Shown in pieces: positions 1 through 64,000 of a DNA stretch of 64,000 bases. How positions within the stretch are numbered: position 1 is the stretch's first letter; every line of letters starts with the position of its first letter. Under the pieces are notes generated by a model that ran no database searches, was not told where the DNA came from, and saw only the letters and a list, made by a program, of their open reading frames with translations. The position numbers were made by a program, and so were the translations under genes. The DNA lies in sequence record LR588166.1. One strand, written 5' to 3'.

Positions 1-2277
1 GATATATTCGGTAATAATGCTAAAGCCATTAAGCCATCTAGCATAAATGAAAAAATGACTCAAATGAAAATGCTAGATTTTTCGCAAACGTGCGAAATAG
101 ACGTCAGGCCAGAATTTAGATGCTTGGAAGTAAACTATAAGAATGCACCTATGCCAGATTTACATGTTGCATTCTTCGATATCGAGACCGCGTTTGATCA
201 AAAACGCGGTTATGCCGACCCGGCTGATCCTTTTAATCCCATTATATCAATATCTGTATATCTGCAATGGATGCAGCAAATGGTTTGCTTAGCATTAGCA
301 CCAGAGACTATATTGCCAGAAGATGCACAACGCATAGCATCAGAAGTAGGCGAAACAATTATATGTAAAAATGAAAAAGAAATGCTAAGTATGTTTATTG
401 ACTTAGTAGAAGATGCAGATATTTTATCAGGTTGGAACTCAGAACGGTTCGATATTCCTTATACTTTTAACAGAATTGTAAAATTATTAGGTAAGAATGA
501 ACTAAGAAAATTATGCCTTTGGGATCTTATGCCCAAGAAGCGCAATATTGAACAAGAAGGCGGCAGTAGTTTTGTTACATTCGAAACGTTTGGTAGAATA
601 CATTTAGATTATCTCCAATTGTATAAAAAATATAATTACGAAGAACGTCATAGTTACTCGTTAGATTCTATTTCGGAAATCGAACTAGGTGAACGAAAAG
701 TTCCATACAACGGAACATTAGACAAACTTTATAAATATGATTTTAAAAAGTTTTTAGAATATAACATTCAGGATACTCGACTCCTAGATAAGTTAGATAG
801 AAAATTAAAATATATAGATCTAGCTTCCACCATTGCACATAGTAATTGCATTCCTATCCCTACTGTTATGGGTGCAGTAGCTACAACCGAACAAGCAATT
901 ATAATCGAAGCACATAATAACGGCATGGTAGTGCCATCTAGGCAACGTTTTAAAAATAATGATACACTTAAAGCTGCGGGCGGTTGGGTAGCATATCCTA
1001 AAGTAGGACTGCATAGAGATATTGGCTCTAGTGACTTGAATTCACTGTATCCTTCTGTGTTAAGGGCACTAAACATGAGCCCAGAAACTATTATAGGACA
1101 GGTTCGATTAACGCTTACTAACCCTGCAATCGAAGAATGGTGTGCAAAAGGCGGAACAAAACATACATTTGCTGCATGGTGGAACGATAGGTTTACCACT
1201 TTAGAAATGGAATATGTGTTAAACAAAGACAGGGGTACTATATTAACGTTAGATATGGCAGACGGGCGCTCGTTTGAACTGTCAGGTGCCGAAATATACG
1301 AATTAGTATTCAACAGTGGTCAGAATTGGCATATCAGTGCTAACGGAACTATATTCACACAAGACAGAGCAGGTGTAATTCCGTTACTACTTACAAGATG
1401 GTATGCAGAACGTAAAGGGATGCAGAAAATTGCATCAGATTATAATTCTTTAGATAAAGAACACCATAGCGACAAAACTGTATTTTTAGAAGATAAATCA
1501 GTATTAGATGGAATATGCGTAGGCGAAGTTGAATTAGCAGACCATTATAATATTAATGATGTATATGTTGCAGCTACATTAAAAAATCTTGTCGAATCAA
1601 AAAATTGGCAAGAAGTAGCAATATATATGAAAAAGTATGGACTAGAAGTGTCGTCTGACAATTCAATTGTTATGTCAGATTCCCATATGCAAAACGAATA
1701 TTACGAATATTGGGATAAAGCCCAGTTAGTTCGTAAAATTGGATTAAACAGCTTATATGGCGGACTACTTAACGAACATTCTAGATTCTACGATAAAAGA
1801 CTAGGACAGAGTACTACACTTACTGGGCGCTGTATCACTAGACATATGGCTTCTAAGACAAACGAAATGTTCACTGGCATTTACGATCACGAAGGCGATT
1901 GTGTAATTTATGGCGATACAGATAGTGTAGATGGATCAACTATCCTAAATACTTCTTTAGGTAAAATAACTATAGAAGAGTTGTTTAATGTGTCTGACAA
2001 GCATGTAGTTCATGCAGAAAAAGAATTTGCTTCGAACGAAGATGTTATGGTAATGTCATGGGACAATTCTGCAAAACAACCGTATATGGGGCATATAAAC
2101 TATGTGTACCGACATGAAGTAGAAAAAGAGTTATTCGAAATAGAAGACAACAACGGAAATAAAGTTATAGTAACCGAAGATCATTCTATTATGGTTATAC
2201 GTAATGCAGAACTATTAGAAGTTAAACCCACAGATTTAACAGACAGTGATATAATATTATCTATTGTATATGAATAA
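1..2277 (+). CDS. Family B DNA polymerase, N-terminal fragment (5'-truncated by the window) fused to an N-intein
   Basis: Frame is open from base 1. ExoI FFDIET, ExoII GWNSERFD, ExoIII YNIQD, region A DLNSLYPS, region B KIGLNSLYG and region C YGDTD, followed directly by intein sequence. Confidence 0.97.
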   Translation, partial: DIFGNNAKAIKPSSINEKMTQMKMLDFSQTCEIDVRPEFRCLEVNYKNAPMPDLHVAFFDIETAFDQKRGYADPADPFNPIISISVYLQWMQQMVCLALAPETILPEDAQRIASEVGETIICKNEKEMLSMFIDLVEDADILSGWNSERFDIPYTFNRIVKLLGKNELRKLCLWDLMPKKRNIEQEGGSSFVTFETFGRIHLDYLQLYKKYNYEERHSYSLDSISEIELGERKVPYNGTLDKLYKYDFKKFLEYNIQDTRLLDKLDRKLKYIDLASTIAHSNCIPIPTVMGAVATTEQAIIIEAHNNGMVVPSRQRFKNNDTLKAAGGWVAYPKVGLHRDIGSSDLNSLYPSVLRALNMSPETIIGQVRLTLTNPAIEEWCAKGGTKHTFAAWWNDRFTTLEMEYVLNKDRGTILTLDMADGRSFELSGAEIYELVFNSGQNWHISANGTIFTQDRAGVIPLLLTRWYAERKGMQKIASDYNSLDKEHHSDKTVFLEDKSVLDGICVGEVELADHYNINDVYVAATLKNLVESKNWQEVAIYMKKYGLEVSSDNSIVMSDSHMQNEYYEYWDKAQLVRKIGLNSLYGGLLNEHSRFYDKRLGQSTTLTGRCITRHMASKTNEMFTGIYDHEGDCVIYGDTDSVDGSTILNTSLGKITIEELFNVSDKHVVHAEKEFASNEDVMVMSWDNSAKQPYMGHINYVYRHEVEKELFEIEDNNGNKVIVTEDHSIMVIRNAELLEVKPTDLTDSDIILSIVYE
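1924..2274 (+). mobile_element. N-terminal half of a split intein (IntN, 117 aa, Ser1)
   Basis: Starts SVDGST right after YGDTD. Block B TEDH (TxxH) is present. Ends at a stop codon with no HN terminus. Contains no Cys. Confidence 0.93.
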
Positions 2278-3952
2278 AGAATATTATCAGTCATACGCAA
2301 AAGAATTAAAAAAGAATAATAAGAAAGAATACAATCGTATTCTTTCTTTGTATGAGCCTGTATTCGATAAATGGGTTGCATTCAAGTATTATATAGAAGG
2401 AATATCGCCGCCTGTATGTAAAGAATGCAGTAATAGAATAACTGTTTCGGCAAAACAAGCAGAATATCACACAGAATGCAAATATAATAAACACAAGTAT
2501 TCATTCGATAAATTTATAAAATGCATAGATGATGACCAATACATATATTGTGTGTGGAATGGATATATTCCGACATCTAACAATATAACATACAGATGCA
2601 CTAAACACGGCATAATTGTTCAAAAACTTAGTTCTAGACTAAAAGGTCACAAATGCCAAAAATGTTCAGCTGAGCGTAAAGTAAGTCTAGATAACTTTAA
2701 TAACTGGAAAACGCAGTGTTCTAAAATACATAATAATTTTTATGATTATTCTGTATCTACTGATTTTACATTCTTAACAAAAGATGTATCTATTAAATGT
2801 CCAATACATGGAATATTTAAACAAAGAGCAAACGTTCATCAATCGGGTCACGGTTGTAAAAAATGCTCGTTCGAAGCCATCGGTCATAGATTATCATATG
2901 ACACAGATTCTTTTATAGAAAGAAGTAACAATGTTCATAATAATTTTTATGACTATACCAAAACTATATACACTAACATTAGAGATAAAGTTATTATAAC
3001 ATGTCCGATACACGGCGACTTTAATCAGATAGCATATTATCATACTGCCGGACACGGTTGTCAGAAATGCGATTTAGATAAAGTAGCAGAAACTACCTAT
3101 AGATCTAAGGCAGAAATAGAAATATTTGATTTAGTTAAATCTTATTGCTCAGATACAATTCATTCATACAATAAATTTGGATTCGAATTAGACATATATG
3201 TTCCTAGTAAAAATCTTGCAATAGAATATAATGGACTTTATTGGCATTCTTCTAAACATATAGAAACTGATCAAAAGTATAAAACATACCATCTTGATAA
3301 AACCACTACATGCGAACAAAATAATATCCAATTATTACACATTTTTGACAACGAATGGCATACTAAAAAAGATATATGGATCTCGGTAATAAAAAATAAA
3401 CTAGGTTTATCTAATAAAATATATGCAAGAAAAACAGAAATTAAAGAAGTTAATTTCGATGATGCAAAGCAATTTGCTGAAACGAATCATTTGCAGGGTC
3501 ATGCACAATTTCGGTATGCATACGGATTGTATTATTTAGATCAATTAGTTTCTTTATTAACAATTGCAAAACCCAGGTTTAATAAAAATGCAAACTGGGA
3601 AATAGTAAGATTTTGTAACCTAAATAACACAAGTGTAATTGGTGGGTTTTCTAAATTATTAAAGGTAGTTTCTTGTAATTTTACAGGCAAGATAGTATCA
3701 TATGCAAATAGGCGCTGGTCCGCAGGAAACGTTTATGAAAAAAACGGATTTGCCAAAACTTCAATAATAGCTCCTGGATTTTATTATACTGACTTCAAAG
3801 ATACATATAATAGATTATCTTTCTCTAAAGACAAGGCAAAAGTTAAATTAAAAAATTATAATAATTCAGTTAGCGTAGTAGAAAATATTTACGCAAACGG
3901 ATATGGCAGGATTTGGGATTCAGGAAATATTGTTTATACAAAGGATTTATAA
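2270..3952 (+). CDS. Free-standing putative homing endonuclease (Zn-ribbon repeats, PD-(D/E)xK-like nuclease, C-terminal domain)
   Basis: Repeated C-[TP]-[KI]-HG and CxxC motifs, ELDIYVPSKNLAIEYNGLYWHS nuclease-like motif. ATG 2270 overlaps the IntN stop, and its own stop abuts ATG 3953. Confidence 0.8.
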   Translation: MNKEYYQSYAKELKKNNKKEYNRILSLYEPVFDKWVAFKYYIEGISPPVCKECSNRITVSAKQAEYHTECKYNKHKYSFDKFIKCIDDDQYIYCVWNGYIPTSNNITYRCTKHGIIVQKLSSRLKGHKCQKCSAERKVSLDNFNNWKTQCSKIHNNFYDYSVSTDFTFLTKDVSIKCPIHGIFKQRANVHQSGHGCKKCSFEAIGHRLSYDTDSFIERSNNVHNNFYDYTKTIYTNIRDKVIITCPIHGDFNQIAYYHTAGHGCQKCDLDKVAETTYRSKAEIEIFDLVKSYCSDTIHSYNKFGFELDIYVPSKNLAIEYNGLYWHSSKHIETDQKYKTYHLDKTTTCEQNNIQLLHIFDNEWHTKKDIWISVIKNKLGLSNKIYARKTEIKEVNFDDAKQFAETNHLQGHAQFRYAYGLYYLDQLVSLLTIAKPRFNKNANWEIVRFCNLNNTSVIGGFSKLLKVVSCNFTGKIVSYANRRWSAGNVYEKNGFAKTSIIAPGFYYTDFKDTYNRLSFSKDKAKVKLKNYNNSVSVVENIYANGYGRIWDSGNIVYTKDL

Positions 3953-4207
3953 ATGCATAATCTAACAAAACACCTTTTAGGTGTATTTTCTGCAAAAACA
4001 GAAGACGAAGAATATAACAGTGCAAAAAGAGCGTTAGAAGAATTAAACAAAAATATAAAAGAAAGAGATCCTAATAAATTTAATGTGTCTTTAGGAAAGG
4101 TATCTAAAGTAACTAATTTAGGAAAAAAGAAACAATATGTATACGATATAGGGATGAAAAATCCCGATAATCCGTATTTCTTTGGAAATAATATATTAGT
4201 TCACAAT
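3953..4207 (+). mobile_element. C-terminal half of the split intein (IntC, ends His-Asn, +1 Ser at 4208)
   Basis: Block F VYDIG and block G FFGNNILVHN. Ligation restores YGDTD-SCYF. Confidence 0.93.
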
Positions 4208-5092
4208 TCTTGCTATTTTACTGCATGGCCTGCAGTAAAAGACCTTGTAGAATCTGGTGAAATGGAATGGGATAAAGATACTGTCATTAAATTATACGAC
4301 AACGTTTCGTCACAAGTAAGTGATACATTTCCAGAATTTTTAAAACAAACATTTAATGTTCCATATAAAAACTCAGAAGGTGTTATTAAGTCAGGTAGGG
4401 AAATTGTAGCTACTTCTGGTCTTTTTATTAAAAAGAAACGTTATGCTGCTATGATGTATGATAAAGAAGGTACTAGATACGACGACGAAAACAGCCCAGG
4501 AAAAGTAAAAGCAATGGGTCTGGACCTACGTCGGTCAGATACGCCTAAATTTGTCCAAACATTCCTTATGGAAATTCTAGTTATGGTGCTAACACATAAA
4601 ACAGAAGATGAAGTAATAGAATATATTAGAGAATTTAAAAAAGAATTTAATAAAATGAAACCGTGGGAAAAGGGAATGCCAAAAGGCGTCAACGGTATCA
4701 GTACATATGAAGATAAATTAGAAGAACACATGAATAAAAAGTTAGCAGGAAGAGAGTCTAGAATCACTGTCCCAGGTCACGTGTCTGCTGCGATGAATTG
4801 GAATAAACTAAAGCTTATCAATAAAGACCTACATACTCCTAAAATCTCAGATGGTCAAAAATGTGTTGTTTGTTATTTAAAAGAAACAGCAGACAATCAT
4901 TTTACTAGTATAGCATATCCTGTAGATGAATTGCACTTACCAGAATGGTTTACGTCTTTGCCATTTGATGAAGATTTAATGAGAGAAAAAGTAGTAGATA
5001 ACAAAGTTAAGAACCTTTTAGGTATTCTAAAATGGGATTTTAGTAAAACAGAAGAAGCTGCTGCACACTTCGATTCGCTGTTTGGTTGGTAA
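3953..5092 (+). CDS. C-intein fused to the C-terminal fragment of the family B DNA polymerase
   Basis: VYDI...ILVHN|SCYF junction, then KKRYA and KAMGLDLRRSDTPK palm/thumb motifs. Confidence 0.96.
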   Translation: MHNLTKHLLGVFSAKTEDEEYNSAKRALEELNKNIKERDPNKFNVSLGKVSKVTNLGKKKQYVYDIGMKNPDNPYFFGNNILVHNSCYFTAWPAVKDLVESGEMEWDKDTVIKLYDNVSSQVSDTFPEFLKQTFNVPYKNSEGVIKSGREIVATSGLFIKKKRYAAMMYDKEGTRYDDENSPGKVKAMGLDLRRSDTPKFVQTFLMEILVMVLTHKTEDEVIEYIREFKKEFNKMKPWEKGMPKGVNGISTYEDKLEEHMNKKLAGRESRITVPGHVSAAMNWNKLKLINKDLHTPKISDGQKCVVCYLKETADNHFTSIAYPVDELHLPEWFTSLPFDEDLMREKVVDNKVKNLLGILKWDFSKTEEAAAHFDSLFGW

Positions 5093-5114
5093 TCAAAAAC
5101 TATACTTTGTACAC

Positions 5115-5143
5115 TTGCATTATGAAAATATTTAATGTATAAT
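5115..5143 (+). promoter_or_regulatory. Sigma70-type promoter
   Basis: TTGCAT-17 nt-TATAAT upstream of the ORF at 5173. Confidence 0.6.
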
Positions 5144-5172
5144 TCACACACATCTTAGGAGAATAATAAGTA

Positions 5173-5919
5173 ATGATTGTAGACAATTTAAAGGACGTAG
5201 TTCGTAACACTCACGGTTTGGGTTTTATAGATACTGTTAAAATTATTGGTTCTGTAAATGAAACTAAATTAGAAGCTATGTCAACCAATAAAACTGTAGT
5301 TATGTACGGTTCTTTAAAAAAATCCATTCCGGGGTTAGACGATACTGTAGGTTTAAGTAGAATGTCTGTACTGAGCGGTATGTTAAATTTCCCACCATAT
5401 TCGGGAGATGATGCTGAAGTTTCTATTAAGAAACAAGAACGTAACGGTGAAGAAATTCCTGCAGAAATTGTATTTTCTTCTTCGACGGGTCATAAATCGT
5501 CGTACCGGTTTATGGCACGAGATACAGTAGACGAAGTGCTAAAAGTTCCGCCGTTTAGAGGAGTTGTGTGGGATATAGTTATTCAACCTACTAAACAAGC
5601 GATGAAGGATCTTCAATATTTCAGTGCTGTATTGGGTTCTTATGAATCTAACTTTTTAGTTAAAGTAACAGACGGTGTTTTAGAATTCCACATAGGTACC
5701 GGTGCTACTAGCGACCGTACTGTTGTACCATTTGCAAAAGATGTAAAGAGCACATTACGCAATAACTGGTCCTGGCCATTACCAGAAGTGTTAGCAATTC
5801 TAAAAAACGCAGATAGTGGCAAATGTACTATGTCTATTTCTAGCCAGGGTGCATTAATGATTGAACTCGATACTGGGTTAATAGAAGTTCAATATATTCT
5901 TCCTGCAAAAAGTGCATAA
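5173..5919 (+). CDS. Probable DNA polymerase sliding clamp (gp45-like)
   Basis: 248 aa, directly downstream of the polymerase, beta-rich repeating pattern, ends YILPA. Inferred from size and context. Confidence 0.55.
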   Translation: MIVDNLKDVVRNTHGLGFIDTVKIIGSVNETKLEAMSTNKTVVMYGSLKKSIPGLDDTVGLSRMSVLSGMLNFPPYSGDDAEVSIKKQERNGEEIPAEIVFSSSTGHKSSYRFMARDTVDEVLKVPPFRGVVWDIVIQPTKQAMKDLQYFSAVLGSYESNFLVKVTDGVLEFHIGTGATSDRTVVPFAKDVKSTLRNNWSWPLPEVLAILKNADSGKCTMSISSQGALMIELDTGLIEVQYILPAKSA

Positions 5920-5922
5920 ATA

Positions 5923-6183
5923 ATGATCTTACCTGCTCGTAAATTAGTTAAATTGCAATACTATATTGTACAGGAATCTTACAATTCTATAGGTAGACCA
6001 ATAACTACAGTTACTCTTGTATACAGAAAATATATATTTTTTACAAAGAAAGAAAAAATTATATTCGAGCGTATTAAGAAAACAGATAATTTGTATTATA
6101 AACAAGAATCCGAAAAAGAGTTGTGTGAACAACTAAGTGTATGGGCAAAAAGAACACTAAAAATATATGATATAGGGCAATAA
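5923..6183 (+). CDS. Hypothetical protein
   Basis: Colinear ORF ending in a hairpin terminator. Confidence 0.55.
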   Translation: MILPARKLVKLQYYIVQESYNSIGRPITTVTLVYRKYIFFTKKEKIIFERIKKTDNLYYKQESEKELCEQLSVWAKRTLKIYDIGQ

Positions 6184-6198
6184 TTGCCCTATATTTTT
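6171..6198 (+). terminator. Intrinsic terminator
   Basis: TATAGGGCAA-taa-TTGCCCTATA followed by a T-run. Confidence 0.65.
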
Positions 6199-6255
6199 CA
6201 TTTATAAATGAATTAACCTAAATACATATGCACTAAAGAATAATTAAGGAATATA

Positions 6256-7878
6256 ATGAAAAATTTATCAAACAGTCAAAAAGATTATGCGATCTATTTG
6301 CCTGCAATTAGTGGGTTTTACACAAAACAATTAGACAGTTCTATTAACGATCCGTCTACAAGAAAAATACCTAGCTTTCCTAATGGATATAATACTCTTA
6401 ATTTTTTAGATCCATCTAGCGATACATTCTTTTACGGGTATGGATTATATTCTGCAGGCCATGCAGAGCTGTCTTTATCTAGAACTGATGCAAAAGAATG
6501 GATGATCCAAGCCAGGGACAAAACACAAACAACAGTTATTGCAGATTCGGGTGGTTTTCAGGTAGCTACTGGTGTAATTAAATTAAACTGGGATGATTTT
6601 AAAGGAGCTAGCGGAGATAAAATAAGAAATGAAATTTTAAAATGGTGTGAACATACCGCCGACTGGTCAATGACACTAGATGTTCCTGCGTTTGCTGCTA
6701 CTCCTCCGTACAGTTCAAAAACCGGTCTTAATAAATTCGAAGATACATTAGATTATTCTCTTCATAATTTACATTATTACATGAAGAACAGAACTCCTGG
6801 CGCAACTAAATTCCTTAGTGTATTATCGGGATCAGATGTAGATACATCTAAAATTTGGTACGACAACGTAAAAGCATTTAGTGACCCCGCTAAAGTAGTA
6901 GAAATGGGATATCCAGCTAGTCATACACTCGAAGGATATGCATTTGCTGGTATAAACATGAGAAATATGTATTGTGCTCTTTCTCGATTCTTAGATCTAA
7001 TAGATGACAATATTATTTCAGATAAAAACTGGATACACTTTCTCGGACTAGGCAGGACTGATTGGGCTTGTTTCTTAACATCTATTCAGCGAAATATAAG
7101 AAAACATTATAATCCCAATATTAACATAAGTTTTGACGCAGCTTCTCCGTTTGTTTCTGTAGCATACGGTCTTGCATATAACTATAATTATTTTAATCCC
7201 AAACGGTGGGGATATAATATGGATTCTGCCCCGGACAGTAGAGAGTTTAGTGATAAAGATATTCCTATGCCGTTTATGAGTCCTATTATGGAAAAATTAT
7301 CATTAAAAGATATATGTCCATATCACAACGGTTATGGTATAATAAATGGTGTTAAAAATGCAAACTTTACAAAAGAAGATGTAGAAACTGCTCTCAAAGA
7401 AGGAAAAGATGCAGAATACGTGCCACCGAGTGCAAATAAAAATGGTAAAGTAGGTAAAACCAGTTGGGATTCACTTAGTTACTTATTAATAATGAATCAC
7501 AATGTTTACAATCATATAGCTGCAATCCAAGAATCTAATAGATTAGTTGATATAGAACGGTTGCGAGTTAAAGTAGATTACCGAGATTGGACTAGAGATA
7601 AAAAGAAAGGTACTATAGAAGTAAGTAATCACGTCCCTAGTTCGATTTTATACTTTGATCATTTTGTAGAAGTATTGCTAGATCCGAGTACTCCTAATAA
7701 GCGACAATTACTAGAAGATTATAGACCTATGCTAGACAGCATTAGTTTCGGTAATTATAACTCAAACTCATTTAACAGTCTTTTTGATGTAGATGCTACT
7801 GCAATTGAAGATGAAAATAAGTTTGCAGACATAAACGACGAAAAACTAACCGAATTAGAACAAGGATTAGACAATTAA
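6256..7878 (+). CDS. TGT-fold guanine transglycosylase (DpdA-like)
   Basis: TGT signature DSGGFQ, then MTLDVP, IHFLGLG and SFDAASP. Clustered with QueD-like and QueE genes. Confidence 0.8.
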   Translation: MKNLSNSQKDYAIYLPAISGFYTKQLDSSINDPSTRKIPSFPNGYNTLNFLDPSSDTFFYGYGLYSAGHAELSLSRTDAKEWMIQARDKTQTTVIADSGGFQVATGVIKLNWDDFKGASGDKIRNEILKWCEHTADWSMTLDVPAFAATPPYSSKTGLNKFEDTLDYSLHNLHYYMKNRTPGATKFLSVLSGSDVDTSKIWYDNVKAFSDPAKVVEMGYPASHTLEGYAFAGINMRNMYCALSRFLDLIDDNIISDKNWIHFLGLGRTDWACFLTSIQRNIRKHYNPNINISFDAASPFVSVAYGLAYNYNYFNPKRWGYNMDSAPDSREFSDKDIPMPFMSPIMEKLSLKDICPYHNGYGIINGVKNANFTKEDVETALKEGKDAEYVPPSANKNGKVGKTSWDSLSYLLIMNHNVYNHIAAIQESNRLVDIERLRVKVDYRDWTRDKKKGTIEVSNHVPSSILYFDHFVEVLLDPSTPNKRQLLEDYRPMLDSISFGNYNSNSFNSLFDVDATAIEDENKFADINDEKLTELEQGLDN

Positions 7879-8939
7879 TGAAAGTTATAATAATCCCAAT
7901 CGAATCAATAGAAACTCGGTATACGTCAGAATGGAATACGTTTCTTAAACCGCAACTAGAAAAGTATATAAACGAATCCGGTCTCGATGCAGAAATAGTT
8001 CAAATTGATGTAGATTATGTTGACGAAGGCACCTCTGCGGGCGCCTTCCTTAACTTTGCAAATACAAACATATTCAAAAGCAATCAATTCATTAAGTTAG
8101 CAAGTATAATAGAAACTTTAAACGATAACGATGTTGTTCTCTATACAGACGCATGGAATCCCACAGTAGTTCAACTAAATTACATGCGATCGTTAATGAA
8201 TAAAAAATTTAAAATAATGGGGTTGTGGCACGCCGGTTCGTATGATCCGCATGATTTTTTAGGAAGGCACTTTGATAAAAATTGGTCATATGAATTTGAA
8301 AGATCATTATATAATATATATGATGTAAATTTCTATGCAACTAATTTTAGTAAAGATCTCATGATAGATAACCTTTTTGGTAAAACAGCTAACGTAAACA
8401 GACACGATATAGTAGGTTGGCCAATGGAATATTTAGTTGACCAACTTACACCTTCTCCTAACAAGACAGATACTATATTATTTCCTCATCGAATTTCTCC
8501 GGAAAAACAACCAAATATATTTAAAAAATTAAGATCATTACTTCCTAACTACGAGTTTGTTTTTGCACAAGAAACTAAATTATCAAAGGCAGAATACCAT
8601 ACACTTCTTAAACGTTCTAAAATTGTCTTTTCGGCTTCGTTGCAGGAAACATTGGGTATAGGTTTCTACGAAGGTGCATTAGTCGGTGCAATTCCATTAT
8701 TGCCTGACCGATTGTCTTATAAAGAAATGACAGAAAATGTAAAAAACAGAAATTTGTATGTATATCCAAATGAATGGACTATTTCGGAAAATCTGGCAGA
8801 CCTAAAAAATTTAGTTACCCTAATAGATTATACTATGCGTAATTATAATTTTATAGTAGAAGAAATGAAACTTAATTTACTGCCCGAATTAAACAAATAT
8901 TATAACGGAACAGAGTTGTATAAAAGAATTTTAAAATAA
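7878..8939 (+). CDS. GT-B fold glycosyltransferase
   Basis: FPHRISPEKQP and FSASLQETLGIGFYEGALVGAIP resemble the GT4-like C-terminal domain. TAATG coupling to the transglycosylase gene. Confidence 0.82.
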   Translation: MKVIIIPIESIETRYTSEWNTFLKPQLEKYINESGLDAEIVQIDVDYVDEGTSAGAFLNFANTNIFKSNQFIKLASIIETLNDNDVVLYTDAWNPTVVQLNYMRSLMNKKFKIMGLWHAGSYDPHDFLGRHFDKNWSYEFERSLYNIYDVNFYATNFSKDLMIDNLFGKTANVNRHDIVGWPMEYLVDQLTPSPNKTDTILFPHRISPEKQPNIFKKLRSLLPNYEFVFAQETKLSKAEYHTLLKRSKIVFSASLQETLGIGFYEGALVGAIPLLPDRLSYKEMTENVKNRNLYVYPNEWTISENLADLKNLVTLIDYTMRNYNFIVEEMKLNLLPELNKYYNGTELYKRILK

Positions 8940-8964
8940 TTTCCATTTAATATTCTGCATACAA

Positions 8965-8993
8965 TTTACATTTTAATACGAAAACATTATAAT
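8965..8993 (+). promoter_or_regulatory. Sigma70-type promoter
   Basis: TTTACA-17 nt-TATAAT. Confidence 0.6.
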
Positions 8994-9023
8994 ATTACAA
9001 AATTAAAAATAAGGATTATTTTT

Positions 9024-9401
9024 ATGGGAATTAAACGATGGATCGAAGTTCCTTTTCAAAAAGAAGGAATTCACATGTACCCTGGTGCAGATAACAACCC
9101 TGCACTAGCTACAAATGATTGGAAAGATGTATCTTTTTTAGGATATCCTCATTTTCATTATTTTTATTTTACTGTTAAAATTGAAGTTTTTCATAATGAA
9201 CGAGATATCGAATTTATTCAATTTAGACGGTTCTTAGAAAGACTGTATAGTGAATCTCTGCTAAAACTAGATGGTAAATCTTGTGAAACTATGGCAGAAG
9301 AATTATATGAACAAATTAACATTGTATATCCTAACAGGGACGTTGTGATTACAGTGGCAGAAGACAATATTAATAAAGCTGTTTTAGAATTTTTCAAATA
9401 A
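9024..9401 (+). CDS. QueD-like (T-fold, PTPS-like) protein
   Basis: 125 aa. His cluster GIH...YPHFH, then SCETMAEEL and TVAEDN, matching the PTPS/QueD layout. Cluster context agrees. Confidence 0.6.
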   Translation: MGIKRWIEVPFQKEGIHMYPGADNNPALATNDWKDVSFLGYPHFHYFYFTVKIEVFHNERDIEFIQFRRFLERLYSESLLKLDGKSCETMAEELYEQINIVYPNRDVVITVAEDNINKAVLEFFK

Positions 9402-9415
9402 GCAAGGATGCTATT

Positions 9416-9676
9416 ATGTATAATAAACAACTGTCAGGAATATATACTACTACAACGATAAACTCTATGCCAGCTAGCTACTCCGGATTAACGGATCTAG
9501 GCATGTATGATACAGAACTTTCGGTATTGAGGAAAAAGATAGAACGGATAGAAAAAATGTTGTGCATGTTAGAAGTAGATAAATTACTTTCAGAAAAATA
9601 TCCTGCATTAAAATCTGCATATGACGAATACGAAGTCATATTATCTGTCATAAACGGTACGGAGAAAAAAGAGTAA
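9416..9676 (+). CDS. Hypothetical protein
   Basis: Colinear ORF with RBS, abutting the next gene. Confidence 0.6.
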   Translation: MYNKQLSGIYTTTTINSMPASYSGLTDLGMYDTELSVLRKKIERIEKMLCMLEVDKLLSEKYPALKSAYDEYEVILSVINGTEKKE

Positions 9677-10195
9677 ATGGCAATGCGTGTCATTATTACT
9701 GGTTGTAACGGTTATGTTGGTAAAACAGTAAGCAAATACTACTATACATTAGGATATAATGTCGTGGGATTTGATTTAATTAATTCAAAAAATAGTTACA
9801 TAACTAATTTTTATCAAACTAGCTATGCATCTAGTATTGCAGAAGATATAATACTCGAATCTGATGCAGACACGCTTATTCATTGTGCTGTAGAAAAAAG
9901 CAATACATTACAACAACATTTCTACCACAATAGTATTCAATTTATAAACTTATTATCAGTATTAAAAAATACTTCTATAAAAGAAATAATAGTATTTAGA
10001 AATAAAAGTGCAGAAAATAATGATGCCCTTTTAAAACTCTCTAATAACACTAATAAAGACTATTTAGAAGAATTTTCTAAATCGACAGGAATTAGTTCAA
10101 AAATATATAATTTGTTAGATAAGAATAATGAACAACACATTATAGAATTAGTACAACCGTATTTAGAATTAAGTAAACACTTTTATATATTTTAA
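9677..10195 (+). CDS. Truncated NAD-dependent epimerase/dehydratase-like (SDR) protein
   Basis: N-terminal VIITGCNGYVG Rossmann motif, VVGFD, LIHCA. Only 172 aa and no clear YxxxK. Confidence 0.65.
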   Translation: MAMRVIITGCNGYVGKTVSKYYYTLGYNVVGFDLINSKNSYITNFYQTSYASSIAEDIILESDADTLIHCAVEKSNTLQQHFYHNSIQFINLLSVLKNTSIKEIIVFRNKSAENNDALLKLSNNTNKDYLEEFSKSTGISSKIYNLLDKNNEQHIIELVQPYLELSKHFYIF

Positions 10196-10206
10196 GGAGA
10201 CATTAT

Positions 10207-10641
10207 ATGTACGATAAAAACTTTGTATCAATGGATCAAATGCCAGTTATTGTCAGTGACTTAGTTAGTGATATAGACGAAGCAGGAATTTCTCCTAAAG
10301 TTATTATTGCTATTAGCAAAGGTGGACTAATTCCTGCCACTATGATTAGCTATTATTATGATTGCCCTATCGTAACATACGATCCGGTAGAAGATTGTTT
10401 TAGTACAAATAATGATATAAGTTCTGAATGCATTATCGTAGATGATGTTATCGATACAGGCAATACTGTAAATTCTGTTATTTCTTTGCTAGAAGACGAA
10501 TTCTTTTTTACGAAAGAAGACATTAGTAAAATTAGAGTAGCATCAATATTTGCAACAAGAAATAATACAATTGTAGATTTTTATCATGACGAAATAAGTT
10601 ACCATGATTCGGTAAGTTTTGAATTTAAACAATTTATTTAA
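10207..10641 (+). CDS. Type I phosphoribosyltransferase (purine PRT-like)
   Basis: IIAISKGGLIPA and the PRPP loop CIIVDDVIDTGNT. Confidence 0.85.
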   Translation: MYDKNFVSMDQMPVIVSDLVSDIDEAGISPKVIIAISKGGLIPATMISYYYDCPIVTYDPVEDCFSTNNDISSECIIVDDVIDTGNTVNSVISLLEDEFFFTKEDISKIRVASIFATRNNTIVDFYHDEISYHDSVSFEFKQFI

Positions 10642-10654
10642 TATAAAGTTATTC

Positions 10655-10683
10655 TTTACTTTTAGTATGATTGCGTTTATAAT
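10655..10683 (+). promoter_or_regulatory. Sigma70-type promoter
   Basis: TTTACT-17 nt-TATAAT upstream of queE. Confidence 0.55.
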
Positions 10684-10711
10684 GTATATTATAAAATAAA
10701 GCGGATTATGT

Positions 10712-11584
10712 ATGAAACACAGATATACTGAAAAGTTTTTCTCAGTCCAGGGAGAAAGCCTACATACCGGAAAACTATGCACTTGGCTTAGATTTTTCGG
10801 ATGTTCGTTGCAATGTAGGGGCTTTGGACAAAAAGAACCCGGAAATCCCGAAACATGGGTAGAACAACGACCGGATTTAATAGATGTAACAAACATTACA
10901 GATTATAAACAATTACCGACTCCTAAGTATGGATGTGATTCAGACTATTCTGTATTTGCTAAATTTAAACATCTTGCAACAGAAGTCGATCCTGTTGTAG
11001 TTGCAAATGAAATAAAACAATTAATTCCTAGTAAAACATTTGGTAAAAAAATAGGTCATGTATTTACGGGCGGAGAACCGTTAGTAAACCAAGAATCTAT
11101 AGTAGATATAGTAAATTATTGGATAGATACTAATGATTATCCTGCATGGATAGGAATAGAAACAAATACAACTAGACCGTTAGAAAAATGCTTAATCGAT
11201 TTAGTTAACAGATGTAAATCGATTGGTGTGCAATTTTATTTTTCTATGTCACCCAAACTACTTCATGTAGCAGGTGAACAACCCAAACGAGCTATCCATA
11301 TAAATTTAATGAAGGAATATATAGATATTGCACCGGATAGCTATCTAAAATTTGTAGTAAATGAAGATCAGCGATCGTGGGATCAAGCAAAAAGTATAGT
11401 AGACACATTAAATGCTGACGGGTATTTACCAGATGTGTGGGTTATGCCAGTCGGAGGCATTTATTCCCAACAAACAGACCCAGTAATTGGAAGACTTGCA
11501 GATAAAGCTATCTTCGAATACGAATGGAATGTTAGTTTACGTGTTCACGTATTAACCTGGGGTGACGATCAACTAGGTAGGTAA
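10712..11584 (+). CDS. queE: 7-carboxy-7-deazaguanine synthase (radical SAM)
   Basis: EKFFSVQGE, LRFFGCSLQC...GCDS, FTGGEP, IETN, SPK, KFVV, VMPVG, SLRVHVLTWG. Confidence 0.88.
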   Translation: MKHRYTEKFFSVQGESLHTGKLCTWLRFFGCSLQCRGFGQKEPGNPETWVEQRPDLIDVTNITDYKQLPTPKYGCDSDYSVFAKFKHLATEVDPVVVANEIKQLIPSKTFGKKIGHVFTGGEPLVNQESIVDIVNYWIDTNDYPAWIGIETNTTRPLEKCLIDLVNRCKSIGVQFYFSMSPKLLHVAGEQPKRAIHINLMKEYIDIAPDSYLKFVVNEDQRSWDQAKSIVDTLNADGYLPDVWVMPVGGIYSQQTDPVIGRLADKAIFEYEWNVSLRVHVLTWGDDQLGR

Positions 11585-11588
11585 AACC

Positions 11589-12008
11589 ATGAACCGTATT
11601 ATCCTTTCTGTAGTGTTTAGTTTAATATCGTTGCATGCAGTATGCGGAGAAAATAAATCCCATATAAATCCATATCTTCATGGAAAATGCGTCGGGATGG
11701 TTACTAAACTGTCTGAATATGCAAATACCGAAGTATTAACTTTAAAATTGTATAATATAGGTCAGGTACTTCATGCATACGGCAAATACACTGCACTAAA
11801 ATCGAATAATGCAGATACAGCACTGTATGATCAAGGATTAGTTGACGGAAGAGAAACAGTTTCTAAAAATATAGAAAATAACAATTTTAATGTTTTAGTA
11901 AAATATTATGAAGATAATTGTCTAGAAATATTTTACAAATCTGCAGACTGGTTATATCATAATAACATACACCAGTTCAATAAATTAACGGATATTTTTA
12001 ATAAATGA
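11589..12008 (+). CDS. Hypothetical exported protein
   Basis: Signal-peptide-like N-terminus MNRIILSVVFSLISLHAVC. Confidence 0.6.
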   Translation: MNRIILSVVFSLISLHAVCGENKSHINPYLHGKCVGMVTKLSEYANTEVLTLKLYNIGQVLHAYGKYTALKSNNADTALYDQGLVDGRETVSKNIENNNFNVLVKYYEDNCLEIFYKSADWLYHNNIHQFNKLTDIFNK

Positions 12009-12616
12009 AAAAAAGATTATTTCCATTTTGGTTATGGCCATATAGCTGGGGATTACCTGCTAAACAGAAAGCTATTGCAAAAGCAGAGTATTATCTCGAA
12101 GGAGAAGAATTAGATAGGGAATTAGTAGCACTATCGAATGCAACAAGCAAAGCCAAAGAAATTGAATTATTACATATTGATTTTAAATATGGTAAAATAA
12201 CAGAATACGAATACGATGTTGCTTTAGCTAAAACTCAATACGATCTGGGCCTGGCTTTAGACTTAAAATTAGCTGATATAGATTTAAAGCATCATAAAAT
12301 AAATGAAAGGGAACATAGCAAACGAATTGCTACCTTAAGAAAGTTACCTTGGGTAGATATAATAAAGATAGGCTTGTCTTCCTCTGATATTTCGACAGGA
12401 GAAATGGAATTAGACTGGAATGAATATTTTATAGAAGAATTGCACGAATACGGATATGTAGGTAGGACTGATGAAGAAGTAGTAAATTTATGGTTATCTA
12501 CTTTATGTAAAAATATTGCATTAGACGAATTCGGTGGAATGGGATCTGTAGACGATCTTTCAGAAGATAATGACAAAATAGATAGCAAAGAAAACTATAA
12601 AAGGGAATTTAAGTAA
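12005..12616 (+). CDS. Hypothetical protein
   Basis: ATGA overlap with the upstream gene, coupled to the RNase H gene. Confidence 0.7.
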   Translation: MKKRLFPFWLWPYSWGLPAKQKAIAKAEYYLEGEELDRELVALSNATSKAKEIELLHIDFKYGKITEYEYDVALAKTQYDLGLALDLKLADIDLKHHKINEREHSKRIATLRKLPWVDIIKIGLSSSDISTGEMELDWNEYFIEELHEYGYVGRTDEEVVNLWLSTLCKNIALDEFGGMGSVDDLSEDNDKIDSKENYKREFK

Positions 12617-13602
12617 TGTCTAAAACTTATATTTTAATCGATACATTCAACATGTTTCATAGAGCAAAACATGTAATCAGGTCCTCCTCGTTAGATGAAA
12701 AAGTAGGCATGTGTCTTCATGTAATGTTTAACAGTATACGCAAAGTATACAGAGACCATTCTGCAGATCATGCTGTGTTTTGCATAGAAGGCAAATCTTG
12801 GCGGAAGGACTTTTATAAAGAATATAAGTTCAACCGAACAGCAGCTAGAATGGCAAGAACAGAAGCTGAAATCGAAGAAGATGCTGCTTTAATGGAAGCA
12901 TATAACGATTTAATTACGTTCATTAATGATAAAACAAATTCTAGCGTACTACATCACCATAAAGCAGAAGCAGATGATATGATAGCTACTTGGATTCAAA
13001 ATAATCCAAATGATAATCATATTATTGTTAGTTCAGACAGCGATTTTTTCCAGCTATTAGCACCTAACGTTAAAATATATAATGGAATTACAGAACAACT
13101 AATTACATTAGAAGGTTTCTTTGATAATAAAGGTAAACCTGTAATTGATAATAAAACAAAGAAACCAAAAGTGGCTCCTGATCCTAAATGGTTATTATTT
13201 GAAAAATGCATTAGGGGAGATAAATCTGATTTTATTTTTGCGGCGTACCCGGGTGCAAGAGAAACTAGTTCTAAAAATAAAGTAGGCATGCGTGAAGTAT
13301 TTGCCGATATGGATAATAAAGGTTACGCATGGAATAATTTTATGTTGACAAAAATTACAGATTCTGCTGGTAATGAATTTGTTGTTCACGATAAGTACGA
13401 ATTTAACAAAACATTAATTGACTTAACTTGTCAGCCAGATGATCTAAAAACAGAATTTAAAACAGTCGCAGATGTAGCTCGTAATAAACCGCCCGTATCT
13501 AACGTAGGCATCCATTTTTTAAAATTCTGTAATAGATGGGCACTAGAGCAAATCTCTAAATATCCGGACGAATTTGCAAAACTTCTTAATGCTAAACCAT
13601 AA
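12616..13602 (+). CDS. rnh: T4 RNase H-like 5'-3' exonuclease/flap nuclease
   Basis: ILIDTFN, EGKSWRK, KFNR, EADDMIA, VSSDSDF, GDKSD. Confidence 0.9.
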   Translation: MSKTYILIDTFNMFHRAKHVIRSSSLDEKVGMCLHVMFNSIRKVYRDHSADHAVFCIEGKSWRKDFYKEYKFNRTAARMARTEAEIEEDAALMEAYNDLITFINDKTNSSVLHHHKAEADDMIATWIQNNPNDNHIIVSSDSDFFQLLAPNVKIYNGITEQLITLEGFFDNKGKPVIDNKTKKPKVAPDPKWLLFEKCIRGDKSDFIFAAYPGARETSSKNKVGMREVFADMDNKGYAWNNFMLTKITDSAGNEFVVHDKYEFNKTLIDLTCQPDDLKTEFKTVADVARNKPPVSNVGIHFLKFCNRWALEQISKYPDEFAKLLNAKP

Positions 13603-13604
13603 TT

Positions 13605-14063
13605 ATGAAATTAAAATCATTAACTGAAACTTCGTGGATTGTGTTAGACAACCAGGGCGATAAAGTAGGTATACTTACTAGAACCAAAGAAAAGCTCAAT
13701 CTAATGACTCCTGGCGGATCTATGTTATTCGATACGCAAGATGATGCAAATACATTCTTCGGTGAAGATATATTCAGTAATATAGTATATGTTAGCAAAA
13801 CAGAAGAAGTGTTCGAATTAGATGGATGGCCAGTATCTACTGCTAACCCTGTCAGGGCACAATCAGTAAATAATCTTCCATGTTACACTAAAACAGAGGG
13901 AGGAAAATCAATACACTGTGCCGGATATTATAGTATTAAATTTCCTGGATCATATATAAACAGTTTTTGTCCTAAACTTTCTACATTAGAAAAATACGAG
14001 TTTAGTGGACCTTTCAAAACTGAACTCGAAGCAAGAGCAACAACCAGTATTAATAAAAAATAA
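13605..14063 (+). CDS. Hypothetical protein
   Basis: Colinear ORF. Confidence 0.7.
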   Translation: MKLKSLTETSWIVLDNQGDKVGILTRTKEKLNLMTPGGSMLFDTQDDANTFFGEDIFSNIVYVSKTEEVFELDGWPVSTANPVRAQSVNNLPCYTKTEGGKSIHCAGYYSIKFPGSYINSFCPKLSTLEKYEFSGPFKTELEARATTSINKK

Positions 14064-14074
14064 GGAAAATAAAA

Positions 14075-14365
14075 ATGCTCGATAACTATGAACTATTAGC
14101 AAAACAAGAATTAGAATCTATGTATAAAAACGTAGTATATGATTTAGGTGCCGACATTCCCACGACATTCTTTAATATTAAGTTATCCGAGCACATAGTT
14201 CCTAACTCAGAAGCAAATAGAACATTTATAAACAAATATACTAACTTAGTGCATGGTGAATGTATGGAATTAGTTTGGTATAGGGCAGTTTGTACAACAG
14301 ATTCCAAAACAAATAATCTAGTTGTATTAAAATTAGAACGTTGCAGTTCTTATCAGGAAATTTAA
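14075..14365 (+). CDS. Hypothetical protein
   Basis: AAGGA RBS, colinear. Confidence 0.65.
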   Translation: MLDNYELLAKQELESMYKNVVYDLGADIPTTFFNIKLSEHIVPNSEANRTFINKYTNLVHGECMELVWYRAVCTTDSKTNNLVVLKLERCSSYQEI

Positions 14366-14367
14366 TT

Positions 14368-14913
14368 ATGAACAGAAGAAGTTATGATCCCGATTTGTTT
14401 AAACAAATAGAAGAAGACGTAGACTGTTATGTGTTTAAACACGAAATATTTAAAGATATCTATTTGTTTATGGATGGTTGGGGTCAAAGTCACAGAACAA
14501 ACGGTCCTGCTCTTATAATTCCTAATGTATGCGAAGTTTGGTATAATCATGGAAAGATACACAGGGATAACGGTCCTGCATTTTTTGAAATTACAAAAGA
14601 CAATGAAGTTAGATATTGTTGGGTTTTAGATAACAATATAATTTCATGCAAGGAACAATATGATAACGTATTAGGCACAGAAGCATATGGTGCTTGGGTA
14701 GAAGCAACATTAATAAATCATCCTAATTTTTTGGTATTTAATACTAACTATATAACTCATGATTATGTATCTACTGCAAAGAATAAGTATATGCTCGGAG
14801 CTATTGATATGAAAGAAGATAATACTAAATGGGCACAGTTGGGTTCGCAACACGATATATATAAAAATTTTAAACCAATTTGGATGTCGGAAGAAGAATG
14901 GATCAATAGCTAA
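14368..14913 (+). CDS. Hypothetical protein with HRxxGPA repeats
   Basis: HRTNGPA and HRDNGPA repeats. ATG 14368 is chosen over the track start. Confidence 0.7.
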   Translation: MNRRSYDPDLFKQIEEDVDCYVFKHEIFKDIYLFMDGWGQSHRTNGPALIIPNVCEVWYNHGKIHRDNGPAFFEITKDNEVRYCWVLDNNIISCKEQYDNVLGTEAYGAWVEATLINHPNFLVFNTNYITHDYVSTAKNKYMLGAIDMKEDNTKWAQLGSQHDIYKNFKPIWMSEEEWINS

Positions 14914-14915
14914 TA

Positions 14916-15116
14916 ATGACGTTAGTAGTATTGTACATAATAATCCAATCTATTTTAGTAGGTATACTGCATCATTTAGCTATAAGAAATCTTGTATTAA
15001 AAGAAAATTGGTTATGTGTATTTATACTATCGACTATATTATGGATATTATGGCCTATAGGTTATCTAATATCGTGTATATACGCAATGTATATTAAATA
15101 TAAAAACCCTGTATAG
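14916..15116 (+). CDS. Small membrane protein
   Basis: Two hydrophobic segments. Confidence 0.6.
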   Translation: MTLVVLYIIIQSILVGILHHLAIRNLVLKENWLCVFILSTILWILWPIGYLISCIYAMYIKYKNPV

Positions 15117-15132
15117 TCTATACAGGGTTTTT
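15102..15132. terminator. Bidirectional terminator hairpin
   Basis: AAAAACCCTGTATAG / CTATACAGGGTTTTT. Confidence 0.75.
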
Positions 15133-15192
15133 ATATACCCAGTAAATTATAAAATCAGATAAATAATACGATGGCTATTACTGGAGATATAT

Positions 15193-15486
15193 ATGGCACG
15201 TCCAAAACCTACTATCCTTGTTGAACATGTAGATCCAAAAACATATAAATCTGAGCAAATACTCGAAGCTGAAGCTGTGTTTGCTGTATTTTATAAAGGC
15301 GAGCCTATCAATATACGGTCACAGAGTGCATTGATAGATTATGCTCCTAAATATAAGAAATCTACATTTGTTAACCCGGGCCATGCACTTAATTTGGCTG
15401 AACGTTTAAATGAAATGTTTAAATGCACTGACTTTACTGTTCATAAATTAATTGCAGGAGAAAAATACACCGGTGAAGAATACTAA
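15193..15486 (+). CDS. Hypothetical protein (late promoter upstream)
   Basis: GGAG RBS, GATAAATA at 15158. Confidence 0.8.
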   Translation: MARPKPTILVEHVDPKTYKSEQILEAEAVFAVFYKGEPINIRSQSALIDYAPKYKKSTFVNPGHALNLAERLNEMFKCTDFTVHKLIAGEKYTGEEY

Positions 15487-15823
15487 GCTTAGAGATTCAA
15501 TTTTCTCTTATTTAAGAGAAAATAACGAATCTTTAACTGAGTTAACAGATATAGAACTTAATCGTTTTATATTTGCACACCCTTCTAGTTTTAGACTGTC
15601 GTATGATGGTCTAAAACTATTTTCAAAACTATTCACTTCTTATACCTACCATATAGATTTTAAAATAACTTTCAGACAAAGATTGCTATTAGGTAGGCAT
15701 CTAAAATTTCCTTATTATTTTAGTGATAAAAGATTAATATTGTTTTCATACGACGATTCTTTATATTTAAATTTAATAGGCGATATAAAACTCTGGTTAG
15801 AATCGTTCGAACATAGTGTTTGA
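15452..15823 (+). CDS. Hypothetical protein
   Basis: Colinear ORF, start uncertain. Confidence 0.6.
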   Translation: MQEKNTPVKNTKLRDSIFSYLRENNESLTELTDIELNRFIFAHPSSFRLSYDGLKLFSKLFTSYTYHIDFKITFRQRLLLGRHLKFPYYFSDKRLILFSYDDSLYLNLIGDIKLWLESFEHSV

Positions 15824-15848
15824 CATATTTTAAATACTTTTATAAAAT
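15820..15848 (+). promoter_or_regulatory. Sigma70-type promoter
   Basis: TTGACA-17 nt-TAAAAT. Confidence 0.65.
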
Positions 15849-15877
15849 TACAGTATATAAAGTGCTGTAAAATTGTC

Positions 15878-16252
15878 ATGAAAAAATCTAAATCTATCAC
15901 TAGAGCCGAAAACAAAAAACATCAACAATATATAACTAATATGAAATTAGGTGGCAATCCTAATAAGTACGGTAAATCTAATACTTATAAAAAACCTAAT
16001 ATAGAACTAAGTCCTAGTATACCTGCATGGGCTACTACACTATCAGAATACAAAAGCATAGAAACAAATAAACCTATAAACAATGCTATTCCAGTCAAAT
16101 ATGAAGACGAATTTGCAATAAGAGAAGAAATTGCATTAAAAGAAAAAGAACGTAAAAAACAATTTGTTGCAGTAGCTTACAACAAGGGCGGATATGTATA
16201 TTTAGGTGAAAATCCACCCGATGAAATTGTTAAATCAATTGGCAAAAAGTAA
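15878..16252 (+). CDS. Hypothetical basic protein
   Basis: ORF downstream of the promoter. Confidence 0.7.
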   Translation: MKKSKSITRAENKKHQQYITNMKLGGNPNKYGKSNTYKKPNIELSPSIPAWATTLSEYKSIETNKPINNAIPVKYEDEFAIREEIALKEKERKKQFVAVAYNKGGYVYLGENPPDEIVKSIGKK

Positions 16253-16262
16253 AGGAACATTT

Positions 16263-16571
16263 ATGTTCTGCACACTACTAAACTTCTTTAAAAAAGATGT
16301 AAAGGTATATGCTGTAGTGGTACTTGCTCCTGGCTTAATTTGTTATCTAAGCAAGTTAAATAATTTCGATTTAAAGATGGCAACAAGAATTTCTGGTTCA
16401 AAATATAAATTAGACGAAAAATTAATCGAAATAATTACTAAAGAAGATGCCATATTAAAAATGATATCGGGAGAAATTACTAAAGATGGTAAAAACTATG
16501 TTCGCTTTGTAGAAATACCAGATCGTCTTAGACAAGTATTAAAATACCATTACATCGCAAATGTGATTTAA
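16263..16571 (+). CDS. Hypothetical protein
   Basis: AAGGA RBS before ATG 16263. Confidence 0.6.
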   Translation: MFCTLLNFFKKDVKVYAVVVLAPGLICYLSKLNNFDLKMATRISGSKYKLDEKLIEIITKEDAILKMISGEITKDGKNYVRFVEIPDRLRQVLKYHYIANVI

Positions 16572-16594
16572 TAGAAAAATATCTAAAAAGGAAC

Positions 16595-17146
16595 ATGAAT
16601 AGTATAAAAATGAAATATTACACTAAATGGTTTTTGATGACACACAGAAATAAAATGTATGATTTTAAGAATCTATCATTTTATATATTACTAGTAGGAA
16701 ATGTAGTTTTTAATCCTATTATAGCGAGTTTCTTAATTATTCTCAAAATAATGCAATTATTGCAAAATAAACCAGAATATTTAGATACTATCCCTGTGCT
16801 TAATGAAGTATTTTATATGTTTGTTGCTGAGTTAGTTTCTATATCTTATCGGTTTATAAATAAAACACCCGATTATGAAATATTTCATTCTTCGTTTAAC
16901 AAAAGAAAACCAAAACAACATAAAAATAATACATGCAAAAAAAGAAATGATCGCTGTATCGGGGAAGAAACAATTAGCAGTAAAAGATCATCATTTTATA
17001 ATACAGGTGTTAAACTATATAAAGACAGCAAAGATAAAAGAAAACGATATGCTTATCCTAGGCATTCCGGTCCGCGTGGCTCCTGCTGGTATCCTACATT
17101 TAGACTTCCTAAATATTTTAAGAGAAAAAAGAAAAAAGGGCTATAA
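16595..17146 (+). CDS. Hypothetical membrane protein with a basic C-terminus
   Basis: Hydrophobic segments, AAGGA RBS. Confidence 0.55.
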   Translation: MNSIKMKYYTKWFLMTHRNKMYDFKNLSFYILLVGNVVFNPIIASFLIILKIMQLLQNKPEYLDTIPVLNEVFYMFVAELVSISYRFINKTPDYEIFHSSFNKRKPKQHKNNTCKKRNDRCIGEETISSKRSSFYNTGVKLYKDSKDKRKRYAYPRHSGPRGSCWYPTFRLPKYFKRKKKKGL

Positions 17147-17348
17147 TTGCCCTTTTTTAATGATTAAAAAATTACGTTTTACTATGTTGACTAACTATAT
17201 AGTTATTTGCTTTAATAACATCCTGCTTTGCAAAACAACAAATAATAGCATTCATAAAAATTGTTAATTATGTGTTGTTTTAAAAGCTACAAGCTGTAAA
17301 ATGTAGGTGTTAAACAGCAAAACATATTCAACCACAGAGGCATTATAG

Positions 17349-18464
17349 ATGGCTAAAAAAGAAAACATCGTAGAAACATATCTTCGTCCGACGGAGTGTG
17401 CTGCAATTATCCGCGGCATGTTCAAGGCGAAGCGTCCTGTGTTCCTCTGGGGTCCGCCGGGGGTAGGCAAGTCGGATATCATCGCCCAGTTGGGTTTCGA
17501 GGCTGACCGTCCGGTCATCGACATGCGTCTGATCCTCATGGATCCCACTGATATTAAGGGCATTCCGTACTACGATCCGAAAACCAATACCATGCGCTGG
17601 GCTATTCCGTCCGATCTTCCGCAACCCGGCGAAACTACCCTGGACAACGCCATCCTGTTCCTGGACGAAATGAACTCGGCGCCGGCGAGCGTTCAGGGCG
17701 CTGCATATCAGCTTATCCTGAACCGTGCCATCGGTTCGTATAAGCTGCCCGATGGCGTCGACATTGTCGCTGCTGGTAACCGCGATACCGACAAGGGCGT
17801 TACTTATCGTATGCCTAGTCCGTTGGCCAACCGTTTCGTTCACTTGCAGATCGAAACCAACTTCGAGGACTGGCAGCAGTGGGCGCTTAACAACACGGTA
17901 CACCCGGATGTAGTCGGCTACCTCACTCAGCACAAGCAGAACCTGTTCTGCTTCGATCCCCAAGATCGTAGCAAGGCGTTTGCTACTCCGCGAGCCTGGA
18001 AGTTCGTGTCCGACATCCTCCAGCTCGCAGGAATCAACAAGGACCACCTGCTACGTGCGACTATCGCAGGAACCGTCGGCGAAAGTCACAGCTACTCCTT
18101 CATGCAGCACATGAAGTATGCTTCGCAGCTTCCGAAGCCGGAAGATGTACTAACCGGCCGGGTAACCGATCTCAAAGTCGAAGAGATCAGTGCTCGTTAC
18201 TCGCTCGTGGTCAGTATGTGCTACACTCTAAAAGAGTGGCTGGCTGACGTAGCTGACGCCGACAAAAAGTACACTACCGAGGATTGGCACAAGTCGGTAA
18301 ACTTGTTCTTCGAGTACATGATGAACAACTTTGCCCAAGAAATGGTCATCCTCGGCGCGCGTACTGCGTTGCGCGAATACCAACTGCCGATCAACAGAAA
18401 GTTGATCCCTTGCTTCACTAAGTTCTTCCAAGAGTACGGCAAGTTTATTGTCGACTCGAACTAA
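17349..18464 (+). CDS. MoxR-type AAA+ ATPase
   Basis: Walker A GPPGVGKS, Walker B LFLDE, AAGNR, PLANRF. GC-rich codon usage. Confidence 0.92.
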   Translation: MAKKENIVETYLRPTECAAIIRGMFKAKRPVFLWGPPGVGKSDIIAQLGFEADRPVIDMRLILMDPTDIKGIPYYDPKTNTMRWAIPSDLPQPGETTLDNAILFLDEMNSAPASVQGAAYQLILNRAIGSYKLPDGVDIVAAGNRDTDKGVTYRMPSPLANRFVHLQIETNFEDWQQWALNNTVHPDVVGYLTQHKQNLFCFDPQDRSKAFATPRAWKFVSDILQLAGINKDHLLRATIAGTVGESHSYSFMQHMKYASQLPKPEDVLTGRVTDLKVEEISARYSLVVSMCYTLKEWLADVADADKKYTTEDWHKSVNLFFEYMMNNFAQEMVILGARTALREYQLPINRKLIPCFTKFFQEYGKFIVDSN

Positions 18465-18472
18465 GTAAGGGC

Positions 18473-18505
18473 AAAATAAAAGGGGCTTAAAGCCCCTTTT
18501 ATTTT
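18473..18505. terminator. Bidirectional terminator
   Basis: AAAATAAAAGGGGC-ttaaa-GCCCCTTTTATTTT. Confidence 0.85.
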
Positions 18506-18533
18506 ATATATTCATAGGATACAGAATTATAGA

Positions 18534-18989
18534 ATGAGAACACTAACTTCATCTTTGTTTGTCATTATAATGACATTAGTAAATATCCTTTCTGTAATAT
18601 ATATGTATGTTACTAATGTGCCATTAATTTATATGCTTGTTGCATTTCCTAATCAGTGTGTTATATTATTAATTTCCTGTGTATACAGAAAAATCATAGC
18701 AGAATTTTTTTATATAAAGAGATTTAGTTTTTATAAACTAGAAGTCGTTTTAGATAAGCAAAGAGGGAGCTCAACAAAATATATTTTAAAATTAAATGTA
18801 TTAGGCGAAACATATTATTTCGATTTTCATGACAATTCTTTTTGCTGTCTTCCTATTTATGCAAATTTATATACTAATTCAGAATCATTGGCACTTAAAA
18901 CATTTCAAAATTATGAAGACCAAGCTGAGCTATATAAAAAGAGCAGCGCCATTACTACTGTAATAAAATCTAGTAAAGGTACTAAGTAG
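18534..18989 (+). CDS. Membrane-anchored hypothetical protein
   Basis: Two N-terminal TM segments. Confidence 0.6.
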   Translation: MRTLTSSLFVIIMTLVNILSVIYMYVTNVPLIYMLVAFPNQCVILLISCVYRKIIAEFFYIKRFSFYKLEVVLDKQRGSSTKYILKLNVLGETYYFDFHDNSFCCLPIYANLYTNSESLALKTFQNYEDQAELYKKSSAITTVIKSSKGTK

Positions 18990-18990
18990 T

Positions 18991-19443
18991 ATGAGACTTC
19001 CGTTCAGTAACATATGTTTAATATTAGTACCTTTATTTGCTGTATTGATTACTATATGTATTATTCTAGAATACCAAGAACATGTAGTACTGGCACTAGT
19101 AATAATACCTTTATTAGTATGTGTACTGTCTGCCAGTATATGCGGGATTGCGATATTGTTTTATTTGATGATTCTCTGCGAAATATCGGAAAATAAATAT
19201 TTTACTTCATTCGAAATAGAAGCTATAAAAAGAAAAGGTAAACCTACATTATATTTTATAAAAAAGATATGGCTGTCCGAAATATTTTATTTTAATACAA
19301 AACAAAATAGATTTTCTATAAGAAGACACATACATAGTTCGTATGATTCATTGGAAGAAGCACTAAACGAAATAGAACATATATATAAACAATACACAGA
19401 GACAGAATATAATAAAGTTGTGTTTAAAAAAGGAAAAAATTAA
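18991..19443 (+). CDS. Membrane-anchored hypothetical protein
   Basis: Two N-terminal TM segments, C-terminus resembles the neighbours. Confidence 0.6.
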   Translation: MRLPFSNICLILVPLFAVLITICIILEYQEHVVLALVIIPLLVCVLSASICGIAILFYLMILCEISENKYFTSFEIEAIKRKGKPTLYFIKKIWLSEIFYFNTKQNRFSIRRHIHSSYDSLEEALNEIEHIYKQYTETEYNKVVFKKGKN

Positions 19444-19444
19444 T

Positions 19445-19798
19445 ATGATCGTCAGCGAGATTATATATTCTATTTTCATAGCTGCATTAATAACAGTTAT
19501 GACTATACTATATATAAGTCTCAGAATAATAACATGTAAGATATTAAATAAGTCATTAAAGATTTCAGCTAATGTAATTATATATGGTACCTCTAATATA
19601 GAATATGTATATATTCCTGAAATAAAATATAAATTTCTTTCTTTTAAAATAACACATTCTGGTTTAGTTATGTTTGACAGAGAGTTTGGATTTAGGACAC
19701 TAAACGATGCCATAAATGCATTAAATATGTATGTAGACACCGATATTATAAAAATAGTATATAAAAAGGTACCCACATTTTATACTTGGCACGAATAA
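19445..19798 (+). CDS. Membrane-anchored hypothetical protein
   Basis: N-terminal TM segment, ATG 19445. Confidence 0.6.
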   Translation: MIVSEIIYSIFIAALITVMTILYISLRIITCKILNKSLKISANVIIYGTSNIEYVYIPEIKYKFLSFKITHSGLVMFDREFGFRTLNDAINALNMYVDTDIIKIVYKKVPTFYTWHE

Positions 19799-21294
19799 TG
19801 GATAATTTTGATATAGAATTAAAAGAACTCATAAAAAATACAAATCCTAACGCATTAGGAAATGTAGTAAAAAGTAAAAAAGAAATATATGAGGAATTAG
19901 TTCGTCGAACTAATTCCTTTCTTCGTGACGACGTTTCTGTAACAGAAAGGATTCATATATACTTAAATCCGGCTGATAATGTTTACTGTAAGTATGATAA
20001 CAAACGGACACTAAAGCGAAATAAAGATACAAAACAAACCCAATACGGATTTTGCGGAAATAAAAGTAAATGTAAATGTCATATGGAATGGTCTTTAAAA
20101 AATCATCCAGGCATGACACAATCCGGAAAAGAAAGTATGAAAACAAAGAGGATAAAAACTTGGATAGAAAAATACGGTGTCGATAATCCATCTAAGTCAA
20201 AAGATATTATTGCAAAACAGCAATTAAGTAAAAAACATATAAAGCCAGATCATAGAACTATAAAGGAACTGGGATATAAAAAAGTAGTAGAACGACTTTC
20301 TAACATACTCACCCCTACGTTTAGTATAGACGAGTACGAAGGGTGCTTTAGAAAAAATGTGTATGACTGGGTATGCAATGCATGCGGAAATATAGTTATC
20401 GGACACGTAGATTATGGGTCTACTCCGAGGTGCAATGTTTGTAATCCTATAACAAAGTCTGCCGGCGAGAATGAAATATCTAACTATATAGTATCGCTAG
20501 GATTTGATGTGATTAACAATGACCGAACTATATTATCTAACAAAGAATTAGATATAGTAATTAAAGGTACAAACATAGCAATAGAATATAATGGTTGTTA
20601 TTGGCATTCTACAAAACACAGAAAAAAATCATATCATGTAGATAAATTTATAGAATGCAGAGATAAAGGAATAAAGTTAATACAAATTTTAGATGTAGAT
20701 TGGATATCAAAACAAGACATAATAAAATCAAGGTTAAAATCTATTTTAGGTTGTAGTGATAGAATATATGCAAGGAATACAACTATAAAAGAAATAACAT
20801 TTAAAGAATCTTTAACTTTTTTAGAAGAAACTCACATCCAAGGTTCTTGTCAATCATCTGTAAGACTAGGCCTATACGACAGTGAGAATATGTTAGTAGC
20901 AGTAATGACATTTGGGAAATCTAGATATACAAAAGAGGAATATGAATTACTTAGATATGCTAGCAAAAATACTGTTGTAGGAGGAGCCAGCAAACTTCTT
21001 AAATATTTCATAAAAACATATTCCCCTAAATCTATTATTACATATGCAGACAGGTGTTGGTCAGATGGAAATTTATATAAACAGCTCGGGTTTACAAATG
21101 TAACTAAGAATGACAGAAATACAGGATATTGGTATATAAAAGACAACATAAAATATCATAGATCTAATTTCATAAAATCTAAGATTTCTAATAAAAATAA
21201 TTTACATCTAAGCGAATCAGAAATAATGGATAGTTTAGGTTATTTAAAATATTACGATTGCGGCAATTACAAATATACATTGCAGGTACGCTAG
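19798..21294 (+). CDS. Putative homing endonuclease, paralog of 2270..3952
   Basis: CxxC motifs, ELDIVIKGTNIAIEYNGCYWHS, RIYARNTTIKE, VVGGASKLLK, ITYADRCWSDGNLY and DCGN all match the first copy. Confidence 0.8.
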   Translation: MDNFDIELKELIKNTNPNALGNVVKSKKEIYEELVRRTNSFLRDDVSVTERIHIYLNPADNVYCKYDNKRTLKRNKDTKQTQYGFCGNKSKCKCHMEWSLKNHPGMTQSGKESMKTKRIKTWIEKYGVDNPSKSKDIIAKQQLSKKHIKPDHRTIKELGYKKVVERLSNILTPTFSIDEYEGCFRKNVYDWVCNACGNIVIGHVDYGSTPRCNVCNPITKSAGENEISNYIVSLGFDVINNDRTILSNKELDIVIKGTNIAIEYNGCYWHSTKHRKKSYHVDKFIECRDKGIKLIQILDVDWISKQDIIKSRLKSILGCSDRIYARNTTIKEITFKESLTFLEETHIQGSCQSSVRLGLYDSENMLVAVMTFGKSRYTKEEYELLRYASKNTVVGGASKLLKYFIKTYSPKSIITYADRCWSDGNLYKQLGFTNVTKNDRNTGYWYIKDNIKYHRSNFIKSKISNKNNLHLSESEIMDSLGYLKYYDCGNYKYTLQVR

Positions 21295-21308
21295 CATAAT
21301 GTTATACT
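21280..21308 (+). promoter_or_regulatory. Sigma70-type promoter for the VWA gene, overlapping the end of the endonuclease ORF
   Basis: TTGCAG-17 nt-TATACT with TG extension. Confidence 0.65.
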
Positions 21309-21349
21309 TGTAACGTAACACAAAACATATCATTTTAACGGAGCATTAT

Positions 21350-22534
21350 ATGTCCACTAAAACCCTAGAAGAACGCATCATCCGCGCCCGTGTTCAGTTG
21401 CTGTTGAACCATCCGTTTTTCGGGACCTTGGCGCTGCGCCTTAAACTAGTCGAGGCGAACGACTGGTGCCCTACTGCCGGTACTGATGGACGCCATCTTT
21501 ATTATAATACCAAGTTCCTCGAAGACTTGGACGATAAGGAACTTATCTTCCTCATCGGTCATGAGGTAATGCACGTCGTCTACGACCACATGGGGCGGCG
21601 CGGCAGCAGAGAGCCTAAACTGTGGAACTGTGCTGCCGACTTTGTTATCAACCTCGAATTGCACGATATGAAGATCGGCAAGCTTATCCACCGTCCGGGT
21701 ACTTGCGAGCCGTGCTTTGATGAAAAGTACCGCGGAATGTCCGCTGACCAGATCTATGAACTAATTAAGAAAGACCCGTCACTAAAAGATAAAGATAGCT
21801 TCGACGTTCACCTCGAACCCGGTGGTGCCGGGAATGAAGACGGCGATGCCTCTGGCAAATCCGGTCCTATCCCTATGTCTGCAGATGAGCAAGCTGCTCT
21901 TCGGGACGAGATCACTGAAGCTGTTCTTCAGGCTGCTAAAGCTGCTGGCGTCGGCAACACTCCGGCAGGTGTGCGTCAGATGATCAGTGACATCACTGAA
22001 CCTAAACTAGATTGGCGCGAATTGCTAAACCAGACTATTCCGTCGCACATTAAATCCGACTATATGTGGACTCGTCCGTCGCGGAAGAGTTGGGGAACTG
22101 GTGCTACTCTGCCGGGTCAGATTGTCGATGACAAGATCGATGTTATCCTAGCACTAGACGCCTCTGGTTCGATTAGCTCTTCTCAGCTAAGGGATTTCTT
22201 AGGAGAAGTGCTAGGAATTATGGAACAGTTTAGTGACTTTTCCATACAAGTGCTAACGTTTGATACTAGAGTGTATGAATTCCGAAAATATACTCCCGAC
22301 AATGCAGACGAAATCTATGAGTATCCCCTTAAAGGCGGCGGCGGTACCGATTTTGTGGCTGTGTTTAACTTCCTTAAGGATACGCTCACTGAACCGCCAC
22401 ATCAGCTAGTATTCTTCACTGACATGGAAGTGTATGACTACGGCGATCCTAACTATTGCGATACTGTGTTTATAAACCACGGTCGCAAAGGTGTAACTGC
22501 ACCGTTTGGTATCACCATCGACTACGACGAATAA
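21350..22534 (+). CDS. VWA-domain protein with an N-terminal HExxH metallopeptidase-like domain (MoxR partner, DUF2201-like)
   Basis: TAGTDG, GHEVMH, WNCAADFVIN, MIDAS-like DASGS and GGGGTDF. GC-rich codons. Confidence 0.88.
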   Translation: MSTKTLEERIIRARVQLLLNHPFFGTLALRLKLVEANDWCPTAGTDGRHLYYNTKFLEDLDDKELIFLIGHEVMHVVYDHMGRRGSREPKLWNCAADFVINLELHDMKIGKLIHRPGTCEPCFDEKYRGMSADQIYELIKKDPSLKDKDSFDVHLEPGGAGNEDGDASGKSGPIPMSADEQAALRDEITEAVLQAAKAAGVGNTPAGVRQMISDITEPKLDWRELLNQTIPSHIKSDYMWTRPSRKSWGTGATLPGQIVDDKIDVILALDASGSISSSQLRDFLGEVLGIMEQFSDFSIQVLTFDTRVYEFRKYTPDNADEIYEYPLKGGGGTDFVAVFNFLKDTLTEPPHQLVFFTDMEVYDYGDPNYCDTVFINHGRKGVTAPFGITIDYDE

Positions 22535-22545
22535 TCGTAGGTTAA

Positions 22546-22579
22546 AACAAAAAAGGGGCTTATAAGCCCCTTTTTTGTT
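22546..22579. terminator. Bidirectional terminator
   Basis: AACAAAAAAGGGGC-ttataa-GCCCCTTTTTTGTT. Confidence 0.85.
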
Positions 22580-22580
22580 G

Positions 22581-22739
22581 ACTAGTTTTAGCTACTTAAA
22601 GCGCTGTAGCATAGCTGTATACAAGCGCTAAATTAGCGCAAATTTGCGTGTTTTTATGCTTTACAATACATAGCTAATACTACGCATGCAAAACGCGCTA
22701 TAGCGCAAATTTGCGTGTTTTAAGCACATCTACTATACT
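22581..22739 (+). promoter_or_regulatory. GA/TC/GG/CC-free tract with a 21-bp direct repeat and a promoter
   Basis: No GA, TC, GG or CC in 22581-22729. TAGCGCAAATTTGCGTGTTTT at 22634 and 22701. TTGCGT-17-TATACT at 22711-22739. Confidence 0.8.
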
Positions 22740-23113
22740 TTTTATTTTGCATTGTATTTAATGCACAAGGACAGTATTGTATGCTTGTTTGTGTCAAATA
22801 AGACAATTAAATGTTATGTTACATTATCTTCCAGTTATACTATTCGTTTATTTTATAGGAAACATATTATCATTGTTTTTATATAATGTAGTATCATACA
22901 GCACACTATTTCCATATAGTATGTTACACAAACAAAACCACAAGCAAACTCTGTTTCATAAATTTATAAAAATGTGGTGGTTTTCTTACTTAAATGTTAT
23001 TGTACTCAGTTGTGCTTGCATATATGTAATAGGCAAAAAATATATAAAGAGAATTTGAAATATTATAAAGATTTTATTAAGATTATGATAAATTTAATAT
23101 AGAACTAATTTAT

Positions 23114-23144
23114 AAAATAAAAGGGCGTTAAGCCCTTTTATTTT
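23114..23144. terminator. Bidirectional terminator between convergent units
   Basis: AAAATAAAAGGGC-gttaa-GCCCTTTTATTTT. Confidence 0.8.
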
Positions 23145-23150
23145 AATCAA

Positions 23151-23471
23151 TTATTCTATTTTTGCATGAATAGTACATAGCATATTGTGATATGCTTCTT
23201 GGTATTCAGATTCTAGTTTAATCATATCTAAGTAGATAAAAATAGCCTCTATTTTGCCTAACTTAGACAACCGTTCATCTTTTTTGCTCTTAATTAGATT
23301 TCCTATAAACTGTCTGTCAAATTTATTAACAGAACCGTTTTCACAAATAACTTCTACATAATCTACATAAGAAAGATGTAAATCGTCTAAGCTTATGCTA
23401 GGCAGAAATTCTTCTATATCAAACGAAATCCCCTCTTGTTCGGGGAGTTTTTTAAGATAGATTTTGGCCAT
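23151..23471 (-). CDS. Hypothetical protein
   Basis: GGAG RBS on the minus strand. Confidence 0.7.
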   Translation of the reverse strand: MAKIYLKKLPEQEGISFDIEEFLPSISLDDLHLSYVDYVEVICENGSVNKFDRQFIGNLIKSKKDERLSKLGKIEAIFIYLDMIKLESEYQEAYHNMLCTIHAKIE

Positions 23472-23637
23472 ATATGCTACTCCGTTCTATGCATATAGAT
23501 ATTTAGCAATTATACAAAAATGCATAGTTTTAATAGCACACACAAACACGATGCAGCGTATTAGTTAGTTTTATTACCAAGCAAAATTGTGCATTTTTTG
23601 CCCAAAAAAACAGCCCTAGCTAGGGCTGTTTTGTTAG

Positions 23638-23877
23638 TTAAAGCTTTTCTAAAACAAGTGTTAGCGCATCTTCTCCTATATTAAAGTGCTGTGTCGCACT
23701 AACATGACAAAACTTGCCATATATATCTAATGCAGATATTACAACATCTTCAATAACTTTTTCTATCATTTCACTAGTATCTTTACATCTACATTTTAGT
23801 GTAATGTTATCCATAGTTTCTTCAATGGATATAATATTAATGCCCTTTACTTCTAAAGCTTCTTTTATTTCTTGCAT
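23638..23877 (-). CDS. Hypothetical protein
   Basis: ATG at 23877 follows the upstream stop, terminator hairpin at ~23604-23632. Confidence 0.6.
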   Translation of the reverse strand: MQEIKEALEVKGINIISIEETMDNITLKCRCKDTSEMIEKVIEDVVISALDIYGKFCHVSATQHFNIGEDALTLVLEKL

Positions 23878-23878
23878 T

Positions 23879-24619
23879 TTACTCCGCGCGAGTGGAATCG
23901 CGCTCAAGTTTTTGAGAAACCTTAAGTTCTAATTCCTCAACGGCCTTAGCTTTGCTTTCTTCTAGTAAAGCTCTAGCCTTTTCTTCTTCTCGTTTCTGCC
24001 TAGCTTCCCTGCGCTTTTCCTTACGTTTTTCTAGGCGCTCTTTGTAACGTTCTTCCAGTTCTTCTTCTGTAAGTTCGCGCTGGCGCCCTGGCGCTGGTTT
24101 TAGTTCAGGACATAAAGAATATGCAAGCTCTAACTTTGCATCAGCCTCTTCTTTAAGCAACCGTGCTTGAACTATAAGACCTTCTGCTCGTTGTTTATCA
24201 GTAATAGATTCTTCAACTACAGGTACTGATGCAGTTTCTGTATGTACAGGGTCGGCACCTGCTAATGCAGCTTCACGTATCTGAGAATTAATAAGTTCTA
24301 AAGCAACATTAGTACCTGGGTACGGTTGCATAAAAACCTGTCTAACTTCCACTTTGCGTAAAAAAGACCGATCATGCATTGTACGAAGTGCAGGCAATCC
24401 GTCACCTAAAAGTTTATTATTCAGGACAGTATACAAATCGACAGAATTTTGTCCTTCTCTACTTTCAACTATAGTTTTTAGGTTATCTTGGTACATGTCT
24501 GGTAGTCTATCTATTTCAACTACTAAACAATGAGTAGGATCATCGGGTAATTCCCGGAACACGACATACACACGTGTTCCGGTATTAGCGATTTTCCCTA
24601 TGTGGCGCTTAAGACTCAT
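23879..24619 (-). CDS. Hypothetical protein with a charged coiled-coil C-terminus
   Basis: 246-aa ORF, GGAG RBS. Confidence 0.8.
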   Translation of the reverse strand: MSLKRHIGKIANTGTRVYVVFRELPDDPTHCLVVEIDRLPDMYQDNLKTIVESREGQNSVDLYTVLNNKLLGDGLPALRTMHDRSFLRKVEVRQVFMQPYPGTNVALELINSQIREAALAGADPVHTETASVPVVEESITDKQRAEGLIVQARLLKEEADAKLELAYSLCPELKPAPGRQRELTEEELEERYKERLEKRKEKRREARQKREEEKARALLEESKAKAVEELELKVSQKLERDSTRAE

Positions 24620-24636
24620 TAGGAAATCTCCGTGTA

Positions 24637-24909
24637 TTATTTGGCTTCAGTTTCAGCTTCTTGCTCTTCTTGTTTAGGTTCAATTGCTGATACAAAAGAT
24701 TTAACTTTACTAAACACTCCACCGACGCTGGCCATTTCTTCTGCGCGGAATGCTCCGCGTTGGCATGCAACATCAACTATGGTTAGTAAATCTTTAATGT
24801 CTTGTACACCTAGACGAGGTTCTTCGCTTGCTTGTTCAGTCATATTCTCTTGATCTACAACTTCTTTTTCTACAACTTCTTTTTCTACAGCTTTAGCTTT
24901 CTTAGCCAT
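24637..24909 (-). CDS. Hypothetical acidic protein
   Basis: GGAG RBS, overlaps the end of the HNH gene. Confidence 0.75.
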   Translation of the reverse strand: MAKKAKAVEKEVVEKEVVDQENMTEQASEEPRLGVQDIKDLLTIVDVACQRGAFRAEEMASVGGVFSKVKSFVSAIEPKQEEQEAETEAK

Positions 24910-25504
24910 TTAACATTTCTCCGTAATTGTGTGTCGGGCTCGATTCAATTTCTGATATACATTTTTTATCAGTAATAATTATTAAGTTTGAATCCCATGG
25001 CAAATAAAATTTCCAATCACTATCTCTTATTAAAATAGGTAATTGTTGCCTACGAGAAACAAGTTCATAATAAGTAGGTCTATGTGGCATTTTAATGGGA
25101 ATAATATTCTTGTTATCGCCTTTTTTGTTATTACAAACTTTACATGCAGTGCATATATTAGTCCAATTTGTCTTACCACCGTATCTCTTAGGTAAAACAT
25201 GATCTAGTGTTAGCTGTTTAACAGGAAACGTTCTAAAACAAAACTGACACTGATAGTTATCCCTTAAATATACGTTGTTTCTGGAAAACTTTGTTTTATG
25301 ATTCCATTTAATGTATTCAGTTGACATTACAATAGACGGAACCTTCATAGTAATACTGGGAGAATTAACTTCCCAATTGTCGTAATTTTTTAAAATTTCG
25401 ACCTTGCCAAGCGATACTAATTTAATACTAGTTTGCCAGTCTACAACAGATAATGGTAACATGCATAACGGATTACCGTCTTTGTTAAGTATCAAAGTAT
25501 CCAT
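24902..25504 (-). CDS. HNH endonuclease (McrA/HNH_5-like)
   Basis: RDNYQCQFC, LTLDHVLPK, GGKTNWTN, ACKVCNNKKG. Confidence 0.9.
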   Translation of the reverse strand: MDTLILNKDGNPLCMLPLSVVDWQTSIKLVSLGKVEILKNYDNWEVNSPSITMKVPSIVMSTEYIKWNHKTKFSRNNVYLRDNYQCQFCFRTFPVKQLTLDHVLPKRYGGKTNWTNICTACKVCNNKKGDNKNIIPIKMPHRPTYYELVSRRQQLPILIRDSDWKFYLPWDSNLIIITDKKCISEIESSPTHNYGEMLNG

Positions 25505-25531
25505 TTATAAACTACACAGTTATTTATCTTT

Positions 25532-25774
25532 TTATTTCATGTATTTCTTTAATTCTTCCGGAAAACCTTTTAATGTTACAAACACTTGATCTTCCTGTTT
25601 TTCGAAATCAATGTTATAAAAAATTTCATTTTTTGTAGGTTGTATTTCTTCTAAAATAGTATACTTTCCATCACAATTAGAGTCTAGCCATACACCTAAG
25701 TAAAGCTTAAATACTTCTCCTAACCCGTTAGCAGATCGTTGTACACTAAACCTAGTCATATTAACAAAATCCAC
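25532..25774 (-). CDS. Hypothetical protein
   Basis: Colinear minus-strand ORF. Confidence 0.65.
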   Translation of the reverse strand: MDFVNMTRFSVQRSANGLGEVFKLYLGVWLDSNCDGKYTILEEIQPTKNEIFYNIDFEKQEDQVFVTLKGFPEELKKYMK

Positions 25775-26009
25775 TTAATATTCCTGGGTCTACATATTGT
25801 GAAAAGTATACAGTAGATCTACCATCTTGTATTTTTATATACCAAGGATATTTTATATTGGTACTAATAACTGCAATGAGTTTTTCTACTTCATCCTCAG
25901 AAATATGAACTACATATTTGTTATAAAGTAAATTAGAATATAGAGTAGTGCCTTTTAATGAATAAAATTCGTCTTCTGTTAATCTATATTCTCGCGTGAC
26001 AGAAATCAT
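25761..26009 (-). CDS. Hypothetical protein
   Basis: AAGGAG RBS, GATAAATA upstream. Confidence 0.7.
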   Translation of the reverse strand: MISVTREYRLTEDEFYSLKGTTLYSNLLYNKYVVHISEDEVEKLIAVISTNIKYPWYIKIQDGRSTVYFSQYVDPGILSGFC

Positions 26010-26129
26010 ATACGTTTCTCCTTTTATTAAAGTATTTATCTACGTATATATTTCCTAAGAAGGGAAATAACGCCTTCCCTAGCTAGTGTGCATATTATAT
26101 AACAGCATATTACCGTTGTCAATATATTT

Positions 26130-26555
26130 TTAACTAGTCTTTGTCAGAAGGTAAGTATGTTCATTATTGGTATTTTTGTTTGACTGTATTGTGTAACCAT
26201 ATTGAGTAGCCATTTTTGTTGCGAGTCTATTGTATAATTTAACTCTAGATGGCTCGGATAGATCGGCAGTAAAATATATTTGGTTAGGTTTTAATTCAGA
26301 AATAGCACGTTTGGTAATATCTAATATAGTAGAGAATACTTTAAATTCATTGCCAGTTCCGGTGACAGTAGTATCATAATAATAATCGTCAACATCGACT
26401 TCCTTTGCAGTAAACGATATTAATAGTCTTCCATTAACCATAGTTTCTATGACTCTATATTTCATATTACCAACAATAAAATATGCATTAACGGTTCCAT
26501 TAGTGTTGGTATACTGATATTTTTCAATCTGATCGAATAGTTCAAATAAGTGCAT
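26130..26555 (-). CDS. Hypothetical late protein with an MxLxE-type leader
   Basis: GATAAATA upstream, AAGGA RBS, N-terminus MHLFELFDQIE. Confidence 0.75.
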   Translation of the reverse strand: MHLFELFDQIEKYQYTNTNGTVNAYFIVGNMKYRVIETMVNGRLLISFTAKEVDVDDYYYDTTVTGTGNEFKVFSTILDITKRAISELKPNQIYFTADLSEPSRVKLYNRLATKMATQYGYTIQSNKNTNNEHTYLLTKTS

Positions 26556-26626
26556 AAAAAATAGTCCTTAATATGGATATTTATCTTATATATAAATTAA
26601 AAGGGGAATTAAATTCCCCTTTAGCA

Positions 26627-27373
26627 TTACTTACCTTTTCTTACCAAAATTGACATACAATGTGCTAATTCGTCATAGTAATTTGGAAATAATTGCTTTA
26701 CTTTTTTATGAAAACTCATAGGCATTGTTTTATTTTTATCTGCTATATAGTAATATTCGGGATCAACTTTCATTAATCTAATAGCATCAGTGCCAGTTAA
26801 TTGTATTTTATTCAATAATGTTTCAGTTTCCCTAGATTTAGGCAATTTATTATTACATATTTCAGAAATTACAAGGCAAGGTTTAATGTTATCTATATTG
26901 TTATTTGCTATAAATTCGATAAATTTTGTTCTAAACGAAATTTTAATTAAATGCTCAGGAATAGGTGTATTATATACTATTGAGTTTAAATCTAAATCTG
27001 TTAATATTTTTGCCATACGTTTTATACAGTCTTTAGAATTATAATAAATTACACGATAGTATGGAGTATTATGCCAGACTTGTATATACTTCATTAACAC
27101 TTTGGGGTGAATACTAACAATAGTTTTTAACCGCTCGGTTGGAATAATATCGCCTAATGTGTGTATATGTCTAGCAACAAACTTGTCTGACATTTTAGAA
27201 ACTAATCTAGTTTTTGCTGCTGTAGATGCATCTACAGCAACATGATACAGTAGTTCGTCGTCATCAGAATAATTATTCTCTATTAGTTTTACGATGTTAT
27301 GTTTTTTGCTATTATACGTATTTAATAAGATTTCCTTCAAATCTTCTTTTTCTATATAAATTTTGTTATTCAT
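26627..27373 (-). CDS. Hypothetical protein
   Basis: 248-aa ORF in a coupled operon. Confidence 0.7.
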   Translation of the reverse strand: MNNKIYIEKEDLKEILLNTYNSKKHNIVKLIENNYSDDDELLYHVAVDASTAAKTRLVSKMSDKFVARHIHTLGDIIPTERLKTIVSIHPKVLMKYIQVWHNTPYYRVIYYNSKDCIKRMAKILTDLDLNSIVYNTPIPEHLIKISFRTKFIEFIANNNIDNIKPCLVISEICNNKLPKSRETETLLNKIQLTGTDAIRLMKVDPEYYYIADKNKTMPMSFHKKVKQLFPNYYDELAHCMSILVRKGK

Positions 27374-28325
27374 TTGTTTTTCTTTTTCCTTTGCCTGTAG
27401 ATAAAATATACATAAAATATTCTTCGTTATTTTTTAATTCAGGATACATCTTAAACATTTCTGACCAACTAGTTTTTGTTAATTTTTCGAGATGCTTAGG
27501 TACTATAGGCTTAAAGGTTGTTGTATATTTCTTAGCAAATGCCACTAAGTTAGCACCTGTAAACGGAGTGCCGTGTACAAATTCTTTAGAAGAAAGTTCA
27601 TCCGATATATCGTTTTCGTTAATTTCAAAAAAGTTAACAATATTGTACACATCAGATTTAGAAATGTACTTATTTTTTATTATATCGTTTTTTATTGTAT
27701 CTAAAGTAAATATTTGCTTAAGATCGTTTACTGTATCTAAAGCATATTTAGGACACAATTTATTAGACTTATTAAAGTCAGATACTGTATGTTTAATTGC
27801 TGGCGGCAAATGGTAATAATACGAAAATGAATTATAAGTAAATACGAGATTTGCCATACTACACAGACGTTTAATATGTTTATCTATTACACTGGCATAT
27901 AATTTATCATAATTTTTATATGTTTTTAAATTATGTAAATCAGACACATCTATTTTATTTAAACACAGCATCAATGGAATACAGTCACTGTATCTAGCTG
28001 CCACATTATTTACAATAGGTTTACTGTTGAATTTAGATTTAAACTCATTAATTATTTTTTCATTAAACAAAATAGAAATGTCTTTTATAAGAAATTCATG
28101 CAATGCTCTGCATAACCCATCAAACTGTGTACTATTTTTAAATGCATAAAGACTAGTAGATAAACTATCATTGTTAAAAAACGATGATAATGCATGGTGT
28201 GCATCCGATGAATGCGCTAGCGGTATGTCATATCTAATAGAACTTTCTAATATATATTCTATATCGTTTCGTTCTACCGAATTCCAGTCAATTTGCGATA
28301 ACATTTGTGATACTGATTTTTTCAT
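27366..28325 (-). CDS. Hypothetical protein
   Basis: 319-aa ORF in a coupled operon. Confidence 0.7.
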   Translation of the reverse strand: MKKSVSQMLSQIDWNSVERNDIEYILESSIRYDIPLAHSSDAHHALSSFFNNDSLSTSLYAFKNSTQFDGLCRALHEFLIKDISILFNEKIINEFKSKFNSKPIVNNVAARYSDCIPLMLCLNKIDVSDLHNLKTYKNYDKLYASVIDKHIKRLCSMANLVFTYNSFSYYYHLPPAIKHTVSDFNKSNKLCPKYALDTVNDLKQIFTLDTIKNDIIKNKYISKSDVYNIVNFFEINENDISDELSSKEFVHGTPFTGANLVAFAKKYTTTFKPIVPKHLEKLTKTSWSEMFKMYPELKNNEEYFMYILSTGKGKRKTNE

Positions 28326-29218
28326 TAGTTTCGGGGACCTTTAAGTTTTGCTAGTACATGTTGTTCTGACCCAGCCAAATGAGGGAAGATCTTTATAAGT
28401 TTGTTCCAGTACGAATACGGCAAAAAATCGAGATTTATATAATCTAAATATTTTATAGAATTACTATGCAACCTATTCCTCGAAAGTATAGTCAATATAT
28501 GTCGTCCTGCTATATAAGACCAATCTATATTTTTAAGAAATGTAATACAACTGTCAGTAGACATTGTCTGACCATTTGCTTTATGCATATAGAATAGCGA
28601 AGACATCCTTTCAAAAAGAAACCAGTGATATTGTTTATTTTTAGAAATAGTATCAAACCCTACAAATTTTACATATTCTTCAAAAACAGAATATCTTTTA
28701 CTACAAAAAAAATTAAATACTGTTTTATCCAACAAAACGTTATGTCGTTTTAATTCTTTTAAAATAAGTCTTACTATGTTTAAATCAGGTAAAGATTGTA
28801 TGGTACACAATTGCGTTATTATATCTTTAGATAATGCTTTTCTCGGTTTTAAATTCTTTAAAACAACATAAAATAATTTATGACATGTTATAGGAACTCT
28901 CATAGGAAACATTGAATTTGAAAATTTTCCAATACATTGTCTAACAAGATATAAATCTTCTTTACTTATAGATCTGTTATATTCACTAACAGAAGACGAA
29001 TAATTACTTGATATAAAGTTTATTAATTTGGGACTTTTAATTTCCATAAGAACATTCAATACAGTAGCATTGAACGGTATATATTCAACATCGATAGAAT
29101 TACAGACTGCAATTAGTGCATCTTTAGCCGAATTATTAGCAATTGTTATTTCTTTATTTTTTCTAAATTTAATAAAATATTCTAATTCGCTTAAAGCTTT
29201 AATATAGCTAATATCCAT
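28325..29218 (-). CDS. Hypothetical protein
   Basis: 297-aa ORF in a coupled operon. Confidence 0.7.
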   Translation of the reverse strand: MDISYIKALSELEYFIKFRKNKEITIANNSAKDALIAVCNSIDVEYIPFNATVLNVLMEIKSPKLINFISSNYSSSVSEYNRSISKEDLYLVRQCIGKFSNSMFPMRVPITCHKLFYVVLKNLKPRKALSKDIITQLCTIQSLPDLNIVRLILKELKRHNVLLDKTVFNFFCSKRYSVFEEYVKFVGFDTISKNKQYHWFLFERMSSLFYMHKANGQTMSTDSCITFLKNIDWSYIAGRHILTILSRNRLHSNSIKYLDYINLDFLPYSYWNKLIKIFPHLAGSEQHVLAKLKGPRN

Positions 29219-29307
29219 ACGTATACCGTAAAAATTTTTACCATACTATAAAATATGTATATTCAATAGTCAACTGTGTTTGGTAACAAAATGTGGTAAT
29301 TAGGCAC

Positions 29308-29336
29308 TTGACATTGGTATTGTCTTTTAGTAAACT
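29308..29336 (+). promoter_or_regulatory. Sigma70-type promoter with no ORF downstream
   Basis: TTGACA-17 nt-TAAACT. Confidence 0.7.
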
Positions 29337-29341
29337 GTGCG

Positions 29342-29972
29342 CTTGCGTAAGAAATGTATATACGATAGTGCTATATGTATATACAGACAAGTGGCTCTGT
29401 TCCATCATTGGATATTGGTAGTAGAAACTATCCCCATCGTGCTGTTATTGTAGTTCCGATAGTGTCGGGTTAACGTTTTAACAGTTATTTAAATTATGAT
29501 TTTGGGTGCCACAGAGATTGTACTTACTAAAAGGACTTAGTAAGAACCGCATATAATCTCGAAACTTGTGTAGGATGTTGGTCTAACCACGGCATAGAAT
29601 ATATGCCTCAACTACTACACGGAAAGGATGATGCTCTGGTTGAAACAGAGTTTCTATAAATCTTTCAGTATAGATTCCGTATGACTGAAAGTTGAAACAC
29701 CAACATCAATGGACTATAGTTTTTGTTAGTGTGGCTATAGTTTATTCCGGCATTGAAAGTATATGCAGTGATGCGAGACAGTAAGCATTAGTAGCAACTG
29801 TATATATGAGTAAGAGGATGCGTTTACAATGAGGAATTACCTATCGGTGCCCGCCTCAGGGATTGCACTTCCCAACGTACACTAAACTTCGTACCATACC
29901 GAAACATACGTTTCTGTTATTACGATTTCCTTCCCAAACGGGGAGGAAATCTTCTCCGCCCGAATATCATAA
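29342..29972 (+). ncRNA. Candidate large structured non-coding RNA (~630 nt), family unassigned
   Basis: ORF-free and more GC-rich than its flanks. More than 12 nested helices by eye, a long-range helix 29494-29506/29959-29972, and G-U wobbles that favour the + strand. Confidence 0.6.
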
Positions 29973-30013
29973 GATCAAAAACATTAATAATTAATATATA
30001 AAATTCGTTTAAT

Positions 30014-30067
30014 TAGTTATTAAGTATATGAGTTGTAGTTTACGAAAACGAATATACTTAATAACTA
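30014..30067. repeat. Perfect 16-bp inverted repeat
   Basis: TAGTTATTAAGTATAT (30014-30029) / ATATACTTAATAACTA (30052-30067). Confidence 0.9.
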
Positions 30068-30183
30068 CCAGTGAAGCTTGCTTCGCTGTTTAAAATTGCA
30101 ATTTGTATTTTCAATTTTATATTTTGAAATGTGTTTTTGAAAATCAATCTATAAAATATAATTTTAAATATTATTTTTAAATG

Positions 30184-30270
30184 TCATTTTGTGATTTTAA
30201 TTTAAAATAATATTTCATGATTTAAAATGGAAATATATTAAACAATATCATTTTGTGATTTTAATTTAAA
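30184..30270. repeat. 23-bp direct repeat in a very AT-rich zone
   Basis: TCATTTTGTGATTTTAATTTAAA at 30184 and 30248. Confidence 0.85.
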
Positions 30271-31039
30271 CAATTTCATATAAAACTATTTTGTCTATTT
30301 CTTTTATAATCTTAAAGTCATTAAAAACCCTACATTTGTAGGGTTTTTATTTGATTATATGGTATATAGTATTCGGTTTTAGACATTCAGATTATTATAA
30401 TTAATAATATCTGTATGATAACTATATTTTATAGAAATACATTTACTAATTACATTTGCCAATAAATGGTTATTTTCTTTATATTTAATACGTCTCGGGA
30501 GTATATAGCAAATATTATAAATCGAGACACATAATATTTGTGTCTATATTTTTTTTAGTTTCATTACTCTACATAATCGATTATTAATGTATACAGTTAT
30601 ATACGCTATATTGTAATAACAAACCAAATTATATAGAGAATATACATTAAACTCTGTTTTGTGTTAAATCGACACTACATATATTATTATGCATTGATAC
30701 TTGCCGTATATAAAACTAATTAGTTATTATGTGCTTTAAAAGAATTCCATTATAATTAGTTTTCTGTGTCATATTCAAATGATGAAAAACATAATTCTTT
30801 CATCTATTTTTATTAAATGTTATTCAAGATTTATAATATAATTTTATAATGTTTGCAATTTATGACACAAGCTATTTTAATAGAATTATACTATTCAAAG
30901 TTTTGACTTATTTTGTGTGTAAACGACAAAAATAGGCATATATATAAAAAGCACACCTGTTTCCTGTATGAAACAAAATAGTATTTTATTAAAAATAGTG
31001 TATAGTAGTAAAAAACATCATTAATCATGCACGCAATTT

Positions 31040-31261
31040 ATGGCAAACGTAATTAAAGAACTTCATCCTATTAAAGGATATTGCATAGTTGTGCGTCATC
31101 CAGGCGATACTAGATTTAGCTGGGTATCGCTAGATAATCAATATATTTTGGTAGACAATCCAGTATTTTTAAATGATGAATTTGACAATTGTAAAAACGA
31201 ATGGCCGGATGCTGAAATAAAAATAGTAGAAGTATATATTGTCCCGGAGAAGGTGTTATGA
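31040..31261 (+). CDS. Hypothetical protein (paralog of the next ORF)
   Basis: YCIVV...SWV...IKIVEVYIVPE. Confidence 0.7.
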   Translation: MANVIKELHPIKGYCIVVRHPGDTRFSWVSLDNQYILVDNPVFLNDEFDNCKNEWPDAEIKIVEVYIVPEKVL

Positions 31262-31476
31262 ATGCTATATCTAAAATATCTCCGTCTAAATGTTATACTG
31301 TCGTAGTTACAGATAATAATTGGAAATCATGCACATGGGTAAATTATCATGATTCTCCGGTTGTAGAATACGATATTTCTAAAATATCACCTATATTGGA
31401 ATCTTGTAAGAAAAAGTTTGGCAATAGTAATGTAAGGGTAATGGAAATATATTTAGTACCGGAAAACTTTTTATGA
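31258..31476 (+). CDS. Hypothetical protein (paralog of the previous ORF)
   Basis: YTVVV...TWV...VRVMEIYLVPE. Confidence 0.7.
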   Translation: MNAISKISPSKCYTVVVTDNNWKSCTWVNYHDSPVVEYDISKISPILESCKKKFGNSNVRVMEIYLVPENFL

Positions 31477-31682
31477 AAATTCGTTATATATTACTATTAA
31501 TATTATCAGACTTACAAACACTAGTAAAGGTACAGGCATTTTTATTTGCATTGCTTCCCTGTGTTATTTTGTTTCTTCCTGCATCGTTCTTTATTACATT
31601 AGTTATAACAATTGCCATAGTATGGATAATAAGTTTACTATCTTATTTGCTTATTAATAAACTGATACAAACGAGGAGCTAA
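31473..31682 (+). CDS. Small membrane protein
   Basis: Hydrophobic, ATGA overlap. Confidence 0.6.
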   Translation: MKIRYILLLILSDLQTLVKVQAFLFALLPCVILFLPASFFITLVITIAIVWIISLLSYLLINKLIQTRS

Positions 31683-31684
31683 AA

Positions 31685-31882
31685 ATGGCAGGTCTAAGAA
31701 AATGCATTGATGAATTCTGCAAAGGATGCATCTATGATCCCGAGTCTTCCGGTAGTTGGCGCCAACAAGTAGAAAATTGTAGTGCTAAATCATGCGAACT
31801 ATGGGAAGTTCGCCCTGTTTCGGTAGGAACTAAACAAGAAAGAATTATTGCAAAACAAAAAAGTTCACAAGAACTTGCGTAA
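31685..31882 (+). CDS. Small Cys-rich protein
   Basis: GAGGAG RBS, CxxxCxxC...CxxxxC. Confidence 0.75.
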   Translation: MAGLRKCIDEFCKGCIYDPESSGSWRQQVENCSAKSCELWEVRPVSVGTKQERIIAKQKSSQELA

Positions 31883-31918
31883 GACAGCTAACCAACCTAA
31901 CTCTAGGTTAACCCTAGG

Positions 31919-31947
31919 TTGACTCATTTGTTGGATAGCACTATACT
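31919..31947 (+). promoter_or_regulatory. Sigma70-type promoter
   Basis: TTGACT-17 nt-TATACT. Confidence 0.7.
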
Positions 31948-31985
31948 TGTAGCATGTTTAAAAAACATAGCTAGGAGTAGCATTT

Positions 31986-33140
31986 ATGAGTCAGATGTAC
32001 GTAACTATCACTAATGGAATGTACCGTAACCAGCAAGTAAACGGCACATTCCTTTTACTCGAAGATGTGAAAGTTACTGGGTCGGGAAAACGAGTTATTA
32101 ACGTATTAGGTGCATTGCCGGAATGGTCTCAACATAAATGTAGAGTTACACTCGGTAATGACGCAACAGTACAGTATTCGAACGAACAAGGAGAGGTTTT
32201 AGATTTGCCTAATGTTATACGTCCTTTTGTGGGCGAAAATAATAATAATGTTCCTGCATCTAGTCGCGGTACAGTGTATGAAGGCACCGCAGTAGAAATT
32301 GACTACGAAAAACAATACCAGCAACTAGAATCCGAAAACGATGCAATGAATCGTATCAAACGGACTTTTGAGATTGTAAATGAACTAACAGAGGCTGCCG
32401 CGGCAGGCGAAATCCGTTCTATGATCATCTCCGGTCCTCCCGGAATCGGAAAAAGCTTCGGCGTAGAAGAAACACTAAACAGGTGTTTCTTGTTGGATAA
32501 AATTAAAGATAATAAAGAACCGTTTGAGATCGTAAAGGGCGCTGCAAGTGCAATTGGTGTTTACCAAAAGCTTTACGAATTTAAAGATAAAGGTAAAATC
32601 CTTATTTTCGATGATTGCGACCGCGTACTATTTGACGAAGATAGTCTAAATCTCCTTAAAGGTGCATTAGATACTACTAAGCGTAGAACTATTTACTGGC
32701 TTAGTGAGTCCCGCGTTTTAAAAGAAAATGATATTCCACCTAAATTCGATTTCGAAGGTAGTGTAATTTTCCTTACTAACCTTAACTTCGAGGATACAAA
32801 GTCCCGAATCGGAAGGCACCTAGAAGCAATTATGTCCCGGTGTCATTATTTAGACATGGAAATTAGTAGTACGAGAGATCAGATCCTTCGTATTAAACAA
32901 GTTGTGCGCGACGGGATGCTTAGTAAATATGAATTTAATAACGGAGAAGATGAAGAAATCCTAGAATATATTATCGATAATCAGAATGATCTGCGAGAAC
33001 TTAGCTTGCGTATGGTAATTAAAATTGCCGATCTGATTAAATTCAAAAAAGATGGTTGGCGAGAATATGCAGAGACAACTGTACTGAAACGGAATGCAAA
33101 ATTCCGGCGGCTGTATAACGAAAAGTACAGTGATATTTAA
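31986..33140 (+). CDS. P-loop (AAA-like) ATPase
   Basis: ISGPPGIGKS and ILIFDDCD. Confidence 0.88.
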   Translation: MSQMYVTITNGMYRNQQVNGTFLLLEDVKVTGSGKRVINVLGALPEWSQHKCRVTLGNDATVQYSNEQGEVLDLPNVIRPFVGENNNNVPASSRGTVYEGTAVEIDYEKQYQQLESENDAMNRIKRTFEIVNELTEAAAAGEIRSMIISGPPGIGKSFGVEETLNRCFLLDKIKDNKEPFEIVKGAASAIGVYQKLYEFKDKGKILIFDDCDRVLFDEDSLNLLKGALDTTKRRTIYWLSESRVLKENDIPPKFDFEGSVIFLTNLNFEDTKSRIGRHLEAIMSRCHYLDMEISSTRDQILRIKQVVRDGMLSKYEFNNGEDEEILEYIIDNQNDLRELSLRMVIKIADLIKFKKDGWREYAETTVLKRNAKFRRLYNEKYSDI

Positions 33141-33183
33141 TACACAATAAAGTAGCAAGGATGCTACTTTCCGGAGATACGGT

Positions 33184-33741
33184 ATGAATCATTGTGTTAG
33201 GTTTGCTTTTTTAGATAGAAATATAAAAAGTTCTATAACAACGTTTATAGTTATACCTTTAATTCTTACTTCTGTAATATATTTCCTTTTTTCAGAACAA
33301 AATGTGTGGCCAGCGTGTTTTTATTTTGTCACTATGCTTATAATTTTGTTTATTGCAGAACTAGCAGCGTGTTCATCTGGAAATTTTTTTAATTGTGCTT
33401 TAAGTATATTCTCTATTTTTAGAAATATTGGTCACTTTGATACAACTTGGAAAATAACAAATGATGGTTTTATTTATTCTTTAAAAGATAACGAAACTAT
33501 ACACATCTTTGTAAATAAAAACGGTGTATATTTACATAATAATGGAAAATTTATTTATGTAGATAATGTTAAAAATACTAAAATAGATTTATCTAAACTG
33601 TCTCACCCGGTATTTATATTAATAACATTTTACCTAAAACATAAACTCAAAGAAGATATGATACTGGCAGATTTATACGGATCAGTAAGTTCTAGTGTAT
33701 TCATGAATGATGAAGATTTTCAAAAATTATACAGACGCTAA
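33184..33741 (+). CDS. Membrane hypothetical protein
   Basis: Two TM segments. Confidence 0.6.
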   Translation: MNHCVRFAFLDRNIKSSITTFIVIPLILTSVIYFLFSEQNVWPACFYFVTMLIILFIAELAACSSGNFFNCALSIFSIFRNIGHFDTTWKITNDGFIYSLKDNETIHIFVNKNGVYLHNNGKFIYVDNVKNTKIDLSKLSHPVFILITFYLKHKLKEDMILADLYGSVSSSVFMNDEDFQKLYRR

Positions 33742-34117
33742 AAAATATCTAAATACGTTTGTTTCTTGTAAACCAGAACAAACAGATATGCATAGTGTAT
33801 TAAATGGATATCAAAATTATTGTATATTCTCGTGTTTAATAGATTCTGCACAAAATTTAATAACAACTAAATTTTCTGATACTAATACTAATTCATACGA
33901 ATGGATTATTTCATACAAAGAAAATAATAAAAATATAACATATTCTGTTGAAAACAAACCAGACATCCTAAAGAATAACGGGTTGTCTGTTGCCTTTATT
34001 GTATGTAGGGCAAAAATAGTGTATACTAATAAATTAACAGAATTTGGTAAAACTAAATTAAAAGAAAAAAGAAATATTCTGTTAATAGACAGAGATAAAG
34101 AAAAACTAAAAATATAA
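33707..34117 (+). CDS. Hypothetical protein
   Basis: Colinear ORF. Confidence 0.55.
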   Translation: MMKIFKNYTDAKKYLNTFVSCKPEQTDMHSVLNGYQNYCIFSCLIDSAQNLITTKFSDTNTNSYEWIISYKENNKNITYSVENKPDILKNNGLSVAFIVCRAKIVYTNKLTEFGKTKLKEKRNILLIDRDKEKLKI

Positions 34118-34119
34118 CC

Positions 34120-34986
34120 ATGAATAGTATAATTATAAAAACAAAAAAAGATCTTTTATACGAAACAACACTGTCGAATTTAGGATTTATAACAACTACT
34201 ATACAAGTAGGTGATATAGTAGAGTTCGATAAAATAGAAGAAGAACTTAATTCTAAAGATTTCTTTACTGCTTTTGTACGTACATCTACTCATTTTCAAT
34301 ACGAAATAGCAAAACTTTGTGCTTCGAGATGTAAAATTGTTTTCATAGACATAAATGGTTTTAGATCGGCACAAGAATGGGAAGATATTAAAAAAGAATT
34401 TCCGTATACTAGATTTATTTTATTAAAAAATAATATGTGGAATTCTAATATTTCTGATTTTAAAAAATTAATGCCAGACACAAAGGCAATTAATATAAAA
34501 TGTCTTAATAAAAACAAATTAAATTCTTTAGATTACTGGAACACAATTAAGGGTTTTTCGTTCGGCGGAACAAGCAGAGATATATTGCCTCATTTACTAA
34601 GTATATTTGTTTTATTAAATGATGATTTTGCAGAATCTGTAGCAACAGAGACAATATTAAAACGTAATTTGTCATTATCAGATATAAAAAAATATATACC
34701 GGGTCCTGGTTTAATTTATGATGTAGACGATTATTTTAATGTGTCGTATCAATCTAAAATAATATGTAATTTAGAAGCTGACTGGAAAAGTAATAAAACT
34801 GATGTAAAAAATATAGAATTCATTTTAAATGACGATACTAGTAGTTTATTCGATATAGATTATAATGAAGAATCATCATACTCTCGGATGATATCTAACT
34901 GTGTACAAAATTTAAGTAACGAAGGATTTTGGAGTTATCATTATTTAATAGATGAATGGATACTTAAACAAATAGAGAATTTATAA
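34120..34986 (+). CDS. Divergent oxidoreductase-like protein (Gfo/Idh/MocA-like)
   Basis: FGGTSRDILPHLLS and LEADWK. No intact GxGxxG. Confidence 0.45.
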   Translation: MNSIIIKTKKDLLYETTLSNLGFITTTIQVGDIVEFDKIEEELNSKDFFTAFVRTSTHFQYEIAKLCASRCKIVFIDINGFRSAQEWEDIKKEFPYTRFILLKNNMWNSNISDFKKLMPDTKAINIKCLNKNKLNSLDYWNTIKGFSFGGTSRDILPHLLSIFVLLNDDFAESVATETILKRNLSLSDIKKYIPGPGLIYDVDDYFNVSYQSKIICNLEADWKSNKTDVKNIEFILNDDTSSLFDIDYNEESSYSRMISNCVQNLSNEGFWSYHYLIDEWILKQIENL

Positions 34987-35888
34987 TGAAGGTCCGTTAT
35001 TTTCATCCCATAAACAATGTATTCGAAGAAACAGTATGGGATAAGCCCGATATAAAAAATACAGAAATTGAAGTTAAAACAAAATATGTAGGTGTTTCCA
35101 ATAATGATTTAAATGTAATTTATAACCAAACACCTTATGCTAGTAACAAATATGGTTGTGAAAGTGTAGGTATAGTAACAAAAGTTGGATCTAAAATTAC
35201 TGACGTAAAAGTGGGAGATTTTGTAGCCACAACTACGAATCATTTATATTCAGATTTTTATAATTGTAAAACAGAAGAATATGTAAAAATCCCTAAATGT
35301 TCTCCTAGATATATTTTAGAACCAATTGCTCGATCATTAAATTTAATAACACAAAATTGGAACAAATTCGTAGAGTTAAATAGAAACGAAGGTAAAATAC
35401 TTATTCTAGGATCTGGTTTTGTTGCATCTGTACTGTATACTGTCTTAACAAAAGAACACGATGTTGATCCTAATAGAATATATGTTGTTGGATCTCATAA
35501 TAAATCTATCTTTAATAAATCGTTGTATAATACTCTACCGATTCACTTGTATGACATAGTGTTTGATCTGCAGGGTTTAAACACACCCTTAACAAATAAT
35601 ATATTGAATACGAATTCCTTATTAATAATAGGTGCCGCAGGTAAACCAACTTTAATAGATTTAAATCTATTAGCACATAAATCTGTTACAATAAATTTCC
35701 CTAGTCCCGATAATAATAAATTTTACGAATCATTAAATGATGCATGTAGAATAGTAGAAACTAAAATCTTTGATCCTAATAAATTTTGGACTAAGGGATA
35801 TAAAAGAGACACTGAATGGAAAAGTGCATTCAGTATAGGGATTAATCGCCCGAAACATTATAATTATGGTTATATTATTTGGAACTAA
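34986..35888 (+). CDS. Divergent Zn-dependent alcohol dehydrogenase (MDR)-like protein
   Basis: GCESVGIVTKVGSKITDVKVGDFVA, LEPIA, ILILGSGF. Confidence 0.7.
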   Translation: MKVRYFHPINNVFEETVWDKPDIKNTEIEVKTKYVGVSNNDLNVIYNQTPYASNKYGCESVGIVTKVGSKITDVKVGDFVATTTNHLYSDFYNCKTEEYVKIPKCSPRYILEPIARSLNLITQNWNKFVELNRNEGKILILGSGFVASVLYTVLTKEHDVDPNRIYVVGSHNKSIFNKSLYNTLPIHLYDIVFDLQGLNTPLTNNILNTNSLLIIGAAGKPTLIDLNLLAHKSVTINFPSPDNNKFYESLNDACRIVETKIFDPNKFWTKGYKRDTEWKSAFSIGINRPKHYNYGYIIWN

Positions 35889-35890
35889 CA

Positions 35891-36403
35891 ATGGATAGAA
35901 AAGAAGTAATTTATTTTATAGGAACAGAAGTCGAACATACTCCAGTATACGGTGAAAAAACACTTTTTGTTGCTGGTCCCCAAGATGGTGACGAAGTAGT
36001 AAGCAATGCACTGAAACATAACTGTAAACATATATATTTCGGTGCTAACCAAAGTTTCCCTCTACACAAAATAGATATAACAGAAGTAATTAAATGGAAA
36101 CAAATGATACTGCATTGTTTAAATAAAGGATTTTGGTGTACTTTAGATTTCGATATATGCAATTCTTCTGCAATTTTAGAAATGGATTTATCTAAGTATG
36201 ATAAATTTATTCCTATTATAAGTGCAAAAATACCAAATATATCCGAATACAATAAAAACACTATATTAAAGATAGATGATATAGGTTTTGATGAAACTAA
36301 CGAAGGCGTATGGTGTCATAAGTTAAACGATTTAAAAGATAATACCGTACATACTAGCTGGGACAAATATACAGGAGATATTTCAATTGACGAAAAAAAT
36401 TAA
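35891..36403 (+). CDS. Hypothetical protein
   Basis: Coupled to the dehydrogenase-like pair. Confidence 0.75.
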   Translation: MDRKEVIYFIGTEVEHTPVYGEKTLFVAGPQDGDEVVSNALKHNCKHIYFGANQSFPLHKIDITEVIKWKQMILHCLNKGFWCTLDFDICNSSAILEMDLSKYDKFIPIISAKIPNISEYNKNTILKIDDIGFDETNEGVWCHKLNDLKDNTVHTSWDKYTGDISIDEKN

Positions 36404-36692
36404 TTATAGCAAAGTATATGAACCGAAAGGCGCACTATATAGAATTCGTCGCATTTCTGACGGTGCATTTAGCACAGGGTCTTCCAGTCCGGCGTTTGTA
36501 ACTTCTGGTCCGGGAAAAGTATTCAATACTTTAGGTAAACTTAGATCTCATCTTACTACTATTCGTAATAACCCGGTTTTACAAGACATATACAACGAAT
36601 GTGAAATTGTTCAGTATGTAGAAGCTGACCAGCCAACATACACTCTAGCTGAACACACAGAATTACTTATACTTAAAAAGTTAACACAATAA
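36387..36692 (+). CDS. Hypothetical protein
   Basis: TTG start, overlapping the upstream gene. Confidence 0.6.
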   Translation: MTKKINYSKVYEPKGALYRIRRISDGAFSTGSSSPAFVTSGPGKVFNTLGKLRSHLTTIRNNPVLQDIYNECEIVQYVEADQPTYTLAEHTELLILKKLTQ

Positions 36693-36796
36693 CGCGCTTT
36701 ACTGCGCGTTAATTTGCGCGTATGCTGCAAAAACATGTAACACTAGAGCTTATATACGCTTATGCTTAAAAAGCTGTATAACGCAATTTATGCGTT
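36661..36796. promoter_or_regulatory. GA/TC/GG/CC-depleted tract with hairpin
   Basis: Single GA (36746) in 136 bp. AACGCGC/GCGCGTT hairpin at 36691-36710. Confidence 0.7.
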
Positions 36797-37232
36797 CCTT
36801 AACGAAGTTGCTTATATAAAATATATAAGATTCTATGTCTTCTTTAAATGTGTTCATAAACATCATCTATCGGAAATACTTCTGTTAAGTAATTTAGCAG
36901 GTACAACTATAGGAGCATATAGATTTGAACGTCTCTTAAGCATGGATTATTGCACTATATCGATTGACATGCCACTCGACGAGGATTATTTTATTGCCTG
37001 TAATACAAAAGGAATTATTTCTGTAGCAAAATGTAATCTCATATCAATGAATTTTTATGATTTTTGTACACAATTATCAAACTATTACTTTTTTAAATAC
37101 GACAATACACTGAATGGTTCGTTTTTTGTGTATCCATCCAAAAATTATTTAGTACATCCAGAAGTAATATCTTATATAAAGAAATATAATAATGAGAGTT
37201 TATATAAAAGAACAACGTATTTGCCGGGGTAA
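36762..37232 (+). CDS. Hypothetical protein
   Basis: ORF, start uncertain because it lies in the biased tract. Confidence 0.45.
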   Translation: MLKKLYNAIYAFLNEVAYIKYIRFYVFFKCVHKHHLSEILLLSNLAGTTIGAYRFERLLSMDYCTISIDMPLDEDYFIACNTKGIISVAKCNLISMNFYDFCTQLSNYYFFKYDNTLNGSFFVYPSKNYLVHPEVISYIKKYNNESLYKRTTYLPG

Positions 37233-37431
37233 TGCCGAAATATATGATATTGTTATCAGACAGGAAGGTTATTTAGAATTTCTAGAAGAAACAGAAACAG
37301 AATACACAGGATTTCTAAATGTTGTTAACATATACAAATGCTCTGATGGGTATCAAAAACGAATTCATACAACAAAACAGAAGTTTTCTTTTCCGAAAGA
37401 TTCTGACGAAATACTTATAATAGAATTATAG
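37192..37431 (+). CDS. Hypothetical protein
   Basis: Colinear ORF. Confidence 0.55.
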   Translation: MRVYIKEQRICRGNAEIYDIVIRQEGYLEFLEETETEYTGFLNVVNIYKCSDGYQKRIHTTKQKFSFPKDSDEILIIEL

Positions 37432-37441
37432 GAATTTCTGC

Positions 37442-38008
37442 ATGACTACAACTGAGGCAACTCTACTTAGTCTCGCTATCGCTGTAAGTTGTATGGTAGC
37501 AGACATAATGTATTCTAAAGAATTTGAATACATTTCTAACCTTAAACTAAAAGAAGAAAAACTAAAAGAAGAATTTGCTATAAATGATGAAGATAAAATA
37601 AAATCATATATAGCGCTGTGTAAAAGAAGAAAGAATTGCAGGGCAGTAGCAGAAGCAATATATTATGAAGCGCGTAGTGAATCTAGGATCGGAATGCAAG
37701 GTGTAGCATTTACGATATTAAATAGAGCCATGAATCCTACTAGATGGCCCAACACTCCGTACAGCGTAGTTTACTATAAATGCCAATTTAGTTATACCTG
37801 CGACGGCAGTAGAAAACAAGGTTTTAAAGAAAAAGATAAATGGGATTTAGCTAATATAGTAGCATATAGGGCTATAAATAGACTATCTAGTGACCCAACC
37901 AACGGCGCCGATCATTATTATGCACCGCACAGAGTAAGTAAACCGTATTGGGCAAAGAAAATGAGAAAAACTGCCAAGTTAGGTAATCATGTGTTTTATA
38001 AATCGTAA
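37442..38008 (+). CDS. SleB-like cell wall hydrolase (Hydrolase_2)
   Basis: AIYYEARSE, GVAFTILNR, WPNT, QFS, DPTNGADHYY, LGNHVFY. Confidence 0.9.
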   Translation: MTTTEATLLSLAIAVSCMVADIMYSKEFEYISNLKLKEEKLKEEFAINDEDKIKSYIALCKRRKNCRAVAEAIYYEARSESRIGMQGVAFTILNRAMNPTRWPNTPYSVVYYKCQFSYTCDGSRKQGFKEKDKWDLANIVAYRAINRLSSDPTNGADHYYAPHRVSKPYWAKKMRKTAKLGNHVFYKS

Positions 38009-38252
38009 TGAGGATTATACCATGGTATGTAAAACAATAACAAAAGAAATGTTTGAAATGCAATATAATATAAGAAACTATTCTACCATTGCTCATATAT
38101 ATATTAGCACAAGAGCAAATATAATAGAAATATATTATAAAACCCCGTTTAACCAGGGCATAGTATTGCAAAATTATTACGTTAACGAAGAATGCGACCA
38201 ATATATACAGTCTTGTAGATTATATAGGGAATATGAAAAAAATAGAATATAA
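37989..38252 (+). CDS. Hypothetical protein
   Basis: GAGGA RBS suggests an internal ATG near 38022. Confidence 0.55.
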   Translation: MCFINRNEDYTMVCKTITKEMFEMQYNIRNYSTIAHIYISTRANIIEIYYKTPFNQGIVLQNYYVNEECDQYIQSCRLYREYEKNRI

Positions 38253-38535
38253 AATAAATCTTTTAATTGAAGAAATAAAAGAGTTTAAAAGAACAAAAAA
38301 GGAACTCAATGAAGACCTAATGCAACATTATACAAAGTTCTATTCAGAACAAGTTAAAGATGTTTATTTTAGATCTTTAAATTTTAGACGAAATTCTGTA
38401 AAACAACTTATTAAACAATTGCATACCGTATGCAAACAAGCTAAAATAAAATTACTTTATATTAAAGCTAAGTCTTCAACTAAACAGCAGCAGAGGCAAA
38501 AATGTAATAAAGTAAACGTAACTAGACGAACATAA
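38233..38535 (+). CDS. Hypothetical coiled-coil protein
   Basis: Colinear ORF. Confidence 0.55.
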   Translation: MKKIEYKINLLIEEIKEFKRTKKELNEDLMQHYTKFYSEQVKDVYFRSLNFRRNSVKQLIKQLHTVCKQAKIKLLYIKAKSSTKQQQRQKCNKVNVTRRT

Positions 38536-38551
38536 TATTTTGCGCTATACT
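38523..38551 (+). promoter_or_regulatory. Sigma70-type promoter
   Basis: TAGACG-17 nt-TATACT. Confidence 0.6.
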
Positions 38552-38609
38552 GTATATCAAGCTAAGAAGCTTAACAAACAACATTAATACAACCGAGAGG
38601 TAATTTGCA

Positions 38610-38969
38610 ATGGCAAAAAGCTACGAAGAAGCATGGGCACTGGCAGAATTTCCCGAGCACTCGAAGGTCGTCGATGGTCAAGTCGGCGGCGTGACCGAAT
38701 ACGTTCTCCAGGAAATCGACTCCTACTGCATCGTCGACAAGGACGGCAACAAGGTGTGGCTGAACATTCAGGGCAACATGCACCGCTTGCTCGGTCCGGC
38801 CACCCACATCAACGGGAAAAAGAAAAACGCCTGGGCAGTGGACGGTGACATCATCCGCACCTGGGATGAATACGAAAAAGCCGTCGGCGACCGGGTGCCG
38901 AAAGAGCACATTATGATGCTCAAGCTTCAACACGGCGACGATCAGTTCGAGTTCGACACCGACGACTAA
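38610..38969 (+). CDS. GC-rich early protein with an HRxxGPA motif
   Basis: GAGGT RBS, HRLLGPA, own promoter and terminator. Confidence 0.85.
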   Translation: MAKSYEEAWALAEFPEHSKVVDGQVGGVTEYVLQEIDSYCIVDKDGNKVWLNIQGNMHRLLGPATHINGKKKNAWAVDGDIIRTWDEYEKAVGDRVPKEHIMMLKLQHGDDQFEFDTDD

Positions 38970-38992
38970 ACCGGCGGCGAGTGCGCTCGGTT

Positions 38993-39031
38993 TATATAAA
39001 ATAAGGGACTTTATGTCCCTTATTTTATATA
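38993..39031. terminator. Bidirectional terminator
   Basis: TATATAAAATAAGGGAC-tttat-GTCCCTTATTTTATATA. Confidence 0.8.
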
Positions 39032-39155
39032 AGAAATAAACAATAAATGACATTTTTAGTTGAATGTTGCTTGCAATCATGTATTTTTGAATATAATAAT
39101 TAATGTAAAATATTAGTCGTTTCTGTAATTATATTTTCATAATAGGATATATAGT

Positions 39156-39764
39156 GTGTTCAAAAATGAATGTTTATTAGTAGGTGTGACTGAAGTTATT
39201 GCGAATATATTTTTATTTTCTAAATGTGTTTCTGAATGCAAACCAGCTGGCACATATGTAAGTAATCAATCTATAATCTTACGATGGTACTCAACTGGTA
39301 TAGTAAGTGAAGTTATATATAATATCAAAATAGTGCCTTCTGTAAATAATAAATTATTTTTAAATACGATAACATGGTCTGATGGTCATTATGCCTACCA
39401 AGACATTAAAAAACAGACCAAAGTATCAGATGTATTACATACTAATAAATATGAAACTTCGTTTGCTATCCATTTTAAAAACATATCGTTTGATATGTTT
39501 ATTCCTTTTATAGTAAAGGAAGTAAGAGAATGTCAATTTACAATACACGATCTACGGTACATAACAACGATTCCCATAGGATCGCGAAATACCAATTATA
39601 AAATAATATCGTATGTAAATGATACAGATTTATGTAATGTACATTTTAGTGCCAGGAATTACCTGTACTTTTCATTGACCACATATAATTATAATACTAT
39701 ATATAAACACACATTCAAAATATCAGAACAGTTTAGTATATGGGATATTGATGAAATATGTTAA
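39156..39764 (+). CDS. Hypothetical protein
   Basis: AGGA RBS, GTG start. Confidence 0.6.
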   Translation: MFKNECLLVGVTEVIANIFLFSKCVSECKPAGTYVSNQSIILRWYSTGIVSEVIYNIKIVPSVNNKLFLNTITWSDGHYAYQDIKKQTKVSDVLHTNKYETSFAIHFKNISFDMFIPFIVKEVRECQFTIHDLRYITTIPIGSRNTNYKIISYVNDTDLCNVHFSARNYLYFSLTTYNYNTIYKHTFKISEQFSIWDIDEIC

Positions 39765-40366
39765 ATTTAAAAGAAATAAGAAAGTCTGAATACGGGAATA
39801 TATTTGGAGTTAGCTATCTTATATATAACTGCAGACTTTCTAGTTTCGATGTAGTTAGAGATTCGTGCATAATAGGTTTCGAGAGCAATTTTTATAATTG
39901 CATAATTCATTCGTGCGAATTGGATTTATTTTATTATAAATACGGATCATTAAATGACGATCCAGAAAATAATATCTATCCCACTGAAATTAAATTATTA
40001 AATTCAAACAAATTAAAGAAGAATAGAATTTTTTATTCTTATATATCTATAATATCCAAAGCAAATGAGTTATACAAATATATTCCCTATATACTATCTA
40101 GGATTGCATCCAATTCTATCGTACTTCATAATTACAAAAACTTGAATATAGGTGATTACGGCGGTTTTATACGTGTATGGACATACTGGACTAATTCACA
40201 CATACTCGGAGGACCTAATGTAAGTGTAAATAATTCGGCTATAACTGTTATATTTCCTAAGATCAATAAAACAGAATACAGCATACCTGTAATAGAATCC
40301 TATAATTTGGTATTAGAAATAGATAAAAACTCTAATATAATTTTTCCGGTATTAATAAATGAATGA
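39758..40366 (+). CDS. Hypothetical protein
   Basis: Overlapping colinear ORF. Confidence 0.6.
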   Translation: MLNLKEIRKSEYGNIFGVSYLIYNCRLSSFDVVRDSCIIGFESNFYNCIIHSCELDLFYYKYGSLNDDPENNIYPTEIKLLNSNKLKKNRIFYSYISIISKANELYKYIPYILSRIASNSIVLHNYKNLNIGDYGGFIRVWTYWTNSHILGGPNVSVNNSAITVIFPKINKTEYSIPVIESYNLVLEIDKNSNIIFPVLINE

Positions 40367-40838
40367 AACCATACAATCTCTCCGAAGAGAAATAGAATTA
40401 TTAAAAGATCAAGGTCTAAAATTAAGACATATAAAAAATCCTTGTAAAAAATGTATGGGCTACGGAATTATTTGTTATGGATCTACTGCTATGTGGAACA
40501 GAGGTGCAGTAGGAGGGAATGCAATAACACCCGGCCGGTGCGATTCTTGCTGGGGTTCTGGTGATGAAGATAACCCGTGGGAAAATTTATTAGAATTAAC
40601 AATTCAAAAAAGAACAATAGATACAATCTACAACTCTCTTAAATTGGACGGTTGGATAGAAGTAACGTCCGATACTGTGTTTTTTAAAGGAAGTAACCGA
40701 GTTGTTACTAAATCTGGAAATATTTTATATGGATATAGAAGTTATTATAATGACAAACAATTAATCTGCTACATCGAAGAACCTAATACTTCAATTAATT
40801 TAAAAATAACTAGTTGTGTTTTTATACAAAAGTGTTAA
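40359..40838 (+). CDS. Protein with a DnaJ-type CxxCxGxG zinc finger
   Basis: CKKCMGYG and CDSCWGSG. Confidence 0.75.
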   Translation: MNETIQSLRREIELLKDQGLKLRHIKNPCKKCMGYGIICYGSTAMWNRGAVGGNAITPGRCDSCWGSGDEDNPWENLLELTIQKRTIDTIYNSLKLDGWIEVTSDTVFFKGSNRVVTKSGNILYGYRSYYNDKQLICYIEEPNTSINLKITSCVFIQKC

Positions 40839-40860
40839 AATGTAATATATTTAAAAACTT

Positions 40861-41250
40861 TTGAGATTACCAATGTATAATTTCGAAAAGTTTATAACCG
40901 AGTATCTGTATAATAAAAAAGAGACAGAGCATTACGGGTATTTTTCTATATATAATTCTATTATTTTAAAGTGTATTTCTGGATGTTCAGATGAGCACTA
41001 CGAATTTATTTCTAATTCTTTTATATCATATAAATGTAAAAAGAAATTAATAATAGAATTTTCTGTTAAATCGAAAGATAACATATACCATTCCATTAAA
41101 CTTGCAGCAAAATATCACTCTAAAACAAAAGAAAAGTTAGACACTATTACTAATGTGGATAATTTATTTTTGTTTGAAACAAAAATAGGAATTATAGGTA
41201 ATAATTTGTCTGTATATGTAGATTTAGGCGAAGTAGAATATATTGTATGA
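40861..41250 (+). CDS. Hypothetical protein
   Basis: Colinear ORF. Confidence 0.55.
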   Translation: MRLPMYNFEKFITEYLYNKKETEHYGYFSIYNSIILKCISGCSDEHYEFISNSFISYKCKKKLIIEFSVKSKDNIYHSIKLAAKYHSKTKEKLDTITNVDNLFLFETKIGIIGNNLSVYVDLGEVEYIV

Positions 41251-41873
41251 TATACAGTTCGCATGCAAACATATTTAGGTCTGTTGCAAATTCTCTTATT
41301 TTAGAAATTTATAAAATAAACATCTCTTTAGAAAAAATGATAGACGATGGACACGGCGACATATTAGATAGACAAGTAGTTTGCAGGAAAGGAACTTGGT
41401 TTTCTAAAAATTATTATATAATTTCTTCTTCTGCAAAAGAATTAGTTTCTCTTTCACCTGCATTTGTAGAAATATCAAACATTACTGTATCTGCATATAC
41501 TTCTGGCGCATTAAAAAATAACCCTTTATCTAAAATGAAGGGATTCGACAAATATATGCATAATGTAGGTGATGCGCTAACTGCAATTAATTCGTCTAAG
41601 CTTGCAAACAAACTATTTAAATCTATAGAAGAACAAAATATAATTGTTGCTAAAGGCAGGGAAGAATATGCTTTATCGCAAAGTTTAATAAAAGAAAATT
41701 GTCATACAAACAAAGGAATACAATATAAACAATTAGAAGAAATAATTAATACCTATATACGTCAATTACCAGAACACTTACAACACGAAGCAAGAAACAG
41801 AATAAGAAAATCCGATAAGAAACTTAAATCTTTAATTAGTTACGCACAAGAACATAACATAACTTTTATATAG
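41247..41873 (+). CDS. Hypothetical protein
   Basis: ATGA overlap. Confidence 0.65.
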   Translation: MIYSSHANIFRSVANSLILEIYKINISLEKMIDDGHGDILDRQVVCRKGTWFSKNYYIISSSAKELVSLSPAFVEISNITVSAYTSGALKNNPLSKMKGFDKYMHNVGDALTAINSSKLANKLFKSIEEQNIIVAKGREEYALSQSLIKENCHTNKGIQYKQLEEIINTYIRQLPEHLQHEARNRIRKSDKKLKSLISYAQEHNITFI

Positions 41874-41883
41874 TGGAAATATA

Positions 41884-42213
41884 ATGAAAAATATAATTAA
41901 ACATATTTTAGATTTTTATAACGGATTTTCCTATATAGTTCTGTCAAACGTTATATTTCTTTTTAGTTGTATAGTAACTACAGTATTTCTGTGTTATGTG
42001 TCTAAATTAAATAATGTACAAAATTTGGTATCCGACTCGGTTTATACAACTATAGTAGTTTTGTATTGTATTATAGGTCTTCTATGTGGATTAAAAAGTT
42101 GTAAAATAATAGAATTGATAAAACCAGAGAAAAATATTGCAACTACTGTAGGTGTTATAACCGGCATCGCCGTAGTGTTAGTTGCTATGTTGGGATGGAT
42201 ATATGCGGCGTAA
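41884..42213 (+). CDS. Membrane protein (3 TM)
   Basis: Three hydrophobic segments. Confidence 0.65.
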   Translation: MKNIIKHILDFYNGFSYIVLSNVIFLFSCIVTTVFLCYVSKLNNVQNLVSDSVYTTIVVLYCIIGLLCGLKSCKIIELIKPEKNIATTVGVITGIAVVLVAMLGWIYAA

Positions 42214-43630
42214 TAGAAATCTTTCATCTTCTCATAGATTGATATCAAAAGTAGCCGTTAAGATTAAAATTCCCCATATGATGAGCGGGAAATTAAATGG
42301 AGCATTTGATCACTATTTTAGTAAGAATATAATAGCAGAGGATGCTGCTATCTGTAGATGGGCAGGAGATAGCAAATATGCAGGAAGATCGTCGATATAT
42401 TCTGACGATATACCCCGTCAATTAATACGCAACACTGCAGGAAATGTCTCAGGTTGCACATCTTACACTAACAAAGTTATTATGAATTATAAAGAGGATG
42501 CCGGAATGACTCAAGTTAACAGAACCTACACACGTAATAGTAACGATATTGAGTTTTCTCTGGAAGAAGAATTCTCTAATGTCTTTAATGAATCGCCTAT
42601 AAGAAAAACGTGGGTAGCATTTATAGATTGTAACACAAAGGCAGTAGAAGAAGCATTTAAAACTTGCCTAAGTAAAGAATCGTTTGATATAATCTCCAAA
42701 AAATATACAAATATAACATCTTATTCGTCATCTGATGCAGAGCGAGATGCAGACGTTGCATCTGAGGAAATTTGGGTAATAGGAAACGAAAAAGCAGCTA
42801 TTTCTAGAATTACAGATATTTACGATAGTGTACGGTTTATGGTAATTTCTGCAAATGATAGTTGTAATGTAGCTAGGTTTGTAGAAGAATTTGGAAAAGT
42901 ATATGCAAATGCATATCCTAAAGTAAAAGAAGAAAAACCGGAAATTAATATTATTGTGGCCGATTCCCACGGTTATGATTTAGAGTCGTTTGACATGACT
43001 CCTCTGCAAAACATAGATGCCTTTATTGAAGAAAATTATAACGATGATTTTAAAGACACATCTGAATATATAGTAGAAAAAATTATTAGTTCTAGTAAAG
43101 GTATAACACTCCTTCATGGCGAACGAGGAACTGGTAAAACTAATTTCATCCGATACATTGCAAATAAAGCTAAAAAGAAGAAACTCATATATGTTCCTTC
43201 TGATATGGCTCCGGAGTTAGCCAGACCTCAGTTTGTCTCGTTTGTTATGAACCACAAAGATAGTGTGTTTATAGTAGAAGACGCAGAAAATATTCTCCGT
43301 CCTCGGGAAGGCGGCGGCAGTTCAGCAGTGTCTAACCTTCTTAACATGAGTGACGGTATCCTAGGTGATGCTGTTCGGTGTCAGTTTATTTGTACGTTTA
43401 ACTGTAAAATTTCAGAAATTGACAGTGCATTGACTCGTAAAGGTCGGTTAAATGCAGAGTATGAATTTAACAAATTAACAAAAGAAAAATCCCAAAATCT
43501 TTTAGACAAAAAATACGGAACAGGAACATATGTAGCAAAAGGCGAAATGACGCTAGCAGACATTTACAATATGGATAATCCTGACTTTAAAGTCCAACTT
43601 AAGAAACAAAAAATTGGTTTCGGGAACTAA
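42182..43630 (+). CDS. AAA family ATPase (true start probably at 42482 or 42506)
   Basis: LLHGERGTGKT, VFIVEDAE, NLLNMSDG, RKGRL. Confidence 0.88.
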   Translation: MLCWDGYMRRNRNLSSSHRLISKVAVKIKIPHMMSGKLNGAFDHYFSKNIIAEDAAICRWAGDSKYAGRSSIYSDDIPRQLIRNTAGNVSGCTSYTNKVIMNYKEDAGMTQVNRTYTRNSNDIEFSLEEEFSNVFNESPIRKTWVAFIDCNTKAVEEAFKTCLSKESFDIISKKYTNITSYSSSDAERDADVASEEIWVIGNEKAAISRITDIYDSVRFMVISANDSCNVARFVEEFGKVYANAYPKVKEEKPEINIIVADSHGYDLESFDMTPLQNIDAFIEENYNDDFKDTSEYIVEKIISSSKGITLLHGERGTGKTNFIRYIANKAKKKKLIYVPSDMAPELARPQFVSFVMNHKDSVFIVEDAENILRPREGGGSSAVSNLLNMSDGILGDAVRCQFICTFNCKISEIDSALTRKGRLNAEYEFNKLTKEKSQNLLDKKYGTGTYVAKGEMTLADIYNMDNPDFKVQLKKQKIGFGN

Positions 43631-43635
43631 ACAAT

Positions 43636-43899
43636 ATGCGTAGATATTTCATTGCATATTTTTCACTGGTATTCATATTAGCTATATCCGGAATTATATA
43701 TGCGTTGACATATGGATTTATATTTGCCGGAAAAGAAAACTCTCCAGGGTATTCTAATAGTAGGGATAATCTTATTAAAAATATGAATGAATTATTGGAA
43801 CAACAAAAAGCACTAAATTTGGAAATAAAGGAATTAAACAAAGAAATTAATTCTACTAAAACTGAAATATCAACTAAATTACAAAATGTAGACACCTAA
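43636..43899 (+). CDS. TM plus coiled-coil small protein
   Basis: N-terminal TM segment, heptad-like C-terminus. Confidence 0.65.
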   Translation: MRRYFIAYFSLVFILAISGIIYALTYGFIFAGKENSPGYSNSRDNLIKNMNELLEQQKALNLEIKELNKEINSTKTEISTKLQNVDT

Positions 43900-43916
43900 T
43901 AGTAGTTTCTATATAA

Positions 43917-43945
43917 TAAAACAGGAGCATTAGGCTCCTGTTTTA
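43917..43945. terminator. Bidirectional terminator between convergent units
   Basis: AAAACAGGAGC-attag-GCTCCTGTTTT. Confidence 0.8.
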
Positions 43946-44682
43946 TTTTTTGAAATTTTAGTCATTATAGTATTATATAAATCATATGCACGTTTGATTA
44001 TGCGTTTGTATGCTCTGGGGTTTTCATTTTTAAGAAACATAATATAATTTATGTGTGCATTTTCTATAAATGCATTTATAAATTCTTCTTTTGTTAAGAC
44101 AGTTCCTTTTTTGTATAAAAAACTAAATTGATCTACAGTTTGTTCTAAAGCTTGACTTATTCTTGCATTTATTTCGTATGATTGTCTATAATATGTATCT
44201 GAAGATGCCGGATCGTATCTTTTTATTTTTTCATTCTTAAACGGTTGTCCTTTATTTTTATCTAGTGCATGCCTTAACTCATGTACTATAGTTGAAACTA
44301 CACTCTTGTTATTACTAAAAGAATTACCATAATAATGAGTATAAACATATATCGTATTAGATACTAAGTTGTATTCTCCTTTCTTTGCACTGTGTTGTCC
44401 AGAAATGTCAAACACTATCTGAATATCTTTAAATTCATTGTACAAACTATCGAATATATCATCGGGAATTATATTTTTTAAAACAACACTATAGGTATTT
44501 AACATTATTTCTATAGTAGGCCAATCGTAGTTTTTCAACAACAATTGATCTTCTATTTCTTCTCTGTGTTGCTTTAAATTGTTGAAATATGATATAGCGT
44601 TTGCTACACACATTTTTGCAATATTTTGAATAATCAGTTCTTCGTCTGAAGTTTCGATTAAATTAATTTCGTTTAGTCGCAC
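43930..44682 (-). CDS. HExxH zinc-metalloprotease-like protein, paralog B
   Basis: STIVHELRHALD and YEINARI, leader MRLNEINLIE (GTG start). Confidence 0.8.
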   Translation of the reverse strand: MRLNEINLIETSDEELIIQNIAKMCVANAISYFNNLKQHREEIEDQLLLKNYDWPTIEIMLNTYSVVLKNIIPDDIFDSLYNEFKDIQIVFDISGQHSAKKGEYNLVSNTIYVYTHYYGNSFSNNKSVVSTIVHELRHALDKNKGQPFKNEKIKRYDPASSDTYYRQSYEINARISQALEQTVDQFSFLYKKGTVLTKEEFINAFIENAHINYIMFLKNENPRAYKRIIKRAYDLYNTIMTKISKNKTGA

Positions 44683-45352
44683 GATTTTCTGCCCTTTTCT
44701 TTAATGTAACATACAATTCGTAACATCTAGATACTATTCGTTTCCATACTTTTGGATTTTCTTTCTTTAAGTATGTAAGCTGATGACCTTTTGCAAATTT
44801 TTCTATATTATCTAGAAACCATTCTTTGGATGGTATTTCTTTTGAAGATCCCCAATACTGCAAAAATATAACCTTAAGATCATTTAATAATTCGGCTATT
44901 CTTGCATTTATTTCGTATTTTTGATTTAAATATTCTTTATGTTTATCTGAATTGTTTGTATGTTTATATGATAATGGATTACCCTTAGAACTATCTAATG
45001 CATGTTGTAATTCGTGAACTAAGGTATTTGTGTATGTTATATTATTTTTATATGAATCTGGACCTATATCAAAAAGTGCTATGAGATTTTTGCCATCGGT
45101 TCTTTGAATAAAAGCACCGTTGTATTGTTCTGGATGCTCACTTGCATACGGACGTATTATTAAATCGGAAATATTATTTAAAATAGGATACTTATCGAAA
45201 TATTCTTGTTTTATTAAATCTTTTAGTTTGTATGAATTGTATATTTTATTTTCTGCATTCTTTTCTATAACAAACCATATTATTTTTGCAATAGTAGATA
45301 ATATTATACTTTCGCTTGCCTTTTCTGTTAGATTAAATTCTAAAATTTTCAT
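44663..45352 (-). CDS. HExxH zinc-metalloprotease-like protein, paralog A
   Basis: TLVHELQHALD and YEINARI, leader MKILEFNLTE. Confidence 0.8.
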   Translation of the reverse strand: MKILEFNLTEKASESIILSTIAKIIWFVIEKNAENKIYNSYKLKDLIKQEYFDKYPILNNISDLIIRPYASEHPEQYNGAFIQRTDGKNLIALFDIGPDSYKNNITYTNTLVHELQHALDSSKGNPLSYKHTNNSDKHKEYLNQKYEINARIAELLNDLKVIFLQYWGSSKEIPSKEWFLDNIEKFAKGHQLTYLKKENPKVWKRIVSRCYELYVTLKKRAENRATKRN

Positions 45353-45358
45353 TATATC

Positions 45359-45553
45359 CTATCCGTTATGTTTCCAATACTGGATAGATTTTTCTTGTTT
45401 AGAAACCCAGTCTTTAGAAGGTTTTCCTTTACCCTCGTAATATCTAAGGGGCTTCCCTGTCTTTTTAGAAACAAGTGCCCATTTTCCATTTATATGTTTT
45501 AATTCTTCGTCTAATTCTGACGATTCTAGTATGCATATTTCGGAAAGTTTCAT
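45359..45553 (-). CDS. Small late protein with the leader MKLSEICILE
   Basis: First gene after the minus-strand GATAAATA. Confidence 0.75.
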   Translation of the reverse strand: MKLSEICILESSELDEELKHINGKWALVSKKTGKPLRYYEGKGKPSKDWVSKQEKSIQYWKHNG

Positions 45554-45584
45554 AATCTTTAATCCTGTATTATATGTATATGCT

Positions 45585-45610
45585 TATTTATCGCATTATA
45601 TAACTAAATA
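45585..45610. promoter_or_regulatory. Divergent pair of T4-like late promoters
   Basis: GATAAATA on the minus strand (45585-45592) and CTAAATA on the plus strand (45604-45610). Confidence 0.6.
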
Positions 45611-45638
45611 GTGTTATCTTGTAAAGGAGGAGTTTTCC

Positions 45639-46619
45639 ATGGGAAGACCTATTAAAAGCGATTGGTTTGGTGAAAGCGAAACGGGCCAACCTAAGTTAAG
45701 TATATATGCTAAGTTACCTGGCATGACTAATGCTGCCGAGGGTTTTATAGTAGCACAAAAAGGTACTCGTAAATATAGAGTAAACGTTAACGACACTATA
45801 GGCGATGTCTTTCTAGTTAATTCTAAATTAGCTGATTTAAACGAAGGCGAAGGGGTTATATTCGTAGGCGAAGTAGATAGTGACATAACTGTTTCTAAAA
45901 TACAACAATACGGATTAGTAGCAGTTAATTCCACTGGCGAAATTCAATTCGGTGGACAAACACAGTGGGTAGTAAACGAAGAAACAGGATTACAACCTGA
46001 TACTAGTTCTGTTCCGCAACCAAATAATCAAACGTTGCTTGCAAATGCCAGTACTGCATTTAAGAAAGAAAACGGAACATTATGGACTGGTTCGGGAATA
46101 CCGGCATCAGGAATGTTAGTATCTAAAAATAATATAATTGAACTTGCATTGTCTGCACACTTGCGCGGTTCTGTTATTAACAGAAAAATAAACGACGACG
46201 GTTCGTATGATATATCTCTAACTTCTTCAACACAAGATTGGGCGTTTGACTATTGTGTAGGTATTGTATCGCCGGCAGTAACAGATATAACTACAGAATA
46301 CGACGTTGTTCTTACTGCATATTGCAATTCAGAAGGTAAAGAACAAAACCCGGCTGTATTTACTTTAGCAAAAGAAGATACATATGTATGGAAAAATACA
46401 GTTCTAGACGGAGATATTACTGACAGTGCATCCGATCCCGATAATCGGTGTGTTCAAAATACTCTTAGATATACGTTCTTTAAAGATAATGTTGTGCCTC
46501 CAGTAGGTGAAGAAGATCCTATAGTAGGTACATTTATTATCAAATTAGAAGCAACCCATAAAACTAACTTTAATACTGTTAGTGCAAAAATGATAGTTCG
46601 TGTAACAAAAGATTTTTAA
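45639..46619 (+). CDS. Probable virion structural protein
   Basis: Late promoter, AAGGAGG RBS, beta-rich T/S/V/D composition. Confidence 0.6.
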   Translation: MGRPIKSDWFGESETGQPKLSIYAKLPGMTNAAEGFIVAQKGTRKYRVNVNDTIGDVFLVNSKLADLNEGEGVIFVGEVDSDITVSKIQQYGLVAVNSTGEIQFGGQTQWVVNEETGLQPDTSSVPQPNNQTLLANASTAFKKENGTLWTGSGIPASGMLVSKNNIIELALSAHLRGSVINRKINDDGSYDISLTSSTQDWAFDYCVGIVSPAVTDITTEYDVVLTAYCNSEGKEQNPAVFTLAKEDTYVWKNTVLDGDITDSASDPDNRCVQNTLRYTFFKDNVVPPVGEEDPIVGTFIIKLEATHKTNFNTVSAKMIVRVTKDF

Positions 46620-46662
46620 TAAAATCTAAACAAAGAAAAGCGCTTTTATATGCGCTTTTCTT

Positions 46663-46691
46663 TTGACACAGTTACTGTTTAATTGTATTAT
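46663..46691 (+). promoter_or_regulatory. Sigma70-type promoter
   Basis: TTGACA-17 nt-TATTAT. Confidence 0.7.
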
Positions 46692-46722
46692 GCAACAACA
46701 AACCGTACAGTAGGATACTATC

Positions 46723-46965
46723 ATGCAAGAAATTATAGTGTACAGAAATCCGGTAGAAGCAGCGTTTTGGTCGAGCATGCAAGACGGAAATATTGTACTT
46801 TTTCTTGTGACATTTATGATTATGGCAGTATCATTAGTGGTAATGTTAGTAGCTCTGTATAACACATTTGTTGTTAATAAACGGGTTCGCAATAAATGGA
46901 TTTATGTTCCCGTTGTGTTAGGAATTTTAATTTCTATGATAACATGCTACAATCTATTTTTGTAG
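46723..46965 (+). CDS. Small 2-TM membrane protein
   Basis: AGGA RBS, two hydrophobic helices. Confidence 0.75.
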   Translation: MQEIIVYRNPVEAAFWSSMQDGNIVLFLVTFMIMAVSLVVMLVALYNTFVVNKRVRNKWIYVPVVLGILISMITCYNLFL

Positions 46966-46975
46966 AACGAAAATC

Positions 46976-47003
46976 AATAAAAAGGGCTTAAAGCCCTTTT
47001 TAT
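46976..47003. terminator. Bidirectional terminator
   Basis: AATAAAAAGGGC-ttaaa-GCCCTTTTTATT. Confidence 0.8.
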
Positions 47004-47081
47004 TTGTCTGCGCATACCTTTAGCACAAAAATATTGTTTTATGCTATAATGTCCTTACTATAATGTATTGAGAATATATCT

Positions 47082-48167
47082 ATGAATATTAATATATGGT
47101 ATACTGACGTAGAACTACAAACAAAAACAAAGAAACAAGTACAGATTTGGCCTAAAAAAATTACTAGCCCCGAACCTTCCTACAGTTTTACAAATTGTGT
47201 AAGAAATGTACAAAACGTATTTGACGAAATACATATTTTAAAGGATATATCTATTAGACACGGAAGTGCGAAAGTAATGCAAGCAGCAATATATATAAAA
47301 GAGATAGATATGTATGGCAGATTTGATCTGAGGGCAGAATCTCTTGTAGAACTTTTACATACAAAAAACATTTCTGTTTCGGAAGGTGTAATTAAAGGTA
47401 AGTTTTCATTTGATTTTAGTTCTAGTAGTTATAGAATTATTCCGGCAGATAATGTAATTTCTGCCAGCGCAAAGAAAACTGCAAAAGAACTAATTCCATT
47501 TAGGGCATATAAAGATAAAGTAGGAAATTCCGTTATATACCTAGGGAAGGCATCAACTGAATGTGGCAAACAATTATTTTTGACAATCGACTTGCCTAAT
47601 CATCAAGAAGAAAAAGGTCTAGCAAAAATGGCAGTAGATCTTGTAGGCGGAAGATATGCATGGTATATAAATTCTGATCATAATGTGTATAAGAACGAAT
47701 TTGAAAAACTAAAATCATATGACGAAGACATGTACAATGTTATACTAAAATTAAAACAATTAGATGTAGGTGATCTATCAAGTATATATGAAAAGTATTT
47801 CTTAAAGGCGTTTTATTATTGCACAAAAGAAGGACATCGTGTATTTGACCGCAGATTTGATGTAGCAACCGGGCGGACGCTAGGCACCGGAAGTTATCTA
47901 TATAGACTGCAATATACAGTAGGTGTTCCTCCGTTGTATCAAGAAATTGACGATATTAGCGAAATGTTTGTTAGTAGCGGAATTCCCGGAACATATGTAG
48001 CTATTCCCAAGAAATGGCTATCTTACAAATATATCAGTGCTAGCAACGCATTACCCTTATACGTAGACTTTAAAAATAAAATCGTCCGTAAAACAACTGT
48101 AACTGACGAAATTAACCCGTATGAATATGATGATAGTTTTATAAATGAAGTATTAAATCATATATAA
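47082..48167 (+). CDS. Hypothetical protein
   Basis: 361-aa ORF. Confidence 0.8.
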   Translation: MNINIWYTDVELQTKTKKQVQIWPKKITSPEPSYSFTNCVRNVQNVFDEIHILKDISIRHGSAKVMQAAIYIKEIDMYGRFDLRAESLVELLHTKNISVSEGVIKGKFSFDFSSSSYRIIPADNVISASAKKTAKELIPFRAYKDKVGNSVIYLGKASTECGKQLFLTIDLPNHQEEKGLAKMAVDLVGGRYAWYINSDHNVYKNEFEKLKSYDEDMYNVILKLKQLDVGDLSSIYEKYFLKAFYYCTKEGHRVFDRRFDVATGRTLGTGSYLYRLQYTVGVPPLYQEIDDISEMFVSSGIPGTYVAIPKKWLSYKYISASNALPLYVDFKNKIVRKTTVTDEINPYEYDDSFINEVLNHI

Positions 48168-48231
48168 TTTATTTAATACGATACTAGACTATATATGGTA
48201 TTCTTTTGTATGATATACAACGACAGTTGGG

Positions 48232-48391
48232 AATTTAAATGCTTTTTACAGTTGCTGCAAAGCATGCAAAATAACGCATACGTAAACAGCACAAAACACG
48301 CGCATAATGCGTTGTTTGTGTGCTTTGTGTATACTGCACTACTATGCAAACTAGCATGCAAAATAACGCATTTTTGCAGCTATAACGCTAG
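48232..48391. promoter_or_regulatory. GA/TC/GG/CC-free intergenic tract
   Basis: 160 bp without these dinucleotides. AGCATGCAAAATAACGCAT occurs twice. TG-TATACT at ~48328. Confidence 0.8.
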
Positions 48392-48610
48392 GGGTACGTA
48401 TTCTTACAAATATAATAATTTGCTAGAATGATGTATATTTTTAAATTCTAAATTTAACCTATCTTATAATATACATTACGGAAATGTTACAATTAAAAAT
48501 TTTATTATCTCAGACTTTATGCACATTCAATCTTATAATACTATATTAAATACAAGTAAAAATATATTTATTGATTTGCAAGTAACATTTAACAAACGGA
48601 GTATATTTTA

Positions 48611-48934
48611 ATGGTCTCTGTTAATATACCGTTAATTGTATCTAATAAAATATATAAAATGGAATTTGAATATAGCAAGGATGATGTGTTATATTTGTGT
48701 ATGTATAGTGACAATAATACATATCTACATAATATAATAGTCAATACAGAATTCACTATGCTTTTTGTTCAATGTATGGGTAAAACTATACCACTAGAAT
48801 CAATATTATATATCCAGTCAAATATAAAAACAATAACTGTGACTGATGACTATGGCTGTATAATCCTACATAACGATACATTTTGTTTAGGTACTGGATA
48901 TTTTCAGGAAAAAGTTAAATTTTTTGCAGATTAA
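48611..48934 (+). CDS. Hypothetical protein
   Basis: GGAG RBS. Confidence 0.6.
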   Translation: MVSVNIPLIVSNKIYKMEFEYSKDDVLYLCMYSDNNTYLHNIIVNTEFTMLFVQCMGKTIPLESILYIQSNIKTITVTDDYGCIILHNDTFCLGTGYFQEKVKFFAD

Positions 48935-48936
48935 AT

Positions 48937-49263
48937 ATGAATGAACAAATTATATTATGTTTCCAAGCATGCGTTAATAAATTTTCCTACTTAGGAAACC
49001 CAAAAATAAGATTATTTGGAATAGGTAAAAGTGTCAATATATCTGCACGGAATTATAACAATATGGATATAGGTTCGTTTAGCATTAATATGAAATTTTT
49101 ATTATATATCGATAGTATCCAAGATATCGGAATATATGATGAAAATTTTATATTTTATATATCAATGAATTCAGACGAAATATCATTTTTAGGTTCTACA
49201 GGTACAGCACAAGTAGATACTGAACTTGGAATTACTATATTCTTTACCCGCCCCAAAACATAA
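48937..49263 (+). CDS. Hypothetical protein
   Basis: Colinear ORF. Confidence 0.6.
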   Translation: MNEQIILCFQACVNKFSYLGNPKIRLFGIGKSVNISARNYNNMDIGSFSINMKFLLYIDSIQDIGIYDENFIFYISMNSDEISFLGSTGTAQVDTELGITIFFTRPKT

Positions 49264-49272
49264 TCTTAAATT

Positions 49273-49530
49273 ATGATATTCATTGCACAGCGACTGTTAC
49301 ATAAAATAACATATAATAAAAATGCAATACTGTTCGGTTGTTTTAACAGTGGATATTTTTTAATTAATAGAAAAAGTGGTATTGGATTCTTATTTACAGA
49401 TATATGTATGAAACGAATAAAATGCATTTATTTCATATTATATATTTCGCGTAATACTAATACTATAGGCAAAGATGCAATCTATATTAAAGATTTAGAA
49501 CTACTCAGAGCAATGCACATACTTCGATGA
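49273..49530 (+). CDS. Hypothetical protein (resembles the next ORF)
   Basis: FLFTDI...LYISRNTNTI. Confidence 0.55.
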   Translation: MIFIAQRLLHKITYNKNAILFGCFNSGYFLINRKSGIGFLFTDICMKRIKCIYFILYISRNTNTIGKDAIYIKDLELLRAMHILR

Positions 49531-49835
49531 ATATAAATTTAATACTGATACTTCAACGATGTACGTCTGTAATAGGAGGATTCCAACGCGCCGGCGCGAC
49601 ACTTATTCATATTTATAGTGATTTTAATTTATCTGCTATAATGACGTTATACAAAAGAAGATGCAAATGCATTTTATTTACTGACATTTTGTTTAACGAC
49701 ATTAAAGACGGTTCTATAGATATCATTATCTACATAAGTAAGAATGCAAACCGAATACACTATAACTTTGCCTACATAGAAACATCTGTTACAGATGAAT
49801 CTTCTGTTCCTTTACACGATATGACAGGAATATGA
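49527..49835 (+). CDS. Hypothetical protein (resembles the previous ORF)
   Basis: ILFTDI...IYISKNANRI. Confidence 0.55.
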   Translation: MNINLILILQRCTSVIGGFQRAGATLIHIYSDFNLSAIMTLYKRRCKCILFTDILFNDIKDGSIDIIIYISKNANRIHYNFAYIETSVTDESSVPLHDMTGI

Positions 49836-49842
49836 CAGGAAT

Positions 49843-50328
49843 ATGAATAATCCTATATATAATTTTATACTTGCAAGACGAATATGCAAACGGTATAGAA
49901 TAAAATTTAATCCTTTTGTAAAATTAGATACAGGAAGTTTACAAATAGATAACGCAGATAAAATAACAGTTAGCGTAAATGTATTTAATAGTAATTTTAT
50001 ACCTATATTTTGGCACGAAATAGGGCATTATATTCATCATACATTAGTTAATTATAAAATTTATTTAGATTACTATACTCCTATTTGTCCTACACACGGG
50101 TATCTTTTATATAATAAGACACAAGATTTTTATAAATGTCTTTATTCCGAAATGTTTGCTAGTAGATTTGCACTAAAGGTATGCGGAGCAAAACATAAGA
50201 AATACCTCATAAAATGTTTTCACACATACACTTCTGCTGCATTTAAAACCAACATCGCCAGCCAATCTAAATTTACAAGATTTGTAGATTTTGTAGAAAA
50301 ACTTTCTAGAAAATTAGATAGATATTAA
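49843..50328 (+). CDS. HExxH metallopeptidase-like protein (ImmA/IrrE-like motif layout)
   Basis: FWHEIGHYIH followed by SEMFASRFA. Confidence 0.6.
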   Translation: MNNPIYNFILARRICKRYRIKFNPFVKLDTGSLQIDNADKITVSVNVFNSNFIPIFWHEIGHYIHHTLVNYKIYLDYYTPICPTHGYLLYNKTQDFYKCLYSEMFASRFALKVCGAKHKKYLIKCFHTYTSAAFKTNIASQSKFTRFVDFVEKLSRKLDRY

Positions 50329-50613
50329 TATATGAACACTTATGATTATATAAGACAGAATAACGACAAAATAGTTACATTTGAAACTATATTACATATA
50401 AGCAGTAGAAGTAGAGTTGTAAGACTGCATTACAATTTTAATTATATTTTACAACGAATGTCTCTAATTCTACCAGATAAACGCGGGAACCTGGTAATTA
50501 AATACTTTTATTACCGAAGTGTATGAAATATATTTCGTGTATATTATATAACTTTCTGTTCACTACTTATATAAAAGTACATTCCAAAAATATTGTAAAT
50601 ATAGTATAGTTTT

Positions 50614-50829
50614 CATATAAAAGTATGCGTATAATTTGCACATATAACGCAATAACACAGCAACAAACAAAACGTAATAAAAAATGTTGCAATAGCTTAA
50701 AAGTTTTAGTATAATAAGCACATAACAACGCAATACAGTTTACAAACAAAACGTAATAAAAAATGTTGCAATAGCTTAAAAGTTTTAGTATAATAAGCGT
50801 ATAATGCAGCATAGCTAACAAGTTAAAAC
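50614..50829 (+). promoter_or_regulatory. GA/TC/GG/CC-free tract with tandem duplicated promoters for the tRNA cluster
   Basis: 216 bp free of these dinucleotides. 57-bp direct repeat (50663-50719, 50742-50798), each copy with TTGCAA-17-TATAAT. Confidence 0.85.
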
Positions 50830-50906
50830 CCCTCGGTAGCTCAGTTGGTTAGAGCGCGCGACTCATAATCGCTAGGTCACTGGTTCGAATCCAGTTCGAG
50901 GGACCA
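50830..50906 (+). tRNA. tRNA with CAT anticodon, Ile2 (lysidine)-like, copy 1
   Basis: Cloverleaf with CCA. Anticodon arm GCGA-CTCATAA-TCGC resembles bacterial tRNA-Ile2. Elongator Met is not excluded. Confidence 0.9.
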
Positions 50907-50928
50907 ATTTTAAGATGTTGTGCTTTTA

Positions 50929-51013
50929 GCCCGAGTGGTGAAATTGGTAGACACAGGAGACTTAAAATCTCCCGCTTCGCAGCGTACCGGTTCGAGTCCG
51001 GTCTCGGGTACCA
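50929..51013 (+). tRNA. tRNA-Leu(TAA), copy 1
   Basis: GGAGA-CTTAAAA-TCTCC, long variable arm, CCA. Confidence 0.95.
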
Positions 51014-51063
51014 AACAAAAGATATAAATACTTAACAAGATAGGAAACTATTCTAAAATTAAA

Positions 51064-51139
51064 TGGCTAGTAGCTCAGTTGGTAGAGCAAATGACTGTTA
51101 ATCATTGGGTCGTAGGTTCGAGTCCTACCTAGCCAGCCA
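51064..51139 (+). tRNA. tRNA-Asn(GTT)
   Basis: AATGA-CTGTTAA-TCATT, G73, CCA. Confidence 0.95.
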
Positions 51140-51165
51140 ATTACACTTTGTTGTATATTCAATAT

Positions 51166-51241
<76 letters not shown>

Positions 51242-51310
51242 ATTTTAAATAACAGTTGTATCTAAAGAGATACAATAGTCTAAATAAAATATTCATATAA
51301 TGTTTCAAAC

Positions 51311-51387
51311 GGGACTTTAGCTCAGTTGGTTAGAGCGCGCGACTCATAATCGCTAGGTCACTGGTTCGAATCCAGTAAGTCCCACCA
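51311..51387 (+). tRNA. tRNA with CAT anticodon, Ile2 (lysidine)-like, copy 2
   Basis: Identical to copy 1 except the acceptor stem (GGGACTT/AAGTCCC), CCA. Confidence 0.9.
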
Positions 51388-51437
51388 ATTTTTATATACA
51401 AATCAAACTATACTTAAACTATATAATGAATGAATAT

Positions 51438-51522
51438 GCCCGGTTGGTGAAATCGGTAGACACAGGAGACTTAAAATCTCCCGACGAAAGTCGTGCCAGT
51501 TCGAGTCTGGCACCGGGCACCA
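51438..51522 (+). tRNA. tRNA-Leu(TAA), copy 2
   Basis: Same anticodon arm as copy 1, CCA. Confidence 0.95.
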
Positions 51523-52388
51523 AACCCCTAAAAAAGGAACATATTATAGTATGTTCCTTTTTTATTATGATATTTTTATTATGAATGAAATAATGCATAT
51601 ATCTGCCAACACATACGTAATAGAATATCGCGTATTAAACAAGTTAGTAGTTACTATAAAAGATAATAGATCTTTCACATTATGGATACATTTTGATATC
51701 GGTGCATTTTCTATAGCATGGAAATACAATGCAATATAGAATTAAAAAATGAAATACATTATTAATTTACAATACTCAACAGAAGTAATATACATGCCTT
51801 GTTTCAACATATTATCGCTATGCGATAATAGATCTGTTACTATCCTTTCTATTACTATGATATTTAAGATAAGATATTATTTGCATCCGATGTACCGTTA
51901 TATTCTATAATACATAATATTTTTATTGTAACAAATACCAGAAGTGCTTAGATAATATATAGCAATTCTGTTTATTATCGATATTATGGTATACTTAGTA
52001 TTCTTATTAACCTTATTACATAGAATAAAGAATGGAAAAAATTTTAACTATTTCGCATAAAACATTGATATGTGAACTGTCGTTATTAAAATGGTCGAAA
52101 TCCATAGTTTGTGTTTATTCTGGCGAAATAGTATGGTATGCTCGGCTAGATAAGAACTGTTATGTTGTACGGATAAGATGATGATAATGAACTGTATTTT
52201 TTCCTATTCGTATTATTTAGAACGCATCGTATGTCATGCAAAAATCTACAAAGGGTTTGTAGTCAGTAAAAATACTTTTTGTGAGAAATCCGTAATAGCT
52301 TTATACTTAATAAATAGTGGTAGTTATTTTCATAAATGTTACGTCGATCATTACTTAATTGTATAGATATATATTTTAATAAAAATAG

Positions 52389-52417
52389 TTGACCGAACAA
52401 ACAAAACAGTATATAAT
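52389..52417 (+). promoter_or_regulatory. Sigma70-type promoter for tRNA-Arg
   Basis: TTGACC-17 nt-TATAAT. Confidence 0.7.
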
Positions 52418-52468
52418 GTTACGCATACAAAGCATTATTACAAAGCTATCATTAGTTGCACAAGATAT

Positions 52469-52545
52469 GCGCTCGTAGCTCAGCTGGATAGAGCATCCGC
52501 CTTCTAAGCGGATGGTCGGGGGTTCGAATCCCTCCGGGCGCGCCA
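52469..52545 (+). tRNA. tRNA-Arg(TCT)
   Basis: TCCGC-CTTCTAA-GCGGA, CCA. Confidence 0.95.
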
Positions 52546-53084
52546 ATTTTAAAGAGTGTTGTGTTATGCAAACAATAAGATTTGACATAAGACTTCTTCG
52601 TTATAGTATGAAACAAGGTTTCTGTTGTATAGGTAAAGATATATTTGAAGTGTGCAGAAAAACTCGGATCAGTCCAGGTCAGCTAAACTTACGAAAAAAT
52701 TATATAGGACGAGTATTAATCGGAATTGATTCGAACTATAATCTGCACAATACCTGTTTAGTAGGCTGGACTCGGTATAAAAATATTATAGTATAAAAAT
52801 TTATATTAATAATATGAATAGATGCAAAGAACATCTACAATACAGAACAATCAAAAAGCATACATCGACTTGTAGGAAATGCAAAGAGTTATCGTTACAA
52901 ATAAAATTATTTTGGCTTCAACAACAAGCATTCAGTATTAGAACCGATACTAGCGGAATATACATATTCGATATTAAATATAATTCTATTTACGTATACT
53001 CTGTAGCTTGGTATAATACAGAATTATACGGTAAAGGGAAAATAATTTTAGAATAAACATGTATATATAAGAGTACCTCAAATA

Positions 53085-53417
53085 ATGAATAATTATTCTA
53101 ATGATACAGATATTCTAAAATGGATAAAGCGTAACAATAGAAAAAATGCACGTCTAATTTCATATATAGACGGAATATATAATATTGTTTATTTTGATGG
53201 CGGAAAAGCAAGAGTTGGCATAGTAAAAGACAATATGCACTGCAGATACGGAATACATAGTCGTGGATCTATGTATTCGAAAGATATAATGAGCCTGTGG
53301 CAATCTAGTACAGGTTCGTGTTCGCCTGATGATGTAAAGATTATGCAAGATTATCTAGACGATAAATGTATGCTTCCGGAATTTGATTTTTCTCAGATTA
53401 AAAATTTAAAATGGTAA
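53085..53417 (+). CDS. Hypothetical protein
   Basis: 110-aa ORF. Confidence 0.7.
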   Translation: MNNYSNDTDILKWIKRNNRKNARLISYIDGIYNIVYFDGGKARVGIVKDNMHCRYGIHSRGSMYSKDIMSLWQSSTGSCSPDDVKIMQDYLDDKCMLPEFDFSQIKNLKW

Positions 53418-53440
53418 ATAATATAACAATATAGTTTTAT

Positions 53441-53517
53441 CGCAGGGTATGCAAGAGGTCTAAGCAGAAAGGCTCATAACCTTTTTATCGTGGGTTCGAA
53501 TCCCACCCCTGCAACCA
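53441..53517 (+). tRNA. Initiator-type tRNA-fMet(CAT)
   Basis: C1:A72 mismatch, AAAGG-CTCATAA-CCTTT, CCA. Confidence 0.88.
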
Positions 53518-53526
53518 GTTTTATAT

Positions 53527-53603
53527 CTAGGCATAGCTCAAGTAGGTAGAGCACTTGCTTTGGGAGCAAGAGGTTGGGGATTCGAGGTCTCCTGCCTAGA
53601 CCA
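53527..53603 (+). tRNA. tRNA-Pro(TGG)
   Basis: CTTGC-TTTGGGA-GCAAG, CCA. Confidence 0.9.
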
Positions 53604-53612
53604 ATTTACTAT

Positions 53613-53685
53613 GCAGTCCTAGCTCAATTGGTAGAGCACTGTCCTTCCAAGTCAGATGTTACGGGTTCGAGTCCCGTGGGCTGCT
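53613..53685 (+). tRNA. tRNA-Gly(TCC), no encoded CCA
   Basis: CTGTC-CTTCCAA-GTCAG with one T:T mismatch, ends T-CAA. Confidence 0.85.
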
Positions 53686-54430
53686 CAATATTCTAATATA
53701 ATTGATTGGTATATCTAATCGATGATTCATGTAGTGGATAAATATGGAAGTATAGTTATACCATCTAATATAACGGTGCTGGAAATACAGGCATACACAA
53801 CAGAGTTATTGTATGTAAGAAAATCTCATTGTTTATGTTTATACATTCCTAATATAGGAAATTATGCTTTATGGTTTTTAGACAGATAGGATAAAAATAT
53901 AAATTGTTCTGTTTAAGGAACCAACATTAAATGGCAGGTTGCATATTTAGGCTCGATTTGTCTATTTTTCGTGAAAATGTATATAGTATTTCTAGGTTGT
54001 CTTATACAAAATCTATATGTGTTTCAATAAAAACTAAACCGACAAGCAATAGAAGACAATTAGAAATATATGTTGTAGATAAAACAACTGATTTTTTAAT
54101 TGCATGCAAATATTTTTAGCTTATCTATTATTTTATAAATTGACTTACCTTTAAATAACCATTATATATCTGTTATAATAACTATTCTAAATAGAAATAA
54201 AACCATAAATACACATAATAACGGTGTGGATTTATGGAAAACATATTTAGGATATCTATTAATGCTAACGAAGGTATTATACGAATATCCCCTACTTACT
54301 TTTTTAATGGTGTTTTTTATTCAAAGCATTTGAATATTTTTATAATAGATCCCGACGGATATTTAATAAGAAAAATATATACTTGTAGTACATTCTTATG
54401 ATGATTTCTTTTAAATATACAAAATAGCAT

Positions 54431-54459
54431 TTGACACAAGTATAATTATTTCGTATAAT
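54431..54459 (+). promoter_or_regulatory. Consensus sigma70 promoter
   Basis: TTGACA-17 nt-TATAAT. Confidence 0.8.
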
Positions 54460-54490
54460 AAGTGTATAAAATAACAAAAGAGAATTTTAA

Positions 54491-54850
54491 ATGATTTCCA
54501 AAATTCAAATTGTATACGGAATATATCTTCCTACTGCCGATGCAAAAATTATATACGAAGACTTGGAATACGAATCTAATAAAATAAATAAAAATATTAG
54601 ATTATTTGCAAATGATGCATATTTAGAAGATAAGATTTTAGAAAATAAGGAATTCGAAGATAATCCCTATGTTCCGCACTTTTATGGTATCTTTTGTAAA
54701 GAATTCGATAATGACCAAAGTGCATACTTATATAATGTTCCTAAATCTTTTATAGATGAATATAATAATGTAGCTCCAGCTATTTTAGCTAGACTTGGTT
54801 ATTTAGATAGAGTTGCAGGAAAACAACATTGTAGAATAATTTACGAATAG
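54491..54850 (+). CDS. Hypothetical protein
   Basis: ORF downstream of the consensus promoter. Confidence 0.75.
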   Translation: MISKIQIVYGIYLPTADAKIIYEDLEYESNKINKNIRLFANDAYLEDKILENKEFEDNPYVPHFYGIFCKEFDNDQSAYLYNVPKSFIDEYNNVAPAILARLGYLDRVAGKQHCRIIYE

Positions 54851-54864
54851 AATTAACTAGTTTT

Positions 54865-54954
54865 GGAGAGGTGATAGAGTCTGGTTTATTATACTAGTCT
54901 TGAAAACTAGCGGATCGAAAGGTCCCGTGGGTTCGAATCCCACCCTCTCCGCCA
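54865..54954 (+). tRNA. tRNA-Ser(TGA)
   Basis: CTAGT-CTTGAAA-ACTAG, long variable arm, G73, CCA. Confidence 0.93.
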
Positions 54955-54959
54955 AATAT

Positions 54960-55049
54960 AGATACTTGACCGAGTGGCTTAAGGTGCTTCCCTGCTAAGG
55001 AAGTGAGTTTGAAAAAGCTCCGTAGGTTCGAATCCTACAGTATCTGCCA
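54960..55049 (+). tRNA. tRNA-Ser(GCT)
   Basis: CTTCC-CTGCTAA-GGAAG, long variable arm, G73, CCA. Confidence 0.93.
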
Positions 55050-55052
55050 ACA

Positions 55053-55080
55053 CAAAAGCGGAACAATTGTTCCGCTTTTT
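55053..55080 (+). terminator. Terminator after the tRNA-Ser pair
   Basis: AAAAGCGGAAC-aatt-GTTCCGCTTTT. Confidence 0.8.
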
Positions 55081-55390
55081 ATTAACCTAATAAATGTTAT
55101 TTTATAATGTTACTCATTATAAAACATATCTTATAATACTAGTTTTGAAATTTCTAAAATAATTTGTAATAATATTAGTTTAGGTATTATATAGAAAAAG
55201 ATTACTAGACAAAGTATTATTGCAGATGTCAAATGCAATCAACTATTATCTAATTTAGCAAAATCAGAAAATACTCATTTAAATCAGTATAGTATTACAT
55301 TCTGGTATTTTCCATTAAAACAATAAATTTACAATTTTATTAATACACAGAGTATAGTATATTAAATATAAATCACACGAGGTCACAGTT

Positions 55391-55606
55391 ATGAACAAAC
55401 ATTTCGATATAATTGCCGAACTCGAATATCCTACTTATACTGTACAAGTAAGGAAATATCGCGACGATGGTAGATATGAGGTTGGCCAACAACCTAACGA
55501 GGGCGAGTATGTTGCACGCCACGAAAATTGCACTGCCGACGACGCCATCCGCGTACTATCTCACTACTGCACAGCAGCCCTTTATAAAATAAAGAAACAA
55601 TACTAA
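55391..55606 (+). CDS. Hypothetical protein
   Basis: GAGGT RBS. Confidence 0.75.
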   Translation: MNKHFDIIAELEYPTYTVQVRKYRDDGRYEVGQQPNEGEYVARHENCTADDAIRVLSHYCTAALYKIKKQY

Positions 55607-55610
55607 TTAA

Positions 55611-56591
55611 ATGAGAATATTTGTTATGTGTACAGATGCCGGTCCTTCGCCGGCATTTTGGCAAGAACCAAACTGTGGAATAACCTATGACACTAAAGAT
55701 GCGTATGGCGATTTCAGTGTTAATGACATATTCAAAGTATTAGTAAAAAAAGTAAACATAGTGTTATGTGCGAATGTATCCAACTACGAGATATTAAGCT
55801 ATTCTAGGTTCTTAAAATCATGCACATAACTAAACTATGTTCCATGTATCAATATCTCGAAATCATCATGGAACATCTGCAGGACAAAACAACATCAATT
55901 ATAATTAGATTCGAAGTACCGACAGAGTATGGTAGTATTTCATCTTTCATATTTCATTTTAAAATACATAAGAAAACAACTAAAATAACTAATAATCTAA
56001 ATGATTATTCTAATAGAATAAATCATTTACATAACAGTTATATCAGATGGATTAATAATCCAAGAATGAAACTTTATAAATGATAAACATATTTAAAATA
56101 CAGATGCACTTAGCACATATGATATATTATCATTTATCTATATATACTATAGATTCATCATCATCACCCATCGTTTTTATTAATTTAAATAATCCTAAAC
56201 CCATATGGAACAGTCATTATGAAATTAAAGAGTATAATGAATGAACTTTGAGTATGTATTTAAATTAATCAATCTACTAAAAGTTTCTAGTTCGATAGAA
56301 CGTATTTCGTTATCTAAATTTTATAACGACTACGGCGTATATATAGAATACAAAAATAATAAAAAACTGCATCGCTTGTTAGACCATAATATTACTAGTC
56401 CAATCAACATCATAGAAGAAGAACTAGAACGCATAATTAGAATTTCTGCATCTAATGTGAAAATATCACCAGTGTACAATCGTGCTACCCAGGCAGAAAT
56501 ATTAAATATGTGGATAAATTATACATTAATTTGGCGAAGAACATTTTATTCCAGTGCATATACAATGCAACCGTATTTGAAGGTAAAGTAA
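55611..56591 (+). other. Run of small hypothetical ORFs (55611-55829, 55820-56083, 56241-56591)
   Basis: Colinear, overlapping starts and stops, no recognisable motifs. Confidence 0.5.
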
Positions 56592-56771
56592 ATGACAATA
56601 GACGAATTTCTAGAACAATTAGATTGTGCATGTACTGATGGCAATTGTATATTTCGCCCATCGCATTGGAAAGGAATAGTAACTAACGGCGGTTGTAAGT
56701 GTCTGTCAGACAGAAATAAACACACCAATGTACTGAGGTATATTAATTTCTTAAAATCTAAAATAAAATGA
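56592..56771 (+). CDS. Small Cys-rich protein (59 aa, absent from the ORF track)
   Basis: GAAGGT RBS, MTIDEFLEQLDCACTDGNC...TNGGCKCLS. Confidence 0.7.
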   Translation: MTIDEFLEQLDCACTDGNCIFRPSHWKGIVTNGGCKCLSDRNKHTNVLRYINFLKSKIK

Positions 56772-56982
56772 TAGATTACATCTTTAAATTAAGTTCCTAT
56801 TGTTTAATTTTTATAGATTCATCACGCCATTATGGTGTACACTACGATCTGGCAGAATATTTTTCAGACGGTTCTATATGGTATAAATGGTCTTATGAGA
56901 CCACTTCGCACAACGATACTCAGTATAATAAAGGAAAATACACAAAAAGTTTTATATACTTAATGGAAGGAAAATATTCAGC

Positions 56983-57501
56983 ATGAAAGGGTATGATTTA
57001 ATTAAAGAATATTATGGTACCCGGGTTGCTAAACGTTCCGGGATTCCGTTAATGAACCATATAGATGAAGGTCTAAAAATTTTAGATACAATAAATTCTT
57101 CATACGAAGTAAAAGAAGCATTTTGTTTACATCCTTTGCTCCAAAATAACGAAGAATTTGAAAATAACTATGATTTAGTAGTAAGCACAGGCGGTCTGGT
57201 AACAAAAAGTATTCTTCTTGCTATGGAATATAGACATAAAGCAAATACATATTTGTGTAAAAAAGAAACAGATCATTGGACAGTTGAATATGCATCTAAA
57301 AAAATAGGTCATATTATTCATCCTGTAAAAGAAATGCTAATAGCAGATAAGGTTCAAAATTTCAAAGATTTTAAAATATATCATAAAGACACCCACAAAA
57401 GATCTCATCAATTATCTAAATATTTTAAAAATTGGTTAACAATCTTAGAAATATCCGACGCTGACGCCAAAGATTTAGAACAAGTGTGTTATAAAGATTA
57501 A
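56983..57501 (+). CDS. Hypothetical protein, weak HD-domain resemblance
   Basis: NHIDEG...LHPL...ADKVQN. Confidence 0.6.
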   Translation: MKGYDLIKEYYGTRVAKRSGIPLMNHIDEGLKILDTINSSYEVKEAFCLHPLLQNNEEFENNYDLVVSTGGLVTKSILLAMEYRHKANTYLCKKETDHWTVEYASKKIGHIIHPVKEMLIADKVQNFKDFKIYHKDTHKRSHQLSKYFKNWLTILEISDADAKDLEQVCYKD

Positions 57502-57562
57502 CACACATTAGATTTATAAATGCAATGCCACTAAATATCTTTAATTATGTAGGAGATATATT

Positions 57563-58201
57563 ATGTGGCAACAGCGTTGGGCATTAGTTGGAGACTCTAT
57601 CCAAGCATGGGTATTAGAAAATAGTAATAGTGGTATTATTCCGAGGGCAGATAAACTCACTGCATCTATGATACCGTTTAAAGTAAACGCATCTATACAG
57701 AACGTGTCTGTCCCGGGTATGCGTTTAGCAAAAGGAACTGATCCTAGTGATCCGTTTGATATTTCTTCATTAAGCAAATTACATGGATTTTTCGGTTTAA
57801 ACGGAGTTGTGTGTACATTAGGTACAAACGACTACGGAAGTCCATACGTAACTACAGTCGATTATTTTTATGCTTTAACTGATTTTTTGAATGCAGCAAT
57901 ATCGTTAACTATACCTGTTGTAATTGTTTCGCCTATATGGCGACAAGATAAGGATACATCTGTGTTAAAATACGACGGAACGACTAATGTACTTGCAGAT
58001 TTTCAAAATACAGCACAATGGGTTACTTCACTTGTTTCTGCTAATAATAGTAATGTCTATTTTATAGATGGGAAACAAGCACCTGTCCAAAATGCAACAT
58101 ATTTTGGTGATGGATTGCATTTAAATGCTGCCGGACATGCTAAATTTTGCACATGGTTAGTAAATGAAATGAAATCTAAAAATCTTTGGCAACAATATTA
58201 A
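57563..58201 (+). CDS. SGNH/GDSL hydrolase (esterase)
   Basis: Block I LVGDS, block III LGTND, block V DGLHLNAAGH. CTAAATA upstream. Confidence 0.88.
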   Translation: MWQQRWALVGDSIQAWVLENSNSGIIPRADKLTASMIPFKVNASIQNVSVPGMRLAKGTDPSDPFDISSLSKLHGFFGLNGVVCTLGTNDYGSPYVTTVDYFYALTDFLNAAISLTIPVVIVSPIWRQDKDTSVLKYDGTTNVLADFQNTAQWVTSLVSANNSNVYFIDGKQAPVQNATYFGDGLHLNAAGHAKFCTWLVNEMKSKNLWQQY

Positions 58202-58236
58202 TAAAACATTGCCCGCTAATGCGGGCAATGTTTTAT
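58201..58236. terminator. Bidirectional terminator
   Basis: ATAAAACATTGCCCGC-taat-GCGGGCAATGTTTTAT. Confidence 0.85.
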
Positions 58237-58307
58237 TGTATTTTTATTTTTCTTATGCTATTATACAAATAATAAATAATGGACGTTTAATAACAAGGAA
58301 ATGTTTT

Positions 58308-58538
58308 ATGAGTTCAGAATTTGATATAGATGACAGCGGACTTGCTGAAACCCACGAACAAATTGTAGAAAAAGCTGTAAGTAAAATACGAAAAGAAATG
58401 GCAAGAAATTCTGGCTATACCGAATGTATAGATTGCGGAGAAGAAATAGGAGAAGAAAGAAAACGTATACTGCCAAGCGCAACAAAATGTGTGGAATGCC
58501 AGTCGTTGTTTGATCTAAGAAATAAGTTATACAAATGA
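58308..58538 (+). CDS. DksA/TraR-type C4 zinc-finger protein
   Basis: CIDCGEEIGEERKRILPSATKCVECQ, AAGGA RBS before ATG 58308. Confidence 0.85.
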   Translation: MSSEFDIDDSGLAETHEQIVEKAVSKIRKEMARNSGYTECIDCGEEIGEERKRILPSATKCVECQSLFDLRNKLYK

Positions 58539-59361
58539 ATCTATCATTATTATGTAAATTATCTAGAATAGTTAGAAATAGTACAATCGTTATTTCTACT
58601 ATTAAATATTCTAATTTTTTTATTTCCATTTTTAATAAAATATATAGTTTAATAAGAATTGACATTGCTTCTAATTTAGTTACATGTTGCTTATCACCGA
58701 CTGTTATAAACCTATTATCATTTTGTATAGAAGAAAGAAATGAAAATAAATCTAAAAAAGATAATAACACTAAACAAACTTAGTGGAACATTATAAGATT
58801 ATATTTAGAAAACAAATATAACCCGAATGTCTCTAATTACATCATAACGTATTAATAGATATAATATATTAAGAATCTAGGCAATAAATATTTGCATATA
58901 AGAAGGATTCTAATATGTCATATAATCCAAATTTCAATACCTCTATTATAGGATTATCGTATAATTCTATAAAATTACATATAGTAGAACATGTACAAAA
59001 AGACATAAAAGGTAATACAGTTTACATTATATCATTTGTAAATGATTTTGGATTTATTTTTGCTAAGGTAAAAACTAAATATGATCCTAAAACTGTCTTA
59101 TAATGCACGCGAAATATGCATAGAACTAAGTACCATATATACATGTATATGGATCCGGAGAGAAAAAGGGATAGTTTTGTATAGACGTATGATTTATGAT
59201 ACAAAATTGATGAATATAGGTAATTATGATTATACAACTTATATTTCGCATGAAATAGGAGGCTCAGGCTGGACCAGTTATAAGAATTTAAAAAAATGCT
59301 AGATTTCGTTAGTATAAAACAGTATACTAAACACTCAACACATTAACTAGCAGAGGTAAAC

Positions 59362-59511
59362 GTGGATAATATCAAATCGTGCAAATGCGCACATGATTTC
59401 CAGGACAGTGTGTACGGCAAAGGTAATCGTGTGCATAACGTGTTTACTAAGGGATATCGTTGCACCGTTTGCGGTAAAGAAATTATTACTTCTTCCACTG
59501 GCAAGAAGTAA
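59362..59511 (+). CDS. Small Zn-binding protein (49 aa, absent from the ORF track)
   Basis: GAGGT RBS and GTG start, MDNIKSCKCAHDFQDSVYGKGNRVHN...RCTVCG, terminator right after. Confidence 0.75.
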   Translation: MDNIKSCKCAHDFQDSVYGKGNRVHNVFTKGYRCTVCGKEIITSSTGKK

Positions 59512-59633
59512 AATATAAAAAAGGGCACACTGTGCCCTTTTTTAATAGTAAGAAACAAAGTAAGTCATGCATTCAACTATCCATATTATACACTGTGAAT
59601 TCTAATACACAGTGTATTGTTGCGAGTAATTAA

Positions 59634-59855
59634 ATGTCAACGACGCCTAGGGGAAAGAAAACTAAAATAACATGCAATAATATAGAATGTAATAATGTAT
59701 TCGAAGTAAGAATTGCCGATGTTAAAAGAGGTTGGGGACTATATTGTTCTAAGTCTTGTAAACAAACTGCACAAGAGCAGCAACGGCAAATGATAAAAAA
59801 ATTATCCGGAGAACATTTGTTACCGAAGAATAAACGAAGAAAAAAATATTGGTAA
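59634..59855 (+). CDS. Small Cys-rich zinc-finger protein
   Basis: CNNIEC...YCSKSC. Confidence 0.7.
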   Translation: MSTTPRGKKTKITCNNIECNNVFEVRIADVKRGWGLYCSKSCKQTAQEQQRQMIKKLSGEHLLPKNKRRKKYW

Positions 59856-60029
59856 GAGGTATAGTATGAGTTTAATACTAAACTATTCAATTTGTGCAAA
59901 TACTACAACCATAACTTTTTATATTTTCGGATTAAACATTAAAAAGGCATGGGTATATGTTACAAAGTCAGATAAGTATGGTAGGTATTTGTACGTATCT
60001 CAAGACGGATGTATGGGTGTCTTTCCTGA

Positions 60030-60326
60030 ATGGCAAATATAATTAAAATGAAACCGGTATTGTATTATGTAGGTGATAATCCCGAAGGGGCATTTCTTTG
60101 CGAAATTTATGGCAAGGAATACCCATTTATCAATAATGAAACTAGATTTATTAAAGTTAATTCTATTTTTTATATATCTTTTATATCTGTTAAGTATACA
60201 TATATAAAATTTCTAGTTAGATATAGATTTGTTGTATGGAGGTTATACGACACTGACATTTATATTTCCTTTAGTAGAGCTATGACATCTGTTGAGCGAG
60301 AAATTAATAAAATAAGAGGAATTTAA
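60030..60326 (+). CDS. Hypothetical protein
   Basis: Colinear ORF. Confidence 0.5.
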   Translation: MANIIKMKPVLYYVGDNPEGAFLCEIYGKEYPFINNETRFIKVNSIFYISFISVKYTYIKFLVRYRFVVWRLYDTDIYISFSRAMTSVEREINKIRGI

Positions 60327-60462
60327 AAAATGCGTTATTTTGCACGTTTGCATTATGCTATACGCAAGTTTGCAATAACGTGCAAACGCATGTATAACGC
60401 TAATACAGCTAACAATACAGTGCATAAAAACATGTACAGCATACTAGCGTTACAACGCATAT
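60320..60462 (+). promoter_or_regulatory. GA/TC/GG/CC-free tract with promoter upstream of tilS
   Basis: 143 bp free of these dinucleotides. TTGCAA-17-TATAAC at 60370-60398. Confidence 0.8.
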
Positions 60463-60631
60463 CGTTGAACTATAAATGTATATATATCTGGAGCAATATG
60501 GTATTCTTGTCAGTCACTACTGATGATACCTTAACTACATATCATATATATAGAAAAAGTTTAAGAACTGGTTTAGAATCGTGTAATTTTTCTTATGTAC
60601 TTGGATTAGTTATGAAGGAAGGATATTAGGT

Positions 60632-61243
60632 TTGATTAAGTTAGTAAAACCCATTGCATATTATGGACAGAAATTTGGTATCGCTGTTTCGGGCGGTATT
60701 GATTCTATGGTTGCATTGTCCTTCTTAAAGAAATATCCACAAAATAACTTCGATGTCTTTCATGTAAACCACGGATCGGAGTATGATATCAAAGCAGAGC
60801 AATTTGTGAGAGATTATTGCAGCGACAATAAAATAAATTGCCATGTATACTGCATTAACACAAAAAAACCAAAAGGTTGCAGTTGGGAAGAACATTGGCG
60901 AAACGAACGATATAAATTTCTGCACTCTCATGAATTAGAAATCATGACTGCACATACACTAGACGACAACGTAGAGACGTGGTTGTTTTATAGTATGCAC
61001 GGTTCGCCTCGTATCATTCCGTATCGGAAAAAAAATGTCATCCGACCGTTTATGCTTACTACAAAAAACGAATTTAAAAAATATGCGAAAAGTAATGGTG
61101 TACAATGGTTAGAAGATCCTAGTAACCGAGACACTAATTTTAATAGAAATCAAATTCGACATAATATAATTCCTCAAGCACTTAAAGTAAATCCAGGATT
61201 GTTTAAAGTGATTGCAAAAAAAGTAAGAGAAGAGAATGAATAA
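60632..61243 (+). CDS. tilS: tRNA(Ile)-lysidine synthetase, catalytic domain only (203 aa)
   Basis: PP-loop IAVSGGIDS, HVNHG, RNERY, TAHTLDDNVET, IRPF, EDPSNRD, RNQIRHNIIP. Confidence 0.88.
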   Translation: MIKLVKPIAYYGQKFGIAVSGGIDSMVALSFLKKYPQNNFDVFHVNHGSEYDIKAEQFVRDYCSDNKINCHVYCINTKKPKGCSWEEHWRNERYKFLHSHELEIMTAHTLDDNVETWLFYSMHGSPRIIPYRKKNVIRPFMLTTKNEFKKYAKSNGVQWLEDPSNRDTNFNRNQIRHNIIPQALKVNPGLFKVIAKKVREENE

Positions 61244-61351
61244 ACGTTTACTTCTAATAATGTTTGTTATTTCTATTCAAGCAAGGAATTATCATATAAT
61301 ACCATATGTTGGTATTAAAAATAAACTTGTGTTTATTTTATCTAGTAGCAA

Positions 61352-63406
61352 ATGAATACTATAATAACGCTAAGTGCTTTGCAGGAAACAATACAAAGAG
61401 ACGAATGGTCAGACCGCTATCATTTTGTTATTAAAGATAGGTATGGTAGTGATATATTGTATTGTATAGAATACGAAAATTCATTACAGTCGTGGTTTAT
61501 AGACCATACATATAACAATAGTTTGATATACTTAGATATATTTAAAATTCAGCTATTAACACAAAAAATATCATCTTATACTAGTAACAGAACAGTAGTA
61601 TTATTATCGGATAGTATCTCGAATGTAATTTTATATTACGAAATAGCAAATGATAGTATTAGTAGTAAAAATTATTCATCCGAAATAGTATTAGCATAAC
61701 TGAATGTATTTTAGTATAAGACTATAACACATCATTTGCATTTAAATTCCAAACTAAAAAATGTAACTTCTTTATGTATATTCTTATTATTGCAATTCTA
61801 GTAAAATCTGTACAACTATTACTGAGTTAGATGTACAGGACAAAGAACAGCAAAATGCTTGACTATCCATTCGTGTTAGGTTAATTTAACAAAATTATAT
61901 AAGGTATTTTAAGTGTTTATCATTAAATTACAAAGCAATTGTGACAAAATAGAAATAGATAACTCAAAATACAATTACGGGGTTTTTATTGTTAACTCAG
62001 AAAACATGAAAGTATTCCATTACAGTAACAAAGAATCGTCTTTGTATTCTATGTTTGCAAAAAATCTACATATCAATGTATTTTTAGTGTCTACCTTGTG
62101 TTGTATTATATGTTTCGACTATCCTACTTTATACTTAGAAATGGAATCAAACCGTGCAGTGACATTAGGTATAAATCCATGTTTCTTAAATATAGATGTA
62201 CAAGGTTCTCGGTTCCATAATTGGGATCCGATGTGTTTTGTATAAACATGTGATATAATTTGTGTTTAGTCATTTCTTTTAAATAAGGTTTTGAAATGAA
62301 AGAAAACAATATACTAGAAATGCAAGCAGGATGCTCAAACGTGACTGTTATAGGTAACAGTGTTATAAGTATAGAAGGATTATATGACAAACCAACAAAA
62401 ACATTAAACTTTTTTGTAAGATATAATTTAAACCATGATTCAGAGTACTTATCATACATTTACACATTTAAAAATGATATATGTGTACTGTCTTTATCTA
62501 GTAAATGTTTTATGATTAAAATGGCCTCAGAGATGTATTATAAAACTAGATCTGTATGTATTATTAATAATAAAGGAAACGGATTGTTATATAGTTACAA
62601 AAATCACACATGGGCTCGGACATGCATTCTAATATAGAAAAAATTTATTATATTTCTAAAAATACACGAAGTATAAAGGTAATGGACCATACAATCACTA
62701 TATGGTCGTTATATATTTCACCTAATATTACTATAATTTTATGGGCAACTAATTTAACTACAGGATTATGTACCTTAAAATATAAAAATGAATTCAAAAT
62801 AGATTTATTTAAATTAGTCAATACAGTGTATTATATAGAAAACAAATATAGAAACAGCACATATGTATTAAATGATGTATTGCACAATACTATATGCTCT
62901 GTGGGTATATTAAGACCCCGTATTGCAGATGAAGTATATTGCAGATATAGAATATCGTATGTCAGCTAGCATTACATATATTGTATCAGTTACTGCTAGA
63001 TGCACATCTATATCTGAAGATGCGTATAGTGATTTCGTTACATTTTGTATAGCAGATGTATTTGGTAATTATATAATTCAATATATAACAGAACGCAACA
63101 ATAGGTTTATAGCTGTATATGAATATACATTTTCTACAATATGATATGTCTGATTCAAGTATATTATGCAATATAACAAGATATTCGTATACAATAAGAC
63201 TGAGTAATTATACATCGTTTCATTTTGTTATATCCGGAATGGGTAGGCCTATAACAAAAGTTGTATCCAAGATACTGTGTAATCCTATTCATATAATAGA
63301 TGTGTGTGTAATGTTTCGCATCATGCAAAAGATACGATTTTTTCGTACAATGACACTCAATTACACAGTTCTTTGCATTTGTTTACTATATCATTTTGGA
63401 AGTTAA
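61352..63406 (+). other. Run of small AT-rich hypothetical ORFs (61352-61699, 61913-62245, 62296-62637, 62610-62969, 62923-63144, 63119-63406)
   Basis: Colinear ORFs with no recognisable motifs. Confidence 0.45.
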
Positions 63407-63935
63407 AAGCATATACTATGATAAACGTATCCTACATAATATGATATTTCAAAAACCATTTATAGAATTGAATAGTATCCCAGATTACACTCATCCGGGC
63501 GGATTTGCATACCAACGAAAAAATCATATACACGAAGGCGTAGACCTTTATTGTAAAAATAAAGAACCTGTGTTTACAATGTTAACGGGTAAAGTAGTTA
63601 ATATAATAAAAGATTTTACAGGTCCGGGTTGTGGAACACCTTGGTGGAATAAAACAAGTGCAATAGTAATAGAAGACGTATTTGGTGTATGGGTATACGG
63701 CGAAATATTAGTAGGAAATTGGATTAACATAGGAGATACCGTACCAGCCGGAACATGTATCGGCAGAGTAGAACAAGTGTTAAAAAAGAACAAAGGACGT
63801 CCTATGTCTATGCTTCATGTAGAACGATATACAAAAGGAACTACAAATTCTATTGGTTTATGGCAATTAAACACCAGTAGACCTGAAAATTTATTAGATC
63901 CAACACCTTTGTTACGGCGTATCATAAATGAATAA
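63396..63935 (+). CDS. M23 (LytM-like) peptidase
   Basis: HIHEGVDL (HxxxD), YGE, GDTVPAGTCIGRV, MLHVE. Start probably an internal ATG. Confidence 0.8.
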   Translation: MEVKSIYYDKRILHNMIFQKPFIELNSIPDYTHPGGFAYQRKNHIHEGVDLYCKNKEPVFTMLTGKVVNIIKDFTGPGCGTPWWNKTSAIVIEDVFGVWVYGEILVGNWINIGDTVPAGTCIGRVEQVLKKNKGRPMSMLHVERYTKGTTNSIGLWQLNTSRPENLLDPTPLLRRIINE

Positions 63936-64000
63936 TATATTATATATTCAGAATTTTATAAGAAGTAGAAAATTAGAAGCAGAATACGGATGTATAGTTA

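Follow-up and report, generated by a model that had tools for sequence, protein, structure and literature searches.

The polB gene of the Pseudomonas jumbo phage vB_PaeM_MIJ3 is best read as a fractured gene whose two chains are joined by protein trans-splicing into one polymerase, a reading to which we give a probability of about 85%. The window analysed here is a 64,000-nucleotide stretch corresponding to LR588166.1 124001-188000 (100% identity), and the evidence for its left end strongly supports an intein that is naturally split, free of cysteine and of the Ser1/Ser+1 type, its halves being separated by an endonuclease gene. The split intein is real but already known: Imam et al. (2019, Front Microbiol; PMC6892783) described this very locus (orf153, orf154 and orf155) as a putative split intein, assigning blocks A, N2, B and N4 to the N half and blocks F and G to the C half and placing an 'HNH' endonuclease in the gap, and the initial annotation is therefore no discovery in this respect. 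That paper makes no mention of cysteine, serine, trans-splicing or the Aeromonas inteins and reports no splicing experiment, and no experimental report of a spliced product for MIJ3 or PA5oct was found in the literature searched.

Three plus-strand open reading frames make up the locus: 1-2277 (cut by the window edge), 2270-3952 and 3953-5092. The first carries the PolB N-extein (1-1923; GenBank MIJ3_00153) which contains the exonuclease domain along with motifs A, B and C of the polymerase (Pfam DNA_pol_B_exo1 and DNA_pol_B); its annotated start lies 135 nt upstream of the window, for an N-extein of 686 aa in total, and its translation ends in YGDTD (nt 1909-1923). IntN follows directly (1924-2277; 117 aa, coding part 1924-2274, TAA stop 2275-2277), begins with SVDGST and is supported by Pfam Intein_splicing, a match to PDB entry 9HTH and the alignment of relatives. 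The ATG of a free-standing homing endonuclease gene (HEG; 2270-3952, 560 aa) overlaps the end of IntN by 8 nt, and its stop codon is abutted by the ATG of IntC, with AAGGA 7 nt upstream of that ATG. IntC is the first 85 aa of the second polymerase ORF (3953-4207) and consists of an N-terminal extension (residues 1-41, 3953-4075) and a core (residues 42-85, 4076-4207) that reads VYDIG...ILVHN at its end. The C-extein (4208-5092; 294 aa plus stop) begins with Ser+1 (4208-4210) and then C-Y-F, and comprises the remainder of the palm and a thumb with a KKRY motif, as aligned to RB69 gp43. The translation agrees throughout with the anatomy first described, namely YGDTD/SVDGST (the slash marking the insertion point here and below), a 117-aa IntN with TEDH and a stop, and a separate ORF running to ILVHN/SCYF. 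The intein halves thus lie on separate ORFs on either side of a free-standing HEG ORF, the arrangement of a fractured gene. The G+C fraction of the intein and HEG DNA is 0.27-0.32, vs 0.34-0.36 in the exteins.

All class-1 intein blocks were found. Ser1 (1924-1926) is invariant among relatives; block B (N3) is T84-E-D-H87 (2173-2184), in agreement with the class-1 T-x-x-H motif, and the class-1 residues are equally present in block F (V-Y-D, Asp65 at 4145-4147) and at the end of block G (His84-Asn85, 4202-4207), which is followed by the Ser+1 nucleophile. An Arg or Lys before the NX His is a signature of Ser1 inteins (PMC10189870) and is found here as R63-H64 in ...NYVYRH... (His64 codon 2113-2115). 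Among PDB sequences, IntN hits 9HTH, a fused form of the cysteine-less Aes123 PolB1 split intein, with E 8e-12, and the IntC core hits the C-terminal parts of PolB16 (8CPN/8CPO) and Aes123 (9HTH). Pfam Intein_splicing (PF14890) scores 37.7 bits on the first ORF, above the 35.8 cut-off, and 22.2 bits on the third, which carries IntC alone, under the 35.8 gathering threshold. The 9HTH match of IntN and the Pfam score of the first ORF place the intein assignment far beyond chance.

The absence of Cys from both halves (0/117 in IntN, 0/85 in IntC), with Ser at positions 1 and +1, was likewise as first noted, and both halves are Cys-free in all 10 Wroclawvirus genomes. The Ser/Ser cysteine-less condition had been presented as uncommon; it is normal for this PolB intein family and no peculiarity of the MIJ3 locus, and the lack of Cys is itself unremarkable, since the extein Cys frequency (13/917) gives a chance of about 0.06 of finding none in 202 residues. 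The net charge of IntN is -14 and that of the last 40 IntC residues +4.

The exteins are colinear with RB69 gp43 across D623/S624, with no residue lost at the junction: the last 68 aa of the N-extein align to RB69 gp43 555-623, ending exactly at D623, and C-extein residues 69-238 align to 698-849. At this site the Atu_ph07 homologue, an uninterrupted allele, has the sequence YNDTDSAYFTAY. Motifs A, B and C and all catalytic carboxylates are on the N fragment, and the C fragment supplies the post-motif-C strand and the KKRY thumb, so that the phrase by which the split intein 'reassembles' the polymerase active site is imprecise. The insertion point xDTD/S, after the second Asp of motif C, is common to MIJ3, Aeromonas phage Aes508, Tenacibaculum phage PTm1 and Campylobacter phage CP21; in Salicola phage SCTP-2 and some metagenomic relatives the insertion is at YGD/TDS, two residues upstream.

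The three ORFs are intact in 10 Wroclawvirus genomes and under purifying selection, the crude pN/pS ratio being 0.05 in IntN, 0.12 in the HEG, and 0.04 and 0.00 in the two exteins; the C-extein has zero amino-acid changes across the 10 genomes. Metagenomic relatives number in the hundreds. HN/S is present in all 82 homologues with a recognisable junction (120 examined), and Cys is absent from 20/82 split IntN at the same site and from 64/75 IntC. DTD-S1, the NX His, T-x-D-H-S, V-Y-D and H-N-S+1 are invariant in 20 relatives with a contiguous (cis) intein. The HINT fold was examined on a model of one cis relative as a stand-in for the MIJ3 halves, to both of which it is 48-49% identical; the HINT core of this AF2 model has pLDDT >90, and its best PDB match is 9HTH (target-normalised TM-score 0.86). 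The slot between the halves is variable, with a 560-aa or 535-aa DUF723-type HEG (loci L016 and L021), a different 286-aa ORF (L020) or nothing (L015), as the fractured-gene model predicts, and in locus L022 the intein is contiguous.

Because PDB matches to IntC begin only at residue 43, residues 1-41 are taken as an extension outside the minimal HINT fold. IntC is 70-89 aa long in 62 of the 75 metagenomic homologues, and the examples inspected start with a similar H-x-L-T..LL motif. The matching segment in the cis relatives (P0009 and others) is an internal insert, predicted as two helices in a low-confidence model. No counterpart of the 41-aa extension was found among characterised split inteins. 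The conserved extension and the charge polarity, reversed relative to Aes123, are small details not reported before.

The HEG comprises N-terminal Cys-rich DUF723-type repeats, a Vsr-like nuclease core (approximately aa 277-368) and a C-terminal domain, some 170 aa long, that may have a GNAT-like fold, the fold matches resting on a moderate-quality model. It matches PHROG 559 and 3339 (HNH endonuclease; homing endonuclease) with E 1e-117 and 2e-98, has a Pfam DUF723 match and is 41% identical to the HEG in the equivalent slot of L016. [quoted passage not shown] The polB HEG itself had no Vsr or MTES_1575 Pfam match even at E 5 and no PDB sequence match. A paralogue at 19798-21294 gave sub-threshold matches to MTES_1575 (E 1e-4) and Vsr (E 6e-3), and an L021 orthologue has PF18741 in a precomputed table.

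These observations suggest the following course. A class-1 mini-intein at the YxDTD/S site of a T4-type family-B DNA polymerase would have been invaded by a free-standing Vsr-like HEG at the usual endonuclease-insertion loop, so that the gene would be expressed as an 803-aa N-extein-IntN chain and a 379-aa IntC-C-extein chain. Perhaps by electrostatic capture, the acidic IntN would associate with the basic IntC core into a single HINT domain, and the oxyester pathway would start with an N-O shift at Ser1, aided by the NX His64 and block-B His87, and continue through transesterification to Ser+1, Asn85 cyclisation and an O-N shift. The product would be a 980-aa polymerase reading ...YGDTD-SCYF.... 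The HEG would be translated from the polymerase transcript and, if active as an endonuclease, would be the mobile component behind the spread or retention of the element. The claim of the initial annotation that the polymerase exists only after trans-splicing has good sequence, homology and comparative support; that splicing takes place and is needed in MIJ3, we infer.

It is improbable that the intein halves have lost splicing and serve only as a tight heterodimerisation module, the polymerase being a non-covalent two-chain enzyme. Such enzymes have precedent: the T4-type polymerase gp43 of Aeromonas phage 25 works as two non-covalent pieces (PMC2677866), and intein-less split family-B polymerases occur in related phages (Atu_ph07, L022 and the annotated gp43A/gp43B of Aes508). 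However, intein-less splits such as those in polB of Atu_ph07 and L022 are located at other sites, outside the motif-C hairpin. The residues needed only for the chemistry (Ser1, NX His, T-x-D-H, block-F Asp, HN and Ser+1) are kept in MIJ3 and invariant in divergent relatives, purifying selection on IntN is as strong as in the exteins, and 202 extra residues left at the palm catalytic hairpin would probably be harmful.

Slightly less probable again is a regulatory role, in which trans-splicing would be rate-limiting and controlled and would time or condition the replication of phage DNA, and we found no support for the control point proposed initially. Cysteine is the redox handle usually invoked for conditional splicing, and an intein free of Cys lacks such a switch. 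The three genes follow one another closely, with the 8-nt overlap and a stop abutting the next start, which suggests co-expression over separate control. A cis version of the same intein is present in close relatives and the site is free of inteins in related phages further away, so that any function of the intein is dispensable for this polymerase clade. What favours regulation is only a general precedent, as some inteins are condition-responsive according to a review as cited in PMC10914365, together with the PolB16 Ser1 intein, whose splicing is faster at pH 6 than at pH 7. A selfish element is the simplest reading of the MIJ3 intein.

It is very unlikely that the ORFs are instead connected in the RNA, through a group I/II intron that carries the endonuclease gene, or during translation, through frameshifting plus stop read-through: phage polymerase genes can contain group I introns (Aes508 gp43 has an annotated one and LUZ24 another) and the HEG and IntC ORFs share a reading frame with a single TAA between them, but a permissive Rfam scan of 1500-5200 found no intron family (its sole match a sub-threshold PGK RNA on the other strand, E 0.13), recognisable intein halves flank the gap on both sides and would be pointless under RNA splicing, IntN and HEG are in different frames, and the frame relations of IntN, HEG and IntC vary in L016, L020 and L021, hence no conserved recoding arrangement. 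At gathering threshold, Rfam matches in the whole window were tRNAs only.

The gain for biology is small, as the locus is a textbook case of a fractured phage replication gene, already reported for this phage. [quoted passage not shown] The MIJ3 intein is a reasonable candidate tool because it is fully Cys-free, comes from a culturable mesophilic phage and has a charge polarity reversed relative to Aes123. We suggest only tentatively that the MIJ3/Wroclawvirus type is a distinct natural sub-type of cysteine-free split intein, marked by acidic charge in IntN and basic charge in IntC, the opposite of Aes123, CL and CLm, and by a conserved helical extension of IntC; in that case its splicing may be efficient and orthogonal to that of the cysteine-less tools now in use, and the extension might itself contribute to assembly or fragment solubility.

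Among known systems the closest solved structure is Aes123 PolB1 of Aeromonas salmonicida T4-like phages (9HTH; engineered as CL and CLm), and the comparison with known PolB split inteins that had been recommended bears out a shared site, layout and chemistry. MIJ3 and Aes123 PolB1 have in common the host protein, the xDTD/S site, Ser1, His-Asn, Ser+1, an NX K/R-His and Cys-free halves that part at the endonuclease loop, with a Vsr-like endonuclease ORF in the gap; the IntN-HEG-IntC layout with xDTD/S and Ser1/HN/Ser+1 is also found in Aes508, PTm1 and CP21. They differ in sequence (only about 34% identity between the IntN), in IntC length (85 aa with the 41-aa extension vs 39 aa in Aes123), in the endonuclease (560 aa with extra DUF723 repeats and a C-terminal domain vs 353 aa in the Aes123 type) and in charge polarity, which is opposite (IntN N2 lobe -9 and IntC core +4 in MIJ3; +8 and -11 in Aes508). 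Aes123 PolB1 trans-splices in vitro, the natural intein with only about 30% efficiency from purified fragments (PMC11923092), and sequence alone is thus no predictor of efficiency.

The SCTP-2 mini-intein, with which PMC6892783 compares that of MIJ3, is unlike it in its YGD/TDS site, Thr+1 and Lys-Asn end, a site offset absent from that paper. PolB16 OarG (8CPN), CP21 PolB1, LCGC14 PolB2 and the archaeal PI-PkoII (2CW7) have the HINT fold, oxyester chemistry and NX histidine as in MIJ3, at low identity to it; PolB16 has an atypical split with a 15-aa IntN, and the archaeal Pol inteins are contiguous maxi-inteins with LAGLIDADG domains. No essential difference was found from the fractured genes of Dassa et al. 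(2009; PMC2677866), the MIJ3 locus sharing with them the location in a phage DNA-replication gene, the order of upstream part plus IntN, HEG and IntC plus downstream part, a HEG cassette bordered by the stop of the first part and the start of the second, and a Vsr-like HEG. The relatives display the stages of that model, as a cis intein (L022), split with HEG (MIJ3, L016, L021, L020) and split without HEG (L015), and with two registers two residues apart and tandem inteins this comparative set may help studies of split-intein origin.

Megablast matched window positions 1-5200 at 100% identity to Pseudomonas phage vB_PaeM_MIJ3 (LR588166.1, 124001-129200) and at 98-99% to another ten Wroclawvirus (PA5oct-like) jumbo phage records. 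In GenBank, three genes are annotated there in succession: polB, an "HNH homing endonuclease III" (the PA5oct label is "Hef-like homing endonuclease"), and a further DNA polymerase gene. The anatomy was checked with a six-frame ORF list and a script. Polymerase motif C (YGDTD, 1909-1923) closes the N-extein of the first ORF and is followed by the N-terminal intein half, IntN (117 aa, 1924-2274), which has Ser as its first residue and T-E-D-H at residues 84-87, then TAA; the true start of this ORF lies 135 nt 5' of the window, giving an N-extein of 686 aa. The homing endonuclease gene (HEG) encodes 560 aa (2270-3952), its ATG overlapping the IntN stop, and the third ORF (379 aa, ATG at 3953) encodes the C-terminal half, IntC, in its first 85 residues, ending V-Y-D-I-G ... 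I-L-V-H-N up to 4207 and continuing with S-C-Y-F of the C-extein. There are no Cys residues in IntN (0 of 117 aa) or IntC (0 of 85 aa). The layout and residues described in the initial annotation (the YGDTD break, TEDH, VYDIG...HN, Ser1/Ser+1, and lack of Cys) were all confirmed. The intein and endonuclease DNA has a lower GC content than the exteins. A terminator scan flagged a 6-bp GC-containing hairpin with a T-rich run (3970-3984, + strand) 17 nt past the IntC start codon; it may be a chance occurrence, since positions 1-5300 hold 5 terminator-like sites vs 1.8 +/- 1.6 expected. Promoter-like sites numbered 32 vs 29 expected.

The Pfam Intein_splicing model scored above its gathering threshold at the end of the first ORF and below it at the start of the third. 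The best match to IntN among solved structures is 9HTH (E 8e-12), a crystal structure in which the halves of the cysteine-less Aes123 PolB1 split intein are fused, and residues 43-88 of IntC match the PolB16 and Aes123 inteins in their C-terminal regions; IntC alone had no match in PHROGs. When aligned with its relatives, the intein has Ser1, Arg-His in the NX motif, T-x-D-H in block B, V-Y-D in block F, H-N in block G, and Ser+1; the Arg-His is a published signature of Ser1 oxyester inteins (PMC10189870). The fold was modelled on P0009, a natural contiguous (cis) relative with 48-49% identity to each MIJ3 half, which stood in for the joined halves; from a 20-sequence alignment its HINT core was modelled confidently, with 9HTH again the best PDB match (target-normalised TM-score 0.86). 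Interruption of MIJ3 polB by a split intein is thus well supported, and from it we infer splicing.

Recoding would join the ORFs at the level of translation, and in MIJ3 the HEG and IntC ORFs do lie in one frame with a single TAA between them, but this arrangement is not conserved in three related loci (L016, L020, and L021); their frame relations differ, so there is no conserved recoding scheme and this explanation was rejected. RNA splicing was likewise rejected, as a permissive Rfam scan of 1500-5200 gave no intron, its sole match at the locus being a chance-level PGK RNA on the minus strand, and Rfam over the whole window returned tRNAs alone.

For the protein-splicing reading, the exteins were compared with the family-B polymerase RB69 gp43. 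The final 68 residues of the N-extein match gp43 555-623, with the alignment stopping exactly on D623. For the C-extein, the alignment starts at the thumb and covers 698-849, KKRY motif included, leaving its first 68 residues to cover 624-697. The related Agrobacterium phage Atu_ph07 has an uninterrupted YNDTDSAYFTAY across the site, and splicing would therefore yield a polymerase of normal make-up, 980 aa long. The N fragment holds motifs A, B, and C and all catalytic carboxylates. Splicing would thus restore the hairpin at motif C and join the thumb covalently, and would not build an active site half from each fragment; the proposal that the intein reassembles the active site is imprecise in this respect. 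In Atu_ph07 (L019, 1416-4385) and in L022, a related metagenomic locus (2749-6647), the polymerase gene is broken into two ORFs at another place, upstream of motif B, with no recognisable intein at that break; motif C itself is unbroken in Atu_ph07.

The 5.2-kb region has no gaps when ten Wroclawvirus genomes are compared, and the three ORFs are intact in all of them. Synonymous and non-synonymous differences, counted crudely, gave pN/pS values of 0.04 for the N-extein, 0.05 for IntN, 0.12 for the endonuclease, and 0.00 for the C-extein; constraint on the intein is thus as strong as that on the polymerase, which would be expected if failure to splice is lethal. The further idea that splicing acts as a control point for replication is unsupported.

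The polB HEG matches PHROGs homing-endonuclease families (E 1e-117) and carries DUF723-type repeats (Pfam), and residues 277-368, its core, align with the endonucleases annotated as VSR at the Aes508, PTm1, and CP21 loci (hhalign probability 85%, E 6e-6). It had no match among PDB sequences, and NCBIfam gave no meaningful match for the HEG or neighbouring ORFs. An AF2 model of moderate quality (mean pLDDT 68, four-sequence alignment) has as its best PDB matches acetyltransferases of the GNAT fold and the Mom protein of phage Mu (Foldseek E about 1e-4, target TM 0.5-0.66), which are placed by inference on the C-terminal 170 aa (about 3425-3949); this domain is conserved in a paralogue and in metagenomic orthologues. 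That paralogue, a second free-standing gene annotated "HNH homing endonuclease" (498 aa, 19798-21294, + strand), is 38% identical over the nuclease core and C-terminal domain, and it alone gave matches, all sub-threshold, to the curated Vsr and MTES_1575 models. It has small membrane-like ORFs on one side and, on the other, a 394-aa ORF annotated "DNA repair ATPase"; these neighbours have no intein blocks, and a second fractured gene was rejected.

Elsewhere in the window, an AT-rich 1.8-kb stretch (29219-31039) has no annotated genes and lies between leftward and rightward gene blocks; its sole ORF of at least 50 aa is a 56-aa ORF at the left edge, it holds several short inverted repeats (e.g. 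26-nt arms at 30014-30067), and it may be a divergent control region. A 540-aa ORF just 3' of the polymerase (6256-7878, + strand) had no match in Pfam, PHROGs, NCBIfam, or PDB, and contains a D-S-G-G-F-Q stretch reminiscent of tRNA-guanine/DNA transglycosylases. An annotated queE (10712-11584, + strand) lies 3 kb beyond it. A preprint reports modified G in PA5oct DNA (PMC12191111). Twelve tRNA genes are clustered at 50830-55049 (+ strand), including three tRNA-Met(CAT) and a duplicated Met-Leu(TAA) pair, near an annotated tilS (lysidine synthase, 60632-61243); both the cluster and tilS are mentioned in the MIJ3 genome paper (PMC6892783).

Searches with IntN (tblastn) recovered the same intein at the same site from Aeromonas salmonicida phages (Aes123 and Aes508 among them), Tenacibaculum phage PTm1, and Campylobacter phage CP21, all with the IntN-endonuclease-IntC layout; matches in Lak phages and one Vibrio phage were weaker and partial. 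When 1.8 billion representative proteins were searched exhaustively without a profile, 757 matches were obtained at E <= 0.001; among the best 150 of these, 113 stop within 12 residues of the IntN match and represent natural splits, with some truncated gene calls among them. Cys is absent from 20 of 82 split IntN pieces at the xDTD|S site and from 64 of 75 IntC homologues. The chance of zero Cys in the MIJ3 intein is ~0.06 at the extein Cys frequency, and with Cys-free halves common in homologues, its absence was rejected as a special feature; IntN of the closest relatives (L015 and L016) has two non-catalytic Cys.

Every stage of the fractured gene model (Dassa 2009, PMC2677866) is represented among the closer metagenomic relatives: a 202-aa cis intein, the length of the two MIJ3 halves combined (117 + 85; L022); split halves flanking an orthologous DUF723/Vsr-like endonuclease (L016, L021) or a different 286-aa ORF (L020); and split halves directly abutting with a 4-nt overlap and no endonuclease (L015, a Logan ERR3588747 contig). 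Several of these five loci share neighbouring genes with the MIJ3 polymerase locus, and, besides the abutting halves, the splits show three different gap contents. Some metagenomic PolB fragments (P0001, P0016, P0017, P0024, P0102, P0125) carry two inteins two residues apart, in the order YGD, cis mini-intein, TD, second intein, the second often a split IntN. One intein family thus occupies two motif C registers, YGD^TDS (with Thr+1, as in SCTP-2 and P0155) and YGDTD^S (as in MIJ3).

The MIJ3 genome paper already describes the split intein, with its blocks A, N2, B, N4, F, and G and the endonuclease between the halves, but does not discuss cysteine, serine, or Aeromonas inteins (PMC6892783), and a literature search found no splicing experiment for MIJ3 or PA5oct. 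PolB split inteins that lack cysteine and use Ser1 and Ser+1 are under active study, and structures and engineered variants exist. The finding is therefore already in the literature for MIJ3, as a member of a well-characterised family, and the details that may be new are an IntC extension and a reversal of charge polarity. The extension comprises 41 N-terminal residues; IntC is 70-89 aa in 62 of 75 relatives, with a similar starting motif in those read, and in cis relatives the extension corresponds to an insert modelled, at low confidence, as two helices. The MIJ3 IntN N2 lobe has a charge of -9 and the IntC core +4, vs +8 and -11 in Aes508, a polarity opposite also to that of Aes123, PTm1, and CP21, whereas the cis SCTP-2 intein has no such segregation. 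An electrostatic "capture" step has been described for split inteins, and together with this reversed polarity it suggests that the MIJ3 intein may be orthogonal to those of the Aes123 type.

Follow-up and report, generated by a model that had tools for sequence, protein, structure and literature searches.

Positions 6256-11584 of the 64,000-nucleotide stretch analysed here (the window) are, on balance, best explained as the central part of a module that modifies DNA with 7-deazaguanine after replication, with a glycosyltransferase (GT) adding a sugar. The gene set suggests that the DNA carries a guanine substitute with a sugar attached, of a kind not described so far, and a glycosylated 7-deazaguanine is plausible. 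It is very likely that a deazaguanine enters the DNA through the transglycosylase of this cluster, and likely that the GT belongs to the deazaguanine pathway; glycosylation of the final DNA base is proposed more tentatively, slightly on the doubtful side.

Sequence comparison matched the window to MIJ3 (100% identity) and to PA5oct (99%), and the source is Pseudomonas phage vB_PaeM_MIJ3, a PA5oct-like jumbo phage. A 2025 preprint, in which the chemistry was not identified, described PA5oct DNA as restriction-resistant and G-modified: it resists G-site enzymes and is cut by nucleases that sense modified G (PMC12191111). By implication, five of the ten enzymes listed in the preprint still cut this DNA (PMC12191111), and the modification may be partial or sequence-dependent.

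Gene content of the cluster

Seven plus-strand ORFs occupy positions 6256-11584, at the coordinates given by a previous reading of the letters (the sequence-only reading), which left the 86-aa ORF at 9416-9676 unmentioned. The cluster directly follows the polymerase and the clamp, as that reading had it: upstream lie a clamp-like gene and, split into three pieces, a family-B polymerase (55-5092), and the module sits in the replication region of the phage. The features are the following:

5173..5919, + strand: sliding-clamp-like protein, conserved next to and upstream of the transglycosylase in 40/40 fully flanked loci
6169..6195, + strand: hairpin resembling a terminator, with a 12-bp stem and a T-rich tail, shortly before the transglycosylase gene
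6256..7878, + strand: divergent DpdA-type guanine transglycosylase, 540 aa, assigned by fold and catalytic motifs
7878..8939, + strand: GT4-type glycosyltransferase, GT-B, retaining, 353 aa; its start overlaps the transglycosylase stop
8965..8993, + strand: promoter-like site TTTACA-17-TATAAT between the GT and DpdL genes, a consensus match only
9024..9401, + strand: DpdL by homology to phiST CGPG_00067, 125 aa, with a QueD-like T-fold and a predicted role in CDG decarboxylation
9416..9676, + strand: small conserved protein, 86 aa, usually directly upstream of the epimerase in relatives
9677..10195, + strand: truncated GalE-like SDR, 172 aa, with a Rossmann N-terminal match only
10207..10641, + strand: type I purine phosphoribosyltransferase (PRTase), XGPRT-like, 144 aa, PRPP loop VDDVIDTGNT
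10655..10683, + strand: promoter-like site TTTACT-17-TATAAT upstream of queE, a consensus match only
10712..11584, + strand: QueE, radical-SAM 7-carboxy-7-deazaguanine synthase, 290 aa (PHROG 2076, E 7e-49)

With the hairpin, a new transcription unit probably begins. The total number of promoter-like sites was not above the shuffled expectation.

The 540-aa protein was read from the letters as TGT/DpdA-like, and both its superfamily membership and its catalytic residues were borne out by fold and motifs. It gave no match in Pfam, PHROG, NCBIfam or PDB sequences, so that its TGT nature is argued from the modelled fold and the catalytic motifs and not from sequence models. The AF2 model (pLDDT 87.9) has a TIM-barrel TGT fold; the best 11 Foldseek matches in the PDB are all TGT, and VIA scored TGT at Z 18.9 vs 11.6 for the next, unrelated TIM barrels. 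Its structural neighbours in BFVD are phage DpdA-type proteins, including nt-1 DpdA2 and phiST DpdA3, and a protein-atlas search led to TGT and DpdA clusters. Furthermore, hhalign against an alignment of the ACP17, X1 and BCSR5 DpdA proteins gave Prob 93% and E 4e-7 with all catalytic motifs aligned, and ACP17 gp123 itself matches NCBIfam tgt_general. Alignment columns and the motif table show invariant D97 (in DSGGFQ, residues 97-102), D142 (MTLDVP), G192 and D294 (SFDAAS); motif inspection found no CxCxxC zinc motif. By these model-based criteria the protein is a divergent DpdA-type enzyme.

The proposed coupling of this gene to a GT-B glycosyltransferase through a TAATG junction was also confirmed, the stop TAA covering 7876-7878 and the ATG 7878-7880. 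The GT matches PF00534 weakly, and its structure model is confidently GT-B/GT4 (pLDDT 92). Across the alignment columns the EX7E motif (E257...E265) is invariant, and conservation is very strong in the N-terminal acceptor domain. The top Foldseek matches are BshA, MshA, PglA and GlgM, and no DNA glucosyltransferase is among the best structural matches listed; tetrahydrobiopterin alpha-glucosyltransferase (5ze7/5zes) ranks 45 and 50. A close viral relative of the GT has QTMAN-like clusters among its structural neighbours, and the GT itself has no match to the Pfam QTMAN_N domain. The ACP17 ortholog, gp124, shares 39% identity (E 4e-62).

Two gene assignments have to be revised. The gene at 9024-9401, taken at first as QueD-like, is DpdL: tblastn and blastp matched it to phiST CGPG_00067, and the DpdL signature LxxxH(R/F)HxF (PMC10516641) appears here as L39-GYP-H43-F-H45-Y-F47, with conservation across 74 family sequences. 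The true QueD is encoded about 54 kb upstream. Likewise, the presumed SDR epimerase gene is what remains of a truncated GalE: it retains GxxGxxG, has KLSNN where the catalytic YxxxK would align, and lacks the C-terminal, substrate-binding domain. Judged by its sequence, the protein is probably an inactive remnant, while the epimerases of relatives have intact GalE motifs. The purine PRTase and QueE were correctly recognised. The former scores 43 bits with PF00156, above the cut-off, with xanthine PRTase as best NCBIfam match and Sulfolobus GpT-2 as best PDB match; for the latter, the best NCBIfam matches are QueE models, below their cut-offs, and GenBank records annotate queE.

Conservation of the gene arrangement

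Linkage was counted in 40 metagenomic loci flanked by 9 kb or more on each side. The GT, which comes after the transglycosylase, and DpdL are each present in 39 of them, QueE in 33, FolE in 26, GalE in 25, the PRTase in 18 and the 86-aa protein in 13, the last probably undercounted because it is short. A catalytically intact transglycosylase is found next to the clamp in every locus. The arrangement is far beyond chance and recurs in 39 of these 40 related loci; this synteny lies largely within one phage clade and could reflect inheritance instead of selection. In the single locus without a GT (L062), DpdL is missing too. More broadly, the set of guanine-swapping enzyme, sugar transferase and 7-deazaguanine genes is repeated in thousands of uncultured phages.

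Elsewhere, the GT gene adjoins or overlaps the DpdA gene in three further phage lineages (ACP17, X1 and BCSR5), and it adjoins DpdL in Phosso. In addition, GT-DpdL-transglycosylase-QueD cassettes occur in alphaproteobacteria (Magnetospirillum, Rhodospirillaceae), in defence islands that place them beside an Mrr-type nuclease or Wadjet-like genes and have integrases close by, and the bacterial GT-DpdL-transglycosylase cassettes come without other phage genes. The link of the GT to the pathway is conserved in phage lineages and bacterial islands, and is much stronger than the sequence-only reading had it. The GT4 enzyme is a genuine partner of the transglycosylase and not a chance neighbour. No GT homolog was detected in the cultured DpdL phages Ahp1, RHph_I1_18, Bakedbeans and D479; as several such phages have no detectable homolog and phiST has no GT, the enzyme is dispensable for dDG.

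Proposed pathway and alternative explanations

FolE and QueC had been noted as lying outside the window. A search of the rest of the genome for folE, queC and queF, suggested at that time, located folE together with the true queD about 54 kb upstream of the cluster (Pfam 1e-59 for FolE, 2e-30 for QueD); neither QueC nor QueF is among the 538 annotated features of the genome, in which TilS is the sole PP-loop protein. FolE and QueD, with QueE, would convert GTP to CDG, and the pathway would halt before preQ0 because there is no QueC. Hence preQ0 and preQ1 are unexpected, and dPreQ0, dPreQ1 and dG+, listed previously as candidate products, are not anticipated; we infer 7-deazaguanine (dDG) or a derivative of CDG as the expected base. 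DpdL would most likely remove the carboxyl of CDG to give 7-deazaguanine, a step proposed for phiST, whose DNA has dDG as 100% of G, made with DpdL and DpdA3 and without a GT (Cui et al. 2023, PMC10516641). The decarboxylase role of DpdL is a prediction, and expression of ACP17 dpdA and dpdL in E. coli gave no dDG (PMC10516641).

The transglycosylase would then swap guanine in phage DNA for 7-deazaguanine by the TGT mechanism, in which D294 would be the nucleophile and base recognition and catalysis would involve D97 and D142. The co-translated GT4 enzyme would add a hexose or N-acetylhexosamine from a UDP-sugar, presumably on that same base, giving a sugar-bearing deazaguanine; glycosylation at the free-base stage is a less likely alternative. 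In relatives an intact GalE-like 4-epimerase may make the sugar donor, the gene having decayed in this phage. The expelled guanine would probably return through the XGPRT-like PRTase to GMP and GTP, the pathway precursor. Several points count against this reading: the best structural matches of the GT (BshA, MshA) use small molecules, the epimerase of this phage is probably dead, and a decarboxylated 7-deazaguanine has no C7 hydroxyl or amine, so that the sugar would have to sit on C7/C8 as a C-glycoside, on N2 or on O6. To our knowledge, none of these is known in DNA.

A simpler product, which we consider rather unlikely although it is the most serious competitor, would be plain dDG or dCDG as in phiST, with the GT4 enzyme and the ancestral GalE glycosylating another DNA base, a protein, a lipid or a small molecule, and travelling with the module for gene-order reasons. 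It agrees with dDG formation in phiST without any GT, with the DpdL phages without a GT homolog, with the small-molecule acceptors of the closest solved structures and with the lack of an obvious acceptor atom on 7-deazaguanine. However, the GT gene adjoins or overlaps that of DpdA or DpdL in five arrangements (the window, ACP17, X1, BCSR5 and Phosso), the pairing persists in bacterial cassettes, the sole exception has lost both GT and DpdL, and the acceptor domain is very strongly conserved. A pre-replicative route is improbable. There, the PRTase would couple CDG or 7-deazaguanine to PRPP, DpdL would decarboxylate the base or nucleotide, and the product, once reduced and phosphorylated, would be incorporated by the polymerase as a 7-deaza-dGTP analogue, leaving another role for the TGT-like protein. 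The tubercidin pathway shares this logic: it lacks QueC, builds on CDG and uses a decarboxylase and a PF00156 PRTase. The PRTase gene of the phage is directly upstream of queE, and the phage has ribonucleotide reductase and nucleotide-metabolism genes of its own. Nevertheless, the intact transglycosylase beside the clamp in every locus speaks against it, as does the PRTase, found in only 18 of the 40 loci and absent from ACP17, X1 and the bacterial cassettes; Cui et al. saw no phage with deazaguanine DNA that lacked a DpdA, and they argued for post-replicative insertion, which the partial restriction sensitivity also suits.

The chance that tRNA is the target is smaller still. The enzyme has the fold of a tRNA-guanine transglycosylase, the window encodes tRNA-Asn(GTT) and the tRNA-modifying TilS, and the QTMAN-like neighbours would fit a deazaguanine at position 34 of GUN-anticodon tRNAs (host or phage tRNA-Asn) that the GT then glycosylates as QTMAN/QTGAL do. 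Yet it is PA5oct DNA itself that resists G-site enzymes and is attacked by modified-G-sensing nucleases; the closest relatives of the enzyme in viruses are of the DpdA type, acting on DNA; the gene keeps to PolB and the clamp, with the tRNA cluster 43 kb away; the bacterial cassettes lie beside restriction nuclease or Wadjet-like genes; and the GT lacks a QTMAN_N match. The TGT zinc subdomain, part of the tRNA-contacting region, has no motif in the transglycosylase. Least probable of all is a pterin glycoside, with no nucleic acid involved. Cyanobacteria make biopterin glucoside, the enzyme classes agree in outline (FolE, a PTPS-like T-fold enzyme, an SDR and a GT4), and a pterin GT is among the structural matches, but far below generic GT4 enzymes; moreover, the SDR is GalE-like and not sepiapterin-reductase-like, and the conserved QueE and transglycosylase have no place in such a synthesis.

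Comparison with known systems

The phiST system shares FolE, QueD, QueE, DpdL and the lack of QueC (PMC10516641), a divergent TGT-like enzyme missed by Pfam and a position beside the DNA polymerase, the window DpdL being a direct homolog of CGPG_00067. It differs in its transglycosylase (259 aa vs 540 aa here, with marginal similarity: hhalign Prob 32%, Foldseek E 8e-3) and in having no GT4, PRTase or GalE-like gene. Also comparable are Acidovorax phage ACP17, Xanthomonas phage X1 and Burkholderia phage BCSR5, with the DpdA, GT4, DpdL and QueE core plus FolE and QueD, an orthologous GT, abutting or overlapping GT-DpdA genes and aligned catalytic motifs. Their DpdA proteins, however, have 424-446 aa and are detectable as TGT (NCBIfam tgt_general, 4.6e-7), unlike the window protein; their clusters lack the PRTase and epimerase, and no product has been reported for them.

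With bacterial Tgt and the DpdA of dpd clusters, the window enzyme shares the TIM barrel and the succession of DSGGFQ, substrate-binding Asp and nucleophile Asp at similar distances, and the same base-exchange chemistry would be expected of it. Its bacterial homolog cassettes lie in defence islands, as dpd does. In contrast, it lacks the CxCxxC...H zinc site, carries about 165 extra residues, matches neither PF01702 nor PF23859, and has a glycosyltransferase beside it where no DpdB-like partner is seen.

As regards the sugar, the alpha-GT and beta-GT of T-even phages are also GT-B enzymes in phages that make a non-canonical base, with the expected role of hiding DNA from nucleases; their acceptor is the 5-hmC hydroxyl of a pyrimidine, whereas here it would be a purine analogue without a hydroxymethyl handle, and no T4 GT is among the listed top structural matches of the window GT. 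Eukaryotic QTMAN (GT4-like) and QTGAL place a sugar on a 7-deazaguanine derivative in nucleic acid, namely tRNA, but their acceptor, the queuosine cyclopentenediol, is beyond this phage's pathway because QueC, QueF, QueA and QueG are lacking, and the QTMAN_N domain is not matched. Finally, HuiG of huimycin/dapiramicin biosynthesis comes from the secondary metabolism of actinomycetes, where its acceptor is an O-methylated, free preQ0 base and neither a transglycosylase nor DNA takes part. It is nonetheless alike, by enzyme class and description, in being a GT4 enzyme with a UDP-sugar donor and a 7-deazaguanine-derived base, and its transfer of GlcNAc onto the 2-amino group of the free 7-deazapurine shows that such chemistry exists.

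Organization and genomic setting of the cluster

The region at 6256-11584 is 100% identical to positions 130256-135584 of Pseudomonas phage vB_PaeM_MIJ3 (LR588166.1). Nucleotide comparison also recovered the cluster, at 98.7-99.1% identity, from ten further records, all of PA5oct-like jumbo phages of the genus Wroclawvirus: PA5oct (two records), Paride, Callisto, PAC2, Deifobo, Ettore, Cassandra, 30-2 and 30-3. The GC content of the region is ~30-33%, and its features are listed below.

Features of the cluster and of the DNA upstream of it
55-5092: family-B DNA polymerase (PolB), in three pieces, upstream of the cluster
5173-5919: clamp-like gene, upstream of the transglycosylase
6169-6195: strong terminator-like hairpin between the polymerase/clamp block and the transglycosylase gene
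6256-7878, + strand: TGT-like transglycosylase, 540 aa
7878-8939, + strand: glycosyltransferase (GT) of the GT4 type, 353 aa
9024-9401, + strand: DpdL homolog, 125 aa
9416-9676, + strand: conserved ORF of no known family, 86 aa
9677-10195, + strand: truncated epimerase-like SDR, 172 aa
10207-10641, + strand: phosphoribosyltransferase (PRTase), 144 aa
10712-11584, + strand: QueE, 290 aa
Two larger intergenic gaps of the cluster: TATAAT-type promoter-like sites

The sequence-only reading had described this gene set as lying directly after the polymerase and the clamp, with a TAATG junction between the transglycosylase and the GT. The description is accurate: seven plus-strand ORFs lie downstream of PolB and the clamp-like gene, and at the junction one base is shared by the stop codon (TAA, 7876-7878) and the next start codon (ATG, 7878-7880). 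The whole cluster is also spanned by contigs from RNA libraries, to which we give little weight, as such contigs are not proof of transcription. The 86-aa ORF, absent from that reading, showed no match to any known family; it is kept in distant huge phages, usually immediately 5' of the epimerase.

The upstream genes presented some particularities of their own. The clamp-like protein has no Pfam match and its only PHROG match is of unknown function, the records of PAC2 and Phosso annotate it as PCNA or sliding clamp, and its gene lies next to the transglycosylase, on the upstream side, in all of the 40 loci compared below. The first polymerase ORF (55-2277) encodes the exonuclease and the N-terminal part of the polymerase followed by a C-terminal intein N-terminal splicing domain; the second (2264-3952, in another frame) a DUF723/Hef-like homing endonuclease; and the third (3953-5092) the intein C-terminal splicing domain with the C-terminal part of the polymerase. 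In relatives, PolB is a single uninterrupted ORF of 977-991 aa. A functional polymerase may be obtained from the three ORFs through a split intein, frameshifting or separate subunits.

Deazaguanine pathway genes and the transglycosylase

The ORF at 9024-9401 had been read as QueD-like. By tblastn, its 125-aa product matched exactly on CGPG_00067 of Cellulophaga phage phiST (E 5e-8), and pairwise blastp against that protein gave 33% identity (E 6e-16). CGPG_00067 was named DpdL by Cui et al. as a candidate decarboxylase of 7-carboxy-7-deazaguanine (CDG), proposed to explain the phiST DNA with 100% 2'-deoxy-7-deazaguanosine (dDG), and carries the signature LxxxHRHxF instead of the QueD motif CxxxHGH (PMC10516641). 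In the window protein the signature reads L39-GYP-H43-F44-H45-Y-F47, with the R replaced by F, and conservation of its L, its final F and both H reaches 90% or more over 74 homologs. This homology, together with the signature, identifies the ORF as DpdL and not QueD, and its product as a predicted CDG decarboxylase. The real QueD of the phage keeps CRHLHGH (Pfam PTPS, 2e-30) and adjoins FolE (Pfam, 1e-59) outside the window, ~54 kb upstream of the cluster. DpdL is found alongside FolE, QueD, QueE and a DpdA-type enzyme, without an annotated QueC, as is expected of a DpdL.

FolE and QueC had been noted as missing from the window, which is correct. Beyond it the outcome was divided, since FolE is present upstream but no QueC or QueF is found among the 538 annotated features of the whole sister genome PAC2. 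The sole PP-loop ATPase (60632-61243) was considered as a QueC and rejected, because it is the tRNA-Ile lysidine synthetase TilS (N-domain) according to the curated equivalog TIGR02432 (131 bits vs a cut-off of 93.6). Given the lack of QueC and QueF in the PAC2 annotation, the pathway ends at CDG, probably continuing to 7-deazaguanine, and preQ0, preQ1 and G+, previously listed among the possible products, are not expected. The QueE assignment was borne out over the full length of the protein (PHROG 2076 QueE-like, E 7e-49, residues 1-286); in NCBIfam the best matches were to four models for QueE, none of which reached its equivalog cut-off. As a separate observation, the phage carries three tRNA genes with a CAT anticodon (50830-53517) in addition to TilS, and at least one of them may be a tRNA-Ile2 converted by the phage TilS.

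The two genes between the 86-aa ORF and QueE had been read as an SDR epimerase and a purine PRTase. For the first, the family is right, as the protein is GalE-like, but the window copy is predicted to be a dead GalE remnant. Relatives encode an epimerase of 312-324 aa (245 aa in one marine variant) with all the GalE hallmarks (TGGxGFxG, SSS, YxxxK, RYFN and DGTCxRDYxHV). The window protein ends at 172 residues, reads KLSNN at the positions aligned to YxxxK, and is missing the catalytic Ser/YxxxK and the C-terminal substrate domain; an active epimerase was therefore rejected. The intact epimerase of the relatives implies that the ancestral sugar donor was the 4-epimer of a UDP-hexose or UDP-HexNAc. 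The PRTase agreed with the earlier assignment: it matches PF00156 (43.3 bits vs a cut-off of 26.3), the PRPP-binding loop VDDVIDTGNT can be read directly, its best NCBIfam match is xanthine PRTase and its best PDB match is GpT-2. By these similarities it is a type I enzyme, nearest to xanthine-guanine PRTases. Its simplest role would be guanine salvage; by analogy with tubercidin biosynthesis, a TubE-like action on CDG is conceivable.

The 540-aa transglycosylase showed no match in Pfam, PHROGs, NCBIfam or the PDB, the latter by sequence or by profile, and none of 36 family members matched Pfam PF01702 (TGT) or PF23859 (DpdA), even at E<=10. The family is large and its sequences are well conserved: there are more than 1,600 close relatives at ~50% identity, many of them on contigs of 200-390 kb, and an exhaustive profile search gave 1,019 clusters (50% identity). 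An AlphaFold model built on a 36-sequence alignment (pLDDT 87.9, pTM 0.87) presented a TGT-type (beta/alpha)8 barrel. The top 11 Foldseek matches in the PDB were all tRNA-guanine transglycosylases or their QTRT2 partner, and a second structural aligner (VIA) gave Z 18.9 over 312 residues vs 11.6 for the best unrelated TIM barrel. Among viral structures (Foldseek, BFVD), the nearest named ones were a "tRNA guanine transglycosylase" of Achromobacter phage Motura (3e-11), a protein of Vibrio phage nt-1 (7e-8), a mycobacteriophage DpdA-type protein (1.6e-3) and phiST M4SLA5, that is, DpdA3 (CGPG_00065; 8e-3). The nt-1 family was given the name DpdA2 by Hutinet et al. The catalytic motifs follow the order and spacing of E. 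coli Tgt and are invariant in the 36 members.

Catalytic motifs of the transglycosylase and their counterparts in E. coli Tgt
ADSGGFQ, D97: D89, DSGG(F/Y)Q; invariant in 36 members and aligned to DSGGLQ of ACP17 DpdA
MTLDVP, D142: D143 (IFDE), the substrate-binding Asp; invariant
VLSGS, G192: IIQGS
GYAFAG: GYAVGG
FLGLG: LMGVG
SFDAAS, D294: nucleophile D264 (MFDC); invariant

The CxCxxC...H zinc site is missing, and only C354 and H415/H420 are conserved there. By hhalign, the family matched an alignment of DpdA from the phages ACP17, X1 and BCSR5 over 190 columns that include every catalytic motif (Prob 93%, E 4e-7), with both D142 and D294 aligned. This probability needed the three-sequence alignment as target, and single sequences (E. 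coli Tgt, phiST DpdA3, X1 DpdA) gave weak local matches only. The DpdA of ACP17 (gp123) itself matches NCBIfam tgt_general. The protein was not assigned to DpdA3, to which its similarity is marginal: the hhalign match to CGPG_00065 was confined to the HFLGxG region (Prob 32%, E 5e-4), and the ACP17/X1 type stands nearer to it. The TGT/DpdA-like gene of the sequence-only reading was thus corroborated by the fold and by the invariant D97, D142 and D294, with no curated sequence model matching it. We conclude that the 540-aa protein is a putative DpdA-type transglycosylase, predicted to be competent for catalysis. Its divergence keeps it out of DpdA1 to DpdA4, and it represents a new DpdA subfamily.

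The glycosyltransferase and its conserved linkage

The proposed GT-B glycosyltransferase also found support. The model (pLDDT 92) has the two-Rossmann GT-B fold, and a structure search in the PDB returned 107 matches at E<=1e-3 (best E 9e-11), led by the retaining GT4 members BshA, MshA, PglA and GlgM, to which the GT is closest. The EX7E motif (E257-TLGIGFY-E265) and the phosphate-binding R205 and K210 of the C-terminal domain are invariant in 33 sequences; conservation is very strong also in the N-terminal acceptor domain, which has many aromatic residues. Pfam Glycos_transf_1 scored below its gathering threshold on the window GT (19.9 bits vs 26.4); several relatives carry PF00534. Membership in the QTMAN family was rejected, as QTMAN_N (PF12038) was not among the Pfam matches and, for a viral protein closely related to the GT, QTMAN-like clusters ranked only midway among the structural neighbours.

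Eighty IMG/VR loci with relatives of the transglycosylase (36-53% identity) were scanned with profiles built from the window proteins, and linkage was counted over the 40 loci flanked by 9 kb or more on each side.

Genes accompanying the transglycosylase in the 40 fully flanked loci
Clamp: 40/40
GT: 39/40
DpdL: 39/40
PolB: 37/40
QueE: 33/40
FolE: 26/40
GalE-like epimerase: 25/40
PRTase: 18/40

The genes are all on the same strand, with variable order and spacing. The sole locus without GT is also without DpdL (L062, 9962-12715, on the 310-kb contig IMGVR_UViG_3300020277_000001). QueE directly follows the transglycosylase there, neither GT nor DpdL lies within 10 kb, and nothing informative was seen in the surroundings; the two genes appear to have been lost, or to be located elsewhere, as a pair.

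In each of four cultured phages from other lineages the GT ortholog touches deazaguanine genes. The order in ACP17 is DpdA (gp123), GT (gp124, with a 4-nt overlap), DpdL (gp125) and QueE (gp126), and in Xanthomonas phage X1 it is GT, DpdA, DpdL and QueE. In Burkholderia phage BCSR5 the GT precedes a 446-aa DpdA-like ORF that is closely followed by QueE, whereas DpdL lies ~2.7 kb upstream of the GT, and in Sinorhizobium phage Phosso DpdL is followed by an overlapping GT, adjoining FolE and QueE.

Furthermore, a scan of cellular genomes revealed a compact cassette of GT, DpdL, transglycosylase and QueD, free of phage replication genes, in Magnetospirillum sulfuroxidans J10, Magnetospirillum sp. 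64-120 and two Rhodospirillaceae MAGs. The J10 cassette (3330-9048 of the locus fetched from NZ_JAGTUF010000011.1) is directly 3' of an Mrr-type (Mrr_cat) restriction nuclease, another (L106) adjoins Wadjet-like DUF3375/MksE genes, and an integrase is near both. The bacterial cassette looks like a restriction-modification-like island on the same chemistry, as its position beside nucleases suggests. The linkage across viral loci, cultured phages and cellular cassettes argues that the GT acts in the same DNA-level pathway and is not a chance neighbour. This conserved GT partner of a DpdA-type enzyme is new.

Several of these loci presented additional genes. The cassettes (J10, L106, L109 and L112) run GT, DpdL, transglycosylase, a 116-aa ORF, QueD and a conserved protein of 261-265 aa with DxD-like acidic motifs, for which neither a Pfam match nor a phage counterpart was found. 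In one huge-phage subclade (L007, L009 and ten further loci), a conserved protein of 277-279 aa, with no Pfam match and no homolog in the window, lies immediately 3' of the transglycosylase, in the place that the GT has in the window. Between GT and FolE, the marine contig L015 (99 kb) carries a HIT-family protein along with two 2OG-Fe(II) oxygenases, and its epimerase is only 245 aa, so that the final base may differ between lineages. This version is abundant in the sea, and its GT protein occurs in 197 indexed blocks of the contig collection. In Azospirillum picis IMMIB TAR-3 (L105, 4335-11123), a protein distantly related to the transglycosylase (29% identity) is encoded beside a family-A DNA polymerase and a reverse transcriptase, flanked by a WYL regulator and integrases; this locus is without GT or DpdL and is possibly a different conflict system.

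Proposed pathway and comparison with known systems

In the proposed route with the best support, GTP would be converted to CDG by FolE, QueD and QueE, and CDG to 7-deazaguanine by DpdL; the DpdA-type enzyme would exchange guanine in DNA for 7-deazaguanine, and the GT4 enzyme would then add a sugar. The cluster very probably serves deazaguanine modification of DNA, and the GT probably belongs to that pathway. Whether the base in DNA is glycosylated is close to an even question, leaning towards no. Somewhat more tentative is the complete proposal, in which PA5oct-like phages, a very large uncultured marine/huge-phage clade and a few alphaproteobacterial defence islands would replace guanine with glycosylated 7-deazaguanine through an unrecognised DpdA subfamily paired with a dedicated GT4 enzyme. 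The earlier interpretation, a glycosylated 7-deazaguanine in phage DNA, is therefore partly supported and sharpened. A pterin-glycoside product was rejected, since QueE and the transglycosylase are conserved.

The phages PA5oct, MIJ3, Paride, Callisto and PAC2 are cultured and have been considered for therapy. PA5oct is restricted by END nucleases, one of which targets only phages with modified G, and the 2025 preprint that reports this noted QueE and a PTPS in the phage genome, naming neither the transglycosylase nor the chemistry of the modification (PMC12191111). These phages are already known for a G modification sensed by host END nucleases, and the enzymes named here offer a direct route to its chemistry. 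The cluster is not discussed in the genome papers on PA5oct and MIJ3, and our literature searches returned no report of this transglycosylase family or of glycosylated deazaguanine in DNA; if true, a sugar-bearing purine analogue would be seen here for the first time in any genome. Such a sugar would bear on restriction evasion, on nanopore and other sequencing, and on the supply of DNA-modifying enzymes. Moreover, ~1,000 clusters at 50% identity go unseen by Pfam, PHROG and NCBIfam, so deazaguanine DNA is probably far commoner in large environmental phages than annotated.

The acceptor atom is the weak point of the model, and 7-deazaguanine has no C7 hydroxyl or amine. The sugar could be attached as a C-glycoside on an electron-rich pyrrole carbon, possibly at C7, after or with DpdL-mediated decarboxylation. 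It could also be attached at N2, or DpdL could, in the presence of the GT, catalyse a different reaction from plain decarboxylation. Since D97 and D142 are retained, the N1/N2 edge of the base is probably gripped as by TGT. A base already glycosylated at N2 would then be unlikely to be inserted, and the sugar would more likely be added once the base is in the DNA.

Known systems bear on these options. When dpdA and dpdL of ACP17 were expressed in E. coli, no dDG was found, and other enzymes may be needed (Cui et al., PMC10516641). The same authors report dDG as a peak of 267 Da whose base ion lies at m/z 151. The GT encoded between dpdA and dpdL of ACP17 is an obvious candidate for the missing enzyme and may account for the absence of product. 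PhiST and several other DpdL phages are without the GT, and the sugar would therefore be an optional elaboration, not needed for dDG. For attachment at N2 there is a precedent in HuiG, also of the GT4 type, which N2-glycosylates a free 7-deazapurine.

Follow-up and report, generated by a model that had tools for sequence, protein, structure and literature searches.

Host-like codon usage in three conserved genes of the AT-rich jumbo phage MIJ3

Codon-usage classes tied to the time of expression were reportedly described in phage T4 by Cowe and Sharp in 1991. Such timed classes have also been found in a set of 14 phages (Mioduser et al., 2017; PMC5683454). The MoxR AAA+/metallopeptidase-vWA gene pair of group 2.2 jumbo phages has been proposed to act as a virion-assembly chaperone (Iyer et al., 2021; PMC7824862); that paper has 0 occurrences of composition or codon usage.

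The window, a stretch of 64,000 nt from record LR588166.1, belongs to Pseudomonas phage MIJ3, a PA5oct-like jumbo phage of 33% GC. Its host, P. aeruginosa, has 66% GC and is thus GC-rich, as the first-pass annotation had supposed from the letters alone. Three genes stand out as islands of high GC3 and encode a MoxR-like ATPase, a metallopeptidase-VWA protein and a protein of 119 amino acids (Table 1). Selection probably keeps host-tRNA-friendly codons in these old, conserved, separately transcribed phage genes with abundant RNA, a reading given a probability of roughly 0.6.

Composition and codon usage

The sharp GC richness of the three genes, reported in the first-pass annotation, is evident against neighbouring genes with a GC3 of 0.19-0.28 (about 0.22). 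Total GC is 0.532 for MoxR (0.55 and 0.38 at the first and second codon positions), 0.489 for VWA and 0.550 for the 119-aa gene. Codon counts agree with what had been read by eye: MoxR has no ATA or TTA and a single AGA, the 119-aa gene has no ATA, TTA or AGA, and the neighbours use 5-33 ATA and 5-21 TTA codons per gene. The 119-aa gene also lacks GGA, CCA, ACA and TCA, and VWA has two ATA, one TTA and two AGA. Relative to the 33 other open reading frames of window 8-32 kb, z is 12.9 for MoxR and 8.4 for VWA. In the sister genome PA5oct, GC3 is at least 0.45 in 6 of 377 open reading frames outside the early region; three of these are the island genes, the others being ClpP (0.45) and two spurious frames across tRNA genes.

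Table 1. Positions in the window of the island genes, their flanking elements and the phage decoding genes
Feature	Position	Strand	Details
Promoter-like element before MoxR	17275..17302	+	TTGTTT, 16-nt spacer, TAAAAT; read from sequence
MoxR-like AAA+ ATPase, MIJ3_00177 = PA5oct gp335	17349..18464	+	GC3 0.67
Intrinsic-terminator-like hairpin after MoxR	18479..18500	+	scan
AT-rich four-gene insert between MoxR and VWA	18534..21294	+	GC3 0.19-0.22
Hef/MTES_1575-type homing endonuclease, last gene of insert	19798-21294	+	PHROG 3339 homing endonuclease, E 3.7e-115
Promoter-like element before VWA	21280..21308	+	TTGCAG, 17-nt spacer, TATACT; read from sequence; within endonuclease 3' end and spacer
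Metallopeptidase-VWA protein (DUF2201_N + DUF2201), MIJ3_00182 = PA5oct gp340	21350..22534	+	GC3 0.52
Intrinsic-terminator-like hairpin after VWA	22546..22579	+	scan; 15-pair stem, T-run
Promoter-like element before 119-aa gene	38523..38551	+	TAGACG, 17-nt spacer, TATACT; scan match 9/12; alone no better than chance
119-aa protein, MIJ3_00210 = PA5oct gp371	38610..38969	+	GC3 0.75; zero phage-tRNA-cognate codons
Hairpin with T-tail after 119-aa gene	39001..39028	+	9-bp stem, 5-nt loop; read by eye; scan did not list
Phage tRNA cluster	50830..55049	+	12 genes, ARAGORN
TilS-like PP-loop protein	60632..61243	+	Pfam ATP_bind_3, E 1.7e-36

ARAGORN calls Leu-TAA (twice), CAT (three times), Arg-TCT, Gly-TCC, Pro-TGG, Thr-TGT, Ser-TGA, Asn-GTT and Ser-GCT, which recovers the tRNAs listed earlier and adds the last two. 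Seven are U34 tRNAs for TTA (x2), ACA, AGA, CCA, GGA and TCA, and the first two CAT tRNAs have identical cores. The PP-loop protein, to which the MIJ3 paper gives the name TilS, would make CAT tRNAs read ATA. The resulting set of seven A-ending cognate codons (TTA, ATA, AGA, ACA, CCA, GGA and TCA) amounts to 17.8% of bulk codons and comprises the rarest codons of host-like genes; its share is 1.1% in MoxR, 3.1% in VWA and 0% in the 119-aa gene. The counts thus bear out that the islands favour host-friendly codons and shun those served by phage tRNAs.

Two-fold codons of the islands end in C, and the four-fold boxes use CGT, GGT, GCT, ACT and CCG, with TTA, ATA, AGA, ACA, CCA and TCA nearly absent. 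The share of T-ending codons is 0.41 in the Arg/Gly/Ala/Thr boxes and 0.20 in the Leu/Pro/Ser/Val boxes. The same box groups give 0.38 versus 0.08 in the related phage contig L024 and 0.37 versus 0.08 in MoxR/VWA of Pseudomonas phage RWG; the values are 0.19 versus 0.25 in imported GC-rich genes of the early region, and Atu_ph07 has the reverse pattern. This is a translation-like signature, not mere GC. CGT, GGT, GCT and ACT may be termed host-optimal on the strength of a pattern common to three Pseudomonas-type phages and of general knowledge. A strong Shine-Dalgarno sequence is present in all three genes, as is an A-rich start.

Gene identity and flanking elements

MoxR belongs to PHROG 1297 (ATPase, E 1.9e-94) and matches Pfam AAA_5 with 24 bits (cut-off 22), AAA_3 falling under its cut-off. 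VWA matches DUF2201_N and DUF2201 (E 6.3e-43 and 3.8e-19) and is 38-42% identical to its group 2.2 jumbo phage counterparts over 98% of its length. The orthologs compared, ASV44729.1 and ASV44728.2 of Atu_ph07, are Iyer and colleagues' own examples. MoxR and VWA adjoin in Phosso, Atu_ph07, 121Q, XaC1, Serratia BF and KP13-7. The 119-aa protein matched no Pfam and no PHROG family. Purifying selection is evident between MIJ3 and PA5oct, with 11, 16 and 6 synonymous differences in MoxR, VWA and the 119-aa gene, 33 in total, and 0 non-synonymous ones.

Each gene had been credited with its own sigma70-like promoter and terminator. The terminators hold up, as hairpins follow all three genes and a similar hairpin lies downstream of the MoxR ortholog of L024. 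The promoters stand in part. In a generic sigma-70 scan, promoter-like sites were no more frequent than in shuffled sequence and the element before MoxR was not picked up, but the -35/-10-like elements before MoxR and VWA are kept in a relative at 63-70% amino-acid identity: L024 has an identical TAAAAT -10 with a TTGCAA -35 upstream of MoxR, and TTGCGC, 17 nt and TAAAAT at the equivalent site before VWA.

RNA, timing of expression and GC content

The RNA evidence consists of four public RNA-seq runs in contig form, with coded sample names and an approximately 100-fold spread in phage depth. MoxR and VWA form separate RNA units, with contig breaks at both ends of each gene. Low-depth contigs stop at 17274-17330 in three runs; contigs shift at 18382-18445 (MoxR 3' end) and 21342-21426 (VWA 5' end), and stop at 22516-22577 (VWA 3' end). 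In the four runs the AT-rich insert appears as long single contigs and the two genes as many short ones. MoxR and VWA RNA is seen in every run, in contigs deeper than those of the neighbours; word depth in the listed contigs is several-fold to about 30-fold over that of the long insert contig and summed bin depths differ far more, contig depth being a poor abundance measure with a possible GC bias.

The first-pass annotation explained the islands by a translational timer, in which three immediate-early genes use host tRNAs and the AT-rich bulk is throttled until phage tRNAs and TilS build up. This is only partly supported and, as a whole, unlikely. The near absence of phage-tRNA-served codons from the islands and the deeper RNA of MoxR and VWA would fit it, as would the lower share of cognate codons in the early region as a whole (11.0%, versus 17.5% elsewhere). 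The PA5oct papers also describe "gp450" as the sole early gene outside the early cluster. The SleB hydrolase, gp447 in the 2018 numbering, is now gp368, so that old gp450 becomes new gp371, and the 119-aa gene is probably this early gene. For MoxR and VWA, however, the immediate-early label is not supported: old gp388-418, approximately new gp311-341 from DNA polymerase to VWA, are described in the 2018 preprint as middle phase, rising late, and the pair is a proposed assembly chaperone. The PA5oct record flags gp335 by ESI-MS/MS, i.e. as detected in virions; according to the paper, 7 of the 93 products found by virion mass spectrometry are virion-unrelated enzymes, and one might guess that gp335 is among them. 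Nor does the AT-rich bulk appear to wait strictly for phage tRNAs, since about half of the early-region genes (33 of 62 open reading frames, with 15.5% cognate codons) are AT-rich, and high transcription at 5 min is reported for them.

The remaining GC-rich genes of the genome do sit in the early region. About 187 other Pseudomonas phage records (29-53 kb among those listed), taken here to be temperate phages, match them at 88-99% nucleotide identity. To judge from these matches, they are recent imports from such phages and not genes adapted to early expression.

Rather less probable is a selection for GC unrelated to decoding. Transcripts might resist AU-directed RNases, or the genes might escape silencing of the MvaT/MvaU type, and the RNA signal might be partly a library artefact. 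The clearest direct signal is indeed at the RNA level, where contig breaks and depth steps coincide with GC boundaries. The phage relies on host RNA polymerase through the whole infection (PA5oct papers), and the PA5oct authors, who found that a few regions dominate the transcriptome, suspected an unknown RNA-seq bias. Plain GC would not predict a codon pattern that depends on the amino-acid family (CGT, GGT, GCT and ACT kept; CTT, CCT and TCT lost), common to Pseudomonas-type phages and reversed in Atu_ph07. In addition, MoxR (53% GC) and VWA (49% GC) are several-fold apart in depth despite their similar GC.

Conservation of the shift and comparison with known systems

No near-identical copy of the three genes was found anywhere. 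A search of 5.8 billion proteins gave best non-self matches of 70% (MoxR) and 67% (119-aa gene); among cultured phages outside the 11 PA5oct-like records, MoxR and VWA reach at best 40-42% and the 119-aa gene has no match. The closest relatives, at 63-70% amino-acid identity, are collinear, AT-richer phage contigs with the same GC3 islands. L024 is collinear with window 10865-22531 (QueE 70%, RNaseH 73%, MoxR 70%, endonuclease 46%, VWA 63% identity) and carries the four-gene insert; its GC3 is 0.80 for MoxR, 0.70 for VWA and 0.39 for the background.

Synonymous sites are saturated between the MIJ3 and L024 lineages. Where the amino acid is the same in both, the fraction of codons that also agree, observed versus expected from independent draws, is 0.41/0.39 for VWA, 0.43/0.40 for RNaseH and 0.58/0.49 for MoxR. 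GC3 at these sites nevertheless remains high in both lineages (MIJ3/L024: MoxR 0.66/0.79, VWA 0.50/0.70), whereas flanking orthologs track their own genome background (RNaseH 0.19/0.44, QueE 0.18/0.37). The 119-aa gene is found only in the PA5oct-like group and two metagenomic relatives; its homologs (63-67% identity) have a GC3 of 0.75-0.86 within flanks of 37-42% GC. In other phages, MoxR GC3 exceeds the local median in 29 of 30 loci, which are phylogenetically non-independent. For MoxR and VWA respectively, the shifts amount to +0.21 and +0.20 in Phosso, +0.21 and +0.15 in Atu_ph07, and +0.22 and +0.15 in SCTP-2; they are approximately zero in rV5 and contig L026. Correlation with the host-phage GC gap is weak (rho 0.54, p 0.07, n 12, with host GC values taken as general background), and shifts are small in Serratia phage BF and XaC1 although their hosts are GC-rich.

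With no donor and a shift kept across saturated synonymous sites, selection appears to maintain the host-tRNA-friendly codon usage. Recent transfer from a GC-rich donor, the alternative offered in the first-pass annotation, is excluded for these genes by the missing near-identical copy and by inheritance of the shift in diverged relatives; near-identical host chromosomal copies were likewise not found (best identity at most 70%). A foreign origin without selection, in which a GC-rich phage or bacterium donated, perhaps with help from homing-endonuclease co-conversion, a MoxR-VWA cassette and also the 119-aa gene that have yet to ameliorate, would suit the atypical composition, the homing endonucleases beside or within the pair in several phages, the demonstrable import of the genome's other GC-rich genes and the equal RSCU depletion of cognate codons in islands and imports (OR 0.17 each), but is close to refuted by the ancestral syntenic position shared with Phosso, Atu_ph07 and SCTP-2, by proteins invariant in 11 isolates (MoxR at 100% identity across all 11 records) where imports vary, by a shift that outlasts the re-equilibration of flanking orthologs, and by genes adjoining homing endonucleases elsewhere in the genome (DNA polymerase, capsid, sheath) that are not GC-rich.

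Under selection for host decoding, the avoided codons would be those whose decoding depends on scarce U34 or lysidine tRNAs in the host, tRNAs that the phage itself provides; the islands would therefore be translatable regardless of the phage module, and P. aeruginosa ribosomes could decode them fast with or without active phage tRNAs and TilS. MoxR and VWA are core genes. They make up the putative chaperone/co-chaperone pair characteristic of group 2.2 jumbo phages, here in its ancestral place within the replication module; the 119-aa product is a small protein seemingly peculiar to the PA5oct-like group. Translation on the host tRNA pool is the presumed selective agent and high expression of the islands is likewise presumed. 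Capsid and sheath, the late proteins made in greatest abundance, are still encoded by AT-rich codons; it therefore takes more than high expression to account for the singling out of these three genes, and any reason for it would also be conjectural.

The same two proteins occur in the same order in MIJ3 as in the pair of Iyer et al. (2021), whose function is putative, but the four-gene insert with its homing endonuclease separates them in MIJ3, PA5oct and L024. The islands share their GC richness and host-like codons with the imported "morons", accessory genes that PA5oct-like phages carry in the terminal-repeat early region; they differ from these in lacking a donor and any variation between isolates, in keeping synteny in diverged relatives and in their T-ending pattern. 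As in tRNA-carrying phages such as T4 and the 14 phages of Mioduser et al. (2017), one codon class is host-fitted and another is read by phage tRNAs. In MIJ3, however, the host-fitted class is tiny, with three core genes, and the contrast is extreme (GC3 0.5-0.75 versus 0.22). In contrast to the timed classes, early expression is plausible for just one of the three genes, and the majority of early-region genes do not have a host-fitted codon usage. The MIJ3 tRNA set agrees with the view that phage tRNAs make up for codons that the phage uses often and its host seldom (Bailly-Bechet et al., 2007, cited through the PA5oct paper). That model treats the whole genome as one pool, whereas in MIJ3 a few genes stay independent of the phage tRNAs.

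Codon usage of the three GC-rich genes

The host was assumed in the first-pass annotation to be GC-rich, and this is the case: the host species is P. aeruginosa, and GC content is 66% in PAO1 as against 33% in the phage (PA5oct paper), and 31.5% in the MIJ3 window. Over window positions 17000–23000, megablast gives 100% identity to Pseudomonas phage vB_PaeM_MIJ3 (LR588166.1) and 98.5–98.8% to ten other PA5oct-like records (Wroclawvirus). Three genes, termed islands here, depart sharply from the surrounding composition: those of a MoxR-like ATPase (gp335 in PA5oct), a metallopeptidase-VWA protein (gp340) and a 119-amino-acid protein (gp371). Neighbouring genes have GC3 values of 0.19–0.28 and use ATA, TTA and AGA heavily. 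The GC3 of MoxR is 12.9 SD, and that of VWA 8.4 SD, higher than that of other open reading frames in the surrounding 24 kb.

Features of the MIJ3 window and of related loci (window coordinates are record coordinates minus 124000)
Feature	Position	GC	GC3	ATA, TTA, AGA
MoxR-like ATPase	17349–18464	0.532	0.67	0, 0, 1
MoxR start region	17330–17351			
Metallopeptidase-VWA	21350–22534	0.489	0.52	2, 1, 2
VWA start region	21338–21352			
119-aa gene	38610–38969	0.550	0.75	0, 0, 0
Gene in GC bump	23879–24619 (-)		0.27	
CAT-anticodon tRNAs	50830–50906; 51311–51387; 53441–53517			
TilS-like PP-loop protein	60632–61243			
Homing-endonuclease-type genes, window	18534–21294 (+)			
Same, contig L024	8071–10938			
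Same, locus L026	8462–9934; 11296–13134			
Same, locus L017	7369–8880			
GC-rich early-region genes, PA5oct	7500–38900			
Example stretch of these, PA5oct	15500–18500			

Seven A-ending codons are served by the phage's own tRNAs (TTA, ATA, AGA, GGA, CCA, ACA and TCA). These cognate codons constitute 1.1% of codons in MoxR, 3.1% in VWA and 0% in the 119-aa gene, versus 17.8% in the AT-rich bulk of PA5oct, the sister genome on which whole-genome comparisons for MIJ3 were made. Thus, codon usage in the islands differs from that of the remaining genome and avoids phage-tRNA codons, as first proposed, and the ATA, TTA and AGA counts originally read by eye for MoxR and the 119-aa gene agree with those tabulated. 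The observation is real and far above chance. The first and second codon positions of MoxR and VWA (GC1 0.55–0.58, GC2 0.38) have the values found in orthologs from phages of any GC content, and the anomaly is therefore synonymous. A GC bump at 23.5–25 kb reflects the amino acid composition of a minus-strand gene (GC1 0.63), not codon choice, and its GC3 ruled it out as a fourth island.

The tRNA set ascribed to the phage was also recovered, with Asn-GTT and Ser-GCT in addition, and the window encodes a TilS-like protein. Of the three CAT-anticodon tRNAs, two share the same sequence over positions 8 to 66 but not their acceptor stems, and these two are candidate Ile2 substrates for TilS; the third resembles initiator tRNAs in its C1/A72 mismatch.

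Transcription and timing

The reading favoured here, with a probability of roughly 0.6, is that these are three core genes, each transcribed on its own and abundant as RNA, whose host-tRNA-friendly coding is kept by selection. Each had been said to have its own sigma-70-like promoter and terminator. The terminators stand: MoxR and VWA are each followed by a terminator hairpin and the 119-aa gene by a hairpin with a T-tail. The promoters stand in part. A generic sigma-70 scan was uninformative, as sites were no more numerous than in shuffled sequence, but promoter-like elements upstream of MoxR (TTGTTT, 16 nt, TAAAAT) and VWA (TTGCAG, 17 nt, TATACT) recur in L024, a metagenomic phage contig with 63–70% amino acid identity to MIJ3 (TTGCAA, 16 nt, TAAAAT and TTGCGC, 17 nt, TAAAAT, respectively). 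L024 also has terminators on both sides of MoxR. All three island genes display a strong Shine-Dalgarno sequence and A-rich codons two to four. The MoxR and VWA starts are near-alike, with a GAGG/GGAG Shine-Dalgarno and CATTAT followed by ATG.

RNA evidence comes from contigs of four public RNA-seq runs, all of a single 2020 study and with coded time points, over positions 17000–22900. Between MoxR and VWA, long single contigs (e.g. 18403–20994 and 18912–21142) represent the AT-rich insert. MoxR and VWA RNA is found in many short contigs, with breaks at 17274–17330, 18382–18445, 21342–21426 and 22516–22577. Word depth of the listed MoxR/VWA contigs is several-fold to ∼30-fold over that of the long insert contig, and summed bin depths give a far larger gap; since contig depths cannot rank genes and GC bias is possible, the abundance of MoxR/VWA RNA is taken as indicative only.

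The first-pass annotation also proposed a timer, in which immediate-early genes use host tRNAs and the AT-rich bulk waits for phage tRNAs. In its strict form this is unlikely, and it is possible mainly for gp371. The PA5oct papers (2019 preprint, 2020 paper) describe ‘gp450’ as the sole early gene outside the early cluster. That number is the same as in the 2018 preprint, while every other number has shifted. The SleB hydrolase was gp447 in the 2018 preprint and is now gp368, which places old gp450 at gp371 or a direct neighbour; the early gene of the papers is thus probably gp371 and not the present gp450. Against the timer, the 2018 preprint describes a middle-phase block with a further rise late (old gp388–418), which corresponds to about new gp311–341, from DNA polymerase to VWA, and gp335 carries an ESI-MS/MS flag as found in virions. 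Also against it, about half of the early-region open reading frames (33 of 62) are AT-rich (GC3 <0.33), and cognate codons make up 15.5% of their codons. A wait for phage tRNAs is therefore not a feature of early translation, and this part of the proposal is weakened. Codons and phage transcriptomics are not treated in the Paride paper.

The reported early region of PA5oct, gp34–gp105, shows a 16-fold enrichment of open reading frames with GC3 of at least 0.45 (13 of 62 vs 6 of 377 elsewhere; Fisher p 4e-8). This enrichment was dropped as support for a timer because the genes concerned are read as recent imports. The block examined, gp53–57, has 88–99% nucleotide matches in ∼187 other Pseudomonas phage records; those listed are 29–53 kb (e.g. 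YMC11/07/P54 and vB_Pae_CF23a) and are taken as temperate. The block varies among PA5oct-like isolates, with only 24–73% covered in others. From these sequence matches, the GC-rich early-region genes are taken here as recent imports and not as adapted genes, and early genes do not form a host-adapted class. GC-rich genes of PA5oct-like phages accordingly have two origins, selection-maintained core genes and recent temperate-phage imports. The GC-rich genes of the early region, which lies in the terminal repeat, form a mosaic (gp35, gp53–57, gp80, gp86–87, gp98 and others), and another of them encodes an Ead/Ea22-like domain.

Nature and maintenance of the codon bias

The third-position A share is 0.11–0.17 in the islands versus 0.39 in the bulk, and the T share 0.09–0.32 versus 0.39, such that the loss of A-ending codons exceeds that of T-ending codons. 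Depletion is stronger for cognate A-ending codons than for GCA, GTA, CTA and CGA, with an odds ratio of 0.17. L024 and the imported GC-rich genes give the same value; the depletion is thus simply host-like usage and does not go beyond it. T-ending codons are retained by family, with CGT, GGT, GCT and ACT kept and CTT, CCT and TCT lost. T shares in the kept versus lost boxes are 0.41 versus 0.20 in the MIJ3 islands and 0.38 versus 0.08 in L024; for Pseudomonas phage RWG, the MoxR/VWA genes give 0.37 versus 0.08. The same two groups have shares of 0.19 and 0.25 in imported genes and 0.35 and 0.32 in the L024 background, and the pattern is reversed in Atu_ph07. Two-fold codons of the islands tend to end in C (AAC 0.88, CAC 0.83, ATC 0.71). 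With this family-specific T retention and the C-ending two-fold codons, the bias has the look of selection for translation with a Pseudomonas-type tRNA pool, and not of GC pressure alone. An expression-related codon axis has been described for P. aeruginosa (Grocock and Sharp, 2002, discussed in PMC3002238). Non-translational selection for GC, or an effect at the RNA level, is an improbable source of the shift.

Island proteins are 99.5–100% identical across 11 isolates. Between MIJ3 and PA5oct, the island genes show 33 synonymous differences and no non-synonymous ones, versus 434 and 260 in the background. Their synonymous divergence is not lowered (11, 16 and 6 observed vs 10.0, 10.6 and 3.2 expected), and hence nothing points to very strong constraint on single sites. 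Among 5.8 billion proteins, the best non-self match to MoxR has 70% identity and that to the 119-aa protein 67%. The MoxR match is on L024, a 12.2-kb contig collinear with window positions 10865–22531, insert included, and with GC3 values of 0.39 in the background, 0.80 in MoxR and 0.70 in VWA. Codon identity between MIJ3 and L024 at identical amino acids is about that expected for independent draws; synonymous sites are thus saturated between the two lineages. At those sites, GC3 in MIJ3 and L024 follows each genome's background in RNaseH (0.19 and 0.44) and QueE (0.18 and 0.37), and is high in both genomes in MoxR (0.66 and 0.79) and VWA (0.50 and 0.70).

Homologs of the 119-aa gene are present on four short metagenome contigs, with GC3 of 0.75–0.86 and flanks of 37–42% GC. 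No cultured-phage homologs were found outside the PA5oct-like group, and Pfam, PHROGs and the protein atlas gave no family or function. In all three genes, synonymous sites have kept the bias across a long divergence. Had it been a neutral trace of transfer, it would have been lost; the GC3 shift is therefore maintained. Recent transfer from a GC-rich donor, the alternative first offered, is highly improbable and close to refuted as an un-ameliorated origin, as neither a near-identical donor copy nor patchy presence in close relatives was found among cultured phages and the 5.8 billion proteins.

The MoxR–VWA pair across jumbo phages

MoxR scores 24 bits with Pfam AAA_5 (cut-off 22) and 21.1 bits with AAA_3, under its cut-off of 27; it matches PHROG 1297 ATPase (E 1.9e-94), and close relatives carry PF07726 and PF07728. 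It thus has an AAA+ domain of the AAA_3/AAA_5 (MoxR/dynein-related) type and a VWA-domain partner. The partner shows the DUF2201 metallopeptidase-VWA (Sll7028-like) layout, with DUF2201_N metallopeptidase at residues 8–247 (E 6.3e-43) and DUF2201 VWA-like at residues 265–390 (E 3.8e-19). Record labels for it conflict (‘DNA repair ATPase’, ‘HNH endonuclease’, ‘homing endonuclease’, ‘Zn-dependent hydrolase’), and PHROG 1314 names it HNH endonuclease. The MoxR/metallopeptidase-vWA pair is typical of group 2.2 jumbo phages, with a proposed role in virion assembly and processing (Iyer et al., 2021).

MoxR adjoins VWA in Phosso, Atu_ph07, 121Q, XaC1, Serratia BF and KP13-7. The window backbone of MIJ3 follows the Phosso/Atu_ph07 order of DNA polymerase, queE (annotated in Phosso only), PolI/RNaseH, glutaredoxin, MoxR, VWA and RNA ligase. 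In MIJ3 and PA5oct, four AT-rich genes split the pair, the last encoding a Hef/MTES_1575 homing endonuclease; in MIJ3 this leaves a 2.9-kb gap, and L024 has the same insert. An endonuclease-sized gene is at the same place in L024, L026 and Vibrio phage 2.275.O. Several distant phages carry a homing-endonuclease-type gene (Hef, MTES_1575 or DUF7487) that separates or flanks MoxR and VWA, which suggests that the pair is a recurrent homing site. Two records of 137–143 kb, MG065644.1 and MG065635.1 (‘Campylobacter phage’ A147 and C12), have the same MoxR match as rV5-like coliphages (29.9–30.2% identity, same span) and may be mislabelled.

GC3 shift (gene minus local background) of MoxR and VWA in other phages
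Phage or loci	MoxR	VWA
Phosso	+0.21	+0.20
Atu_ph07	+0.21	+0.15
SCTP-2	+0.22	+0.15
KP13-7	+0.17	+0.07
121Q	+0.17	+0.06
XaC1	+0.14	+0.10
Vibrio 2.275.O	+0.13	+0.05
RWG	+0.10	+0.09
Bacillus G	+0.08	+0.04
Serratia BF	+0.04	+0.02
rV5	-0.05	0.00
18 metagenomic loci (L024 left out)	+0.00 to +0.17	-0.04 to +0.11 (13 loci)

MoxR exceeds the local GC3 median in 29 of 30 loci besides MIJ3, although the loci are phylogenetically non-independent. The shift is weakly related to the host–phage GC gap (rho 0.54, p 0.07; rho 0.40 with MIJ3 left out). A broader proposal, doubtful at present, is that a MoxR/metallopeptidase-VWA-led gene set is selected for phage-tRNA-independent translation and the AT-rich bulk is paced by the tRNA and TilS module, forming a codon-encoded bootstrap or timer that recurs in group 2.2 jumbo phages. 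Such a set would be written for full-speed synthesis with the host tRNA pool unmodified, ahead of that module or in its absence.

The PA5oct-like phages (PA5oct, Paride, Callisto) are of interest both as candidates for phage therapy and as models of nucleus-less jumbo phages, and how a genome of 33% GC is translated in a host of 66% GC is a long-standing puzzle. Three genes in host-friendly codons, versus ∼450 others on AT-rich codons and phage tRNAs, are marked as special and offer a way to ask when, and to what extent, each gene class needs the tRNA and TilS module. For the MoxR–VWA pair, whose function is putative, unusual expression demands are indicated in many jumbo phages. The division of GC-rich genes into core and imported bears on annotation and on the reading of the published RNA-seq landscape. 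Expression-linked codon heterogeneity in a tRNA-carrying phage is already known as a kind; the amplitude found here, its long-term maintenance and the MoxR–VWA recurrence across jumbo phages appear to be new.
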